Assembly: GCA_965178125.1 (NCBI GenBank)
Contig: OZ237739.1
Location: 1,364,001-1,428,000 of the forward strand
Direction: 5' to 3'
Source of the DNA: Bilabrum cf. latius
Taxonomy: Eukaryota
Length of the DNA stretch: 64,000 nucleotides
Both the position numbers and the translations under genes were made by a program. The notes under the pieces are model-generated. The model had not been told where the DNA came from, ran no database searches, and saw only the letters and a program-made list of their open reading frames with translations. Every line of letters begins with the position of its first letter. Positions within the stretch are counted from its first letter, which is position 1. Of this stretch, positions 1 through 64,000 are shown in pieces.

Positions 1-2821
1 GCACCAGAATCAGCACGCCCAGCCAGCAGGAGCCCCCTGCCGCGAAGTACTTCCCGACTGTACTGCACGACACGCTGCCTTCTTTCCTGTCCTCTTCTGA
101 GGTGAGCGTCCCGCTCGCTGGCTTACCAGTAGCCGCCGGCTTCTCGTCAGCCGACGGAGCGGCGGCCGCCTGGAGAACATCACTCTGACTGGAGCCTGCG
201 GCAGAGGCGCCACCGTTGCTACTGGGCTGCGCGGACCCGCCCTGCCCGGCAATCTTGCTGGCCTCCTGGATGCCGACATCCACGTCGCTGGCTGCAGCTG
301 TCGCCTGGGACGCGGCCGCCCCAACGTTCGCCTGCTGGTTGCCCGCCGCCGAGCTTTGCGCGTCATCTTCGCCGTCTTGCTTGCCGCTTGCCTCGTTCGG
401 ACCATTGGTCTAGGCTTCCGATGCGGGTGGCGACGGAGAGGGCGAGGGCGACACGGAGCAGCCGTACATGCCCATGTCGACCCCCGCATCGCATAGCTGG
501 GCAAAGCTGCCCGTGTGCTGCACCTCGCCCTGGGCCAGTATCACCACCTGGTCGCACTGGGGCAACCACTGGACCTGGTGGGTGACCAGCAGCACGGTCT
601 TGCCCTGCTGCCGAAGCATCCCGTCGATGCACTGCTCCCACAGGTGCCGCCCCACGTGAGTGTCCACGGCGCTCAGGGGATCGTCCAGCAGCACAACGTC
701 TGCGTTTGCGTACACCGCCCTGGCCAGCGTGATGCGTGCCTTTTGTCCCCCAGATGCGTTGAACCCCCTGGCGCCCAGCTCTGTCTGGTCCCCGTTCGGA
801 AACATGGCCAAGTCGCTCTCGAGCGCGCAAGCCCGCACCACCTCCCGATACCTCTTCTCATCGAACTAGCTGCCAAACAGGATGTTGTCTCGAACAGAGG
901 CATTGAAGATCCACGCCTCCTGCGCGACGTACGACACGCTGCCGCGAAGGCCCGAGCTCCCGCCCAGCTTCACCATGCGGCCCAGCAGGGCACCCAGCAG
1001 GCTGCTCTTGCCCGAGCCTACCGGCCCAGCAATGCCCACCACGGACCCCTTCGGCACCTCCAGTGACACGTCTCGCAAATGGAAGCCGCCGCCCGCACCG
1101 GTGCCGCTCTTGTCCACTGGCTGTATCACCTTACCACTGGCCGTCTTATCGGGAGCTTCGGTGCTATCGCCACCCTTGGTGGTCTGCTTGCTCTGGCCGC
1201 CTGCCGCCTTACCGCCCCCTCTGCCTGCGTTGGGTCCCGGTGACGGAGCGCCTCTTCTCTGCAGCACCTGCGCAAGCGCTTGTTCCCTGTCCCTGTCTTC
1301 CTGCCGGTACCAGGCAAAGGTGGCGCCATGCAGCCGCACGGCCACGGGTCTGGCCTCCGCATCCGCATCGGCATCCGCTGCACTGGCACTCTTGTCTCCA
1401 GCTGAGGGCGCTGCAAATCGCCCATTGGTTGGGTGTGACCCGTCTCCGTTCAGCTCAGCTACGGCCTCATCGTCCGCATCTGTCGACCCGGGCGCGTCCG
1501 CCAAGGCCACCGCGGTGCTGGAGCTAGCCGATCCGCTATGTGATGGCTTGTTCGCGCTGGGCGAGTTGGTTGGCTCGTCTTCAAGTCGGTCAGGCATGTC
1601 CCCGCGGGAAGCTTCTGGCAGCAGCAAGAAGGCCTGTGCCCTTTCAACGCCCACGATCGCCTCGCTGACGAAGCGCAGGCCCAGGGGTCCAACCGTGACT
1701 GGGAACCGCAGCACGTTGAACAGAGCCAGCACGCTCCACGCGGCATCCGCCCTGAGGGGCTCCCCCAGCACCAGGGAGTGGAAGAGGAACGTGACCAGGC
1801 CAACGATGAGGCTGGAGGTGAAGCCCAAACCGGAAGAACACGCCCGGATCCACGCGGCCGTCCGCAGGTGCGCCACTTCCTCCCCCCTGATGTGCGCCAC
1901 CCTCGCAGCGAAAGGGGCCTCCCAGGCCATCTGCTTGACCAGGCGGATCCCGCGCAGCACCTCGGTCATGAGACGGACCCTCTGGTCGGTCAGACGGACG
2001 GCCTGCCTCCGCACCCCCGCAAACAGCCGGCCCAGGTATGCCTGCACGAGCACGAGCACGATCATCACGGCGAAACCAACCAGCACGGCGGGGCCCAGGA
2101 TCCACCACTGCAGGGCCATGATGACGACGATGGCGACTGGGCCGGAGATCAGGAACTCGCCGTATGTGCACGCTTCCAAGAGCCTCTGCAAGTCGGTGCT
2201 CGCGAGATTCACGAGCTTGGCTGCGCTGAAGCGCACCGCCCGCAGCTTAAGCGCCTTCGAGTACAGCATCGCGCGGAAGGCGGCGCGGAGCCTGATGCCG
2301 GTAAGAGTGGCCACAAACCAGTGCCTGTTCACAAAATAGGACCTCCCCGTCTCGCTCACCAAGAACCCGCAGACCAGGAGCAAGCCGGTCGACAGTGACG
2401 TGTCGATCCCATCGCCGGAGCCCTCGACGTACTGTATGACCCAACGAAGCAAGAAAGCGTTCCCTAGAATGGCAAAAGAGAGCCATCCCATCTTCCACGA
2501 GAATACCTGGACGAACCGCCAGAATACGAACGTGAACACGCTCCCAAGGAGCGACGGCTTTCTGTTTTCCCGCTCAGCATCGCGCTGTTCCTTCTCCCAG
2601 ATCTCGCTGAGCTACGTGTGATTCGTGGCGGCACAGTCTACTTTCCTTACATCTGGTAAATCTTCGGGCTATAGGGTGCGCTCGTAGCCGGTTTGAATGA
2701 GCGGCGAGAGCCAGAGGAAGAGCGTTTCAGCGCACCACGAGGATTCAATGAACGACCGGTTGCCAGTCGGTTGCGTCGGATTGTGCTTCTTTGGCGCCTT
2801 TGCTACTGTCTGATTCGACAT
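1..2821 (-). CDS. ABCC/MRP-family ABC transporter (TMD1, NBD1 and linker; 3' part runs off the window)
   Basis: ATG at 2821 (MSNQTV). One frame through TAGs at 2669, 2612, 866 and 410. FLWLSPLIQTG, a TM domain, Walker A GPVGSGKSS, YVAQEAWIFNASVRDNILFG, signature ASGGQKARI, Walker B LLDDPLSAVD, and the MRP linker EEDRKEGSV...KYF near base 100. Confidence 0.93.
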
Positions 2822-2992
2822 GTGGTGCTTTATGTCTGCCTGCAAACGGTGCCCTGGTGTACCGCCAGGCCTTGGGCTACGATTTCTCCCTTTTTCCTTG
2901 CTCGGTATATCCGGAAGTGCTTCAAGCTTGGCCGGAGCAACAGCAGCTGCCCCAAGTCCGCAGCGCGCCCAAAAACGCACAAAGCACCGACA

Positions 2993-5900
2993 TCACACCG
3001 CGCCTCCAATGGCCCTCACAAATGCATCGACATTCGGCACCGTCACGACGGCCCCCGCCCTCTTCATGTGGTCCAAGTAGGCCTCCCAGTCGGGGCTGCT
3101 CCTCAGCGTGCGTGCGCTCCCCACCACCCAGCAGCAGTAGCGCGCCCTCGTCAGCGCAACATTCATACGCCGAACGTCGCGCACGAACCCGATGGTGGCG
3201 ACTCGCCGCGCCCTCGCGCCCCCACCAGCAGCAGCAGCAGAAGGGGCAGCACCCGCGGCACCGGACCTGCCTCCATCCCCACTTGCCAAAGCACCGGAAC
3301 CTACTCCCTTGCCGATCGCACTCGTCACACCCTTCTATGCAGCAGCAGCAGCAGCAGCAGCAGTGGTGGCGCCCACTGCAGCGGCCGGAAGGGGCAGCAG
3401 AGCAGCTCCGGGGGCATGTCCCAGCAGCGAGGACGGGCCAGCCGACGAGGACGACGACGACGACGAGGAGGAGGAGGACGAGAAGGAGGAGGAGGATGAA
3501 GAAGAGTCGGCGGCAGCAGCAGCTGACTTGACCCCAGTGCCCGCTGCCGCAGTCCCGCTAGAAGCACCGCCCACCTTCCCGTCCCCTCCGCTGCCCATGT
3601 CCGCCAGGTCAACGCCCACAGGAGGCGGCTGTGCCCGCACGGTGGACAGCACCACCACGTCCCTCTCCTGCCCCTGGGCCCCGTCCACCGTGCTGGCGTC
3701 CACACGGCAGGGCGCCAGGGGACGGTCCGGGAACGGCTGGGTCAGCGGGTCCACTGGCTTGGAGAGACCCCCATCGGACCCCTGGGGTACGGGTGCGCCG
3801 GATGTCCCCTTGAAGGGGTCGTAACCCCCGGAGGCGGGGCTGCCCTCCTGTGTGGCAGCCCGGGCGGCCCTCTCCGCGGAGGCGTTGGCCAGCCGCACCG
3901 CAGTGCCGTGCATCTCTCTAAGCAGGGCCAGCTGCTTCTGGTACGGTGTCAGCAGGAATACGCTCCCCTTGAAGTCGTGCACCGCCCCTGTGGGTGCCTT
4001 GCCCCTCCATCGCCGCAGCGCAGTGACCAGGCCCACGGCGAGGCGCGCCTCGGCAGGGTTGGCGTGAGACCTGCCCTCCAGCAGCCCGGGCGTACTCGCG
4101 GAGAACTCGGGCTGCGCGCCGGGCACGCGTGTCGGTTCCGCAGCGCGCGCGGCGCCGCCGTGCCCCTTCTCCCCCCCTTCCAGCACGTCGAAGAACACCG
4201 TCGGCCTGAAGTGGGACAGGGCGTGCAGAGCCACCGCCCTGGCAGCCCCTTGCACCGACACCGCGTCCCTGACCCTGCCACCGTAGAAATGGGTCGATGG
4301 AAAGGCGGAAATGGCAGGGTGCGAGCGGTACTGCGTGTCGAGAAGGTGCACCGGGTGCCCGCCCGCCTGCAGCCTCGCGAATAGGCTGCGGCTGAGGCCC
4401 CTGGCGGCGGCGAGGGGCGACAGGATGGTGGCAGGCAGCTGCTTGGGGTCCCCCACCAGGACGCACCGCGTGGCGCCCTCCCGCAGTGGGATCAGCGTGG
4501 CCGATTCGGTCGCCTGTCCTGCCTCGTCGATGACAACAGAGGCGAACCGCCGGCCCCGCTCCCTGCGGAACTGCTCCAGGGCTTCCACAGCGGAGGAAGA
4601 CAGCGTGGTGAACACGATCTCGCAGGCGTCCAGCAGAGCCATCCGGAGATTGTCCCTTATCTCGCCGTGGCGCATCCGGGTGGCACCACCCCCGCCACCA
4701 AGCGCGTGCCTCGCGCCTTGCCTGGCCGCCATCGAGGCAGCGTTCCTGTCCGCCGCCAGCCTCGCCCACGCGAATGCCTCTCCCTTGCAGCTGTGCAGGT
4801 GGTACGCCTCGAGGCACGCGATCAACCGGCCGGCAATCTCGGGATGCACCACGGCCTGCTGATTTCCGCCAGCCGCAGATGCTTTGCCGCTTATGCCGGA
4901 CGGTGCCGCGGGTGCTTTGTCCGCAAGCAAGCGGTGGTGCCTGCGGATCCGCTCCAACTCAGCGGCGGCTTCTGCCATCCCTCGCTTGGCGTGCTCCAGA
5001 CCAGCATGCGCGCGCACCGCGTCGAGGCATAGGTACCCCTGGAGCTGGGACTCCAACGACACGCCCAGCCGCTCCACGGCGGGGCCCACGCCTGTCCCCA
5101 CTCGCACGATGGGCGGGCTGAACGGTCGCAGGGTCCCATCCAGCATGGCCCCAGGTTTGGCCACCCGCTCGACCAGATTGTCCACCGCTGCGTTCGAGGG
5201 CGCGGCCACGAGCAGCCTGGGTCTCAGCTCCAGAGCGTCCCTCACCTGCTCGAGATAGTCGGCGGGCCTCAGCTCCGTGCTCAGCAGCCAGCGCGCCAGG
5301 CCGTGCACGCCGCGGATCGCTGCTGCGGAAGTCGTGTGCCTCTTCCGGCTCAAGAAAGCGTTGATCGAGTCCCCGTCTTGGCCCCCGACCGCGTGGCCTG
5401 CCTGTCGCAGCGCCGACTGCATCGTCGTTTCGAACACGGTCGGCTTGGAGGCGCGCTTGCTCTTACGCTGAATGCTCATGGCTAGCCCTGCAGCGTTGGG
5501 ATGACCGCGCTCGGAGCTTGTCTTCGCCCGCTTGGGTGCCGGTGCACCCGTCGCAGGCTTGGCTTCCCTCCTTTTGGGTCCTGGCTGGACGTCAGTGTCC
5601 CCGTCATTCTGCGGAGAGTCGCGCTCTGGGCTGGGGCTGCGGGGCCGCTTCTGGCCCACCTCACCCGCCCCAAGGGAGCCTGCATGCTCGTCGTCCTCCT
5701 CATCCTGGTCCAGCCCGGGCGGCATGTCTGGATCCATGTCTTCTGGTGGTTCGTCCTCGGGCGAGGGCGGCGGCTCGTGCTCGCCTGTCGAGCTGCTGGA
5801 CGCCGTCCCCGACGCCACGCTTTGCCCCAGAGCGGCCTACCCTTCGGGAGCGGGCCCCAGGATGCCCAAGCTCGCCGGCTCTGGTGCTTGGCCTGCGCCA

Positions 5901-7831
5901 GCACCTCCGGTATGGGAAGCATCCCCGTGGCCCAATGTCCCGCTCGCACTTCCAGACCCCGTGGAAACGTCTGCACCCGTGCCAGTGCCCGACCCAGCCT
6001 GCCTGGCATGCTCCCCTGCCTGCAGAGCCGCCTTGTCCTCTTTTTGCAAGGCCTCCTTGCCGCGCAACAAGGATTCGTGATACCCCGCCACCGCGCTCAG
6101 GTGCAGTGCATTGAGCAGCTGCAGCACCGCCGTCGACTTGCCCGTCCCTGGCGGGCCCTGCACCAGGGTGAAGCCCCTCCGCGTGGCGGCCCCCACCACG
6201 GCGTGCATCTGTGAGGGGTTCAGACGACCTTCGAGGTGATGCATGAAGGCGGGAGACAGTCTCAGCACGTCGTGCGTCTGCTTCACCGCTGCCTGCACCA
6301 GTCCGTTTGTGCGGTCACAGAACGTGGCGTAATCTTTGGCCCTGGCTTGCCGAGCGGTGTCGCCGTCGCAACCGCCTCCGCTGGTGCTGCTGCTGCTGCT
6401 CTGGCCCCGCTTGGCATCCTACACGATGGAATGCATGAGACTATCCGCTGGCAGCCCGCGCATGAGCGGCACCCGGAGGCAAGGGTGCAGCGAGGCCGCG
6501 CCAACGGCCGCTGCCAGCTCCCTTAGCGCCGTGACCGAGTGTCCAAGCGGCCACGCAAAAAGCACCGGCCTGTCTTTCTCATCCCTGTGCACCTGCCGCC
6601 CCCTCCACAGCCCCATGAAAGCGTCTGCCTCCTCGTCCTCCTCCCCCTCCTCCTGCTCCCATCCGTCCGACTCGGCCGGCAGCTGCACCCGCGCCCGCCT
6701 GTCCCCATCCACCACAACCTCGTGCAACCGGTCCGAGTCCACGAGCACACGGGCCGCTCCAGAGTACACCCCCCCTCGCACCATGGCCACGCAGTGCGGG
6801 AAGGGCGGGGCCCCCAGTTCCCTGCGTAGCTCTGACACGTCCGCGCTGGTCGCTGGCCCGCGGCTGAACGGATCCGAGCTGGACCCTGCGCCTGGCGCCC
6901 GATTCGCCAGCCGTCTCCTGCGGCGGGAGCGCGCCTGCTCCCAGCAATCCATAGGCGAGAGCTGCGCGCCAGTGGTGGTGCTGCTGCTACTGGCGGCACC
7001 GCTAGTACCCTGGCCGTCCGCCGCGCCCGATGTCAACCCGGAGCCAAATATCCTCCGGTCGGCGTTCTCGTGCTAGCCCAGCTCCTGCCACAGCCCCGCG
7101 CTCGAGCTTGAGCTCGATCCGGCGACCGTCGCGCCGGCGGACCGGCCCTCGCTGCGGCCCGTTACTGCGGCCTGGTGCTAGATCCACTGAGCGCATCGAG
7201 AATCCGCGCTCAGCAGCACGAGGTGAGAGTCGCCCAGCCGGGAGCGCCACGCGCCACCCGGAGCAGCTGCTTGCGGGGGCCATCGGAGATGGGAGGGGAG
7301 TTCCTCGGTGGCAGTGGAGGTCGATGCTCTTGATTTAGAAGACAACTCCTGGGATTTTCCGGTCGACGATACCACGCGGCTGCCTGGGGCGGACTTTGGG
7401 AGTGAGCGTGCTGCGACTCGCTTGGGCTTCTTCGGCCGGATCGCTACCGGTGCTCGTAGCTCTCCAGTGGCAATGCAGCCCCTCATGAGGTCTGAACTAG
7501 CATCTTGTTTCTCGTTCTTTAGCACTCTTGTCGTAACTGGATGGTATACCACAGGTAGGCCGGCAATTGGCCACGGTGCAGAAGGATGCTCGCCTGGCTT
7601 TGACCGCCTTGATTTCCCTTTTATGTGGGATTCCAGCTCCCCCCGAGCTCCTTCGCTTGCTTCATCGATAATGAGAGGCACGGTCCCCTTTAAGTACTGT
7701 GTTGTGGTTGTGTAGGATTCACTTGTGTGGGGCAGCGACGCGGAGTAGGCTTGCTGGGCCACTTCGCATGTATGCGCCAGACTAGGTAGCCGGAGCAAGA
7801 GAAGAAGGGCCTTATCTAGGTCCAGGCTCAT
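2993..7831 (-). CDS. SEN1/senataxin/Upf1-like SF1 RNA/DNA helicase
   Basis: One frame via TAGs at 7178, 7073, 6419, 5837 and 3335, ending at TGA 2993. Motifs LNPSQ, QGPPGTGKS, APSNAAVD, VIDEAGQ, LVGDPKQL, QYRSHP, TVDGAQGQE, RRMNVALTRAR. The start codon is less certain. Confidence 0.88.
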
Positions 7832-7986
7832 ACGTTCAGGTGCTAGCGCGTGCGCTTTGCCGGAAAAGGTGGTCTACGCAGTTTGCAAATCCGGAGCCGG
7901 CGAATGGGGCCCTGCAACCCCCACAAAACATTCATTCTCTTGATTCGCGCGTTATATTTAGATTATAATACTCTCCATTGATCGGT

Positions 7987-9338
7987 ATGTCGGGCGTGCC
8001 AGAATTTGATCTGAGTAAGGCAACACAGCCCACCATTCTGCGCTGGCACCAGGGCTGTTGGGCATCGCGATAATCTTTGTGTTATGGTGCTTCATGAATC
8101 GCAGAGAAACCACAGTACGACCAGTCAAGGTATTTAGGTCGCGTGAAGCAGTTTTTCTAGATTACAGATCCGCTGTAAGTTGGCGAGTTGACAGTGTTCG
8201 CATCGAGAGGCAGAAGATGCAGGCAACAAATCCAGCAGCAACGTATTCCTCAATGCATTCCTTGCGCAGGTCGCTGCTCAACTCAGATTCAGATCTGGCA
8301 AAGGCTCGGGCGGACTTGGCTACGTTCGAGGGGCACCAAGCACTTCGCGCTAAGGATTCCTCGTTGCCTCGCCTGCCGCCATCGTACACTGACGAGAAAC
8401 TATGGAACGCACGGCGAATCGTTGAGTCAATGTGCCACAGCGATGACGGGCATGTCATCCATCCGTTGCTCCGCATGAGCGCATTTCTTCCCGTGAATCT
8501 TCCGATCACGCTGGGGATGACAGTGTTCGGGACGACCACGGCGAGCCAGCTCTTCTGGCAGTGGATGAACCAGAGCTACAATGCGGGCCTGAACTACGGG
8601 AACCGAAACCTGTCAGCTGAAGTATCCATGATGGACCTGGGGAAGAGCTACGTCACAGCGACGGCCGTGGCGTGCTCTACCGCATACGGGATGGGCAAGC
8701 TGGCCCAGGCAGCCGAGAGGAGCCCTTCCCTCCCCGCCTTGCTGCGGTTCGCGCTCCCCAAGTTCGTCCCGTTCGTGGCGGTTGCAACTGCAGGGGCCTG
8801 CAACGCCATCGCGATGCGCTACAAGGAGATCGTGGACGGTATCACGGTGCAAGACGAGGACGGCAACGACCTGGGGCAGAGCCAGGTGGCGGGCAAGAAG
8901 GCCATCTTCGAGGTGGCCCTCACTCGGGTGGCCCTCCCCGTCCCCATCATCCTAGTGCCCCCGCTACTGTCGGCGGGTCTCAAGGCATCGGTCCCCGGCC
9001 TGGGGGGTGCCCTGAAGAGGAGCAGGGGGCTGTCACTGGCGCTGGACATCGGGCTGAGCACCTGCTGCCTCTACTTTGCGCTGCCCTGCGCCATCGCTCT
9101 TTTCCCTCAGCAGAGCTCCATTCCGATCGCCGACTTGGAGCCCAGCATCCAGAGGAAGTACGCGGAATTGCACCCAACCGCGGCGGCAAAATTGGCAGCA
9201 GTCCCTGCCATCGCAGCGGCTGCGGGCGGAGGCAGCCCTGCGGGGGCAGCCGGCGGCTCTGGGGCCGAGGATATCATGGTGGGCAGGGATGGGGCCCAGG
9301 GGTCTGCTCCCATGGCCACGTACAACAAAGGACTATGA
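7987..9338 (+). CDS. SFXN: Sideroflexin (mitochondrial tricarboxylate/serine carrier)
   Basis: Exons 7987-8014, 8105-8174, 8270-9338 with GT-AG introns. PQYDQSRYLGR..FF(TAG 8158)ITDP, FWQWMNQSYNA..NYGNRN, PFVAVA, YNKGL, then TGA. Confidence 0.93.
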
Positions 9339-9519
9339 GTTCTCTTGAGCGTAACTTTTTGTCATGCCTGTCAAAATGAGCTCGGCAGGACGAGTGCTTT
9401 ATGTGTGCGTGGCAACAGCGGGGCGTGCCGCCAACCTCCATGTGTCGAATTGTGGTTGGGACTGGCCTTGCTCGGTTGCCTTGCACGATACTATTTCACC
9501 TCCAGAGTCACTTTTTCAT

Positions 9520-11997
9520 TCACGTTGCACCTTTAGCCCTGGCCTCTTGCAACCGTTGCTGCCTCTGATTGAGCCTTGCCACGTAGCTGAGCTGGGCCTT
9601 CTCCCCAACCCTGGCAGATGCGGGAGTGGCAGAAGCAGCCGCGCTCGAGAGGTGCACCACGGTGGACACCCCCGACATATCACGAAGCGCTGCCGGCTTG
9701 ACGACATTCTCTAGTTGTTCGCCCGTACCCCTGCCTTTCGCAGCGCCGTCTTCGCTAGCCTTCGACTCGTGCTTGGGACCCGTGTCGCGCTTTCCGCCGC
9801 CCCTCGTCTTGCCGCCCCCCTCTAGAGCACGACCGCCTCCACCAGGATTCTTGCCGCCACCCTGCCTCGCTTTCTACGTTCGCCCACCCATCTGCTTCGA
9901 GGGCCGCCGCCCAACAATACCAGCGCGCGCATCACCGCCTGCCCGAGCATCCGCACGAGACGCCGAGGTACCGGAAGAGCTGGACGAAGCTAAAGCACTT
10001 GCACCGGCTGCGACAATACCAGGACCTTCCGTCCTCGATGACACGTGGAACTCATTGGGCTTGCCGGGCGACTGCTGCTGCATCGGGGCGGCCCCGCTGG
10101 CCTTGGCCTCTTCCATCTGCTGCTTGCGCTTCCGCTGGAGCGCAAGCCTCTCCTTGAGGCTGAGCTTGGACTCGTCGATGGGCCCGTCAGGCAGTGGGCT
10201 GCTACTGCCTCTGCTCGAGAGGTGCACCACCGTAGAGACCTTGGACAGGTCCCGGATATCCGCCGGCTGAGCCACCTCTGCGTCAGCTGCGTCACCGCCT
10301 GACTTGCCGCTCTTGCCGCCGCCCTTGCTCTTGGAGCCGTGGTGCTTTCCATCCTTGGCTCCTGCCCTGCTCCCAAGACTGTCCCCAGACTGGATCCGAG
10401 GCCGTCTTCCGCCGTGCCCGGACCCCTTGCTGTGATGCGATCCCGCCCTGCTCCTGCCCCCATGGTGGGAGGGCTTCCCCTCGGCGAGCTCCACCATGAG
10501 GGCAGGGCCTGAGGCCCCCTCCCCCCTGCCCTTGCCCGTGCTGCCGCGCCTGCCGCCCCTGTCCCTGCCACCATCACCTCTACGGTCAACTGGACGGTCG
10601 GACCCGCCGGGATGACGGCCTGTTCCCCTGCCACGGCCCCTGCCGATGCTCCCGCCGAGTCCACCACCCGCCGCACCTGCCCTGACGGAAGCAACCCGCG
10701 GGGCCATCGTGCCTCCTTTCTTCCAGCGGCCGCTGGCGAGACCCACCGGCTAGCTCGACACAGCCTTGGCCGCTGCTGCTAGCAGAGGATCTGGACGGCT
10801 GCTGCCGCCGCCATGACTATGGCCGTGACCGTGTGCGGGGAGGTCTCGCACCTAGCCCCCGCCCTTGCCCCTGCCCCTGCCCCTGCCCCCGCCGCCCCTG
10901 CCCCTACCGCCCTCCCGACCCTTGCCCCCACCTTGGCGGTCCTAGCCCCTGCGGCGGTTGCCATGATCGTCGCGGGACTGCCGATGCGGGACACGCTGGT
11001 GACTTCGGGTGCTGCCGTGGCCCTCTTCGTCCCCATCGTCGCCCTCATCGTCGTCACGCATGGGCGCGTGGGAAGCCGCCGGCCCAGGGTCTGCCCCACG
11101 CGCCGGTCCGCCGGCTCCTGCTGGAGCGCTCGAAGCTGGGCGCCAGGCCGCGCCATCTGGCCTGTCGGTCGGACCAACGTCTAGCTCGTGATCGCTGTCA
11201 GCGTCTTCCATGGGTGAGGACCCCTCGCCACCGTGAGCCGCCGCCTGCTCGTGCTCGCCTTCGTCAAACGAGTCGCCGTCCTCGTCCTCGTCCTCGTCCT
11301 CGTCTGAATCACTGCGATCCCATACGCCATCCGCACCCATTCCGACGCCATCAAAGTCATCAGCTAGCCAATCAATGTTTTCCGGGTCGTCAAACTGTTG
11401 CGGCAGTTTGCGCTTTGGCTCTGGCTGCATCGGCGACGCCCGGGCCATGCCTGCCTCGGAACTCTCTGCGCCATCGTCTTCGCTGCCGTTGCCGGTACCA
11501 AAGGCTTCAGGATGCGCTTCTCCCGATCGTACAGCTCTTTCGATCCCCTCAGGAGCTGGGATGCACTTTTTGCCAATGAAAGAAAACGGGATGACGGTCT
11601 GCTTCACCCACTCCTCGCCGTACATGGTGTAGTGATCCCGAAACATGTCGTTCGACAAAACAAATGCAGGCTAGTGATCTTTTGCGTAGGTTAGCATAAA
11701 GTGGTCATCGTGCGCTTGACTTGGAACTATCACAACGACTTCTTCCTTTTTCAGCTTCTCGAGGAGATCTGACGCAACGTACTTTTCGAAATACCGAGGC
11801 AAAATGGCAAAGGATTTGTGATTCTGGGAACGCAGGCTCTTGACTGCCGCTTCAACTGCACCTAGGTTTGGTTTCTCCTTAGACCCCTCCCCTACCGCTA
11901 CATTCGGCCCGTCAACTACAACCAGAGCTCGGTACTCCTCCGTCCCGCCCATTACAATATCAGTTTGCTCAGCATCATTTTCTGCTACTCCTGCCAT
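9520..11997 (-). CDS. NYN/PIN (Zc3h12a/Regnase-like) ribonuclease domain protein with long low-complexity C-terminus
   Basis: VVVDGPNVA, HDDHF and VLSNDMFRD acidic catalytic motifs. One frame via TAGs at 11671, 10942, 10852, 10750 and 9874, ending at TGA 9520. Confidence 0.82.
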
Positions 11998-12243
11998 CGC
12001 AGAGTTTCTTGTTTCACGAGCTTACACAACGCAATTATTAAACTATGGTGTGGTTTGACACCTGGCACCGAGAACGGCTTGTTCTGCCAGAGGGATGTGA
12101 CCAGTGCGGTGGGAACGAACAACAGATGTTTGCAAGATGATGAGTTGTTTTGCGATTGAAAGTTGCGGATTTAGCGCCGAAGGCCACAGACGAATCTTGC
12201 GGAGCAGGACAAGGCAACACGAGCAACTCCCTCCGCATCCCAA

Positions 12244-15200
12244 TCACGCCTCCTCCCCGACGCTCTTGAGTGTCTGGCTCAAGATCTCCCGCATGTTCTT
12301 GGAGGCTCCCGCCTGCAGCTTCTTAACCTGCTCGATCTGCAGGGCGCGCAGGGAGGGAGTCGACGTCCGGGCCTTGGTGAAGCACCCGGCCATGCGCGCG
12401 CCCACCTGCGCGTTCTTCTCGTCCACCCGCTTGAGCATCTCGGCCACGGCGGCGTACCCCTTGCCGGAGGCGTCGTGGAAGGCCCGAGGGTTGCCGAATG
12501 CGAACCCACCCAGCAAGGCGTACACCTTGTTGGGGTTGGTGATGGCGAAAGCAGGGTGCTTCTGCAGCTCGTCCAGCACCTCGGGGCCCTCGGCAGTCGC
12601 CGCGCACATGCGGAACCACTTGTCGATCACGAGAGCGTCGTCCTTCCACTTGTCCCCGAAGGTCCTCACGCTCTCCACCCTCTGAGGGGCGGAGGCAGGC
12701 AGCGCACAGCAGGCGGTGAAGCCCGCCATCTCGTCGGACATGTTGTCTGCGTCCTTCTGCAGGGCGAGAGCCACGTCCGCCGTGGGCTTCTCTGGGGCCT
12801 TGGCCCCCTCCGCGTTCTCGCCCTTGATGAGCAGCACCAGCAGGATGGCCCGGAGGTCCCTGCAGCTCTTGTGAAGCACCTTCTCCCACGTGTACCCGCC
12901 TCGCAGCACGTCTCCGATCCTGCCCAGCACCGCCTGCATGTCTTCGCCCAGCCGAGTGGCCAGCTCAACCTGCACGCTCTTCTTGGCCTTGCCCAGCGCC
13001 ACCGGGTCCACACACCCGTAATGCTTTACTGCGGCCTGCTCCAGCTCGGCGAGGGCGGGCATGGCCAGGATGTGCGCGGACAGGGCGGGGTCCAGGGAGG
13101 CCTCGCCTGCAGCGGCCTTCCCGTCCACGTCAGCGGATCGGATCACGCGCCCCATGGCCTCCACGAACGCGTCGGCCACGCCGTCGGCCAGCTTGATCTG
13201 CTCGGCGCCCTCCTTGGCGCCCTCGGGAGCGGGCATCCGCGCCAGGATCACATCTGTGGCCACCGCTGCGGCCGCGTCGGTCTTGCACACCACGTCAGTG
13301 TCGTGCGCCAGACGGAAGAGCCTGTTCTCCAGCGAGTCGCCCTCCACGGTGAGGCGCACGGGAGCGCTGAACCCGCGCAGCAAGGAAGGCACGGGCTGCG
13401 CCGGCACGCCCTCTAGCACGAATGTCTGCTCGGGCTCGGTCAGATGCAGCACCACCTCGGCAGAGGGTGCAGCCGTGGCGGCGGCGGCATCATCCCCGGG
13501 GGCGTCGACGCCCGCGAGGATGGCCTTGCCCCAGCGCTGGCTCCACTCGGCGGGGTCGGCGCGCAGGGTGACCGGCATGGCCTTGCCGTCGGGGCCCAGC
13601 AGCGACATGCGCACGGGGATGTGCAGCGCGGGCTTTGGGCCCTTCTGCGTGGGCGTGTCGGGGACTGTCTGTGACAGGGTGACGCTGCAGGTCTTGGACG
13701 CCTCGTCCCAGGCAATCTTCGCGTTCACCTCGGGTGTCCCAGCCACGGCGTACCACCTGCGGAACTGCAGGAGGGGCCTGTCGCCCGCCGCCAGGAAGGG
13801 TGCGTCCACCCACCTGGACATGGAGTCCTCTACGCTCTTCACGGAGCCGTCAATGTCCTTGAGTCCTCCCCAGTTGGCGTCCTCCATGGCCGTGCAGAAG
13901 TCGTTGCAGGTGACCGCCTGCCCGTCGTGCCTCTCAAAGTACAGGTCGGTCGCCCGGCGGAAGCGGTCCCTGCCCAGTATCGTCTCGTACATGCGCACCA
14001 CCTCGGCACCGCCGCGATACACTGTCATCGAATAGAAGCTGCGATACTATAGAACGGGAGAAACGGATGCTGATTGCAATCGTGAGCAACATATATGAAC
14101 GCATCGCCAACGACGGGGCAAAACCCTCCGAATAAGACGGTGCCAGACTAGATTCCGCAAGCACTGCAGGATCACACGAGACGCCGTGCATCAATGTTGC
14201 CTCACTTGTCGATGGCCTGCACCTCGTCGGGGCGGATGGGGTGGGACATGGGCCCGGCTGCCTCGGGGAACTGGGCGGCCCTGACCACGCGGACCGTGTC
14301 GAGCCTCTTGCTGACCGCAGACAGCTCGTCCATGGAGAAGCTCTGGTCCCTGAACACGGTGAAACCCTCCTTTAGGGTCACTGCGGGGCAATATGAAAGA
14401 TAGGAAGGAGAGAGGGAGCAATGGAACCGACGCTGACAGACTCGCAGCGCATGCCCCGCATCGAATCACAGCCACATCGGCACGCACTGGCTTTGCATGG
14501 ACGAGGCCAGCACGCGCGGTAAACCCAAGGTCAAGACCGGCATCTAGTGGCCTCTCACGCTGGAACCAGTCCTGGCAGGTCACGCGGTTACCCGAATAGT
14601 TGTGGAAGTACTCGTGTCTGCGGAAGTTGGGGGAGGATAGTGAAACGAAGAGAGAGCAGGCGTGGGCGTGCGAAAGCAAGGGCGATTCGTCTACACAGCA
14701 GGAGCAATAGTCAGCCACAGCCCAACATAGCTCACCCGATCACTCCGGTGATGAGATCCAGGTCCATGTCGGTGGCACTCTTCTCTGAGCCCAGCACGTA
14801 CTTGGTGTTGAACACGTTCAGGCTCTTGTTCTCCATGGCCCCCATTGTGAAGTCTGGGGTGGCCACGATGTTGAACTGTTCCAAATCGTAGATTCGACCG
14901 AAGCGGCGCTCGTCCCAGGCCATGGACCGCTGCAGGCTGCGCATGGCGTGCCCGCACCGCTCGATGTCGTCGCCGATTGCGAAGATGCGCAGGCGCACGT
15001 CCACGCCGTCCTTGCGCTTGAACGAGTCCTCCAGCACGTTGAGGTCGCCCGCCACCAGAGCGAACAGGTAGGTCGGCTTGCGCCAGGGGTCCACCCACTT
15101 CACCCAGTGCTTGCCCTCGGCGGAGGCGTCCTCCGGCGTGCCCTCTCCCTTCTCCACGTCGTTGCCGTTCGAGAGAAGGTAGGGGCTGCTGGCCTTGTCG

Positions 15201-15793
15201 CCCACGACGGTGCACGTGTATGAGCTCATCACGTCGGGGCGATCGAACTGGGGGCAGAAGCGCCTGAATCCCTGTGCCTCCATCTGCGTGATGTACATCT
15301 TGCCGCCCTGCGCCTTGTACAGGCCGCTCAGCTCCGTGTTGTCTGCGGGCGTGTGCTTGGACACGATCACGAGCTCGAAGGTGGCAGCCGATGCGCCGTC
15401 AGCGCCCGAGGCGCTCGCAGCCGCGCCTTTGCCGGCAAGCGACGCGATCGCCTTTTCGACCGGACCGGCCGCAATTTTGAGCAAGTCGTTCTCCTTGTCG
15501 TGCTCGAAGCCATCTGCTCCAGCAGCGACAGCAGTGCCCGCCACAGACACCTCCAGCACATCGAGGAAAGAAGAGGCATCCAGCTCGATCGTCTTGGCCG
15601 CGCTTCCACTCGCTGCCTCAAAAGCAGGGTTAGGACGAGTGGCCAGGCTAGCCCGGACGGTCGTTTCGTCTCCGAGGTCCACCCGCAAATCGACCGTATC
15701 GACCAGGAACGGAGGGGGCAGGTAGTCCAGCCTGCGGATAACCTTGTTGGCCTTTCCTTGCTCTGATGCGTCACCGCCTGCAGCTGCTGCCAT
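12244..15793 (-). CDS. pepN: M1 aminopeptidase N (PepN-type)
   Basis: Exons 15793-14736, 14617-14559, 14380-14206, 14038-12244 (3087 nt). GAMENK, HEYFHN..GNRVTC.DWFQLTLKEG, NFY..TVY, NPNKVYAL, then TGA. No in-frame TAG. Confidence 0.95.
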
Positions 15794-16167
15794 TGAGTAT
15801 ACTATCTGCGTACCATGAAACGGCTTCAAGGGCACATAGAGAGGTAGATGTCCACTAAACCACAGGCGAACACGACATGAAAGATCGTGTTTCAAATACA
15901 GCTCTTGTCGCTATTCATGCCGATTTCTAGTGTGCATTCACCAAAAAGGATATTGCGAAATAACACAGTAAATAAAATCGTCTAGTAACAGGTTCGAATA
16001 CTCTCACGTAGCTGCTAAAAGTGCAATTTAATCGAGTGTACGTCACGCCCGCGCCAGCTGTCGGCCAAGGGCCTGTGACGAGTGCACCCAAACTTCGCTG
16101 GCGGTGGAACACCTTGGCTGGATTTAATTATCTCTCACCATGAAACGGCGCAAGTCACAGCCTGAGT

Positions 16168-19100
16168 TCATTCGTACTGCCTCATGGCCTTGCGGATCAT
16201 CTCCTGCACGTCCTCCAGCTGCCGCAGCGCCTCCTCCCTCTGCAGCTCGTCCGGATCCGCAGACCGGCCGCCCCTCCTCCGCGCCTGCGCACCCCTCGCC
16301 CCGGACCACTCGTCACCCGCAGCGGCACCCGCACCCCTGGACGCCCCCTCGGCAGCCCCCGCCCCGGCCCCTTCCCGCCCCAGCACGTTCACGCCGGCGA
16401 AGGAAGCGTGCCCGAAGACCATCGCCACCGCCTCCTGCACCGTGGGTCTTGTTCCCTCACCGCCCCCAAGGTCCAGCTCCGTGATGGAGCGCCGGCGACC
16501 CCTCGGCTTGGACGGGGAAGAGCCGCCGTCTGCGTGATCCGACCCGCCGGAAGCCGCGGCAAGACCTTGGGCCCTCGGTGCCGCCCTTCCCCCGCCCAGC
16601 TTGCCACCACCGGCCGCCGCTTGCCTCCCCACCGCGCCACGAAGCACGTCTGCGAAATCGCCCGCCATGTCCCGGGCAGACTCCAGCCCCTCCGCCGCGC
16701 CCTCAGCATCTGCCACCTGCTCGCTGGCGGCCGCCGCGCCCAGCCGCGCCCACAGCGGCATGCACGCGTGCCTGGAGCGGTCGAGCGACTCCGCCGCAGC
16801 GGCCTTTGCGGAACCAGGGGCGCCGCGCGCGCCGCCTTCAGCCTGCCCCTGCCCCGGGTCATCGGACACGCCGTCACCGCCAGCCCGCCCGCCCCATCCG
16901 TACCCTGCCTCGGTGGCGGCATCGGCGGCCAGCTGGCCCATCTCATCGTCCAGCTCCCAAAGCGTCAGGAAGCAGAGCCGAGCCCGGCCGGCCTCTCCCA
17001 GTGCCCTGCAGCACTGCCCCAGGCCAAGCAAGGCAGGACCGAGGCAAGGCGCCAGAGCAGCAGCCGCCTGTGCCGCCCGGCCCCGCCTCCACTTGGACCC
17101 CAGGGAGGAGGGCCCGCCACTGCCCCCAGGTGGCGAGCCGGGCGTGAATCCCACAGACCCCATCGACCGCGCGGATGCCATGCCCGGGGTACCGTGTCCC
17201 TGCATCACCTCGCCCCCAGAGCAAATGAGCTGCGCCAGCACACGCGCCTCGCCCCGCATCCCGATCCAAGCAGCCTCGGACGCTTGCCCGCCGGCCCCTT
17301 CCCCTGCCCCATTGCTGCCTGGAGTACCCGGGCCACCCGGCGAGGAGGCCTTGCCCTTGCCATTGCCTTTGCTCTTGGAGCGGCTGGTGCTTCCCCTCCG
17401 CTTGCCCTTGCTCTTGCCCGCGCTGCTGCCTCGCCGCCCTTTTCGCTTGCCCGACGCGGCGGCCTTGTTGGGCGACTCGCTGCCCGTCGCACGGCCGGTC
17501 CCACCCACTGGCACCGACCCGCCCTCCACCCTCTGTCGACGGGCCAGCAGCCAGGAGGCTTGCGCTGCCTGGGCCCCGGACGCACCGAACTGGCGACGCC
17601 AGTGGCGGGCGGCCGGGGTGGCTGCCAGAGCCGCCGCGGGATCGTCGTAGTCGATCGAGTCAGCGGCGTCGCCCTGCCCGCGCATCGCGAACCGCCTCGC
17701 GAGAACGAGGCACTCCACCACTACAGCCTCGAACTTCCGCTAGGCCTTCTCGATGCGTTCCCTGTCGCCCGGACCCAGGTCTGGAGCCAGGGGGAGCAGC
17801 TCCCACACCGCCTGTGCCGCTTTGGATCCCGCTGCTTCCGCACCTGCTCCCGCTGTCCTCGGGGAGGTCCTGGGGCTCCCCCTGCCGGTGCGCGGACTCG
17901 CCCTAGTCCCGCTCCTCGACTTGGAACCACCTCGGCGCCTAGATGAGGAATAGGAGGCAGACAACGTCGCACCCGCCGCCTTTGAAAAGGCCGCGACTAG
18001 ACTGAGGCTCCTCAGGGCGGGCCACACGGCGGACTCCGCTGCCCCGAGCGCGGCGGCAAGGGGCAGCGGCAGGAAATCGTCGAAGCGAGACAGCGCCCCT
18101 ATCGCGCCGTGGCCCCCAGCCCGGTCCGCCTGCAGGACCTGGAGCGCGGCAGCGGCCGCGTCCTCCAGCAGGTCCAGCGGGCTCCCCGCCGTCCTACGAG
18201 CCAGCGACTCGGCAGCCTCGAAGGCCTGCGAGCTGGCGTCGAACACGCCCAGTTGCTGCGTGGTCAGGATCGACGAGGCTCCCGCAGAGGAGGGCACGCC
18301 CTTGCGGCGGTGCTCTCCCGGTGCTAATGCGCCCCCACTTCCCCTGGGGATGAACCTGCCGCTCCGCACAGACCCCGCCCCGTCCCGCCCCGCACCACCC
18401 GTCGCCGTGCTAGCGCCGTCATCAAGGGCGGACTCGGACTCGCCGTCGCCCGTGGTTGTTCCCCCACCCCCTCCCTCCACTGCCAAAGAGGCACAGGCCC
18501 GCAGTGCACGGGCCAACCCGTACCACACCCGCGGGGCCACCACGCCCGTCACACGAGAGCTCACCGCGCTCTCCTGCGACGAGGCCTAAACCGCCCCCCC
18601 GCCCTTCGCACCAAATCCGCTACCACTAGACCGCAACGGACTGCCCCGCCCGCCGCGGCCTGGGGTGCCCCTGGAGGAAGACAAACCTCCCCCCGCAGCC
18701 CCGGCCCCCTGCCCCCCCGCTGCCCTGGCACGCAGCCCGAGCCGCGCCAGCGCGGGCCCCGGCATGAGCTGCCCAGCACCGCTGAAAGCCGGGCCCAGCG
18801 ACACCTGCAGGCCCCGGACAAGCGGCCCCGCGTGCGCCCGCAGCCAGCCAGCGCACGCCTCCAGCGCCTCGCTCGTCACACCCGCAGCCAGGTCAGCCGC
18901 CGTGGCCCGCTGCAGCAGCAGCGCGCAGAGCAGCAGGGCAGCGGATGCCGCGGGGCCGGACGAGGCCCCCGGAGCTGCCGCGTCGCCCATGGCCTGCACC
19001 ACCGCTCGCAGCGCGCGGTAGTCCAGCTCCGCACCCCCGTCTCCTGCAGGTCCGATCGGGCCCGCAGGGGGGGGAGGCGGCGACACCAGCACAGCGACCC

Positions 19101-22100
19101 CCCGGCCTGCCAGGCCGCCAAGCTCGGCTAGTGCCATCGCGGCTGCCTTGGCCTGCGACGAACCAGAACCAGAACCAGCTCCTCCTCGCGGGCCAGACGA
19201 AGATGGGGGGGCGGTGGATGTTCCCAGGGCCTCCTTGCCCGCGGCTGCCACTGCTCGCCATAGGCACCGGGCGGCAAAGTCCCACGCGCCAGGGAGGGAA
19301 AGTGCCTCGGGAGGAACAATCCGATCGGAGCCAGAGGCTGCGTCGCCGGCCCTGTGGGGGGCGATGGCCATCGCTTCGGCGTGCCGAGCCGCGGCTGTGC
19401 CCCGCACCGCCAGCAGCGCGGCAATGTGGCCCGCCCTCGCGCCCCCCTGGGAATGAGCGTGTGTTCCCCGGGCCCCGGAGGCGGCCCCACCACCGGACAC
19501 CGAGGCCTCGTCCATCTCCTTGAGCGCCAGGCTGCGGGCGCACGCGAACATGCACAGGCGGCTCTCTCCAGCCCCTGCCGCCGCGCACGCGAGAGCGTGC
19601 CACGCCGCCGGATCCCGCAGCTCCTCCCCATTGTCCCCGCCCCTGGCATCGCCATCCAGCTCACCGCCCTCACGACCACCCGTTGCGTTGCCCAGGATGA
19701 TGGCACCACTCGAGTTGCGGATTCCCAGCGCCCTGCACAGCGTGTCGGTGGCTGCTCGGGCGCGTCCCCGAGCTAGCAATGCCAGCCCGTCCACCACGGT
19801 GGCCCTTCGCTTGGACTGCTGCTGCCGAGCTGCAACGACCCCCTGCAGCCTCAACAGTGCGGGGCCCAGCCCAGGACACCTCTGTCCCGCCAGGTCTATG
19901 TGTTCCCTGGCCGCTTGCGCCGGCATGCGAAGCTTTCCGTCGCCGCTCCGCGCCCCTGCACCCACCCCCTCGCCGCTCCCAAGCTCCAGGGCCTCCCTCA
20001 GCGAGGGCTGCGCCACGGTGTCAGGCAGGGCCAGGAGCGCACCTGCCAGATTCGCGTGCAGCCTGCCGCACACATCCAACAGAGGTCCCCTCTGGAGATC
20101 CGCCCACGCCTTGTCTGCAGCGGAAGCGGTGCCGCCCTCGCCCGCGTCTAGCTGCGCCAGTGCAGCCTCGCATTCCAGCATGCCGCGCGCATACCACTGC
20201 GTGCAGCTCAGGAGCAGCACCAGGGGCGGGGACCTCTGCTGCTCCTGGTCTAGCTGCTGGATGATGATGCTGGCGCTCGGGAAGCAGCGGAGGAACACCG
20301 AGGCCGGGGGTAGAGAGGCTTCGCTGACTCGGGATGGCATATCGGCGACCCCACCGAGATTGCCGGTGCTCGACCTCCCTACTGCAGTGGCACCGCTCGG
20401 GCTCTCACTGCCGTCCTCCAGCGGCAAGCGAGACCGGCTCGAGGAGGAGCCCCCGCCGCCCCGACGGGAGGCCGGTGCTGGGTCTGCACGGGGCACGGCG
20501 GCCAGTTCCGCTGCCACCCTAAGCCACGCCGAAGGCGACTCGGCTTGCCCCACAGCGAGCTGGTGCTTGCTCAATTCCTGCAGCGCAGCCGCCGCAGCCG
20601 CCGCGGCCTCGGCTCCCTGCGCACTGTCCTGGTCTCCAGCCAGCTGTACCCCGGCCTCCTGGGCCGAGGCACCGATGGCTAGACACGCCCGGGCAAAGTC
20701 CAGTCGACCACCGGCCCGCATCGCGAGCTGGGGCCGCAGGGGTACGGCCTGCCCGCCCAGCCTCCTGGTGTAGTCTTCGTCGTCCGGATCGTCGTGCTGA
20801 CGAGCCCCGCCCATGCGCCACCAGTTGCCCGCGGCGGTTGACGCAGACCGGTCGGCCCAGCTGCTGCCCCCCGTGCGGGCCGAATGCAGCGACGTGCCGG
20901 ACCGGCCGCCGCCCAGCCCAACTCCCCGTCCAGCGGAAGCTGCATTTGCTGCCGCATCGCTCCTAGCCTCTGAGGTCCGAATGGCCTGGAGCAAGGGTGG
21001 GAGAACACTGCCCAGTGAGACCACAGCCGAGGCCGATGATGAGGACGCGCCAGCAGACTTCCCGCTGCCTTTCTTTCCGCCCTTCCTGGATGCCTGCTTG
21101 GCGAGCACCAGGCCCATGGACAGCAGGCATTTGGCGTGGCCAGGACGCACCAGGAGGGCAGCGCGAAGGGCCTGGGCAGCATCGGCGAGGAGACTGGCGG
21201 CGGTGGGTGCCTGCTGAGCGGCGGGCCCGCCCCGCCCCGGCATGGGCTTGCGAGGACTGCCACGACCACCGCCGCTGCTGCTCCCGTCTGCCTTCTCTAG
21301 AAGCAGGGAGGCGTAGCACGCCGCAGAGTCGGCTGCAGCGTCGGGATCCGGGCCCACGCTGCCCAGCATCGCCGCCTAGGCGCTGGCTGAGCCTGCCGCT
21401 GCGCTACCAGCGCGCACCGCAGTGGCCTGTTTCAGCAGCGGTTCGATGTTGCGCCGGAGGAGTCGCTCGGCCTCTTGCCTCAGTCCCTAGCCTTCCACGC
21501 TCGCTGACTGTACGCCCGACCCGCCCCTGTTCCTGCGATACACGTCCAGCAGAGCCACAGCTAGATTCAGCCGCGCACGCACGGCATGTGCGGCCCACAG
21601 CAGGTCGGGGGAAGGGATGGACGCGGGGAGAGGCAGGCGCCAGGGGTGCGCCGCGATGCTAGCCACGGCGTCGTCTGTCGATGATGCCGTCCTGCTTCCC
21701 GTGCCTGCCTGTCCCCCTGCCCCCCTGGTGCCCCGCATGTGTGCACCCGCCCGCCTGGAGACGGGCACGGGAACGGAGAGGCAGCCCCTGTACGCCTCGA
21801 TGGCCTCGACCAGTCTTCCCTCTTGGTGCGACATCAGGCCAGTCCCTAGCAGTGCGTGTGCGTGCAGCAGCGACGCGCGCATGCGGCATCCTGCCAGTGC
21901 CCTCGCTACCTCGCCCACTCCACTGCCACTGCCACTGCCACTGCCACTGCCGCTCGGCGCGCCACCCTCTCCATCGGGCGTGCCTGCCTGCACGCAGTCC
22001 ATGGCGATCTCAGCGTGCGCCACTGCTGCTCCGAACGCCTCCATCGCCTGGTCCCTCGAGCTCCGCTGCAGCTGTTCTCCCTGCGTCGACGGGGCGGCGC

Positions 22101-24237
22101 CGGCCCGCTTCCTGCCGCCGGTCGCGCCTCTCTTGAAGCCCGACCCTCGGCCGCTGCCCCCGCTTCCATCCTCAGGATCAGTCTCGTGCAGATCAGCCGC
22201 CCCCTGCGCATCCAGCGCCGCCGTACCGTAGTTGATGGCCGCTTCGCCCGCTCGCAGGGCGGACTCGGCCTGGGCCAGCATATCTCGCGGGCTGCCGGAT
22301 GATCCGCCGCTGCTGCCACTGGCTTGGGCCTGAGGTATCCCACGCATGCTGGCCCCGCCGCCCTACGCCACGGCTGAGTGCTTGACTCCGCTGGGATGCG
22401 GACCCCCCTCGCTGCCCCATGCACCCGCCTTGGCCCTGCCCTTGCCGCTACCGCCGCCGCCCCAAGAGTGCATGCCGGCAGCCGCTGCGGATCGCTCCGC
22501 CTCGTCCCACACCGCCTTGAGGGCGTGAAGGGCATCGCTCGGACGAAGGATTGCGCCCGCATCTGCCCCACCCTACGCTGCGCTGCTGCGGCGCCTCCTG
22601 CCGTGCCTTGACCCTCCGCCACCGCGCGAGCCACCCGACATCTAGATCTGCGCCCGGCACAGCGCAAGGTGCATCTGCGCCGGACGGTGTACACCCCCCG
22701 CCCTCCGAGCCGCCTCAATGGCCTTGTGAAATCTGCCGGCCGCGTCTCTGGGCCGCCCCATTGCAGCCAGGCACAGGCCCTCTTCGAACCGGCAGGCGCT
22801 GATGGCAGCCGACTCCTCTGCCTCTGTCACTGCAGTGCCCTGCATCAGCCTGCGGAGGGCCTTGGCTTTGGCTGCCGACTGCCCCGCACTGCCCCCCTTG
22901 TCCTTGCCCTTGCCCCCATCTCCGCCACTTTGCTGCCCCTCCGACTCCCCTCCCCCCGCCTCCCCCCTGTCCTGTGCAGCAGCCGCCTCGACGCACGCTC
23001 TGCTCTGCTCAAAATGGCCAAGTGCCCGCTCATCGTCGCCGAAGGGGGCGGGGCCCCGGCCCGGGCCCAGTCCATACCGCGCAAGCTGTCCCCTGCGGAA
23101 CCACAGCGCCGATCGCTGCGGCGCCGCCTGCGCGACGAGACCCAGTGCAGTGGCTGGCCCGGGCGTGCCGTCCTCCCCCCCGCTCCCCAGCGCTGATGCC
23201 GCGCGTTCGTCAACGACGATAGCTCGCGCGTAGCTCGCGTCCGCCCGCGCCAGATCCCCCTGCAGCTCGTGGCACAGCCCACTCCCCGCATGCGCCGAAG
23301 CTGCCACGGCAGGCGAGGGCACGAGGAGATCCGCCTCCACGTCGGTGTCGTTGGAGGCGGCGGGGGCTGGCCCATCCTCGTCCCAGTCAGGGCCTGCCTC
23401 CGACTTGCCCTCCTCGATCCCGGCCTCCCCGTGGCCCATCACGGAGGAAGAGGAGGAGGAGGACGAAGAGGAGGAAGGAGACAGCGTGGCAAGCCTCGCG
23501 GCCTCCGCGAACTGCCTGAGGCAGGTGGCCGGTGAGGACCTGCCGGAGCGGAGACCCCACCAGGCGGCCAGCAGCTGCGCGTGCGGACACGATGGATCGA
23601 CAGCGACGGCGCTGTCAGCCTCGTCGGCGGCGTCCTGCAGCTGGCCCCGCGCCTCTAGGCAAAGGGCTCTGTTGCACCGGGCAGACGAGGCGAGCCTTGC
23701 CCAACGGGTCCTGCGGGAGTCTCGCAGCGCGCGCCGCAACTCGGCATCCGCGATCCTCGTGGAAGTTTCAGCTCTTCGCTGTGCATCCGTGACATGGCCG
23801 GCTCTGAGTAGCACACAGCATTGGTTGAAGGCAAGTGTAGCCTCGACAAGCCTCGCGTGCTCCTCTTCCTGCTTTGCCCTTGGCGAGGACGATCGTGCAG
23901 TCTGCGCATGACGATCCTAGGATGCAATAGCCTTGCTTGCCTTCTTCAGACCGGCACTGGCGGACTCAATGTCGCCGTCGATCGCCTCTTGCACCTGGGC
24001 GAGTCCGGACAGTACGCTAGGATTCGAAGGGTCGAGCGCAAGCGCCTGCTGATACAACTTCCGGGCCTGCTCGGCCAGAACAACTGCTCGCTTTAGATCA
24101 TTTTCGGTGTCCGATCGTACGCAATAATTTCCGGCCACTTGCTAAGCTTCGGCAAGTAACGACGACGCCCGGTCGGACAAGTCGAAGACGCGCTGCCGCT
24201 GCTTGAGCGGCGCTGGCGGTCCAGGCCGAGCTGACAT
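16168..24237 (-). CDS. Large TPR-like helical repeat protein (~2689 aa), function unknown
   Basis: ATG at 24237. One frame via nine TAGs (24142, 23917, 22642, 22573, 22363, 21487, 21376, 18586, 17740) to TGA 16168. TPR-like segments YQQALALDPSN, GLCHELQGDLARADASYARA, ALLVRPGHAKCLLSMG. Confidence 0.75.
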
Positions 24238-24329
24238 AATACGTAGCCTACCAAAACTGGGAAGAGTTCACACTTAAGTCGAATTGCCGCGTTCAAGCTA
24301 AGTGGCAAGGCCGACCCCAACGGGTCAGT

Positions 24330-24361
24330 AGAGCGCCGGCGGTTTTAAGAGCGCCGGCGGT
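24330..24361. promoter_or_regulatory. 14-bp direct repeat AGAGCGCCGGCGGT x2 in a divergent intergenic region
   Basis: Exact copies at 24330-24343 and 24348-24361, each with the palindrome CGCCGGCG, ~100 bp upstream of the TPR gene ATG. The regulatory role is inferred. Confidence 0.35.
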
Positions 24362-24781
24362 CGCAACCACCTGGGCCCTCAGGCTGGGCATGGTCGCGCC
24401 TGCTTCGGTGGGAAACGGCATGAAAGACGGCCCCATGCTTTCCTGCCAGATTCATTGTCAAGTATGGATGCGCCCGTAAGATCTCGTCGGGGTATCAGCA
24501 CGTACCGGGTGCTCGTCTCACCAATGCGACCACCGTAGGCTCGTTGCAACCGAGCAAAGAAGCGCAGGGAGAGGTGGGGGGTTGATGTGTGAGAGAGCGG
24601 GAGTTGTTCGACCATGTGCCCCTACGGCATGGCCTTTGCTGAGGGTTGGGGGTGGTGGGCCCAGCCACTGGCAAGATCGGATCGAACACCGGCGGCAGTG
24701 CGGTGCATATTTCCGATCCGACTTGCAGCAGCGCCTCAAAAGCAACAACATGATGCCTTCGAAGTGCATGAATAACCAAAC

Positions 24782-27700
24782 ATGAAGCGTTCGAAGTTTG
24801 GGATCAAGTTTGGCAAGTCCTCGATCAGGGCGAAGGCCAATCGGAGCGCAGTTCACAAGAAGCCCTCTGGCCCTGCGGCTTCACCAGGTTTACTTGGCGA
24901 TTTGCAGCGCCTAGGAGAGTCCGACAGCGATGATGAAGAATCCACAAATCCAGATCGAGCTGTGGAGCAGTAGCAGGCGGCAGCACCGAAGGATGGACAG
25001 GATGCAGCGAAGTCTCCGTCGCAATACTATGGCGGCGGCAATTCAAAGCCACCGAGCTCAGCAGCGGGAGTAAACCAATAGTCTCGATTGTAGGGTCTTG
25101 CTGCGCTTAGAGAAGAACTAGAATCCAGGAAGAGAGAGGAGATCCGCAAAGCTGAGCGTCGCGTCTTGTCGAACGTGCCGCGAGGCAATCCGGACAGCAC
25201 AAATATTCACATTACAAACTTGTCCCCGTCTACAACGGAAGAAAGCCTAGTCTCGAAGCTCGGACGATTTGGACTCGTGGTATCCGTGAAGGTTATGTGG
25301 CCGCGGACACCAGAGGAGCGGGCCAAGGGGAGCAACAAGGCGTTCATAGCGTTTGCTACTAGGAAAGAAGCTGAGGATGCGGTCATGGCCCTGATCGGAA
25401 AGCCCCCGCTTCTAATTGATGGCGTGCGGTTGCAGATCCGTTGGGGGCAGCCGATTCCAGCGGGCCAGCTGGCGCGCCTCGTCGAAACCACCGGGGGACG
25501 AGGCATCAACCCCGGCGGCAGCGGGTCGTCGTCGTCGGCGGCAGGGACGCTACGAGGCGGAGCAGCGGGCATCCGGGCCGTTCTTGGTAGCGTTGCCGAG
25601 AGCCCTGCGATCCGACCAGGGGCGGTGGCGCCGGGTCACCACCCAAATGGTGGCAGGCCCCCGCCGAACAGCTATAACGAGCACGCTGCCGGCACCGGTC
25701 CAAGCCAGGCGCACGCTGCATCCGCCGACACGCCGTCAGTGGTTGGAAGCGGCACTGCTCAAGCAGCGCAGGCCGCTACTGAGGCACCTCAGTTCGTGCT
25801 CCCGCGACCACCTCCCGGCACGCAAGTCGCTCAGGTGCCCACCCCGAACAGCGTGTGGACGAGGCGTGCAGCAGACCTGGTTGCATCGTACGTGGCTGAC
25901 GTGGGCCCGGCCTTCGAACAGGCACTCAGGCAGAGAGAAGTAGCGCTGTGGAGCCCTGCGGCCGTCGCGGCACGGGCGGGGAGGGTGCCGGTGGAGGGTC
26001 TCACGGGGCGTGTGTCCGGGTGGGGGGATCCGTCAGAGGGGCTGAGGGCAGCAGCCGTGAGCGCGGCGGCTGCAGTGGGGCTGGGTGTCGGAGGAGACGG
26101 GGCGAGTCTGCACCCTGGACTGGGGAGGGGATTAGCGGGCGGGCAAGCACCTGGTGGTGCTCGCGGGTGGGGAGCCCAGCCCGAAGACTAGGCTCCTCTT
26201 GGAGGATTGGCAGCAGCAACAGCAGCAGGGACTGGAGGAGGCGGACCAGATACCAGTGCTGTACTCCGGCTCCCCGAAGCGACACCTGCAGTGGTGGCGC
26301 GATATGGGCCTAGTCCTCCTGCCGCGCTGGATTTTTCGTGGCTGTGGGAGCCCGCAGACCGCACGGAGGCCGGGTGCTACTACCGCTGGAGAGTGCTGTC
26401 GCTGCTGTGCGGGGCTCAGATGGACGAGTGGAGGGAGGCACCCTTCTAGTACAGCAAGCAGGGCGGCTGGTTGCGGCCACCCCCGTGCTCCCCGGGCCGT
26501 GTGGCGCGCCTGCGTCGCCGGGTATAGGCCGAGGAGGAGATGCACCGGCAGGCGAGCGAGGCCAGGGAACAGCACAGGCAGGCGAGGGCGAAGGAAATAC
26601 GGGAGCTGGCCAGTGCCACCAGCTCGCTAGACACCTTCAGGGATAAGAGGCAGGGCATTCGCCTGAAGCAGCACCTGAGGATGAAGCTGAAGCAGCAGCA
26701 GGAGCAGAACGACGAGGACGCAAAGGCTGGTGATGGGTCAGCCGGAAAGGCAAGGTGGGGCAAGTTTGCACCCGGCACGGAGTGCGGCTGGGCCGTCGAT
26801 GCTCCCGGGCACGCGTGGTCCGAAGCCGCTGAAGCCGCTGGAGCAGGCTCTCCAAGTATGGGCAAGGGCAGGGGCACTGGGCTGGTAACCAGTAGATGTG
26901 CCAACTCTCGTGGGGCAGTCCAAAGCAGCAGCGACGGTGACAGTGACAGCGATGCCATGGACGTGACTTCGCCAAAGCCAGGAAGTGGTGTTGCGAGTGG
27001 GGCAGCAGACCCATCACAGGGGCGAGGCAGCAGCGAAGACGGGGACAGCGCATCCGTCCTCACATAGCTGACTTGGACGGCCTCTGATGACGAGGATGAG
27101 GACGAGGTGTCGCAGGAGAGCAAGGCGGGTTCCGCGTCCGGAGCAGGCGGTGTTAGGGGGAGAGGGGGAGCGCTGAGCGAGATGGCAGACGAGGAGGCGC
27201 TGGCCATGTTTCCTATTGGCGGTCTGCAGCGGCCTAGTCCGCTCATTGAGACACCGCGAGTCATGCAGGAAAGCACTCAGCAGTAGCGGGACGGCGGTGC
27301 CGGCGACAGCGGCGGGGATGGGAGTGGGAGTGGCGATCGAGGTGAAGATATCGGGAATCGCGCTGGAGCGCTGCTGCCGGCGGTGGCTCCTCGCGGCGGA
27401 GACGTGCTGCCCCTCGGTGTCGCCAGCGTGATCGAGGTGCTGCTACGCACTATTGACACGTCTCGCGCATCCGTACGACGCGCGTGCATGTATATGATCG
27501 ATAACGCGCCCCTTGGGCCCGAGCACATGGCCAGCTGGATCGGGGATGCGCTGACCCTGCCAGCCACGCCACTAGGCACTCGGCTGGCTAGGATGTACCT
27601 GGTCAACGACTTGCTGGCCAATTCAAGCGCGCCGGTTCCTGGGGTGGGCGTGCTATGTGCCGGGCTGCAGAGGAGACTACCCGAGGCAGTCGAGGCTGCT

Positions 27701-28701
27701 GGTGCTGCCGCAGCCGCAGCCGCTTCCAGCGAAGCCTCTCGATCGCAGCTGGCCATGGACGGAGACGAGTCAGACAGCGACGATGGAACGCCGCGAGCTG
27801 GCGGGGGGGCAGCGTCCCTTGCCGGTGGCCTCCAGCCAGGTGGCTCGGCCAGTGGCAGAATGCAGTCGTCCGAGTTCCAGCTCCGAATCCAAGGCCTGCT
27901 CGAGTGTTGGTCCCGTCGAGGCGTGGTGTCTAGCCTGCAGGCGACGGGGCTCCGGTGCACGTTCGCCCTGTCGATCGCCGGGGGTGTGGACTCGCTGCCG
28001 AGGAGTAGACCGTCGGGAGGAGGGTCTGCACTCGGACCTGGGGCGGAGGAGTGGCAGCTGGATTACCTCGAAGCCGAGGTGGGTGGCGTGCAAGCTGCCG
28101 GGGGTGCTTCCGGCGAGTCGTCCTCCCAGGAGCATCAGCGCCTGGTGGCGCTGTGCCAGCAGAGCGGGCTGCCTTCCGGCGGCCCCTCCCGTCTGCTACT
28201 GGCACGGCTGTCCTGGCTTGCGGAATTCGCGCGCTAGCAAGGTATCGGTGGCATCGTGGGAGCCCCTCAGCTGGTGCGGGCGCGCGGGGCCCGGCAGGCG
28301 AGCAGGGAACAGCGCCGGAGGCAAGAGGAGGAGAGGGAGAGGCAGAGGAGCGCAATGGGCAGCAGCGGCGGGTGGGTGAAGAAACCTCGCATGCCCCTGG
28401 CAGCTGATTCCGCCGCTGCTGGAAGCGGAAGTGCGTCTGGGGTGTCGGAACAACAGTCACACGGGTCTAGCTCATTGTCTTCCTCTTCCTCATCTGCTGC
28501 CGCCAGTGGTGCCGCCGCCACGGCTGGTTGGGCGGCCGTAGGCGCCGACGACGAGGATGCGAGGAGGAGAAGATCCCTGGGTGGGAGCTGGTCGGCGCGA
28601 GGGGCGGGGCAGGGCGGGGGCATCTCTGCCAGTGGGGGGGCGGGGCTGCAGACGCCTGCCCAGGTTGCATTCGGTAAGCTGGCAGGGTGGGTCCTCCCCT
28701 C

Positions 28702-28768
<67 letters not shown>

Positions 28769-29026
28769 CAGCCTCTGAGTGGGGGGGATCAGGGGCGGGC
28801 TCAGGTCCGGTTCAGTTCCGATCCTAAAGTGGACGGTGAATGCCTACTCACCCACTTCCGGCTGGAGCCGCCCGCGCCCAGCGCCTCCAGGAGCCCTGCT
28901 ACCCTGAGGCGGCCGTCTGGTGAAACTGCCGGTGCCGGTGCTCCTGCCAGTGGCGGAGACAGGGCTCAAGCAGGCGTGGCCGTACAAGCGAAGCCGCGCA
29001 AATTGAAGCGACCTGCATTAAAGTGA
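24782..29026 (+). CDS. U2SURP: U2 snRNP-associated SURP protein (SR140-like: RRM, SURP, CID)
   Basis: RRM STNIHITNLSP...SVKVMWPRTPEE, SURP VASYVADVGPAFE, YYRWRVLSLL.G...WREAPF, CID ARMYLVNDLLANS. Ten in-frame TAGs (24971 to 28766), ending at TGA 29024. Confidence 0.88.
28703..28771 (+). repeat. (CAG)21-TAG-CAG poly-glutamine microsatellite within U2SURP
   Basis: Read directly from the sequence and in frame with the CDS. Confidence 0.95.
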
Positions 29027-29306
29027 GGCTGCAAATCAATTCGTGGGCTCCGCAATGCACGATGTTTTCAATAGTCCATCGCCCTCGCCACCACAGATCG
29101 GCGCCGCGAACCCTATCCTTCGTTTTGCGGAACATTAAACATTGAAACGCCGCCAAGTCCAGTCATACCTTATTTTCAGCGGACTACGGCAATCAGGGAT
29201 TGTTTTTCCCCTGCTAGTATTTTTGTTTAGGTAAAAATTAGCCTGCGGTACCTCAGGGCAGTTCTGAACCCGATACATTCTCGAGAAGTCTTGGTGGACT
29301 GCTTCG

Positions 29307-32300
29307 ATGAAGTTCGTTGAGATCCTGGCCTCGTACCTGCCATCCCTTATCGTTGAGCATGTACAAGACCATGATACAGCAGAAAAAGCCCCCGATAGGT
29401 CAACGTGAGCAGAGAGCGGGCAAGAGATCTCGCGAGTCTGCATCGAACGAAAACGCTGCCTGGGATTCGGTCGGGTGTTCAATGACCCAACTCTCCCGTC
29501 TAGTCTGAAAGTGCTACAGTGGTACCCCTCCGGTTTTTCTCTACCACCATCGCAGTATCGACACAATTTGCCTATTTGCAGATGTGAGCGGCTTTACGAA
29601 GCTCAGTGAAGCTATGGCAAAGTACGGCCCGGAGGGTGCAGAGCATCTGGCATTCTTCCTGAACTTTTACTTCGCCCAAATGGTGAAAGCCATAGCTGCC
29701 GAAGGCGGTGATATCTTTAAGTTTGCTGGAGATGCGATGATCGTGCTGTGGCCGGAGGGGGAGAGCCTCGAGACCAGGGCCAGGCACGCCATCCAGTGCG
29801 CCCTCACCGTCCAAACGAACCTGCACAAGGCAGAGCTCAGGGAGGGAGTCACGCTCAGCGTGAAAATTGGGATCGGTGTCGGGAAGGTCAGCGTGCTGCA
29901 CCTCGGCGGCATCCTCAAGCGCATGGAGTACGTGGCCGTCGGAGTTCCGCTCGTCCAGGCTTTCGGTGCGGAGCACCACGCCGAGGCGGGCGGGGAAGTC
30001 ATCGTGTCTCCGGCCATCTGGTCGCTCATTAAATCCTATGTGCGACCGCTGGAGGCGTGTGGGGACGGCTACATGCGGATTACAAGGTGAGTCATTGGCG
30101 CCCGTGTCATCAGCGTCCATGCCAGCACCAATGCGCGCGGTTCGTGTTTTCGTTCAGAACCTCGTCTTGCCTGACCAGCCCCTGCCTTGGCCAAAGGCTC
30201 GCTGCATTTTCACACCTTGTAAAATGCATCCAATTGGTATCGCCCTACGCAGAGACGGGAAGGGCGTCCCCGAGGGTGCCCTCAAAGCCAAGCTGCCCCG
30301 CCGCAACGTGCGCGCCCTCCTCGACGCTGTGGACGGGGCGGGGGCAGAGGTGGAAGGCAGGCTCAAATCATACTGCGCAGGGGCCATTCTACCGTGGGTA
30401 TCCCCGGAGGAGAAAGACCTCGAAAATTTCGGTGGCAATTTGAGAAACGTGACGGTGTTGTTCGTGAACCTGGGCCTGAAAGACCACGACCTCTTGGCAG
30501 CGGCCGAGTACAGAGACGCGATGCTGAGGGCGCATCGAACCCTGCAGGAAGTGCAGCAGGCAGTGTACCAGTACGAGGGCAGTGTGAACAAGTTCCTAAT
30601 GGACGACAAGGGCAGCACGCTGATCGCAGTGTTCGGTTTGCCCCCCCTATCCCACGAGGACGACGCCGTCAGAGGAGTACTGTCGGGGATAGGGCTTTGC
30701 GACAGGCTCTGGAACCTGGGGTTGAAGGCATCTGTGGGCATCACAACGGGCGTTGTATTTTGCGGCGTGGTGGGGTCGAACACGCGCAAGGAGTTCACAG
30801 TGCTGGGCGACACGGTGAACCTAAGCGCTCGTCTCATGCAGCACTCTGTTGGGACGGGAGGCGGGATCGTGGTGGATCACTCGATCAAGAGAGCGTGCGC
30901 AGGGCTGCTTGATTTTCAGGCGCTGGCTCCAATCAAGGTCAAGGGAAAGACCGGGCTGATTCGCATCTACAGGCCGTACCCTTCCGAGACGGAAGGTCTG
31001 TCTCTAGAGACCGGCCCGGCGCACCTGCCTCCCACAGCCCCGCTCATCTACCAGAACGTATACGAGCAGCAGCTGCAGCAGTACAGCAAGAAGTCCATCT
31101 TGGCACAGATGAGGTTCCTCGTGGCGAGACCGCAGGAGGGCGAGGTGAATCCCGGCGAGACAGAAGCAGCCGAGAGGGAAGAAATGGAGGGAGGCCCGTC
31201 CCAGGACCCGAACAGCCTGGCGGTCCGTGGCAAGGCAGGCGTGGAAATGGTTCCCATGCAGTTCGAAGTGTGCAGGCTGGGGGTGCTGCAGCCAGTCTCC
31301 GACAAACAGGTGGGCTCGCTTCTCCGCCGGGCGCCCCCGGCCTACACGCCGGCTACTCTGCCCCCCATAACGCAGATTGTGGTCAAGGTTGCCAGCCGGT
31401 TTAAGGACGCGAGCAAGGGCGGCGTGGACGGCCCGCTGCCGAACTACACCGCTTTGGAACAGCTCCCTGCGCCGCTCGTGGTGGACGACGAGGCCTCTTC
31501 CCTGCTCAAGCTGAGGGACTAGGCAGTGCGCGCGTGCATGGACGCGGGGCTGCTGGTCCGTGCCGCCAAGTCCAACGCCGCGGCAGCAGGCGACGCCAGT
31601 GGGGCTGGCGCTGCAGGTGGGGCTACGGGAGGGGCTGCCCGGCCGATCGCATCGGAGGAGTTTGTGCTGCTGATGGAGCACGGCACGCAGAGAGTGGTAG
31701 TCCCTGCCCTGGATATCCCGACCGTGTGGCTGCAAGTGCTGGCCATGGAGACTGAGATCATCGGGGCGGGAGGGAGCTCTTTGGGGGGCAGCGGGGGCGC
31801 CGGCACGCTGGAAGTGAAGCTGGTGCGCGCCCGGGACGTCAATGCAGTGGTGCCAAAGCACCTCGGCGCGATTGGCCGGCTGATCACTGCCAAAGTGGCG
31901 CTGTGCTCCAAGAGGCAGGGCAGCTGCGTGATCGTGGAGGGAGGGTTCGGCACGGGGAAAACCACGATCCTTCGCAAGTTTGCGCTGCAGACGATGCAGC
32001 ACAGGACGAGCGTCTTCGTCGGAACCGCCAACCCTTTCGAGCGCATGAATCCGTACGGCGTGTGGGGCCAGATCCTCACTCGTTATGTGGACCAGCTGGC
32101 GGACTTCTAGAGCAAGGCCAAGCGAAGGTCTACCGTGAAAGGTTCCATGGCCTCCAAGGCAGGAGCGGAAGATGCGGCCAAGCAAGGGGACGCTGCAGCG
32201 GCGGCGGCCAAGGAGGAGAAGGCCGCTCGCAGGCAGCTGCTGCTCGAGGCGATCCGGCCCCACCTGCCCAGCGAGGACCTGCTCAAGTACGTCGCGCTGC

Positions 32301-35300
32301 TGGGACCGCTCACAGGCACCTCCATCTAGCCGTCCGAGGAGCTGAAAGCGCTGCGGGTCGCGGCCAACCCCTCGGGCAAGAACCCCAACCCGCTGGCGAG
32401 CAGCACCACGCCGATCACCAAGCAGAAGGCGGCAACGGGACCCTCCTCGGGAGCAGGGGCGGATGGATCGGGCAAAGAGCAGCTGGCCGTCCGCACGTCG
32501 GCCGAACCGAGCCGTGCCGTGCTTGTTCAGGCCGCTGCAGCCGTGGAGGTGACCCCGGAGCAGGCGAAGGAAGCGATCTAGGAAGCCACGCAGCAGCTCA
32601 TTATGGCCGTGGTGCGATCCATCTGCGCCAAGCATCCAGCGGTTATCATGCTGGACGGATGCCAGCAGATGACGGAGCCAGCGTGGTCCGTAGCACGCAG
32701 GCTGGCGCAGGCGGCGTGCGCCCCGGCCAACTCGCCCGGCGCCGTGCAGTGCCTCTTCTGCATCGGCACCCGCCCCTGGGAGCTCTACACGGACATCATC
32801 TTTCAGAAGCCCCCTCCTTCGTACGTAGAGCTCATGGAGGCTCCAAGCGTGCAGGTGTGCAGGCTGGACCGGATCAGTTACACGGACGTGCGAGCTCTCA
32901 TCGCGTACGTCTGCAACTGGAACGGACCGATGGAAGCCACGCTGTCCGACCTCATCGACGCCAGGTGCCTGGGTAACCCCTTGCAGACGGCGGAGCTCGC
33001 GCTGCAGCTGGTGGCCAAGGGGCTAGTTGGCGTGATCCCGCCGTCGGCGGCAGGTGCAGCAGGTCGCGCGCCAGCCCCCGGCGAGTCCGGCACTGCGCTC
33101 ATCCCTGCAGTGGGCAAGCGCGACCTGACGAACGCGATATCGGCTGCCAAGTCCAAGGGACGCGACGTGAAGGTTCTGATGAAGGGCGTGCTGGCGCTCA
33201 AAGATGGTGTCGAGACGAGCATTCCCTACTGCGTGATGACTAGCCAGGCCTGCAGCGCCGTCGTGGACCGACGCACCACGCTGCAGCAGCTGGTGCTCAT
33301 GGTAGGAGCGCTGATCAGCCACACATCCAAGGGAGAGGCCGCCAAGTCTGGCAAGGCACCCGTAAGCAAGTCCATGTCCAGGATGAGCATCTCCGAGCAT
33401 GCGCAGTCCATGACTAGGAGCGCGGGGGGAATCACGGCTGCGGCGGGAGGGGGCAGCGCCCGGTCCATGCTGGCCTCCAGGCAGTCCCACAGCTTCAACG
33501 AGTCGTATCTGATGGACTGCTTCCCCTTCAAGTCCTACATGGAGGACGTCATCCGGACCTGTGAGGAGCTGACTCAGCTCGGGCTGCTGCACACGCGTAA
33601 GGTGGCTGCAATTGCAGGGTCCAAGGCGCCGCCGGAGGTGGTGTACACATTCGCCACTCCAGCCCTGGCAGACACGGTGCGGCTCAGGATGCTGCAGAAG
33701 AGAAGGAAGGAACTCGTCAAGGCCGTGCAGCGAGCGATCGAGCAGCGCGCGGATTTCGCCAAGCGGGCATACATGGGCAAGATGATGAAGCCCGGCGGGC
33801 CGGGCGGAGGCCCGGTGTCGGGGGCGGGGGCTGCGTTCGGCAAGAGCGGTAGCCTGCTTGTGCGCAAGAACATAGAGGCGAAGGGAAAGAGCGTGTTTGG
33901 GTTCAGCAGCCCTTGGAAGAACCGGCACGTCGTCCTGACGAAGACGAGGCTGACCATGTACCGTAGTGATGGGGGCGAGGAGGTGGGTGAAGTGGACCTG
34001 AAAGGGTCGAGCGCCACGGATGTGAACAGGAACGACGAGATCACGCAGGACTTTTGCTTCCGAGTAGACTGCCGGACGTGGTCCAAAAAGGGGCAGGCCA
34101 TGGCCAGCGGACGGGCGTTTTATCTTGCCGCTGCTAGCTCGAGCGAGGCGCAGGAGTGGGTGTACTTCATCAACTTTGCGGCCGACAGGATCAAACTAGA
34201 GGAGGCCCAGAAACTCAAGGCGGCTGGCGGCGCCGGAGGTGGCAAGCGGAGGCGCGGGCCGGTGGACAGCGACAGCGACAGCGACGAGGACGAGGACGAG
34301 GACGACATGTCTCCAGAGGACAGGATGAGGGTCGTGTTCCCGCCCGACAACAGGGTAGAGATCTTCGTGGGGGCCGGCAGGGACCTGCCGCCGGCGACGG
34401 CCGCGGGTCTTGCGGCCCCATACATCGAGGTATCTGTAGTGGCGCCCGCACCCGCCCAGGGGCTCCCCGGCGGCCGCAGCATCCCCGAGCTGCCCCCCGC
34501 AACGGGGTCACTGGGTGTCCCCATGTCCCCCCGGAGCCCTGGGCGCGCGGCTCGCAGCCTCACTTCGTCCAGCAGCATGGACCTCGAGAGCAGCGCCGCG
34601 GCAGCAGCGGCCCGGCACAGCTCCTCTCCCTCGGCCCATGGGGAGGCCAGCCCGGTGGTGCACTCGCGTGTGCTGCCCTCCACGAGGCAGCCAGACTGGG
34701 GCAAGGAACGCGTGGTTGTGCCTCTCTCGCCTGACCTGGCCGCGGCGGGGTATGTCGTGCTGAGGGTCAAAGACCGGAACAGGCAGCACGCGGACGAGAC
34801 CCTCGGCGCCGCCGTGATTCCGCTCACGGACCTGGAGCCCATCCCGCGCGACCCCGCCCAGGTGCAGACTGAGCTGAAGAAGGAAGCCGCCAAGCGAGCC
34901 GCCGAGGAGAAGGAGGCCAGGGACAAGGCCGAGGCAGACGGCTCCGTGACATTCGGTTCCGGATCGCGGGACCCGATGCGGAGGAGGCACTGGCTGGATC
35001 TGGTGGACACGAAGGAGGCGCCCTCGGACGCCAAGAAAGACAGGCTGCAGCTGAGGGTGCCTGCCGCCGTGCTGCTGGACCTGGCCAAGCAGGCGGGCTG
35101 GCACCTGCCGCCTGGTGTGCTCGGTTGCATGGGCGGCGTGCCAGCTGCTGACCTCTCTGAGGAGGAGGCGAAAGCAGCGGTGACCTTCGCGGCCGAGGCG
35201 ACGCAGGCGGCGCAAGAGGCCGCCTCGGGGGGCAAGAAGAAGGGGGCGAGCGGGAGGGAGCTCTCACTGCCCCTGCGGCAGCAGTGCGCGTGGGCCTGCG

Positions 35301-38300
35301 GCACTCTGGCCGTGTGGCTGCGGCTAGTCGTCACACCCTCCGTGGCCGAGGCGCTGGCGGCCCGCAGAGCAGAGGCAGCGGCGGCCATCAAATCGAGGAG
35401 GGATGCCTACGGGGCCATCCAGGCGGCGGGGGCCCTGGCAGACTCTGGTATCACACGGCTGCTGCTGCCAGGGTGGGTGAACAGGAGCGGGGAGATGGTG
35501 CCTCTGGGCGGGTCTCCAGCCCTGGACGAGGCCCACGTGGCCTTGGGGCTGGGGCTGGCCCGTCGGATCCTGGACGCGGCCTCCTCTGGCTTGGTGGGCC
35601 CCGGGGGCGATGGGGACATGGACGGTTCCGGCTACGTTGGAGCCATGATGCTCAGCAATGGCCGTCGCAAGTCGGGCATATCTTTGCATTCCGCCACGTC
35701 AGGATCGGATCGCATGGGCATGTTTCCTGCGGTCGCCGAGGGCGGCGCTGTGTCCCTGAGCCCAGGGGTATCGCTCAGCGCAGCGGGGGCCAACGCGGCG
35801 CTGGAACGGCTCGAGGCTGCCCTGCAGCTGCTCGGAGCACACGGGGCGGGGGCAGCCGACCCCGCGGCGCAGGCGATGGCGCCTGCCGCTCTCAAGGAGA
35901 TGCTTTCTTCGGCCGCGGTGACGCTGCGGCAGAGCCTGCGTGCCCAGCGGGGCGAGCTAGAGGATGGGAGTGCTACGGGTTTGACGAATGGCGGCGGCGG
36001 CGCTGGCAACGGGTCGGGCAATGACGAGCTGCTTGCGCTCACAGACGCCATGGAGGTGGACGAGACCAACCGCAGGTGGCTCATGGATTCGTACGGGGGC
36101 GGGTCCTCGGGAGCTGCGGGGGGAGGGGCGTCGTCTTCGAGGCTGACGTCAGCTAGGTCCGAGACAGGTGTGCTTGCGCTGGCCCCTGCCTTTCGGAAGG
36201 GGGTGCAGGCAAGGGGAGGTACCCGGAGGCATTCGGCCCTGCCTGCGAGTGCGGGTATCCTGAGATTCGGCGGGGCCAAGGGGGCGGCAAAAGCCAGCGG
36301 GGCATTCACGCCCCCGGGCAAGACTAGCTCCGGGGGCATCCTGCGCGGTGCGGTGGCCGGCCAGGTGGGGGGACCCGAGGATGCTGGCAGCATCAAGACA
36401 GACACCACGGAGGAGTCGGGAGGACTAGACGGGAGCGTGCCCGTGGAGCGCCGTGATTTCTCCAGAGTCCCGCACGGCGACAGGTGCGCCCTAGAGCCCG
36501 GCTACCTCCTGCGGGGCAGGCCGTTGGGGGAGGCCGCGGCGAGCGGAGGCAGGTACGGGTGGGGCGTCAGCTGGCTGGGGCTACCGGAGGAGGACAGCGA
36601 GCCCGCACCAGAAGGCGAGGCTGCCGGGCCGGCGGACCGAATAGGTCGCGGGGGCTGGCCCATGGACGGTGCGGAGAGGGTGAACTACGACTCGGCCGAG
36701 GGCGACGTGTAGGGTCCGTTCCGCGCGATGGACGTGTGGGACTGGTACAGCGAGGACTTTCTGCCTGCCGAGACGGACGTCCGGTGCGGGGACTGGGAGG
36801 GACAGCCCGAGCAAGAATTGCAAGAGGTGATCGATGCCGTGTTCCTGCGGAATCATGCGAGCAAGATGCGGTGTGCGATCCGTGGCAAAGTGCTTGCGGC
36901 CATCGAGGCAGCCAAGGCCGCGGACGAGGGCGAGGAGGCGGAGGAAGCAAGGGACGGGGAGGACCCGCATTCTACCGAGTACGACGAGGAGGATGAGGGT
37001 GGCGGGCTGGAGCCATCTCACGACCCAAGGAGCTGGCTCTTCGATTTCGAGGCGCTGGGGCTGCGGAGGGCCAACGACATGCTGCCAGTAGGCGTGTTCA
37101 GCTTCCTGCTGACGCGCCTGCCTCGCTTCGTACCCGTCAGCGAGAATTCCTTCGTTGCATTCCTCACCCAGGTGCACAGAGGCATGACCAAGACCGGCCT
37201 AAAGGAGGCTCCGTATCACTCCCTGCAGCACATCACGGACGTGACCCACGCCGCCACCGTCATGATGCTCAAGTGGAGGGGCGCTGCCTTGCTCACCGCC
37301 GACGAGTGCATGGGTCTCTTCTGCGCTGCGCTGTGCCACGACCTGGAGCACCCCGGCAGGACGAACGCATTCTAGGTAGCGACCGAGAGCGAGCTTGCCG
37401 TGCTGTACAACGACCAGGCCGTGCTGGAGAACCACCACGCGGCCAGGGCCAGCTCGATCATGAGCGAATCGGACCTGCTGGACCTCCTCCCGAGGAACAG
37501 GCGGCTGTCTGTGAGGCGACTGGTGGTGCAGGGCATCTTGGCGACTGACATGGGACACCACTTCGAGCTCGTGAACAAGCTCAGGAACCTGGGAGAGTCG
37601 CAGGGAACTGCCATCCAGGCGCTGCTCGAGCTGCCAGAGGCCGACATGCACGCGGCTGCAGGGCCGAGGCCAGGGGCTGCGGTGGACCCTGGCACCGCCT
37701 TTAGCAAGTACACTGGTATCCTGCCAGGAGACGGTGCGGCCGCCTCGATTGACAATGTGCCTGTGGTGGAGGGTACTGGGTCCTCTGCGACCAGCCCAGC
37801 AGGCACTCCCATGCTGGGGCCCAGCGACCGTCTTGTCGTCCTCAAGACGATCCTGCACGCGTGCGATATCTCCAACCCGACCCGGTCATGGAGGGCCAGC
37901 AAGCGCTGGAGCGACCGGTTGCTCCGCGAGTTCTTCGCCCAGGGCGATTTGGAGAAGAGGCTCGAGCTCCCAGTGAGCGCGAACATGGACAGGGAACAGA
38001 CGGACCAGAACAAGATGAGCCTTAATTTCATCGATTTCATTGTGGCCCCTCTGTACGTGGCAGCTGCGGCCATCCTCCCGGGTGCATCCGAGGCGTGTGA
38101 CATGCTCAACAGCAACCGCCGGAAATGGGAGGTGCGCATGGAGGCGGAGGCCAAAGCCAAAGGCGAAGGAGCGGAGGGAAACGGAGCGCCTCAAAAACCT
38201 GGCGCGGGTGCAGGGAACGGTGGTGCGGGCGCCGGGCAGAAAGCCGCCTGGAAACGTCGATCCACCGCGTTTCACCAGGTGCTCATGCCCATGGTGCATC

Positions 38301-38641
38301 GCATGAGGGTGCAAAGCACCGGGGATGCCTCATCGTCGCCTGGGGGGGCAGGACAAGGGGGTGTGGACGATGCTGCGGGGAGCGGGGAGGAGGCAGAGGA
38401 TTCGTCCCGGCGCGTGATGGCGCTGAATGCACTGTCCACGTTTGCGGCGGCTGCTTCTGGGGAGCTTGCCCCCGTGGGCGAGGAGGAAAGCGCGGCCGAT
38501 CCTGGAGGCGAGGCCGCTGGAGAGGCGGAGGAGGATGAAGAAGAGGAGGAGGATATGACGACGAGTGGGCTCGCCAGCGATGACGAAGAGATGCTGGGGT
38601 GGGGCAGCAAGCAGACCACCCCCGAGGGGTCCGTCGTGTGA
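29307..38641 (+). CDS. Soluble-type adenylyl cyclase (two catalytic domains) + P-loop NTPase + PH + C2 + class I cyclic-nucleotide phosphodiesterase fusion (~3005 aa)
   Basis: Exons 29307-29404, 29556-30086, 30253-38641. LASYLP, FADVSGFT, KFAGDA, NKFLMDDKG, LGDTVNLSARLM, Walker A EGGFGTGKT, PH WKNRHVVL..EAQEWV, C2 QPDWG..VKDR..DETLG, PDE YH..QH, CHDLEHPG, LENHH, ATDM, HACDISNP. TAGs at 31520, 32108, 32327, 32579, 36710 and 37373, ending at TGA. Confidence 0.88.
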
Positions 38642-39182
38642 GCGAGTACTGTTGGCAAAGGACAGGCATCTTGCTAAATCGTTTAACAGAACACTCAACA
38701 GCGGGGATCTTTATCCCAGTCAGTCTTTCAGACCCGTCCGTTTGACCAAAGCCAGACTGGCGGCCTTTTGACGGGGGTTGTCCACGCAAGAACGGCGGGA
38801 CTTCTCGTGCTTTGCAGTGCTTCCGGTTTTCCAAACTGCATCGCACTGCTGCGAGATTCGCCGGCCAGCCCGACGGAAACTCTCACAAGCTACCACCAAC
38901 GAGAAACGAGAAGCTGAAACAAGCCAACAGAGACGTCGACGAGTGGACATATCTATATAAGCCGTATTGCGTTCTATTGCATCGGCAATCCATTCTATAC
39001 TACCCATTTGCAGTCGCGTGAGGCGTGTCTCGACCTGGCATTCCGGCCTGGTGGCAAATCGCATCGAGTGCCAAGTATTGGCGAGACTGCTTCTGTCCAT
39101 GCCCCACCAAGTCCCCATCCACACATGGCGCAGCTAGTATATTCCTGGCGTTCAACTACCTACACTCTAAGCTGCAAGCAGC

Positions 39183-40649
39183 ATGGAGTGTAGTTTCGGT
39201 GCCGACTGCATCAACTACAACTGCTCGCGAGTGCATCCGGCAGGCCGCAAGCAGCTGTGCCACTACGGACATGACTGCACCAGCAGCAAGTGCAAGGCCA
39301 TGAGGCTGCATCCGAAGGCAGGGCATGGGGCGGCAGCGGCGGCCAGGGGCGCGGCGGGGGCCGGGCATGCGAAGCCATGCAAGTTCCGGGCAGGGTGCAC
39401 ACGGTACGGGTGCCACTTCGCACATCCCCCGGGGAGGCCCAGGGACTGCAAGCACGGCTTCGCGTGCCACGGCCGTGCCAGCGGTGCCTGTCCCTTCCTG
39501 CATCCTGCCGCCAGCGGGGCAGGTGCAGGTGCAGGTGCAGGTGCAGGCAGCGGGGCAGGTTCCATGGCGCTGGTGCCGTGTCGCAGGGCGGGGCATGCAG
39601 CCGCCGTGCGGGCTGCCCCTGGTGCCATGCACGGGCATGAGCATGTGCACGCAGGCACCAGCACATACACCAGCACCAGCAGCACCAGCACCAGCAGCAC
39701 GGAGGCTGTGAGCAGGCGTGTCGTGGTGCGGGACGTAGTGCCGGCGGCCCCACCTGCACGCACCCGTGTGGTGAAGCAGCGCAAGGTGATCGAGGCCTGT
39801 CTGTGCTTCGACACCACGGGCTCCATGTACAAGTACCTGGACGAGGTGCGCAAGGGACTGACCGACCTGGTCAGTGGCCTGGTGCGAGTGGCAGGCGAGA
39901 ACGACACGGACCTGCGGATCGGCATCATCGCGCATGGAGACTACGACACGAAGGAGACCAGCTACGTGATCAAGTTCCTGCCGCTGCTGTCAGTGGGCAG
40001 TGCCTCGATGGAGCCGGCCAAGCTGGAGGAGAACCTGGCTAACGTCCTCGCCTTCGTACGCACCGTAGGGCCTACGGGCGGCTGCACCTGGCCGGAGGCA
40101 TACGAGCTGGCGCTGAGCAAGGCCGCGCACAAGATGGGCTGGGGCCCGCACTCCCGCCGCGTCATGGTCATGGTGGGCGACGCCAACCCGCACGAGCCGG
40201 GCTACAAGTGCGGCGACTTCACCAACACCATCGACTGGCGCGAGCAGCTGGCCTGGCTGGCCAAGAAGAAGGTACGCATCTACGCCGTCAAGGCTGGGAA
40301 GTACGAGCGGTCTAGGCCGTTCTGGCAGAAGCTGGCCGACGACACGGGCGGCAGGAGGCTGGACGTGTCCGACATGGAGACAGTGCCCGACCTGATGGTG
40401 ATGGCCGTGGCGCGCGAGATGGGCGACAAGGCCTTCAGGGCGTGCACGCGGCGCATCCAGGAGCGCAGGGGCGGCGGGGCCTTCCGTGGCGAGCTGGCGG
40501 CGGGCTACAGGCTGATCGAGATGGTGGAGGTGGTGCGGCGGACCCGAGTGGTGGCGAGGCCCGGAGCAGGGGCACGGCCAGGGCCAGGGCCAGGGGCAGC
40601 GAGGGGTGGCGCGGCGGGGCACGGCAAGGGTCGGGGGCACGGTGCGTGA
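39183..40649 (+). CDS. CCCH-type zinc-finger + von Willebrand factor A domain protein, copy 1 (variant A)
   Basis: Four C-x5-C-x4/6-C-x3/5-H repeats, vWA CFDTTGSM, VMVGDANPH, WREQL. Variant loops GDYDTKETSY / GGCTWPE. Ends at TGA. Confidence 0.88.
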   Translation: MECSFGADCINYNCSRVHPAGRKQLCHYGHDCTSSKCKAMRLHPKAGHGAAAAARGAAGAGHAKPCKFRAGCTRYGCHFAHPPGRPRDCKHGFACHGRASGACPFLHPAASGAGAGAGAGAGSGAGSMALVPCRRAGHAAAVRAAPGAMHGHEHVHAGTSTYTSTSSTSTSSTEAVSRRVVVRDVVPAAPPARTRVVKQRKVIEACLCFDTTGSMYKYLDEVRKGLTDLVSGLVRVAGENDTDLRIGIIAHGDYDTKETSYVIKFLPLLSVGSASMEPAKLEENLANVLAFVRTVGPTGGCTWPEAYELALSKAAHKMGWGPHSRRVMVMVGDANPHEPGYKCGDFTNTIDWREQLAWLAKKKVRIYAVKAGKYERSRPFWQKLADDTGGRRLDVSDMETVPDLMVMAVAREMGDKAFRACTRRIQERRGGGAFRGELAAGYRLIEMVEVVRRTRVVARPGAGARPGPGPGAARGGAAGHGKGRGHGA

Positions 40650-41324
40650 GCAGGTTGGGGAGGTGCTGTACCGGCGCTGTTTGCGATTGAGGCTCCCCGG
40701 GTTCATGTGGGTGTATGGAATGAATGTTGTTGCAGAGTACTCGCTGGTCCTTCCATGTCGCGGTGTGTTCCTTCAGCCCCTTCCAATCTGGCCTGGCTCA
40801 TACATCAAGTCTGGTGTCCTTCATTCTGGCAGTAGATTGCTCTCCGCCAAGGCATGGGGGCTTGCGCCTTGATGGTGGTCTCCACCCTCTGGACTTCAGT
40901 CTATACGGCTGGTGGTAGCATTGACTTGCAAGAACGGCGGGACTTCTCGTGCTTTGCAGTGCTTCCGGTTTTCCAAACTGCATCGCACTGCTGCGAGATT
41001 CGCCGGCCAGCCCGACGGAAACTCTCACAAGCTACCACCAACGAGAAACGAGAAGCTGAAACAAGCCAACAGAGACGTCGACGAGTGGACATATCTATAT
41101 AAGCCGTATTGCGTTCTATTGCATCGGCAATCCATTCTATACTACCCATTTGCAGTCGCGTGAGGCGTGTCTCGACCTGGCATTCCGGCCTGGTGGCAAA
41201 TCGCATCGAGTGCCAAGTATTGGCGAGACTGCTTCTGTCCATGCCCCACCAAGTCCCCATCCACACATGGCGCAGCTAGTATATTCCTGGCGTTCAACTA
41301 CCTACACTCTAAGCTGCAAGCAGC

Positions 41325-42791
41325 ATGGAGTGTAGTTTCGGTGCCGACTGCATCAACTACAACTGCTCGCGAGTGCATCCGGCAGGCCGCAAGCAGCTGT
41401 GCCACTACGGACATGACTGCACCAGCAGCAAGTGCAAGGCCATGAGGCTGCATCCGAAGGCAGGGCATGGGGCGGCAGCGGCGGCCAGGGGCGCGGCGGG
41501 GGCCGGGCATGCGAAGCCATGCAAGTTCCGGGCAGGGTGCACACGGTACGGGTGCCACTTCGCACATCCCCCGGGGAGGCCCAGGGACTGCAAGCACGGC
41601 TTCGCGTGCCACGGCCGTGCCAGCGGTGCCTGTCCCTTCCTGCATCCTGCCGCCAGCGGGGCAGGTGCAGGTGCAGGTGCAGGTGCAGGCAGCGGGGCAG
41701 GTTCCATGGCGCTGGTGCCGTGTCGCAGGGCGGGGCATGCAGCCGCCGTGCGGGCTGCCCCTGGTGCCATGCACGGGCATGAGCATGTGCACGCAGGCAC
41801 CAGCACATACACCAGCACCAGCAGCACCAGCACCAGCAGCACGGAGGCTGTGAGCAGGCGTGTCGTGGTGCGGGACGTGGTGCCGGCGGCCCCACCTGCA
41901 CGCACCCGTGTGGTGAAGCAGCGCAAGGTGATCGAGGCCTGTCTGTGCTTCGACACCACGGGCTCCATGTACAAGTACCTGGACGAGGTGCGCAAGGGAC
42001 TGGCCGACCTGGTCAGTGGCCTGGTGCGAGTGGCAGGCGAGAACGACACGGACCTGCGGATCGGCATCATCGCGCATGGAGACTACTGCGACAAGGGCTC
42101 CAGCTACGTGATCAAGTTCCTGCCGCTGCTGTCAGTGGGCAGTGCCTCGATGGAGCCGGCCAAGCTGGAGGAGAACCTGGCTAACGTCCTCGCCTTCGTC
42201 CGCACCGTGGGGCCCACAGGTGGAGGTGACGCCCCGGAGGCATACGAGCTGGCGCTGAGCAAGGCCGCGCACAAGATGGGCTGGGGCCCGCACTCCCGCC
42301 GCGTCATGGTCATGGTGGGCGACGCCAACCCGCACGAGCCGGGCTACAAGTGCGGCGACTTCACCAACACCATCGACTGGCGCGAGCAGCTGGCCTGGCT
42401 GGCCAAGAAGAAGGTACGCATCTACGCCGTCAAGGCTGGGAAGTACGAGCGGTCTAGGCCGTTCTGGCAGAAGCTGGCCGACGACACGGGCGGCAGGAGG
42501 CTGGACGTGTCCGACATGGAGACAGTGCCCGACCTGATGGTGATGGCCGTGGCGCGCGAGATGGGCGACAAGGCCTTCAGGGCGTGCACGCGGCGCATCC
42601 AGGAGCGCAGGGGCGGCGGGGCCTTCCGTGGCGAGCTGGCGGCGGGCTACAGGCTGATCGAGACGGTGGAGGTGGTGCGGCGGACCCGAGTGGTGGCGAG
42701 GCCCGGAGCAGGGGCACGGCCAGGGCCAGGGCCAGGGGCAGCGAGGGGTGGCGCGGCGGGGCACGGCAAGGGTCGGGGGCACGGTGCGTGA
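41325..42791 (+). CDS. CCCH zinc-finger + vWA protein, copy 2 (variant B)
   Basis: Same as copy 1 but with loops GDYCDKGSSY / GGGDAPE. Confidence 0.88.
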   Translation: MECSFGADCINYNCSRVHPAGRKQLCHYGHDCTSSKCKAMRLHPKAGHGAAAAARGAAGAGHAKPCKFRAGCTRYGCHFAHPPGRPRDCKHGFACHGRASGACPFLHPAASGAGAGAGAGAGSGAGSMALVPCRRAGHAAAVRAAPGAMHGHEHVHAGTSTYTSTSSTSTSSTEAVSRRVVVRDVVPAAPPARTRVVKQRKVIEACLCFDTTGSMYKYLDEVRKGLADLVSGLVRVAGENDTDLRIGIIAHGDYCDKGSSYVIKFLPLLSVGSASMEPAKLEENLANVLAFVRTVGPTGGGDAPEAYELALSKAAHKMGWGPHSRRVMVMVGDANPHEPGYKCGDFTNTIDWREQLAWLAKKKVRIYAVKAGKYERSRPFWQKLADDTGGRRLDVSDMETVPDLMVMAVAREMGDKAFRACTRRIQERRGGGAFRGELAAGYRLIETVEVVRRTRVVARPGAGARPGPGPGAARGGAAGHGKGRGHGA

Positions 42792-43466
42792 GCAGGTTGG
42801 GGAGGTGCTGTACCGGCGCTGTTTGCGATTGAGGCTCCCCGGGTTCATGTGGGTGTATGGAATGAATGTTGTTGCAGAGTACTCGCTGGTCCTTCCATGT
42901 CGCGGTGTGTTCCTTCAGCCCCTTCCAATCTGGCCTGGCTCATACATCAAGTCTGGTGTCCTTCATTCTGGCAGTAGATTGCTCTCCGCCAAGGCATGGG
43001 GGCTTGCGCCTTGATGGTGGTCTCCACCCTCTGGACTTCAGTCTATACGGCTGGTGGTAGCATTGACTTGCAAGAACGGCGGGACTTCTCGTGCTTTGCA
43101 GTGCTTCCGGTTTTCCAAACTGCATCGCACTGCTGCGAGATTCGCCGGCCAGCCCGACGGAAACTCTCACAAGCTACCACCAACGAGAAACGAGAAGCTG
43201 AAACAAGCCAACAGAGACGTCGACGAGTGGACATATCTATATAAGCCGTATTGCGTTCTATTGCATCGGCAATCCATTCTATACTACCCATTTGCAGTCG
43301 CGTGAGGCGTGTCTCGACCTGGCATTCCGGCCTGGTGGCAAATCGCATCGAGTGCCAAGTATTGGCGAGACTGCTTCTGTCCATGCCCCACCAAGTCCCC
43401 ATCCACACATGGCGCAGCTAGTATATTCCTGGCGTTCAACTACCTACACTCTAAGCTGCAAGCAGC

Positions 43467-44945
43467 ATGGAGTGTAGTTTCGGTGCCGACTGCATCAACT
43501 ACAACTGCTCGCGAGTGCATCCGGCAGGCCGCAAGCAGCTGTGCCACTACGGACATGACTGCACCAGCAGCAAGTGCAAGGCCATGAGGCTGCATCCGAA
43601 GGCAGGGCATGGGGCGGCAGCGGCGGCCAGGGGCGCGGCGGGGGCCGGGCATGCGAAGCCATGCAAGTTCCGGGCAGGGTGCACACGGTACGGGTGCCAC
43701 TTCGCACATCCCCCGGGGAGGCCCAGGGACTGCAAGCACGGCTTCGCGTGCCACGGCCGTGCCAGCGGTGCCTGTCCCTTCCTGCATCCTGCCGCCAGCG
43801 GGGCAGGTGCAGGTGCAGGTGCAGGTGCAGGCAGCGGGGCAGGTTCCATGGCGCTGGTGCCGTGTCGCAGGGCGGGGCATGCAGCCGCCGTGCGGGCTGC
43901 CCCTGGTGCCATGCACGGGCATGAGCATGTGCACGCAGGCACCAGCACATACACCAGCACCAGCAGCACATACACCAGCACCAGCACCAGCAGCACGGAG
44001 GCTGTGAGCAGGCGTGTCGTGGTGCGGGACGTAGTGCCGGCGGCCCCACCTGCACGCACCCGTGTGGTGAAGCAGCGCAAGGTGATCGAGGCCTGTCTGT
44101 GCTTCGACACCACGGGCTCCATGTACAAGTACCTGGACGAGGTGCGCAAGGGACTGGCCGACCTGGTCAGTGGCCTGGTGCGAGTGGCAGGCGAGAACGA
44201 CACAGACCTGCGGATCGGCATCATCGCGCATGGGGACTACTGCGACAAGGGCTCCAGCTACGTGATCAAGTTCCTGCCGCTGCTGTCAGTGGGCAGTGCC
44301 TCGATGGAGCCGGCCAAGCTGGAGGAGAACCTGGCTAACGTCCTCGCCTTCGTCCGCACCGTGGGGCCCACAGGTGGAGGTGACGCCCCGGAGGCATACG
44401 AGCTGGCGCTGAGCAAGGCCGCGCACAAGATGGGCTGGGGCCCGCACTCCCGCCGCGTCATGGTCATGGTGGGCGACGCCAACCCGCACGAGCCGGGCTA
44501 CAAGTGCGGCGACTTCACCAACACCATCGACTGGCGCGAGCAGCTGGCCTGGCTGGCCAAGAAGAAGGTACGCATCTACGCCGTCAAGGCTGGGAAGCAC
44601 GAGCGGTCTAGGCCGTTCTGGCAGAAGCTGGCCGACGACACGGGCGGCAGGAGGCTGGACGTGTCCGACATGGAGACAGTGCCCGACCTGATGGTGATGG
44701 CCGTGGCGCGCGAGATGGGCGACAAGGCCTTCAGGGCGTGCACGCGGCGCATCCAGGAGCGCAGGGGCGGCGGGGCCTTCCGTGGCGAGCTGGCGGCGGG
44801 CTACAGGCTGATCGAGACGGTGGAGGTGGTGCGGCGGACCCGAGTGGTGGCGAGGCCCGGAGCAGGGGCACGGCCAGGGCCAGGGCCAGGGGCAGCGAGG
44901 GGTGGCGCGGCGGGGCACGGCAAGGGTCGGGGGCACGGTGCGTGA
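43467..44945 (+). CDS. CCCH zinc-finger + vWA protein, copy 3 (variant B)
   Basis: Same as copy 2, with a 12-nt longer Thr/Ser linker and a Y>H change (GKHER). Confidence 0.88.
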   Translation: MECSFGADCINYNCSRVHPAGRKQLCHYGHDCTSSKCKAMRLHPKAGHGAAAAARGAAGAGHAKPCKFRAGCTRYGCHFAHPPGRPRDCKHGFACHGRASGACPFLHPAASGAGAGAGAGAGSGAGSMALVPCRRAGHAAAVRAAPGAMHGHEHVHAGTSTYTSTSSTYTSTSTSSTEAVSRRVVVRDVVPAAPPARTRVVKQRKVIEACLCFDTTGSMYKYLDEVRKGLADLVSGLVRVAGENDTDLRIGIIAHGDYCDKGSSYVIKFLPLLSVGSASMEPAKLEENLANVLAFVRTVGPTGGGDAPEAYELALSKAAHKMGWGPHSRRVMVMVGDANPHEPGYKCGDFTNTIDWREQLAWLAKKKVRIYAVKAGKHERSRPFWQKLADDTGGRRLDVSDMETVPDLMVMAVAREMGDKAFRACTRRIQERRGGGAFRGELAAGYRLIETVEVVRRTRVVARPGAGARPGPGPGAARGGAAGHGKGRGHGA

Positions 44946-45620
44946 GCAGGTTGGGGAGGTGCTGTACCGGCGCTGTTTGCGATTGAGGCTCCCCGGGTTC
45001 ATGTGGGTGTATGGAATGAATGTTGTTGCAGAGTACTCGCTGGTCCTTCCATGTCGCGGTGTGTTCCTTCAGACCCTTCCAATCTGGCCTGGCTCATACA
45101 TCAAGTCTGGTGTCCTTCATTCTGGCAGTAGATTGCTCTCCGCCAAGGCATGGGGGCTTGCGCCTTGATGGTGGTCTCCACCCTCTGGACTTCAGTCTAT
45201 ACGGCTGGTGGTAGCATTGACTTGCAAGAACGGCGGGACTTCTCGTGCTTTGCAGTGCTTCCGGTTTTCCAAACTGCATCGCACTGCTGCGAGATTCGCC
45301 GGCCAGCCCGACGGAAACTCTCACAAGCTACCACCAACGAGAAACGAGAAGCTGAAACAAGCCAACAGAGACGTCGACGAGTGGACATATCTATATAAGC
45401 CGTATTGCGTTCTATTGCATCGGTGATCCATTCTATACTACCCATTTGCAGTCGCGTGAGGCGTGTCTCGACCTGGCATTCCGGCCTGGTGGCAAATCGC
45501 ATCGAATGCCAAGTATTGGCGAGACTGCTTCTGTCCATGCCCCACCAAGTCCCCATCCACACATGGCGCAGCTAGTATATTCCTGGCGTTCAACTACCTA
45601 CACTCTAAGCTGCAAGCAGC

Positions 45621-47078
45621 ATGGAGTGTAGTTTCGGTGCCGACTGCATCAACTACAACTGCTCGCGAGTGCATCCGGCAGGCCGCAAGCAGCTGTGCCA
45701 CTACGGACATGACTGCACCAGCAGCAAGTGCAAGGCCATGAGGCTGCATCCGAAGGCAGGGCATGGGGCGGCAGCGGCGGCCAGGGGCGCGGCGGGGGCC
45801 GGGCATGCGAAGCCATGCAAGTTCCGGGCAGGGTGCACACGGTACGGGTGCCACTTCGCACATCCCCCGGGGAGGCCCAGGGACTGCAAGCACGGCTTCG
45901 CGTGCCACGGCCGTGCCAGCGGTGCCTGTCCCTTCCTGCATCCTGCCGCCAGCGGGGCAGGTGCAGGTGCAGGTGCAGGCAGCGGGGCAGGTTCCATGGC
46001 GCTGGTGCCGTGTCGCAGGGCGGGGCATGCAGCCGCCGTGCGGGCTGCCCCTGGTGCCATGCACGGGCATGAGCATGTGCACGCAGGCACCAGCACATAC
46101 ACCAGCACATACACCAGCACCAGCAGCACGGAGGCTGTGAGCAGGCGTGTCGTGGTGCGGGACGTAGTGCCGGCGGCCCCACCTGCACGCACCCGTGTGG
46201 TGAAGCAGCGCAAGGTGATCGAGGCCTGTCTGTGCTTCGACACCACGGGCTCCATGTACAAGTACCTGGACGAGGTGCGCAAGGGACTGGCCGACCTGGT
46301 CAGTGGCCTGGTGCGAGTGGCAGGCGAGAACGACACGGACCTGCGGATCGGCATCATCGCGCATGGGGACTACGACACGAAGGAGACCAGCTACGTGATC
46401 AAGTTCCTGCCGCTGCTGTCAGTGGGCAGTGCCTCGATGGAGCCTGCCAAGCTGGAGGAGAACCTGGCTAACGTCCTCGCCTTCGTACGCACCGTGGGGC
46501 CTACGGGCGGCTGCACCTGGCCGGAGGCATACGAGCTGGCGCTGAGCAAGGCCGCGCACAAGATGGGCTGGGGCCCGCACTCCCGCCGCGTCATGGTCAT
46601 GGTGGGCGACGCCAACCCGCATGAGCCGGGCTACAAGTGCGGCGACTTCACCAACACCATCGACTGGCGCGAGCAGCTGGCCTGGCTGGCCAAGAAGAAG
46701 GTACGCATCTACGCCGTCAAGGCTGGGAAGTACGAGCGGTCTAGGCCGTTCTGGCAGAAGCTGGCCGACGACACGGGCGGCAGGAGGCTGGACGTGTCCG
46801 ACATGGAGACAGTGCCCGACCTGATGGTGATGGCCGTGGCGCGCGAGATGGGCGACAAGGCCTTCAGGGCGTGCACGCGGCGCATCCAGGAGCGCAGGGG
46901 CGGCGGGGCCTTCCGTGGCGAGCTGGCGGCGGGCTACAGGCTGATCGAGACGGTGGAGGTGGTGCGGCGGACCCGAGTGGTGGCGAGGCCCGGAGCAGGG
47001 GCACGGCCAGGGCCAGGGCCAGGGGCAGCGAGGGGTGGCGCGGCGGGGCACGGCAAGGGTCGGGGGCACGGTGCGTGA
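45621..47078 (+). CDS. CCCH zinc-finger + vWA protein, copy 4 (variant A)
   Basis: Variant A loops with shorter Gly-Ala and Thr/Ser linkers. Confidence 0.88.
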   Translation: MECSFGADCINYNCSRVHPAGRKQLCHYGHDCTSSKCKAMRLHPKAGHGAAAAARGAAGAGHAKPCKFRAGCTRYGCHFAHPPGRPRDCKHGFACHGRASGACPFLHPAASGAGAGAGAGSGAGSMALVPCRRAGHAAAVRAAPGAMHGHEHVHAGTSTYTSTYTSTSSTEAVSRRVVVRDVVPAAPPARTRVVKQRKVIEACLCFDTTGSMYKYLDEVRKGLADLVSGLVRVAGENDTDLRIGIIAHGDYDTKETSYVIKFLPLLSVGSASMEPAKLEENLANVLAFVRTVGPTGGCTWPEAYELALSKAAHKMGWGPHSRRVMVMVGDANPHEPGYKCGDFTNTIDWREQLAWLAKKKVRIYAVKAGKYERSRPFWQKLADDTGGRRLDVSDMETVPDLMVMAVAREMGDKAFRACTRRIQERRGGGAFRGELAAGYRLIETVEVVRRTRVVARPGAGARPGPGPGAARGGAAGHGKGRGHGA

Positions 47079-47740
47079 GCAGGTTGGGGAGGTGCTGTAC
47101 CGGCGCTGTTTGCGATTGAGGCTCCCCGGGTTCATGTGGGTGTATGGAATGAATGTTGTTGCAGAGTACTCGCTGGTCCTTCCATGTCGCGGTGTGTTCC
47201 TTCAGACCCTTCCAATCTGGCCTGGCTCATACATCAAGTCTGGTGTCCTTCATTCTGGCAGTAGATTGCTCTCCGCCAAGGCATGGGGGCTTGCGCCTTG
47301 ATGGTGGTCTCCACCCTCTGGACTTCAGTCTATACGGCTGGTGGTAGCATTGACTTGCAAGAACGGCGGGACTTCTCGTGCTTTGCAGTGCTTCCGGTTT
47401 TCCAAACTGCATCGCACTGCTGCGAGATTCGCCGGCCAGCCCGACGGAAACTCTCACAAGCTACCACCAACGAGAAACGAGAAGCTGAAACAAGCCAACA
47501 GAGACGTCGACGAGTGGACATATCTATATAAGCCGTATTGCGTTCTATTGCATCGGCGATCCATTCTATACTACCCATTTGCAGTCGCGTGAGGCGTGTC
47601 TCGGCCTGGTGGCAAATCGCATCGAATGCCAAGTATTGGCGAGACTGCTTCTGTCCATGCCCCACCAAGTCCCCATCCACACATGGCGCAGCTAGTATAT
47701 TCCTGGCGTTCAACTACCTACACTCTAAGCTGCAAGCAGC

Positions 47741-49282
47741 ATGGAGTGTAGTTTCGGTGCCGACTGCATCAACTACAACTGCTCGCGAGTGCATCCGGCA
47801 GGCCGCAAGCAGCTGTGCCACTACGGACATGACTGCATCAGCAGCAAGTGCAAGGCCATGAGGCTGCATCCGAAGGCAGGGCATGGGGCGGCAGCGGCGG
47901 CCAGGGGCGCGGCGGGGGCCGGGCATGCGAAGCCATGCAAGTTCCGGGCAGGGTGCACACGGTACGGGTGCCACTTCGCACATCCCCCGGGGAGGCCCAG
48001 GGACTGCAAGCACGGCTTCGCGTGCCACGGCCGTGCCAGCGGTGCCTGTCCCTTCCTGCATCCTGCCGCCAGCGGGGCAGGTGCAGGTGCAGGTGCAGGT
48101 GCAGGCAGCGGGGCAGGTTCCATGGCGCTGGTGCCGTGTCGCAGGGCGGGGCATGCAGCCGCCGTGCGGGCTGCCCCTGGTGCCATGCACGGGCATGAGC
48201 ATGTGCACGCAGGCACCAGCACATACACCAGCACATACACCAGCACCAGCAGCACGGAGGCTGTGAGCAGGCGTGTCGTGGTGCGGGACGTAGTGCCGGC
48301 GGCCCCACCTGCACGCACCCGTGTGGTGAAGCAGCGCAAGGTGATCGAGGCCTGTCTGTGCTTCGACACCACGGGCTCCATGTACAAGTACCTGGACGAG
48401 GTGCGCAAGGGACTGGCCGACCTGGTCAGTGGCCTGGTGCGAGTGGCAGGCGAGAACGACACGGACCTGCGGATCGGCATCATCGCGCATGGGGACTACG
48501 ACACGAAGGAGACCAGCTACGTGATCAAGTTCCTGCCGCTGCTGTCAGTGGGCAGTGCCTCGATGGAGCCTGCCAAGCTGGAGGAGAACCTGGCTAACGT
48601 CCTCGCCTTCGTACGCACCGTGGGGCCTACGGGCGGCTGCACCTGGCCGGAGGCATACGAGCTGGCGCTGAGCAAGGCCGCGCACAAGATGGGCTGGGGC
48701 CCGCACTCCCGCCGCGTCATGGTCATGGTGGGCGACGCCAACCCGCATGAGCCGGGCTACAAGTGCGGCGACTTCACCAACACCATCGACTGGCGCGAGC
48801 AGCTGGCCTGGCTGGCCAAGAAGAAGGTACGCATCTACGCCGTCAAGGCTGGGAAGTACGAGCGGTCTAGGCCGTTCTGGCAGAAGCTGGCCGACGACAC
48901 GGGCGGCAGGAGGCTGGACGTGTCCGACATGGAGACAGTGCCCGACCTGATGGTGATGGCCGTGGCGCGCGAGATGGGCGACAAGGCCTTCAGGGCGTGC
49001 ACGCGGCGCATCCAGGAGCGCAGGGGCGGCGGGGCCTTCCGTGGCGAGCTGGCGGCGGGCTACAGGCTGATCGAGACGGTGGAGGTGGTGCGGCGGACCC
49101 GAGTGGTGGCGAGGCCCAGAGCAGGGGCACGGCCCGGGGCAGGGCCAGGGCCAGGGCCAGGGGCAGGGCCAGGGGCACGGCCAGGGGCAGGGCCAGGGGC
49201 AGGGCCAGGGGCACGGCCAGGGGCAGGGGCAGCGAGGGGTGGCGCGGCGGGGCACGGCAAGCGTCGGGGGCACGGTGCGTGA
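47741..49282 (+). CDS. CCCH zinc-finger + vWA protein, copy 5 (variant A, expanded Gly-Pro-Ala tail)
   Basis: Variant A loops with a hexamer repeat expansion at ~49120-49230. Confidence 0.88.
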   Translation: MECSFGADCINYNCSRVHPAGRKQLCHYGHDCISSKCKAMRLHPKAGHGAAAAARGAAGAGHAKPCKFRAGCTRYGCHFAHPPGRPRDCKHGFACHGRASGACPFLHPAASGAGAGAGAGAGSGAGSMALVPCRRAGHAAAVRAAPGAMHGHEHVHAGTSTYTSTYTSTSSTEAVSRRVVVRDVVPAAPPARTRVVKQRKVIEACLCFDTTGSMYKYLDEVRKGLADLVSGLVRVAGENDTDLRIGIIAHGDYDTKETSYVIKFLPLLSVGSASMEPAKLEENLANVLAFVRTVGPTGGCTWPEAYELALSKAAHKMGWGPHSRRVMVMVGDANPHEPGYKCGDFTNTIDWREQLAWLAKKKVRIYAVKAGKYERSRPFWQKLADDTGGRRLDVSDMETVPDLMVMAVAREMGDKAFRACTRRIQERRGGGAFRGELAAGYRLIETVEVVRRTRVVARPRAGARPGAGPGPGPGAGPGARPGAGPGAGPGARPGAGAARGGAAGHGKRRGHGA

Positions 49283-49877
49283 GCAGGCTGGGGAGTAGCG
49301 TGGAGGGAGACTTGTTGCTGAGCTGTGTGTTGCGGTGGAGCTGCTCACCGGCACTGCCGTTCTAGTCGATATTATATTCCACTCTCTTATAGGGCACTTT
49401 AAGGGGTATGTCATGTCTTAAAGCACAGTATCGATGCAGACACAGTGCATTGCAACATCAATACCACTATTTTGATCGCAGAATTCTGTCACAGGGACAC
49501 AGTATGTCTAGAGAGCATGATTGAACGAACGATACTTGATTTTCTTTTCGAGCAATCATCGATCCACGGATTGAGAACGTGTCTGCGGAAACTGCATCGC
49601 ACTGCTGCTTGTGGTGCCTGTGGCCAAAACAGGTCTAGCAAACATACAGAACAAATTTTACGAACTTGTAACAAAATCGTGTAAGTTTATGTAATGATTA
49701 TTCCAGGACTTGACCTATCATGAAAAGTAGCCAGAAACGGGAGCTTGCAAGGCAAACTTCGATCAAGCCACTTTCCTGGCGAGAGTGGAGATCAGAGATT
49801 CTCCATGTTTCTTTGGTCATCACTGAGCCCATCGCAGGCAAATAGCCAACCTCATTGCTCTTTAAGACATTGCTAAG

Positions 49878-50070
49878 TGCATCAAATACGACTGCGCAAC
49901 CCGCACGGCCGGAAGTAGTGCTGCAAAAACGGGTAGAAGTGCACGAGCAGCAAGTGTCGATCCATACGACTGCACCCCAAACCTCGCGGTGCATATTCAA
50001 TGGGGTCTGTCGTCGGGCATGAGCAGCCATGCATGTTTGGTGGACCGGGCGGGGCATCCCCCCCGGGCAG
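49878..50070 (+). pseudogene. Degenerate copy of the array's zinc-finger module at the 5' end of the E2 gene
   Basis: CIKYDC, a frameshift, then PHGRK(TAG)CCKNG(TAG)KCTSSKCRSIRLHPK...GHEQPCMF...SPPGR. This aligns with the array's CINYNC...PAGRKQLCHYGHDCTSSKCKAMRLHPK...GHAKPCKF...HPPGR. Confidence 0.7.
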
Positions 50071-52758
50071 GTTGCCTGGATCTGAAGATACGGACGTTGT
50101 CAGGAGGCTGTAGGTAGTCGTCTCCGCGGGCGTCGATGAGGCCAGACGGGGTGGCGCACTGGACACGGTGCCAGGCCCATGTGCCTTGCCCGCTCACTAG
50201 TGGTGGTCTTTCATCCAACTCGCCCGAGTCTTCGCCGCGGTTCCCGGATTTGATGCCTGCTTTCTGGCTGATAAAACCTGCCAAGGGCTCATTCGTGATG
50301 CAGTCGCCGGCACGTCGGCGGCAGTACGGCCGGGAGCAGTAGCAGGGGGCAAGGCTCCATCTGGCAAGGCTGCAGCAGAATCACTTGCGGCGGGCAAGCC
50401 ACCACAGTTTCTCACTGGACCAGCGGACGCGCTGCTTCCACCGGTACTGCGAGCTTTGGTATCCATGTCAAGGAATGGCAAATGCGTCTCCACTGCTGCT
50501 GCTGCCTGCGTAGAAGCGGGAGTCCTGGACGGCATACTGTTGTTGCTGAGCAAAGCGCAAGACGTCAAGCCCAGAGATCCCGTCCGACTGGCACAAGTGC
50601 AAGACAAGGATGCCCTTGAGGCACAGAGATTGATTGAGTTGAAGCAAGAGGAGGCCAAGCGGCTAGCCAGGGCAGCGGCAAGCAAGGGCGAGGGCGAGGG
50701 CGGGCCGTGGGCCAAGGGCACAGGGTATGGATACGATGGTGATGATGGTGGAGCCGACCTAGAGATCAATGAAGCCGCCAAAGAGCGGCAGCGGATGCGC
50801 CGCGAGCTATCTGCGACTGCGTTTGAGGCTGCCAGCGCGCTCTTGCACGCAAGTAAGCCAGAAGAGGGCAAGGCGGTGCCCAATTAGATCTGCGGGTCGC
50901 TGCTCCGCTCCCTGCAGGCGTCTTGTGTCCCAAAGCTGATCCGGGCTATGAGTCATCAGGGTGAGCCGGACATCAGGGAGGAGCCGGCTGTGTTTAGGGG
51001 CATGGCGCACCTCGTGCAGGCGCTCGCTGGGTGCCGGGGCTGCGCCGCTGCTCTCGAGCCAATGGACGCAATCTACACCGAGGACAAAGGGGAGAAGTTG
51101 GACGATGCGGCAACTGGCGGCACAGATGCCCTTGCAAGCAGCTCTCGCGCAGTGATTGCAGACGCAGAGGAGGGCATCTTGGCCTCCATGAAGCGGCTAG
51201 CTAGGACATGCAAGCAGGCCCTGGAGATGATCGACCTGGAAGACGAGTCGGCAGCTGCCGTCGCAGCCGGAGCACCCGAAGAGGCGGCTGCAGCTGGGGG
51301 TAAGAGCAAGGCAGTGGCTGCTGACCCGGGTGACAAGAGCAAGGCAGTGGCTGCTTGTCCAGGTGACAAGAGCAAGGCAGTGGCTGCTGACCCGGGTGAC
51401 AAGAGCAAGGCAGTGGCTGCTGACCCGGGTGACAAGAGCAAGGCAGTGGCTGCTTGTCCAGGCCTCAAAAGCCGACAGCCACGAGAGGTTGCAGTCATGC
51501 GATCGATCATGTCGACCGCGGATCGTGTGGAGGAGGCTGTCAAGCAGCACAGGGAGTAGCTAGCGATGAAGCAGAAGCTGCCAGCGGGAGGAGTGCCTCG
51601 CTTGTGCTCGCCTGCCTCTGGTGCCGGCGCCCCCGCTGCTGCCCCCTGTCCCGGTGCCGCCATGAAGGCCCTGAAGAAGCTGTACGCAGAGAGGATGGCA
51701 GACCTGAGCCTGTGCAGCAGCATGAAGGGGCTTGCGGGATCAGGGCACAAGTACACTGCCACCATGCAGTCGCAGGGCGAGTACAAGCCAAGCGTTGCGC
51801 AGCGCGTCCTGACCGAGGTGCGGGGGATGCGAAGCGGCCTGCCAAACTCGTGGGCCTCCAGCATCGTGGTGCGGTACGACAAGCGCAGGCCGTACGTCAT
51901 GCGGGCCTTCATCGGCGGGGTGGAGGACACACCATATGACAGCGCTGCCCTCGTGTTCGACATTTTGGCCAAGAAGGACTACCCTGCGAGACCACCAGAG
52001 TGCAACGTGGTGAGCACGCATGGCGGCAGGATGCGGCTGAACCCCAAGTGAGTCTAGTAGACAGAGCCAAGCGGGCCCGCTTTAATCCCATGCACTGCTC
52101 TGCCGCACTGCCAACTCACCTTCCGAATTCTTTTCTTTGTACTGACCATAAGATGGTGCCCTTACTTGCCCTTGCACCGCACGCTCGCAGCTTGTACGCC
52201 GACGGCAAGGTGTGCCTGTCATTGCTTGGGACCTGGGCCGGGGGCGGCAAGGCTGAGGGATGGACCAAGCAGTCCACCATGCAGCAAGTCCTGGTGAGCA
52301 TCCAGGGTCTCATCCTCGTCCCCGAGCCAGCTTTCAACGAGCCCAGCGTGGAGCAGTCCCGAGGCACGCCTAGCGGAGACCGAATCAACCGGTATGAGGA
52401 CAATGGAGGGTACGAGCACATCCGCGAGAGGTCCATCCAGTGCGGCATGATCGACATGCTGCAGAAGCCGTACAAGGGCTTCGAGGACGTCATCAAGGCG
52501 CACTTTCAGATCAAGGGGCCATACATCCTTCAATCGATCGACAAGTGGATCGAGGAGGCCAAGACGTCCACCAACAAGAGCCACCGGGAGACTCTCGTCC
52601 GCATGAGGGGAGAGGTCAAGGCCGAGCTCGACAAGATCGGCATTGACCCTGAGGCCGGGCGATTGTGGGCAGCCTACACAGGAGAGGGGAAGAAGGAGGA
52701 ATCCGGGGCGGGTCCCGCGCGGGGAGGGGCAGTGGACGGAGAAAAGAAAGGGGGCTGA
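50000..52758 (+). CDS. BIRC6/Bruce-type ubiquitin-conjugating (E2) domain protein
   Basis: Exons ~50000-52047 and 52191-52758. WAKGTGYG, DTPY, YP..PP, RLNPN|LYADGKVCLSLLGTW, QVLVSIQGLILV.EP.FNEP. TAGs at 50111, 50198, 50885 and 51557, ending at TGA. The start is uncertain (frame open from ~49877). Confidence 0.85.
51302..51463 (+). repeat. 33-bp coding minisatellite x5 (KSKAVAA[D/C]PGD)
   Basis: Units at 51302, 51335, 51368, 51401 and 51434. Confidence 0.95.
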
Positions 52759-52959
52759 GTGGCCAAATGCGTATATTGCAGCGAAGAGTGCTTGCAGGTG
52801 CCAAAGCAATGTCTTCAGTGTTACAAACCCCTAGATCTATAGCATGAGCGCAGCAAGAACGTCACTTTGTGGTGTTGCTGATGAAAGTGATCCACTGCGG
52901 AAACTGCACTGCATTGCCCTTCCTGCAATCATCGGGCTTATTTTAGTTCAGTCTCTATC

Positions 52960-54023
52960 ATGCCACGCATTGCAACTGCTCATCTTCGGGGCTCTCGGAT
53001 TTATGGTTGTTGTAATTGTGGGTGCCACTTGGCAAGACATGACGACATGTGAGGCATCTCAAGGATTTCTGGCAGAGTGACCAATCATTGCTTTGGAGCG
53101 TTTCCGCATGCAGCCCTGACAATCTTCCCTCTCAGTGTCAGCAAAGAGTTCCATGGAGGCCGCGGAAGAGCATATTTATTTGATAGGGTGTAAGATGTAC
53201 TGCGTTTACTGTCTCCTAACACGCGAATCGAGCTATACGAAGTAACAGCTAGAAGTCGCAAATCTTTCCTTTACTCTTGCGCAGCGTAAATGTTAGTCCG
53301 GGGCGATCTGTTAAACGGCCTCTTATGACTGGAATGCACGTGGTTTCTGATCTTGCTTGCGATTGCTGCGGTGCACCTGTAGGCTGGATGTACCACGCTG
53401 CCGCCCGATCGCGGGAGCAATACAAGATCTCGCGCGCCGTTCTGGAGCGATGCTGGCTTCGCAGGGTCGATGGAGCCCCACCCATCCATCTAGCAGCAGT
53501 TGAACTCGGCGGCTCCGGCAGGACAGGTGCGGGAGGGCCGAGTGCTGCATTTGCAGCGGCAGGCAGCGATGGGCACGGCCGCCCGGCGTGGGGCGCGCCC
53601 CTGCGACCGACCGTGCCATCGTCCGCCGGCACTGTAGACGTTTCTCCTACCGATCACGGCGGCATAGTTTCTTCTGGTTCTGGTTCAAGAGTCCTCGGAG
53701 CAACTGGAGGCTGGGCTGGATCGCCGCCTGCCGATGGCGGCAGTGGAGCTGCTAGTTGGCATCATGCGAGCAGTGAAGGTGCACATGCTGCCACTGGTGG
53801 CGATCACGCCAGTGCCAGTGCCAGTGCCAGTGCCAGTGACGCAGGTCGGCCTGCTTCAGCGGTCTGGGACGCAGAAGCAGTGCTTCGTGAGGTGGACCCT
53901 CGGTTTAGAGACGCCGGAGAAGGAGAAGGAGAAGGAGAAGGAGGAGCGGAGCATGCGGGTGGCGGGGGGGCTCCGATCGAGGCGCCGGATGACGGGGCGA
54001 TTGCGTGGATGTTTGGGGAATGA
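52960..54023 (+). CDS. YPEL: Yippee-like zinc-binding protein with low-complexity C-terminal extension
   Basis: Exons 52960-53048, 53136-53189, 53285-54023. IYGCCNCGCHLA.HDDIVSKEFHG..GRAYLF, LMTGMHVVSDL.C..C...VGW.Y, QYK, then TGA. Confidence 0.9.
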
Positions 54024-54111
54024 TATGAGTCCACTGATGAGTGTGATGCACGGGACTGTTTGCGTACCGCATATGGGAATCGTCACGCCATGCCAAAGCA
54101 GCAGGTTGGAC

Positions 54112-54173
54112 TGCCACGGTTGGGGGGGCGGTTTGGCCTGATCAATGCCACGGTTGGGGGGCGGTTTGGCCTG
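54112..54173. repeat. ~28-bp tandem duplication TGCCACGGTT(G)6-7CGGTTTGGCCTG
   Basis: Two copies (54112, 54146) between the convergent YPEL and ESF2 3' ends. Confidence 0.85.
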
Positions 54174-54226
54174 TTTAATGCACATGCACCACTCCGGATC
54201 AGGCTGCTGTTGTGTTTCAATTCGAT

Positions 54227-55423
54227 TCATGGCTGCATCGGCGCGCTCCCGCCCTTGTCTTTCTTTCCCTTTTTTGCTTTCTTCTTCTTCTTCTGTTTCT
54301 TGGCCTGTTTCTTCGCTCCCTTGTCCAAATCGGCCATCGCTCCAGAGAGAACGAATCGGCTGTCAGATGCGGCCGCCTGCCCCGATCCGGACCTACCACT
54401 GCTAGCCGCGCCCTTCTTTTTGCCTTCCTATTTCTGCTTCCCGCTGCCCTTGCCCTTCGCTCCCGCCTGTTTCGAGCCTGCGTCTGCCTCTGCCTCTGCC
54501 TCTGGCCTTGGCCTCTTCTTGCCCAGTGCGGCTTCTCCTCCCTCTCCACCCCGAGACGAGCCAGACGAGTCGCCAGCTCGGCCCCCGCTACCGCCTACTG
54601 CAGCGCTACTGCTGCCGCTGCTGCTGCTGCTGCCGAAGCCCCCGGCGACGCCCTCGCTTACCACGGGCAGCTGCTTGAAGTGCCGCCGCACCACGGCACG
54701 CTCGGCTGCGACGGATGGCGCCACCGCTCCTCGCTCCAACACGTCTCTCGCAGATATCTCTCCCGATCTGACGGCCTCCACCGTCTTGCGCTCTTCCACC
54801 CGGTGCAGCGTCCTGGACTTGTCGAGCTGCTGCCTGTATGCTTCCGTGTCGCGCTTCGCCTATGAAAGCTCCGCACGGAGCCGTTCCGAGCGCAGGCGCT
54901 TCTCAAATCGCTGCTTCAGTAGGAGGTGCTGCCACTTGAACCTTGGTAGGTACTTGAGGTTCCACAGGTCGGCGGCGAAATGGCTGCGCTGCGAGCCCTT
55001 GCCGGTAACCATGGGTTGGCTATTGAGCATCGCAGCTACCTCTCTCGCGTCCTTTTTGTTCATAAACTCTATCCACCCCTGAGAGTAGCGCAGTTTTTTG
55101 TTGCCGCCTTGAGCAACCCTGTGCAACCGGGCACCCTCTTCTTCGGCGGCAAGGTACACGCGCCCGATCTCTGCGTGGTCCTCCAGCAGCTGCCTGATTC
55201 TTTCCGGGCGCATTCCGGGTGGGACTCTGCTCATATAACATACGCCCCGTCGGCTCTGCTCCGTCTGAAACTTGCCAAGGGCTTCAGTGCTCAGAAGGTC
55301 AGGTGCAACTGCACCGTCGCTGCCCGAGCTCTTCCCAGAGTCGCTCTCATCGCCCGAACTGGACAACTCTGCAGCTAATTGCTCAATTTCCTTTGCCTTC
55401 GACGCAATCGATACCTTTGACAT
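54227..55423 (-). CDS. ESF2: Pre-rRNA processing protein ESF2/ABT1
   Basis: GVCYMSRVPPGM, YSQGWIEF, DLWNLKYLPRFKW, RAELS(TAG 54860)AKRD. Second TAG at 54428, Lys-rich tail, TGA 54227. Confidence 0.93.
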
Positions 55424-55894
55424 GCCACGGGTAGGCAGAAAGTGGTATCATCTTGAGGCCGTGCCGCCGGGGAAGTTGCGCTCGTCATCGCCGGCGGCGG
55501 CTGCGGTGCCAGTGGTGCGGCGCGACCTTGCCGGCGGCCTGTTCAAGTTTGCACGGACGACAGATGGGATCGGGCAGGCGAGGCTGCACCGCAGTGAGTA
55601 TATGTGTCTTCCACATAATTCAAATCTCTTCAATGCAAGACTGCGCTGATCGCAGGCACACAATCGGCGGCAGGTGATTCGCGGCACAGCCGGGCGAAGC
55701 CAACGGAGCCACACACGAGCACACAAAAAACACCTCAACTGGACCCAGATACGAGCCTCAAAAGCCAATCATGACCCACGCCGCACATCCACCCAGGCTG
55801 CCACTGCCCTTCAAAGCTGGCCCGTTGCGACCACCCGCCCAATCCACGGTGCGACCGCGAGCCGGGGCACAGCCGGCACCTATTGCTCGCTCGC

Positions 55895-56847
55895 TCATTC
55901 CTCTCGCCTCCATCCCAGAACACTGGCGGCGACGGCGATGGCGGCAGTGGCAGCGGCGGCAACCCCCGCTGTTCGGAAGGATGAGCTGCAGTCGGGTGCA
56001 GTCTTCGGGAGCACGTAGTCGCCGGTGCGGCTCAGCTGGCGGGTGGGCAGGCAGGCCGATTTGGCGGCGGCGGCGGTGCTGTGGCGATCGCTCATGCGGA
56101 ACGCAAGGCGCGAGGACCCCGAAACCTTCGCAGCCGTGACACATACGTACCTCCCGGAGTACGAGGTGCCAGTCATGGTCTCGCCCCGCACCCTCCCGAT
56201 GATGTAGGCCGCGCTCGTGAACCCGGTCACCCGCCCCCCGTTGTACATGTCCGTGATGCTCATGGAGAGCTGCTGCTCGATCAGCCGGACGTTGTTCTGA
56301 GTTCTAGACACGGTGTGGTTCCACTTGGGGAAGGGGTTTGCGATCACGCACCTGCGAACCGGACGGAAGCACCGACGAACAGTGGAGAGCAAGGGTGGAC
56401 TTTGCGGCTTGCAATGGCATCTACGACTCTCCAAGGCCTGCAAACACGGAATCAAGGGTACATCCAACAAACTTACAAATCAGTTACAGTCCTTCCCTGC
56501 GATCCGCTGGTGGAGGTCATGCCGTACCGCCCCTTGAGCGAAAAAAAGTTGGTCGAAATGCGCTGGGTAGGTCCGTCAGTGCTTGAGCCATCGTCGTCCG
56601 CCCGAGTGTCATCGTCCACCGCGCGAGCATCATCAGTTCGGCTGCGGTCATCATCGCCTGCTCCGGCGTCGTCAGTGCCGCCAGAAGCATCGTCGCCCGT
56701 GGTATCATCGCCAGAGGTGTCATCGCTACCACCGTCGTCGCTCAACTCGCGGCGAAAGGTTACGCCGGCTGCGTTGTTGTCTACCATAGCCTCAGCTGAA
56801 ACGGAAGCAACGGCAATCGCGGCAAGTACACTCAGGACAGACATCAT
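55895..56847 (-). CDS. Hypothetical secreted / possibly GPI-anchored protein with Asp-Gly-rich repeats
   Basis: Signal-peptide-like MMSVLSVLAAIAVASVSA, DD-rich repeats, frame-preserving GT-AG intron 56476-56352, hydrophobic C-terminus, TGA. Confidence 0.65.
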
Positions 56848-57227
56848 GTTTGCTAGAGAAATGAATAGGGGGTAGCTGGCGCGAGACCCTTGGCCGGTTC
56901 CGCAAGGCGCCGCGCGCGCAGTGCTGACGAATGCTTTCCAGCCACATACACTCTCGAGTCGACAGACGTGGGCACTACACACAAATTGTCGGTAGCATGA
57001 TGCTTGGACGTATACTCGCGGCAACTGGCAGTTCATCCGCTTCGGCTCGGTGCTTGGACATCTTCTTGCAGTCAACTTGTCCACGCTGTAACACTACTTT
57101 GCAGACTCTGCCGCCGAGGCATCAAATGTCGGTACCCCCCCGTCCCTCTCCCTCTCGCTCTCCCGTTTCATTCAAGCCGCGGCATCGCCGCCGCTCCTCC
57201 TCCTCCTCATCCCCATCCTCATCCTCT

Positions 57228-60200
57228 TCATTCACGGACGGCGGCCAGCGCAGATGCTACCTCCCGCAGCAGCCCCTCCGCCGACAGCCTCGGGTCCGTG
57301 CCCTTGACAAACGCGAGCCCCACGTCACCAGCCACCTTGCACTGCATCAGCTCCCGCCGCCGAGCCAGCAGCGTCCCGGCCGCGGCAAGGACGAGCGGCT
57401 GCAAGGAGTTGAGAGCGAGCACACGGTCCCAGAGGGCGAGCACCTGCCTCGGGGCGAGCACGTTGGAGAGCGCGCCCCGGAGCATGGGCATGAGGCATCG
57501 GATCGGATCAGCTCCGATCGACGCCAGGTGTGACCCCAACTCGGGGTCACACAGGGCCAGCACCGCCTCGGACTCGGCCAGGAGGGGCAGCAGCGTGTCG
57601 GGGGCGGATGACACGGCCTGCAGGCGGCACCAGAAGCGCTAGTAGAGGGCGCGGTGCAGCGCCCACGCAGTCTCCTCCCTGGAGCAGACAAGGACGAGGG
57701 GTGCCAGCAGCTGCCCGGTGGGCCCACTTGGCACCACACCGCTGGGGCTGGCCGTGGGCACCGGCCACGGGCCGTCGGGTCCTGCCGGCAGCCGCGTCGG
57801 GCAGCCCGTGGGCCGCACCGTGCACGACTGGGGCAGGGAAGCGTCTCTGTGGAAGGCGACGCTCAGCCTGCTCACCGCATCCACGAATGGAAAGTAGTGC
57901 GCCGAATCGCAGGCCCGCTCCCCCTCGAGTGCAGCAGCCACGTCCGTCAGCAACCGGATGCCAGGGGGCAGGGGCTGGGCGGTGCCCTCAGCAGAGGAGG
58001 GGGCACCGGCAGTTGATGCACCAGCCCCTGCTGTTGCCACCGCTGCCCCATCCAGCACGCGCACGATGCCCCCGGGGGTCACCGCTAGAGCCAGCGCCGC
58101 CTTGGTCGCAAGCACCGCGCTCTCCTGCCCCGAGGGACCCTAGCCCGACCTGCCCGCCTCCTTGACCGCGCTGCGCACCACCCCCACGTGCACCTTGAGG
58201 CCCTGCGAGCAGGCCTTGCCGAACGTGCGGGCGCGGGAGGCTCGAGCTGCCGCCGCCGCCGCCGCCGCCGCCCTGCCCTCCGCCTCCCTCCTGTCCTGCT
58301 CCGCGAACGGATCGGCTGCCGCTGCTCCGGCCACTCCGCCCAGAGCTCCTGCACCAGCGCCCCCGTCCTCGAGAAAGCCGTCCTCCTCGCCATCATCCTC
58401 GTCCTCCTCGTTGGTATCAAAGACGCCCAGTTCCTCCGCATCGATGGCCAGTTGCCCGTCCCCAGCCAGCACGCCGTCGCTGCCCTCGTCCTTCTCCTTC
58501 TCCTTGCTTTCCTCCTCCTCCTCATCATCGTCCTCCTCATCGTCCTCATCCTCCACCTCTTCGCCCTCTGCCGCCTGCTTGGGCAGAGCCGCTGCCGCGT
58601 CTCCCTTGAGCAGACCGAGGGCAGACACGGGGGCCCGGACCCCGCTGCCCTTGAAGAGCCTCGCATCCGCTGCCTCCGTCTCCTCCGCTGCCCGGGCCAC
58701 CTCCACTGGCACGTCGTCGTCCCCGCGGGTAGTGCGCGGCAGCAGCCGGTACGACAGCTGGATCCCCGTCTTGGACGCGCGCAGGGGCACCCTGGCCTCC
58801 CGCAAGAGGGCGAGGTACGCCCTTCTCGCCGCCGTGCGCCAGGCCCCGTCCTCAGCCCGGGACGCAGCACGAGCCTCCGCGCTCGTCACATCACCGGCCT
58901 CCATCTCCTCCGGCACCGGTTCATCCGGCACGGGCACGCCTGCCGCCTCAGCCGCCGCCTCGGCAGCAGCCCCAGCCAGCGCCCACTCGAGTCGCACCCC
59001 CAGAGCGTCCAGCCACAGGGAACAGCGGTCCTGATCGGAGGCGCCCGCTCGGAGCTGTCGCAGCGCGCCCGCAACTGGCCCCTCCCCCTCCTCCTCGTCT
59101 TCCCCCACCACCTGGCTAGCTCTCTCTGAAGGGCCAGCAGCAGCAGCAGCAGAAGCAGCGCCCCCGTCCCCGCCGGCCTCGGCCAGCGCGGCGGCCTTGC
59201 ACTCGGATTCGAACCCGCGCGTTGCAATCGCCAGCTCCTTCCTCTCCGCCCCTAGCCTGCCCTGCGCAGCGGCATCCGCTGCAGTCTTCTTGCTCCTGGC
59301 CTGCCTCGGGGTGAGCGCCCTCGGAGTCGTTGTTCCCTGGCTCGAGGAGGAAGCAGGCCTGCCCTTGCTCGGGGAGCGATGGTCCACGGGCTCCCCCCCG
59401 AAGTCGTCGTCGTCGTAACCCATCCACGCCCCGGGGGCCTCCAGCGCGGCGGTGCGGGCCCGCGCCGATATTCCGTGTGACGAGTGCCCCGGCTCCAGCA
59501 GCCACCCGGCCTCGAAGCGCCTGCTGGCGGTCCCCGGGGCCGAGGGCAGAGCGCCCATGGATGCCAGCCGGGCGAGGAGCCGGGCCCGGCGGGGGCGGGT
59601 GGCGGCGCCCAGGGGTAGCCGGATCCGCCTCCAATCCTCGATCGGAGCCGCGGCAAATGCCTCGCCAGCGCCGCTCCCCGCCGAGCCCCCGGCCTCGCCC
59701 GCGGGGATGGACACCGCTGCCTCGCTGCGGCCCCTGTCCTCGGCAGCAGCGGTGATGATGCCCACTTCCGCGCCCGCATCGCTGGCATCAGCTCCCCCCA
59801 ATCGAACCGCCGCCCCCGCCCCCGCGGCCTCCAGCACGGCCTCCAGCACCGCCTCCTCGCCCACGAGGCAGGCCTTCTGCAGCTCCAGCGGGAACTCCGA
59901 GAGCCGCTTGCCCGGCTGTGACTGGCGGGGGTCCGGGCCCGCGGGCAGCGGCCTGGTGCTGTCAGTCGGGGAGATATCGGTAGCATCAACCGCGGCCCCG
60001 AGCTCCCTGGTTACGCTGCCAGGGCCCATCCCGACGGCGGCGCGCGGGCGGGCAGCCACGCCCAGCCGGATGGGATCCAGCTCCTCCTCCGGAGGCCGCG
60101 CCATGACGGCGCGCTTGTGGCCGTAAGACCTAGCGACCTCGGCAACCGCTCCATAGTCGATGTCGCTGCAGTGGTAGAACTTGTCCCCGGGCTGCCAGCC

Positions 60201-60602
60201 CGTCGGCATTCCTACCTACAGCGACGTCTGCAGCACGTTCCGTTCGCATACTCGCTGCAGCGCCGCAGCACTCGCTCGCACGCTCGGAATTGGTTCGTTC
60301 GCTACTGCGTCACTCGAAGCCGGGAATATTCCATCTGTTCCTGCGGATCCAAGCACACAAGCGGGTGCCGATGCTGTGCCTGGGTTTCCTTCAGCCGCAA
60401 ATCGAAAGCCTGGGTGGAGCTGAAGCTGCATAGAGGCGATGAGTGCGCCATCATTTTGCTGTACTGAAGATATTGCATCGCTGGGGTCCGAACCACCGTT
60501 AGTCTTGAGAGCATCTTGCAAAACTGCCGCGGGCAGCTCGGCCGCATGTGCAACGAGCGGGTGCTGACCGATGGTATCCAGGAGGCGACTTCGGGTTTCC
60601 AT
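57228..60602 (-). CDS. TBC (Rab-GAP) domain protein, TBC1D19-like
   Basis: One frame via TAGs at 60216, 58140 and 57639. DSAHYFPFVD, GVVP...LAPL, LY*RFWCRL, QVLALWDRVL..NSL..LVLAAA, then TGA. Confidence 0.8.
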
Positions 60603-61463
60603 TGCTACGGATCGTGTAATAGAAGAAAAGTGCGCCCGATAGCGCGGTGATCAAAACCAGATGCGGCGGCGCAGTGCTGCGAACGAGCCCGCTTTGTGTA
60701 GGGGCGCCTCGCCGTGACGATTGCCGAGTGGTGGTTGACAGCATTCAACATGTCGGCTCGAAACGCCTGCTGCGGGCACACACATCGCACAGAATTGCAG
60801 TCAAGGATGCTTTCATATACCAGACTCGCTCAATGAGCCAGCTCTCGGCCCTCATGGCGAATGAGAGCCACCGTGACGGACGGTACACGCGTAGTCCACG
60901 AGATTAGAGTCGGCCCCCGCCTCGTCGCCATGACAGTGACCGCGCGGCAGCACTCTCCCAACCCCAATCAGCACGAAATGGCGGCCTGCTGGAGCAAGTG
61001 CCAGGAAGCACGCACGCCGCTCCGCCCAACTGCCCAGCAGGGGCCTGGCCGATACACGAATCAGATGCGTGCTCTGTCGTGCCCTGTCGTGCCCGCCTTG
61101 CGATAGACCGCGGCAATGGGGCGCTCGCCCTGCCGCCGCTGCGTGCACTGCATTGCGCTTCAAGCTACCCGTTCATCAAAATTCCCCCAATAGCTTGTCT
61201 GCCTCAATGCACGCCAAGGCCAAGGCCAAGCGGTGGGACGATCCGTGCCCAGGTGTTTCAACGTGACCACAAGACTAACACGTCGAGTGCCAAGCCCACG
61301 GGCACGGCTGTGGACGCACTCCGTAAGGCACTGTCGGTAGCATAACGTGCTGCATGTGTCCCCCACACTCCCCGTAGCTGTCACTGGCAGCTCCAGGTGT
61401 CGCGCACTACTCCTAGTTGTTTAGAAGTAGTAGTGCTAGCAGCGGCAGCCCCGCTCCATCCCA

Positions 61464-62080
61464 TCACACCTCGTCCTCGGCGAGAAGCATGTTGGGGATG
61501 CCCTTCGTGATGGGGTACGCGCGGCCGCAGTTTGGGCATACAAGACTACCCTCCTGCACGTGAATCTGCGGAGGGAAAGGACATGCGCAGAACGGGGAGA
61601 AGACCTGTGGGCAACGACGAAAAGAGCTCTGTATTCAACGGCGCGGCATGACGGCTCACATCCATGATCAGCTTGTGCACCGACTTCAAGAACCCTTCAT
61701 CTTTTACTGCTCCATCAGGAATTTTCTCGGGTAGACTGGCTACACCAAGCTCAGCCGCAGTTTTTCGCAGTGCAGCCCAGTCCAACTTCGGGATGAGGCC
61801 CTCGATCAGTTCGGCGTTGAAATCGGTCGCCTCCTGGACAAGCCCCCTCGGGTTGGGAGCAATCTTGAGTGGAAATGAAAGAAGCGTACCATCGGTACGT
61901 CTTGCGGTCGCCAGACAAGCCTGTGATTGGGGATTAAACAGGGCGGCTGGTGTTTAGAGGCAGTGTGCTCCAGCAGTACCCAAGCCAAAAGCGATTTGAC
62001 TATTGATTCGTCGCAAATTACATGGACATGATACTTACTTTGACGTTACATACAAGCATATTGTGGGTAAGTAGGCGCAT
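61464..62080 (-). CDS. TRM112: Methyltransferase activator subunit Trm112
   Basis: Exons 62080-62039, 61920-61660, 61565-61464. [41 protein letters not shown], then TGA. Confidence 0.95.
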
Positions 62081-62195
62081 GGTGTGTTAGTCCTCTATTG
62101 GTCTCAAGTGCAACTTCCCCGTTCTGCCTTTGCAATATAACGTTACCTAAACATTTTAAACCAGACTCGAAGCGATCACAATCTGTGTCTCGTTG

Positions 62196-62822
62196 ATGGC
62201 AGCGACTGCGTCGTCTACCCCTGCAAGTGCAACATCATCAACTTCTTCTAGTGTTCTTGACGAGTTCAAGGAATAGACCTTGAACGATGCCTTAAAGCGA
62301 GGGCACGACGTTGTGTTTCTTGACGTTGCGATTGCCGGCAAGAAAGTAGGCAGAATAAAGATTGAGTTGTTCAACTCAGTGACACCAAAGACAGCAGACA
62401 ACTTTAGACAGTTCTGCACCGGCGAATACAAGAAAGGAGGCCTCCCAATTGGATACAAGGGGAGCAAGTTCCATCGCGTAATCAAGGATTTTATGCTATA
62501 GGGCGGAGATTTCATCAAGGGAAACGGTACGGGGAGCCTATCCATTTATGGCTCGCAATTCGATGACGAGAATTTTAAGCTCAAGCACAAGACCGGTGGG
62601 ATGCTCTCAATGGCAAACACTGGGCCGGGAACGGGCACGAACGGCTGCCAGTTCTTTGTTACCACCGTGCCTTGCGAGTGGCTGGACGGAAAGCACGTAG
62701 TGTTTGGGCGGGTTTTGGACACTGAAAGTATGAAGGTAGTCTCCATGGTGGAGAACATCCCGACGAAGGGCAGGGACGTACCGGTGCATGCCGTAGAAAT
62801 AGTTGAGTGCGGACAGCTGTGA
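62196..62822 (+). CDS. PPIH: Cyclophilin-type peptidyl-prolyl isomerase (cyclophilin H-like)
   Basis: [14 protein letters not shown]...[18 protein letters not shown](TAG 62499)[27 protein letters not shown]. Another TAG at 62274, ending at TGA. Confidence 0.93.
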
Positions 62823-63525
62823 ACTTCGTTGAACATGGTACGAAGGTAGCGAATAGAATGACATACACGAGTATGTCGTAAACTTGGGGCATTGGAGCAT
62901 TGGGTGAGGCGAGGGGTGTTGTGGCTCAATTCTTCCTTTCCCTTCAGGGGCTGATGTTGGTGCTGGGCGAGGAGACCTCCGCTGCCTGTCCCCCCAGCTA
63001 GGGCAACCACGACCGTGACGCTGTGGCAGCACATTGACGTACTTCTTGGCGATAGCTGGTTCCTTATGCGAGGTATCTAAGGATGAATCACGTCAGGAGG
63101 TCCAGAACGCAAGCCAGCCTCGGCTGCGGCCACTGCCGGGAGGGCACGGATCGACGGCTCGGCTTATGTTACGCATCCTGCCCGCCTTTAGACAGCTGCA
63201 GAGATCGACGACCAGACGCACGATGGCGGCTGCGCCGTCAGGCAGCCTGAGGAGAGTTCTCCGAGCAGTGTGGGGCAGCCGCACGCCTGGAAGACCTCTG
63301 GTGGAGAACGAACGGGGCGAATTCCAGCATTACACAACGTCAAAATTGTCACTGGCTGCAATTAATTTCCTGCCCCGCGCGAACAACCACTAACATGTCT
63401 CGCATTAAGAGCCAAGTTGGCAATCATCACCATGGTGCACCGCTGTGAGCGCGCCGTTACCACACAGTAAGCAACGCTGCAAACTAACTAGCACAAACGA
63501 GTGCACCCGAAGCAATTTCAACAGC

Positions 63526-64000
63526 ATGAATTTCCTTAGGGCTGCGGTCAGTGGGAAGAGATAGCGCCTGAAGGATGGCGACTACGACCTGGACTTGACC
63601 TACATTACTGATCGGCTCATTGCAATGGGATTGCCTGCCTTCGGCATGGAGGGGATGTATCGGAACGATGGGACAGAAGTGAGCCGCTTTTTAAGGGAGA
63701 AGCACAGGGATGCAGCTTGGATTTGCAACCTTAGCGAGAGGCTGTACGACAAGGAGCTCTTTGACAATCGCGTGAGCGAGCTAGGTTTCCCGGACCACCA
63801 TTCACCTCCATTAGAAATTGCTTTAGGAAATCTATATGCTACGGAATCATGGCTGAGAGCCGGCGAGGCGAACGTTGTTGTAGTGCACTGCCTAGCCGGC
63901 AAGGGCCGCACAGGCGCGATCCTGGGGGGCTTTCTAGCGATGATAGGCACCTTTGCGTTCGAGCCAGTGCGACCCGTGCCCGGAAAATCCCTGTCCGACT
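63526..64000 (+). CDS. PTEN: PTEN-like phosphatase (5' part; runs off the window)
   Basis: MNFLRAAVSGKR(TAG 63562)RLKDGDYDLDLTYITDRLIAMG.PA...EG.YRN, FPDHHSP, HCLAGKGRTG. Confidence 0.88.

Follow-up and report, generated by a model that had tools for sequence, protein, structure and literature searches.

Nuclear genetic codes in which UAG and UAA differ in meaning are rare, and they show that the two codons are mechanistically separable (PMC5304391, PMC11687900). In the fornicate Iotanema spirale, UAG encodes glutamine and both UAA and UGA are stops (PMC5304391). UAG is also glutamine in the phyllopharyngean ciliates Hartmannula sinica and Trochilia petrani (PMC11687900), and it is leucine in the rhizarian exLh and in three phyllopharyngean MAGs from TARA (PMC5304391, PMC11687900). 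The joint reading of UAA and UAG as glutamine is found in many ciliates, hexamitin diplomonads, some ulvophytes, Amoeboaphelidium and oxymonads (PMC5304391), and code 15, in which TAG is glutamine, is used by crAss-like phages and by some giant-virus MAGs (PMC9523058).

The DNA examined here, referred to as the window, is a stretch of 64 kb analysed over its whole length. An earlier note on it proposed that UAG had been reassigned to glutamine without UAA, as in the Iotanema-type code, the former "table 15". The precedents listed in that note were out of date, since Hartmannula and Trochilia (Gln) and the three TARA ciliates (Leu) are also known (PMC11687900). The code type itself is therefore not new, having been described in Iotanema, Hartmannula and Trochilia; the window differs from these cases by its 65% GC and by gene ends that are exclusively TGA.

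The GC content is about 65% overall and ranges from 56 to 72% across the window in 4-kb bins. The curated gene models, 16 complete genes representing 12 distinct ones and one partial gene, comprise 16,699 codons with a GC3 of 0.765. In these models, TAG occurs in frame 53 times, in a total of 11 genes; the minus strand accounts for 28 of these codons and the plus strand for 25. The previous count of about 50 in 12 genes on both strands was thus off by one gene. TAA did not occur in frame at all, and TGA was confined to the last codon of a gene. In the same coding sequence read out of frame, TAA was counted 27 and 34 times and TGA 255 and 197 times. As both triplets are common out of frame and absent inside the frame, TAG alone is tolerated there. 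When TAG was read as sense, the longest frames passed from 1377, 930 and 834 codons to 2926, 2700, 1653 and 1417 codons. With TAA as sense the longest frames were unchanged, ORFs gaining length at their 5' ends only, and with TGA as sense the longest frame stayed at 1377 codons. Counted as glutamine, UAG represents 8.6% (about 9%) of the codons for this residue, and no special context surrounds it: the base after TAG at the 53 sites (G 23, C 16, A 9, T 5) resembles that of all codon starts. No frameshifts were seen in the genes carrying TAG.

The genes concerned are distributed over the whole window, and each complete one ends in TGA. At its start, an ABCC-type ABC transporter (2-2992, minus strand, 3' end beyond the window; Pfam ABC_membrane and ABC_tran; ABCC5/ABCC4 in the PDB, E 1e-126) has four in-frame TAGs, with first bases at 2671, 2614, 868 and 412. 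It is followed by an SF1 helicase (2993-7951, minus; Pfam AAA_11/AAA_12) with five coding TAGs at 7180, 7075, 6421, 5839 and 3337; a further TAG, codon 26 (7876), precedes the first ATG. A sideroflexin gene on the plus strand (7987-9338; Pfam SFXNs, 8e-85) consists of three exons (7987-8014, 8105-8174 and 8270-9338), the second of which contains one TAG at 8158. An NYN-domain RNase protein whose tail is of low complexity (9520-12021, minus; Pfam RNase_Zc3h12a, ZC3H12B/C in the PDB) carries five, at 11673, 10944, 10854, 10752 and 9876.

The next gene, a PepN-type M1 aminopeptidase in four exons (12244-15793, minus), has no coding TAG. Its three introns (14039-14205, 14381-14558 and 14618-14735) are RNA-supported, and a non-coding TAG at 14049 lies within one of them; another, at 15913, is located upstream of the start. 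A protein atlas search with this aminopeptidase returned bacterial PepN clusters only. Beyond it, nine TAGs occur in a low-complexity protein (16168-24267, minus) which is about 2690 codons long and contains TPR repeats, ten in an RRM-SURP-CID protein (24776-29026, plus; domains from Pfam), and six (31520, 32108, 32327, 32579, 36710 and 37373) in a giant cyclase-STAND ATPase-PH-C2-phosphodiesterase protein (29864-38641, plus; domains from Pfam, PDE4 in the PDB).

Five tandem gene copies of about 490 codons each, spaced by about 2142 bp (39171-49282, plus), contain no TAG. They share an N-terminal Cys/His motif and were used as paralog reference for the TAG at 49916; in the protein atlas, the lead for these copies was vWA, at 0.85 only. 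This TAG belongs to a UBC-domain protein (49877-52758, plus, with its TGA at 52756-52758), which has further in-frame TAGs at 49934, 50111, 50198, 50885 and 51557. Pfam UQ_con was found in both pieces of this gene, which would be separated by a putative intron at 52048-52190, predicted from the sequence, whose junction reads LNPNLYADGKVCLSLLGTW.

On the minus strand, a possible ESF2/ABT1-like protein (54227-55447), defined by its ORF and codons, has TAGs at 54862 and 54430. The earlier note had placed the first of these on a conserved glutamine of the ABT1/ESF2 family. The TAG at 54860-54862 is indeed there, and the family assignment was left without support, as Pfam gave no family at E 0.01 and the PDB nothing at E 0.001; at E 10, the sole PDB match was a weak RRM similarity to the Rbp15-like 5t9p. 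This codon, proposed in the note as the Gln of QAKR, was left out of the evidence tally. Finally, a protein of about 1125 codons without assigned family (57228-60650, minus) has TAGs at 60218, 58142 and 57641, and a PPIH-type (SnuCyp-20) cyclophilin (62160-62822, plus; Pfam 1.7e-46, PDB 1mzw 5e-69) has two, at 62274 and 62499.

Six Pfam matches run across a TAG without interruption. In codon numbering, these are cyclophilin 57-218 (TAG 114), PDEase_I 2451-2746 (TAG 2504), ABC_tran 639-773 (TAG 709), AAA_16 680-777 (TAG 749), RNase_Zc3h12a 32-159 (TAG 117) and TPR_19 66-123 (TAG 117).

The residues found opposite TAG in homologues and paralogs were then compared. In the cyclophilin, TAG 62499 corresponds to the Q of MIQGGDF, which is Q in the three PDB alignments listed, and TAG 49916 faces Q in the five tandem copies; residues opposite TAG in these copies are Q and H. 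Both positions had been put forward before as anchors, the second as the Q of a paralog GRKQ, and both were confirmed as TAG codons. The third anchor, TAG 37373 in the phosphodiesterase domain, is also a TAG codon, but its column is ambiguous, with H in 19, L in 6 and Q in 3 of 28 homologues, and L in PDE4. In sideroflexin, 10 of the 19 aligned homologues reach the TAG column and are divided between D (5) and E (5). The ABC transporter was scored against 150 representatives: the column of TAG 709 contains P in 73 and E in 22 of 149, that of TAG 127 contains R in 39 of 128, E is the commonest residue at TAG 108 (50 of 123), and mostly gaps stand opposite TAG 861. TAG 117 of the NYN-domain RNase falls at an indel relative to ZC3H12B/C. 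When the BLOSUM62 scores of 17 TAG columns were summed, Q (41.6) came first among all 20 residues, ahead of E (17.7) by about 24 half-bits; K reached 4.4 and L -28.7.

A more direct comparison was provided by a close relative, at 82-96% identity, for 16 TAG sites of two window genes, those of the RRM-SURP-CID protein and the giant phosphodiesterase. Opposite these sites, Q was found five times, L once and a gap once, three sites coincided with fragment ends and six were uncovered. For the phosphodiesterase, the 96% identical fragments (P0020/21/23) show, in order, Q, Q, L and Q at four sites; two other TAGs stand at fragment ends. For the RRM-SURP-CID protein (P0053/P0054), TAG 764 and TAG 584 are both Q, TAG 837 is at a gap and TAG 472 at a fragment end. 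Conversely, a stop of the relative itself, which ends one of these fragments, lies opposite the window CAG at 27878.

Metagenome loci more distant from the window (L001-L004, 59-73% protein identity) have in-frame TAGs of their own at four distinct columns of the M1 aminopeptidase. Two of these columns are opposite Q, encoded by CAG/CAA, and one is opposite N; the fourth is C/V in close relatives and Q in E. coli PepN. The window CAG codons at 13038 and 12759 of this gene stand opposite TAG in the relatives. The same UAG usage thus extends beyond close relatives to a wider clade, whose proteins are 59-73% identical. Among named organisms, the best sideroflexin matches were oomycetes (42-48% identity), with Blastocladiella at 34%.

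From these comparisons, the reading of UAG as glutamine is strongly supported by the cyclophilin Q, by the exchange of TAG and CAG between relatives and by the BLOSUM62 column score, and on these grounds the central proposal of the earlier note holds. UAR codons are read as glutamate in peritrichs and in Blastocrithidia. For the window, it is highly improbable that UAG encodes another amino acid, either Glu or Leu. The sideroflexin column (D/E) and TAG 108 of the ABC transporter would fit Glu, and the single L in the 96% relative, together with the L of PDE4, would fit Leu; against both stand the Q of MIQGGDF in cyclophilin, the five Q for one L in the close relative, the TAGs found opposite CAG/CAA codons in relatives and the score of Q in the column sum. 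The use of UAG at conserved glutamine columns as the basis for assigning its meaning is common to this analysis and to the Iotanema study (PMC5304391). In exLh and the TARA MAGs, UAG is similarly uncoupled from UAA; the amino acid differs, L having scored -28.7 in the window and Q 41.6.

The TAG codons were also followed in several sequencing runs, each compared as assembled contigs, with 40 of the 117 rows of differences listed. Two of the runs, X5 and X6, were treated as RNA-like solely because contigs spliced at GT..AG joints occur in both. Such contigs were found for two window genes, and the sideroflexin joints 8014>8105 and 8174>8270 are present in the contigs of both runs. Among the differences listed, X5 and X6 contigs show no other letter at TAGs 412, 868, 2614, 2671, 5839, 7075, 7180, 9876, 10752, 11673 and 17742. 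This includes an X5 contig spanning 1-2859 in the ABC transporter region, another X5 contig at 16388-18362 which contains TAG 17742, and contigs of both runs covering TAG sites of the NYN-domain RNase. Identical TAGs are found in contigs from four runs which carry different organism labels, the runs with spliced contigs included. TAG is therefore unchanged in contigs from runs which also hold spliced, cDNA-like contigs, a comparison which leaves room for rare edited forms.

It is improbable in the extreme that the code is unchanged and that the TAGs result from sequencing errors, pseudogene decay, readthrough of leaky stops or editing of the mRNA to CAG. Nothing was found in favour of such an explanation, apart from the fact that contigs rather than raw reads were compared. 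A single type of stop is present in frame (53 TAG vs no TAA and no TGA), without frameshifts; the TAGs number up to 10 per gene, beyond what leaky readthrough could sustain, and a readthrough context is absent. Furthermore, the same TAGs recur in the contigs of four runs with no other letter among the differences listed, and the metagenome relatives likewise carry TAG in frame.

As to termination, TGA ends the 12 distinct genes (16 of 16 complete models) and TAA none of the 12; in relatives L003 and L004, the M1 gene likewise ends in TGA and in neither case in TAA. If the ratio of TAA to TAG followed that of CAA to CAG (0.157), 8.3 in-frame TAA codons would be expected, and none was seen (Poisson P = 2.5e-4). 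In the non-coding DNA of the window, TAA occurs 148 times on both strands. UAA is probably not a glutamine codon, because it is absent from the reading frames. Most likely, it is still a stop, rarely used in a GC-rich genome in which the 12 gene ends of the window are all TGA. The earlier claim that UAG changed without UAA is supported indirectly, in so far as no sense TAA was found; the role of TAA as terminator was not seen at any of the 12 gene ends, too few to deny it such a role altogether.

An alternative is that both UAA and UAG are glutamine, as in NCBI table 6, with UGA as sole stop and TAA missing through GC-richness alone. This type is the commonest variant code (PMC11687900), it agrees with TAG as Gln and with UGA as the observed terminator in the window and in the two relatives, and a GC3 of 0.765 would go in the same direction. 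We nevertheless consider it unlikely: 8.3 in-frame TAAs were expected and none was found, TAA as sense extends ORFs at 5' ends only, and TAA is frequent both out of frame and in non-coding DNA.

Codons with a dual meaning exist in Condylostoma, in karyorelicts and in Blastocrithidia, where other codons are involved. A similar situation for UAG, sense inside genes and stop near their ends, is decidedly unlikely in the window. Reading through TAG inherently conceals genes that truly end in TAG, and in several genes the last TAG falls in a homology-free low-complexity tail (such as codon 1331 of 1416 in the RRM protein and 340 of 406 in the ESF2-like protein). However, wherever the C-terminus can be checked, conserved sequence runs past the last TAG up to TGA: this applies to the cyclophilin, the PDE domain, the helicase, whose conserved motifs are present in the translation downstream of the last TAG, the UBC domain and the repeated C-terminal motif of the NYN protein. 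In addition, TAG shows no context bias. Among the 12 gene ends, none requires TAG as a stop, tails without homology not lending themselves to this judgement.

Taken together, the data are best explained if the window is nuclear DNA from a eukaryote, rich in GC and poor in introns, in which cytoplasmic UAG is an ordinary minor glutamine codon, genes end in UGA, and UAA is not glutamine and is likely a rare stop; we give this reading a probability of about 0.8. Following the molecular mechanisms discussed in the literature (PMC5304391), UAG would be decoded by a tRNA-Gln with anticodon CUA, which differs by a single base from tRNA-Gln(CUG) and would pair with UAG but not with UAA. Glutaminyl-tRNA synthetase would accept the CUA anticodon, and recognition of UAG by eRF1 would be weakened, conceivably by a T32G-type change as in Iotanema (PMC5304391). 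No tRNA gene and no Rfam match was found in the 64-kb window, and eRF1 is not among its genes.

Compared with the described systems, the window resembles Iotanema in that UAG is read as glutamine and UAA is absent in frame (PMC5304391); at the 12 gene ends of the window, UAG was not seen as a terminator. In Iotanema, however, stops are mainly UAA (104 UAA vs 15 UGA among 119), whereas in the window UGA ends all 12 distinct genes (PMC5304391). The window is also distinguished by its 65% GC and by a mitochondrial-carrier-type sideroflexin whose best named matches are oomycetes and not metamonads. With Hartmannula and Trochilia, whose decoding tRNA is predicted to have a CUA anticodon, it has in common the reassignment of UAG alone, and to Gln (PMC11687900). 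In these ciliates, the UAG share of Gln codons is 18.5-31.8%, against 8.6% here, genes stop mostly at UAA (about 87-92%) and least often at UGA, against UGA only, and the low-GC character of their genomes is absent from the window (PMC11687900). The code 15 phages and giant viruses use the same codon for the same amino acid, but they are viral, whereas the window contains spliceosomal GT..AG introns and nuclear housekeeping genes. A giant-virus origin of the window was rejected on account of these two features.

A literature search without most subscription journals or supplements found no report of UAG as Gln in a stramenopile or in a GC-rich protist. A bolder reading, to which we give slightly less than even odds and whose main point the earlier note had raised, would be an independent and undescribed origin of a UAG-only change to Gln, here outside ciliates and metamonads. 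It would belong to a GC-rich, intron-poor and culturable clade, possibly affiliated to stramenopiles and also present in metagenomes (59-73% protein identity), in which termination would in effect fall to UGA alone and UAA would be used hardly or not at all.

The near-identical sequence found in runs under several organism labels, RNA-like ones included, suggests that the organism is in culture, so that its tRNA, eRF1 and peptides would be open to direct examination. Annotation with the standard code breaks up most genes of such an organism, as is seen in the relative, whose database proteins are fragmentary. The cases of UAG as Gln in which stop usage was examined all use UAA as main stop (PMC5304391, PMC11687900); the present one, if the bolder reading is true, would be the first in which a code changed at UAG alone does not rely on UAA for termination. 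With 65% GC, UGA-only gene ends and no UAA either in frame or at gene ends, it would therefore test whether the capture of UAG depends on base composition, and what becomes of UAA.

Under the standard code, the 64-kb window, which contains no N bases and has a GC content of 56-72% in 4-kb bins, appeared as a field of broken ORFs. When TAG alone was read as sense, adjacent ORFs merged into frames of 2926, 2700, 1653, 1417 and 1141 codons; the longest frames stayed the same with TAA as sense, and with TGA as sense the longest one was still 1377 codons. By Pfam, the long TAG-read frames encode ordinary eukaryotic proteins: an ABCC transporter (ABC, 2-2992, minus strand), an SF1 helicase, a sideroflexin, an NYN RNase, a PepN-type M1 aminopeptidase (M1, 12244-15793, minus), a TPR protein, an RRM-SURP-CID protein (RRM, 24776-29026, plus), a cyclase-STAND-PH-C2-phosphodiesterase giant (AC-PDE, 29864-38641, plus), a UBC-domain protein (49877-52758, plus) and a PPIH-type cyclophilin. 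Six Pfam domain matches spanned a TAG without break. The genes lie in strand blocks, minus at 1-24267 and plus at 24776-52758, the sideroflexin being the sole gene that interrupts the first; the sign of the GC skew flips near 24 kb, at the point of divergence between the two blocks. Neither tRNA genes nor Rfam families were found in the 64-kb window.

Codons were counted in a curated set of genes, 16 complete and one partial (16,699 codons), in which five tandem paralogs were counted individually. The in-frame TAG codons described in the earlier note were confirmed: 53 TAG and 16 TGA were found in frame, the latter as the last codon in 16 of 16 cases (12 distinct gene ends). In the remaining two frames of these models, TAG occurred 95 and 69 times, TAA 27 and 34 times, and TGA 255 and 197 times. 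Thus, of the three codons, TAG alone is admitted into the reading frame, from which TAA and TGA are kept out. With 485 CAG and 76 CAA in the models, TAG makes up 8.6% of the codons that would be read as Gln. The base 3' of TAG (G 23, C 16, A 9, T 5) matched general first-base usage, and by this measure no readthrough context was observed at the 53 TAGs.

Twelve public sequencing runs contained part of the window region 54001-64000, and the assembled contigs of 4 of the 12 were aligned to positions 1-20000. In contigs of runs X5 and X6, GT..AG joints were observed in the sideroflexin (8014>8105 and 8174>8270) and in the M1 peptidase (14038>14206, 14380>14559 and 14617>14736). Since these canonical joints were all absent from run X1, we infer that X5 and X6 contain spliced, cDNA-like contigs. 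The introns measure 90-178 bases and have the form GTRAG...GCAG. Joining the M1 exons gave a complete PepN with the HEYFH...E motif and no coding TAG, and joining those of the sideroflexin left one TAG, at 8158, within a 70-base middle exon. TAG 14049, intronic in the spliced model, and TAG 15913, upstream of the M1 start, were rejected as coding. The X5/X6 contigs covered 11 TAG sites (412, 868, 2614, 2671, 5839, 7075, 7180, 9876, 10752, 11673 and 17742), over which they carried no other letter among the 40 of 117 differences listed; as these are assembled contigs rather than raw reads, this means that no difference was seen, not that every molecule is proven. In the UBC gene, excision of a putative intron at 52048-52190 restores the UBC motif and places the end at TGA 52756-52758; the codon count took this gene as a single frame to 52051, and the intron leaves the TAG count the same. 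The summed contig depth at 10673-11339 exceeded that of adjacent bins 20- to 100-fold in 4/4 runs, a peak that probably corresponds to an acidic low-complexity repeat common to many genes. Many chimeric joints and loose ends were found at 11272-11305 and 6380-6660.

As to the amino acid encoded, the cyclophilin TAG at 62499 lies at an invariant column and corresponded to the Q of MIQGGDF in 3/3 printed alignments. Furthermore, fragmented proteins from one 16.8-kb contig of a close relative are 82-96% identical to AC-PDE and RRM, and cover all but 6 of the 16 TAGs of these two genes. The relative has Q at five of the 16 (AC-PDE 553, 749 and 2283; RRM 584 and 764), L at one (AC-PDE 822) and an alignment gap at one; at three others, fragment ends fall exactly on the TAG, as would result if the relative kept a stop-like codon there. 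Reciprocally, one relative fragment stops opposite a window CAG. At this degree of identity TAG turnover is fast, with a sense codon in the relative at 6/9 comparable sites and TAG apparently kept at only 3/9, the pattern that synonymous TAG/CAG changes would produce.

In addition, four metagenome loci (GC 0.61-0.63) encode M1 peptidases 59-73% identical to that of the window, with in-frame TAGs of their own at four distinct columns; three of the loci (L001, L002 and L004) seem to come from one species. Other sequences have Q (CAG or CAA) at two of these columns and N at one, and the remaining column has C/V in close relatives and Q in E. coli PepN. Among the paralogs, the five tandem copies have Q and H where the UBC gene has its two N-terminal TAGs. 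The variable columns, namely those of the sideroflexin (D 5, E 5), ABC 108 (E 50, Q 12, T 12, K 10; n=123), ABC 127 (R 39/128), ABC 709 (P 73/149) and the phosphodiesterase (H 19, L 6, Q 3; n=28), are compatible with Gln but not diagnostic. When within-column BLOSUM62 means were summed over 17 columns, Q ranked first (41.6), followed by E (17.7) and K (4.4), and L scored -28.7; this sum excludes two further Q sites identified later, RRM 584 and the reciprocal one. The cyclophilin Q, the five Q against one L in the relative and the BLOSUM62 ranking together leave the proposed reading of UAG as Gln in the window well supported.

Turning to UAA, no in-frame TAA was found in the 16,699 codons, against 8.3 expected if TAA:TAG equalled CAA:CAG (Poisson P = 2.5e-4), and table 6, in which UAA and UAG are both Gln, extended ORFs solely upstream of their starts. 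Both results argue against TAA as Gln. All 12 distinct gene ends in the window are TGA and none is TAA, and the M1 genes of relatives end in TGA in 2/2 cases. Were TAA to end 10-25% of genes, the probability of zero TAA in 12 ends would be about 0.28 to 0.03, so that these ends are compatible both with a stop in rare use and with a codon left unassigned. The earlier claim that UAG but not UAA was reassigned is supported here by the absence of TAA from reading frames, and TAA as a terminator was seen at no gene end; a change of UAG without UAA is likely, though just one half of it is demonstrated.

Several window genes have features of their own. AC-PDE is a single plus-strand frame of about 2870 codons with adenylate/guanylate cyclase, STAND-type ATPase, PH, C2 and class I cyclic-nucleotide phosphodiesterase domains, and would combine synthesis and breakdown of cyclic nucleotides in one protein. 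At 39171-49282 (plus), five head-to-tail copies of about 490 codons, spaced by about 2142 bp, carry N-terminal Cys/His-rich motifs and have no Pfam match; the nearest protein-atlas neighbours of their C-terminal part are vWA-domain clusters (score 0.85, a lead only). All five lack TAG and have just 5 CAG per copy. Their Cys/His motif (39230-39320, plus), GRKx.C..G..CTSSKC...RLHPK, is repeated at the UBC N-terminus (49877-49960, plus), and the UBC and tandem genes therefore share a module. The UBC gene also contains, at 51302-51454 (plus), a 33-base tandem repeat of 4.6 copies encoding DPGDKSKAVAA units. The ORF at 61381-61953 (minus), without Pfam match at E 0.01, probably represents a single exon of a gene with introns; its translation is reminiscent of the TRM112 methyltransferase-activator family. 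At 63409-63999 (plus), a PTEN-like dual-specificity phosphatase with an HCxAGxGR motif begins and continues past the window end, its Pfam DSP-PTPase matches being weak (~2e-5).

Iotanema spirale was the first case of UAG = Gln with UAA still a stop, its genes ending in UAA (104/119) or UGA (15/119), with a predicted tRNA-Gln(CUA) and an eRF1 T32G change noted by the authors (PMC5304391). UAG = Leu is described for the rhizarian exLh and three TARA ciliates (PMC5304391, PMC11687900). The code of the window belongs with the known UAG = Gln codes, from which it differs in base composition and in that the terminators seen are UGA only. A viral source is excluded by the introns spliced in X5/X6 and by the housekeeping nature of the genes. 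No description of a UAG = Gln code in a stramenopile or GC-rich protist was found in the literature searched, which was incomplete. The best named relatives of the sideroflexin are from oomycetes (42-48% identity), a sequence likeness that hints at an affinity with stramenopiles or other SAR without establishing it. By analogy with the literature, UAG would be decoded by a tRNA-Gln(CUA), together with an eRF1 that recognises UAG less well and a glutaminyl-tRNA synthetase tolerant of the CUA anticodon. An undescribed, independent origin of the code, as suggested in the earlier note, is plausible.

Follow-up and report, generated by a model that had tools for sequence, protein, structure and literature searches.

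Gene content of the window

The stretch of DNA analysed here, called the window throughout, comprises 64,000 nt from Bilabrum cf. latius (GCA_965178125.1, contig OZ237739.1, positions 1,364,001 to 1,428,000, forward strand). Its GC content is 65% over the 64 kb, introns are few, and the genes listed in Table 1 have GC3 values between 0.66 and 0.86 within this window. The best named homologs of these genes belong to stramenopiles (Cafeteria, oomycetes), and the source is probably nuclear DNA of a GC-rich, intron-poor stramenopile protist. No tRNA gene was found within the 64 kb, and the eRF1 gene is likewise absent from this stretch.

Table 1. Genes and gene fragments in the 64-kb window, with positions counted from its first base
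Feature	Positions	Strand	Structure	In-frame TAG	Stop (TGA)	Domains and homologs
ABCC-type transporter gene	2..2980	-	leaves window before any stop	4		Pfam ABC_membrane + ABC_tran; PDB ABCC5 1.6e-127
Superfamily-1 helicase gene	2993..7924	-	one ORF, about 1,613 codons	5	2993-2995	Pfam AAA_11 7.5e-50, AAA_12 7.5e-39
Sideroflexin gene	8058..9338	+		none	9336-9338	Pfam SFXNs 7.3e-85
NYN-domain RNase gene	9520..11997	-		5	9520-9522	Pfam RNase_Zc3h12a 5e-20
M1 aminopeptidase (PepN-type) gene	12244..15937	-	at least 4 exons, GT..AG introns		12244-12246	Pfam DUF3458_C
Giant TPR-containing gene	16168..24237	-	2,690 codons; 0 TAA, 0 internal TGA	9	16168-16170	
RRM/Surp gene	24782..29026	+	1,415 codons	10	29024-29026	
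Cyclase-NTPase-PH-phosphodiesterase gene	29867..38641	+	about 2,900 codons	6	38639-38641	Pfam PDEase_I 1.9e-68; PDB phosphodiesterases 1e-43
Tandem family, five copies	39183..49282	+	period about 2,142 bases; each 485-513 aa; GC3 0.83	none	in every copy	Pfam weak hints only: VWA_4 E 0.075, zf-CCCH_2 E 0.15
UBC-fold (E2-like) gene	50000..52758	+	intron 52048-52190 (GTGAGT..GCAG)	4	52756-52758	weak Pfam UQ_con, both exons
ESF2/ABT1-like gene	54227..55423	-		2	54227-54229	
Acidic-protein gene	55895..56847	-	spliced, intron 56352-56476		55895-55897	N-terminus signal-peptide-like, C-terminus hydrophobic
RabGAP-TBC (weak hint) gene	57228..60602	-	1,125 codons	3	57228-57230	
TRM112-like gene	61464..62080	-	3 exons; intron 61566-61659		61464-61466	
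Cyclophilin H gene	62196..62822	+		2	62820-62822	Pfam Pro_isomerase 1.7e-46; PDB 1mzw 2.9e-69
PTEN-like phosphatase gene fragment	63409..63999	+	leaves window	1 (open frame)		

The exons of the M1 aminopeptidase gene were deduced from sequence; its DUF3458_C domain covers 320/320 profile positions and ends 6 residues short of the stop, and the protein shares 47% identity with its Cafeteria homolog. The introns of three other genes come with exon joints in RNA-derived contigs, namely 52047>52191 for the UBC-fold gene (in runs X5 and X7, not in X1), 56349>56475 (cut +2) for the acidic-protein gene and 61565>61660 for the gene that we take to be TRM112-like, the latter two joints each being present in X5 and X7. 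This last family name is tentative, being taken from a motif and not from a tool match. The five copies of the tandem family were counted as one locus.

UAG is a glutamine codon

UAG is read as glutamine in this DNA. Counted from each first ATG, the 14,124 non-redundant codons contain 50 in-frame TAG, no TAA and no internal TGA, in agreement with the roughly 50 in-frame TAG that had been estimated from the sequence alone; when 20 CDS pieces are counted from their ORF starts, the number is 54 in 17,174 codons. Of the 13 non-redundant models, which have long frames and intact Pfam domains, 11 carry TAGs, and ORFs of 1,600 to 2,900 codons with Pfam domains, including that of the helicase, are open only when TAG is taken as sense. 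UAG makes up 8.7% of the glutamine codons. CAA, already noted by the sequence-only reading as being in use, was counted 76 to 82 times in frame alongside 447 to 487 CAG, giving a CAA:CAG ratio of 0.17.

Two conserved columns could be scored for the amino acid that stands opposite a TAG. In cyclophilin H, TAG 62499-62501 takes the place of the invariant Q of the QGGDF motif, as the two PDB alignments displayed both have Q at this site, and in the column of TAG 54860-54862 the ESF2 homologs have Q in 4/7, H in 1/7 and R in 2/7. A further TAG (28766-28768, RRM/Surp gene) is situated inside a CAG polyglutamine run, and another (37373-37375) lies within the PDE domain of the cyclase-NTPase-PH-phosphodiesterase gene.

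In principle, such TAGs could be undecoded. They might act as ambiguous stops that depend on context, or appear in frame through pseudogenes, assembly errors, missed introns or editing of the RNA. Individual positions do behave in this way: one TAG that was initially counted (14047-14049) is intronic in the M1 aminopeptidase gene, and two others (49916 and 49934) lie in a frameshifted relic 5' of the first ATG of the UBC-like gene, the TAG count of which starts at the first ATG of the ORF opening at 49877. An explanation of this kind is, however, hard to extend to 50 TAG spread over 11 of 13 models. RNA-derived contigs and an independent 22 kb DNA contig showed no differences over three genes that carry TAG (the ESF2-like gene, the cyclophilin H gene and the gene at 57228-60602), the RNA contigs being colinear with the window across 54190-55429 and 57236-59101, and the TAGs are unchanged in spliced RNA contigs. 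Moreover, one of the TAGs is the catalytic-site glutamine of cyclophilin H, none of the 18 gene ends in the window is a TAG, and the shortest distance from a TAG to a stop is 66 codons. We thus consider it very improbable that the TAGs are undecoded.

UGA ends every gene seen

UGA is the strict terminator, used at all 14 independent loci and ending all 18 genes that have their 3' end in the window. The TGA stops of the ESF2-like, acidic-protein, TRM112-like and cyclophilin H genes are covered by RNA contigs, as are the exon junctions of the UBC-like gene, and the cyclophilin H stop occupies the same C-terminal position as in solved homologs. The sequence-only reading had listed 19 genes at 15 loci, all ending in TGA; the uniform use of TGA was upheld (18/18 genes, 14/14 loci), while a fifteenth locus was not found. 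Its assignment of TAG as sense and TGA as terminator is matched by the 50 in-frame TAG, the 18 TGA ends and the lack of any internal TGA. Codes with ambiguous stops or with no dedicated stop, such as those of Condylostoma, karyorelicts, Blastocrithidia and Amoebophrya, were considered and rejected, since the 14,124 codons hold no internal TGA and TAG terminates none of the genes.

UAA is kept out of the reading frames

UAA is excluded from the reading frames in the manner of a nonsense codon. As noted earlier from the sequence, frame 0 is free of TAA (0 in 17,174 codons), whereas the same pieces of sequence, read in each of the five remaining frames, contain 32, 34, 17, 16 and 29. Because these ORFs had been defined with TAA as a stop, two checks that are independent of this definition were run. 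When ORFs were ended by TGA only, the only extra TAA lay ahead of the start codons or on strands that were antisense or off-frame. In a flank test, a triplet passes when the sequence on either side of it looks coding in the frame of that triplet; the test has a sensitivity of 0.88 and a false-positive rate of 0.018, and 35/700 TAG, 0/260 TAA and 2/1,290 TGA passed it. The sole terminator-like TAA (56473-56475) is not a stop, since it belongs to GTAAGT, the 5' splice site in the acidic-protein gene. The scale on which sense TAA is absent is that of the 64-kb window.

The absence of TAA bears directly on whether the window follows a plain table 6 code, in which UAA and UAG both mean glutamine, UGA is the sole stop, and TAA would be missing merely through the rarity of A-ending codons at high GC. 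The TGA terminators fit such a code (14/14 loci, a small sample), A-ending codons are indeed disfavoured, as the CAA:CAG ratio illustrates, and UAA and UAG shift jointly in most known cases (PMC5304391; PMC11687900). Yet the same A/G bias, taken from the CAR, GAR, AAR and TTR codons, still predicts 7.4 to 14.3 TAA beside 50 TAG, and none was observed (P = 6e-4 to 6e-7 from the codon ratios; 4e-4 in a binomial calculation with the CAA share). For TAA used beside TAG as CAA is beside CAG, P is about 1e-4 to 6e-4. The TAA:TAG ratio that is compatible with this zero at P = 0.05 is at most 0.06, about three times below any other A/G codon pair here, and the flank test found no TAA in coding context either. 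Since 7 to 14 in-frame TAA were expected and none is there, a plain ciliate-type code is improbable, a view that the sequence-only reading had also taken.

UAA as a possible stop

Since the absence of TAA ends was observed at just 14 loci, the share of TAA among terminators is only bounded, at below 19% (95% upper bound). The GC bias that had been proposed as a partial explanation does find support in the GC3 values and in the non-coding DNA of the window, where TGA (347) outnumbers TAA (134) by a factor of 2.6 and TAA makes up 28% of the two together. Downstream of the true stops, the next in-frame TAA or TGA is a TAA in 3/13 cases (Fisher P = 0.10 versus 0/14), and the off-frame TAA share in coding sequence is 11 to 14%. 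For TAA shares of 0.11 to 0.28, the probability of 0/14 runs from 0.20 to 0.01, meaning that the all-TGA pattern is only weakly beyond chance.

These numbers are relevant to the possibility that UAA is effectively unassigned or a very poor stop, with an eRF1 that has become UGA-specific, like that of organisms with UAR reassigned, and a sole tRNA-Gln(CUA). UAA would then lack both an efficient release factor and a tRNA and would be avoided everywhere, and the code would stand partway from the standard one to code 6. That TAA serves neither as terminator at the 14 loci nor as an in-frame codon speaks for it, and the 0/14 is mildly unexpected against the 28% non-coding share and the 3/13 downstream (P = 0.01 to 0.03; 0.01 for the 28% share). 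UAA is moreover the main stop in all described UAG-only nuclear codes compared in two papers on such codes (PMC5304391; PMC11687900), and because the described members keep it so, the opposite, all-UGA pattern found here is unusual for the class. The same points, namely the zero TAA terminators, the P of 0.01 and the dominance of UAA elsewhere, count against UAA still being a stop. On the other side, with 14 loci up to 19% of the terminators could still be TAA, the off-frame share gives P(0/14) of 0.12 to 0.20, the downstream comparison stays at the Fisher value given above, and few TAA stops are predicted anyway by the high GC3. An effectively unassigned UAA is thus possible but doubtful. In its strict form, in which eRF1 reads only UGA, the sole suppressor is tRNA-Gln(CUA), and the code consists of 62 sense codons, a single stop and a single codon that is not read at all, we regard it as unlikely. 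If true, such a code would represent an extant halfway state in the evolution of code 6 from the standard code, brought about by GC pressure and codon disappearance and not by an ambiguous stage.

A probable UAG-only code and its proposed mechanism

Taken together, the above results lead us to favour, as the likelier reading, a UAG-only stop-to-glutamine code of the NCBI table 15 type, in which UAA is probably still a functional, rarely used stop. In such a code, a tRNA-Gln with a CUA anticodon, one mutation away from tRNA-Gln(CUG), would decode UAG and would be unable to pair with UAA, while an altered eRF1 would stop competing at UAG. UAA would most likely have been kept as a functional stop; it would be rare in use because GC pressure, together with a preference for UGA, would have moved the terminators to UGA. 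An anticodon CUA has been argued to decode UAG and to leave UAA unread (PMC5304391), and tRNA(CUA) genes are reported for UAG-reassigned ciliates (PMC11687900).

Implications

Because 11 of the 13 non-redundant models carry TAG, most of the long genes are broken up when genes are predicted with the standard code. Without table 15 or table 6, annotation and protein databases would therefore contain fragments. Nuclear code changes are rare outside ciliates, and rarer still are those in which UAG and UAA have different fates. A literature search found no described nuclear code change in stramenopiles. Reassignment of UAG alone to glutamine is itself already known from two reports (PMC5304391; PMC11687900), and the Bilabrum code looks like this known kind in a new lineage. 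In the ciliate report, the role of UAA as main stop is cited as a reason why UAG alone could be reassigned (PMC11687900). A GC-rich organism with UAG as glutamine but termination at UGA would test this argument from the opposite compositional side, and the Bilabrum code would show whether UAA can drop out of use entirely.

Comparison with known codes

Ciliates, Dasycladales with related ulvophytes, and hexamitids use NCBI table 6, as do oxymonads and aphelids. The window resembles this code in having UAG as glutamine and UGA as the sole terminator observed. Table 6 assigns both UAA and UAG to glutamine, leaving UGA as the only stop (PMC2984419). UAA is a normal glutamine codon there, whereas none occurs in 14,000 to 17,000 codons here, with 7 to 14 expected.

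An uncoupling of UAG from UAA, as seen in the window, is described for the rhizarian exLh, in which UAA and UGA are stops (56 UAA versus 15 UGA) and UAG encodes leucine instead of glutamine (PMC5304391). Closer in meaning are the phyllopharyngean ciliates Hartmannula sinica and Trochilia petrani, assigned to NCBI table 15 (PMC11687900). According to that report, UAG alone is reassigned to glutamine in these species and is spread along the genes like a synonymous glutamine codon, but UAA is the end point in 93.5 to 100% of the C-terminal alignments for these species, and their genomes have 27 to 54% GC compared with 65% in the window. Unlike what is found in ciliates, the window is long multi-gene DNA with GT..AG introns, and its best matches are to stramenopiles.

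The nuclear code of the fornicate Iotanema spirale, in which UAG is glutamine and UAA and UGA are stops, is together with the codes of these two ciliates the closest known case (Panek et al. 2017, PMC5304391). As described there, UAG alone is reassigned, and to glutamine; UAA is non-sense in both organisms; UAG is a minor glutamine codon in both (about 8% in Iotanema, 8.7% in the Bilabrum window), and a tRNA-Gln(CUA) derived from tRNA-Gln(CUG) is postulated for each. The eRF1 of Iotanema is reported to have a T32G change in its GTS motif (PMC5304391). The two differ in that UAA is the dominant stop of Iotanema, whereas it ends none of the 14 loci of the window, where all stops are UGA, and in that an anaerobic metamonad is here set beside a GC-rich, aerobic protist with a sideroflexin.

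Reading frames and the assignment of UAG

When the standard stops are applied, the long reading frames of the window are interrupted; with TAG taken as a sense codon, frames open that are 1,643, 2,689, 1,414, 2,924 and 1,124 residues long. Pfam matches in the reading frames are to ordinary eukaryotic domains, namely SF1 helicase, TPR, RRM/Surp, cyclase-PH-phosphodiesterase, ABCC transporter, sideroflexin, NYN RNase, M1 aminopeptidase, UBC fold and cyclophilin.

TAG is read as glutamine. The codon at 62499-62501 occupies the Q position of the cyclophilin 'QGGDF' motif, the Gln of which we take to be an invariant, active-site residue, and Q stands opposite it in both PDB alignments printed (snRNP cyclophilin H 1mzw, 2.9e-69, and 1z81). 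The column of TAG 54860-54862 holds Q in four of seven ESF2 homologs, R in two and H in one, TAG 28766-28768 lies within a run of CAG codons, and other TAGs adjoin Gln codons. In the ABCC5 alignment an E is found opposite the TAG at residue 705, a variable column that was scored neither for nor against. TAG makes up 8.7% of the Gln codons (50/573) and is missing from the five copies of a tandem gene family, the genes with the highest GC3 (0.82-0.83); this share and this absence at the highest GC3 fit a minor Gln codon. The terminal exon of the aminopeptidase (GC3 0.86) likewise contains no coding TAG, its one TAG being intronic.

Contigs of sequencing runs were matched to positions 44001-64000. 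Spliced contigs are present in runs X5 and X7, with joints at GT..AG (CT..AC on the minus strand) that are missing from the DNA contigs of run X1, and since such joints occur there we have treated X5 and X7 as RNA-containing, none of the runs being recorded as RNA. Over the ESF2-like, cyclophilin H and 57228-60602 genes, the window is matched without any difference both by the RNA contigs and by an X1 DNA contig of 22 kb, which rules out that the TAG codons are assembly errors or are edited away. Repeats apart, every matched contig agreed fully with the window, and among the contigs no diverged strain with CAG/TAG or CAA/TAA substitutions was found.

Absence of TAA from the reading frames

TAA occurs at none of the 17,174 codons of frame 0, against 32, 34, 17, 16 and 29 occurrences when this DNA is read in each of the remaining five frames; the sequence-only reading, which had described genes ending in TGA and containing TAG without any TAA, is borne out in this respect. 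Because the frames had been delimited with TAA as a stop, the circularity of this count was checked in two ways. When ORFs were delimited by TGA alone, the extra TAA triplets lay only upstream of start codons or in antisense or off-frame positions. A flank test based on codon usage, which does not rely on ORF calls and has a sensitivity of 0.88 and a false-positive rate of 0.018, found 35 of 700 TAG, 0 of 260 TAA and 2 of 1,290 TGA triplets embedded in coding-like frames.

Three candidate exceptions were rejected. The TGA-free minus-strand stretch 61751-63517, in which eight TAA occur, runs antisense to cyclophilin H and through the TRM112-like introns; TAA 56475, the sole terminator-like TAA, belongs to a 5' splice site, GTAAGT, that the RNA contigs confirm; and TAA 49874 sits in a frameshifted relic of the tandem family upstream of the UBC-like first ATG.

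With the A/G ratios of other A-ending codons (0.14 to 0.27), 7.4 to 14.3 TAA would be expected beside the TAGs if both UAA and UAG encoded Gln (code 6), and since zero has a probability of 6e-4 to 6e-7 at such usage (binomial 4e-4), we regard plain code 6 as quite improbable, in agreement with what had been proposed from the sequence, and UAA as a rare Gln codon likewise. A count of zero would be compatible with such a code at P = 0.05 only if the TAA:TAG ratio were ⩽0.06.

Terminators and the status of UAA

All 18 genes with a 3' end in the window, representing 14 independent loci, terminate in TGA, and no internal TGA was found in 14,124 codons. The cyclophilin H TGA falls exactly at the end point of solved homologs, and the Pfam C-terminal domain of the aminopeptidase is matched to its last position, with the stop just after. 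The exclusive use of TGA claimed earlier therefore holds, but for 18 genes at 14 loci instead of 19 at 15, with no further gene found at 52760-54230. The base 3' of TGA is a purine at 11 of the 14 loci (G 6, A 5, T 3, C 0).

That UAA is a rare stop is the reading we somewhat favour. An unassigned UAA, or one that is a very poor stop, seems doubtful. The result of 0/14 only bounds the TAA share of terminators to below 19%. The neutral yardsticks for the TAA share of TAA+TGA disagree, being 28% in 12.5 kb of non-coding window DNA (134 vs 347, in line with the earlier suggestion that GC bias contributes), 11 to 14% where coding DNA is read off frame, and 3/13 among the next in-frame TAA/TGA triplets downstream of true stops. 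At these shares the probability of 0/14 ranges from 0.01 to 0.20, and a Fisher test gives P = 0.10, a hint of TAA avoidance at terminators and not a demonstration. Both a rare stop and an unassigned UAA are compatible with the window, and to explanations other than these and a rare Gln codon we give a very slim chance.

Gene models and local features

The features and the introns joined in RNA contigs are listed below; three more GT..AG introns were read from the sequence of the aminopeptidase gene.

Positions of genes, introns and other features in the window
Feature	Position or joint	Strand	Source
Cyclase-phosphodiesterase frame	29867-38641	+	
Tandem family, five copies	39183-49282	+	
Relic of a sixth tandem copy	49790-50000	+	
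UBC-like gene	50000-52758	+	
Intron, UBC-like gene	52047>52191	+	X5/X7 contigs
Simple repeats	53339-54005		
ESF2-like gene	54227-55423	-	
Flanks covered by the ESF2-like RNA contig	54190-54229, 55423-55429	-	RNA contig
Intron, gene for a small acidic protein (secreted or membrane)	56349>56475 (cut +2)	-	X5/X7 contigs
Simple repeats	58008-58674		
TRM112-like gene	61464-62080	-	
Intron, TRM112-like gene	61565>61660	-	X5/X7 contigs
Cyclophilin H gene	62196-62822	+	

The RNA contig covering the ESF2-like gene reaches only 6 bases before the ATG and 37 bases past the TGA, a hint of very short UTRs and densely packed genes, although true transcript ends are not shown by contigs. At the two simple-repeat regions (a GT/CA-like dipeptide-coding run, GAG/AAG runs and an acidic Asp/Glu tract) the contig word depth is 10 to 50x that of neighbouring bins in all four runs, and many contigs are broken or aberrantly joined.

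The tandem family comprises five head-to-tail copies of a gene of 485-513 aa with a period of about 2,142 bases, free of TAG and with a GC3 of 0.83, the copies differing in short Gly/Ala/Pro-rich and Ser/Thr-rich repeats. The protein has Cys/His-rich N-terminal knuckles and a vWA-like core, for which Pfam gives weak hints (VWA_4, E 0.075; zf-CCCH_2, E 0.15); of 54 pattern matches in JGI metagenome contigs none was confirmed, so that no relative was found there. Directly upstream of the UBC-like first ATG lies a relic of a sixth copy, which over 28 residues shares 61% identity with the zinc-knuckle motif of the family, is frameshifted by a 7-base deletion and holds two TAG and one TAA. Since RNA contigs begin within it, this relic is probably now 5' UTR.

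A single 2,900-codon frame combines adenylate/guanylate cyclase, STAND-type NTPase (AAA_16), PH and class I cyclic-nucleotide phosphodiesterase domains, and because cyclase and phosphodiesterase share this frame, the predicted polypeptide would both make and break cyclic nucleotides.

Probable origin of the sequence

The 64 kb have a GC content of 56 to 72%, and neither a tRNA scan nor Rfam at gathering scores gave a match within them. The top named homolog of the aminopeptidase (PepN) is from Cafeteria roenbergensis (47% identity; next named ⩽35%, among proteins of 1,051 to 3,000 aa), those of the sideroflexin are from oomycetes (40 to 48%), and those of the ESF2-like protein from Saprolegnia (44%) and a fungus (42%); we therefore tentatively regard the source organism as a probable stramenopile. 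Sideroflexins that are nearly identical or share 76 to 81% identity were also found, in assemblies only; JGI sideroflexin matches reached at most 48%, and a PDB search with the ESF2-like protein gave no hits.

The same sequence, with no differences outside repeats, is present in runs under four organism labels from four studies (X1-X8), and small shares of it occur in one 'algae metagenome' and one 'protist metagenome' run. The source organism may be a travelling companion in cultures of other organisms.

Proposed mechanism and comparison with known codes

According to PMC5304391, a CUA anticodon pairs with UAG and not with UAA and is one mutation away from tRNA-Gln(CUG), and reassignment of UAG alone demands that eRF1 lose its UAG affinity, as with T32G in the GTS motif of Iotanema. 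By analogy, the most likely mechanism here would combine a tRNA-Gln whose anticodon had become CUA through one mutation from tRNA-Gln(CUG), reading UAG but not UAA, with an altered eRF1 that had lost its affinity for UAG.

UAG alone encodes Gln in Iotanema spirale (PMC5304391) and in Hartmannula sinica and Trochilia petrani (table 15, PMC11687900), which share the codon table of the window organism as far as it is readable, and encodes Leu in a rhizarian (exLh) and in TARA ciliate MAGs (PMC5304391, PMC11687900). A search of the full-text literature, with most subscription journals outside it, returned no account of a stramenopile, or of a GC-rich protist outside the ciliates, with a reassigned nuclear stop codon. 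UAA is the main terminator in all of the above UAG-only codes, accounting for 56 of 71 exLh terminators (PMC5304391) and for 92.6 to 100% of the C-terminal alignments of ciliates with UAG alone reassigned (PMC11687900), whereas the window organism shows the opposite preference, with UGA at all 14 loci, and has a GC content far above theirs. Taken together, a code of the table 15 type is known already, and what is new is apparently its lineage, with unusual all-UGA terminators.
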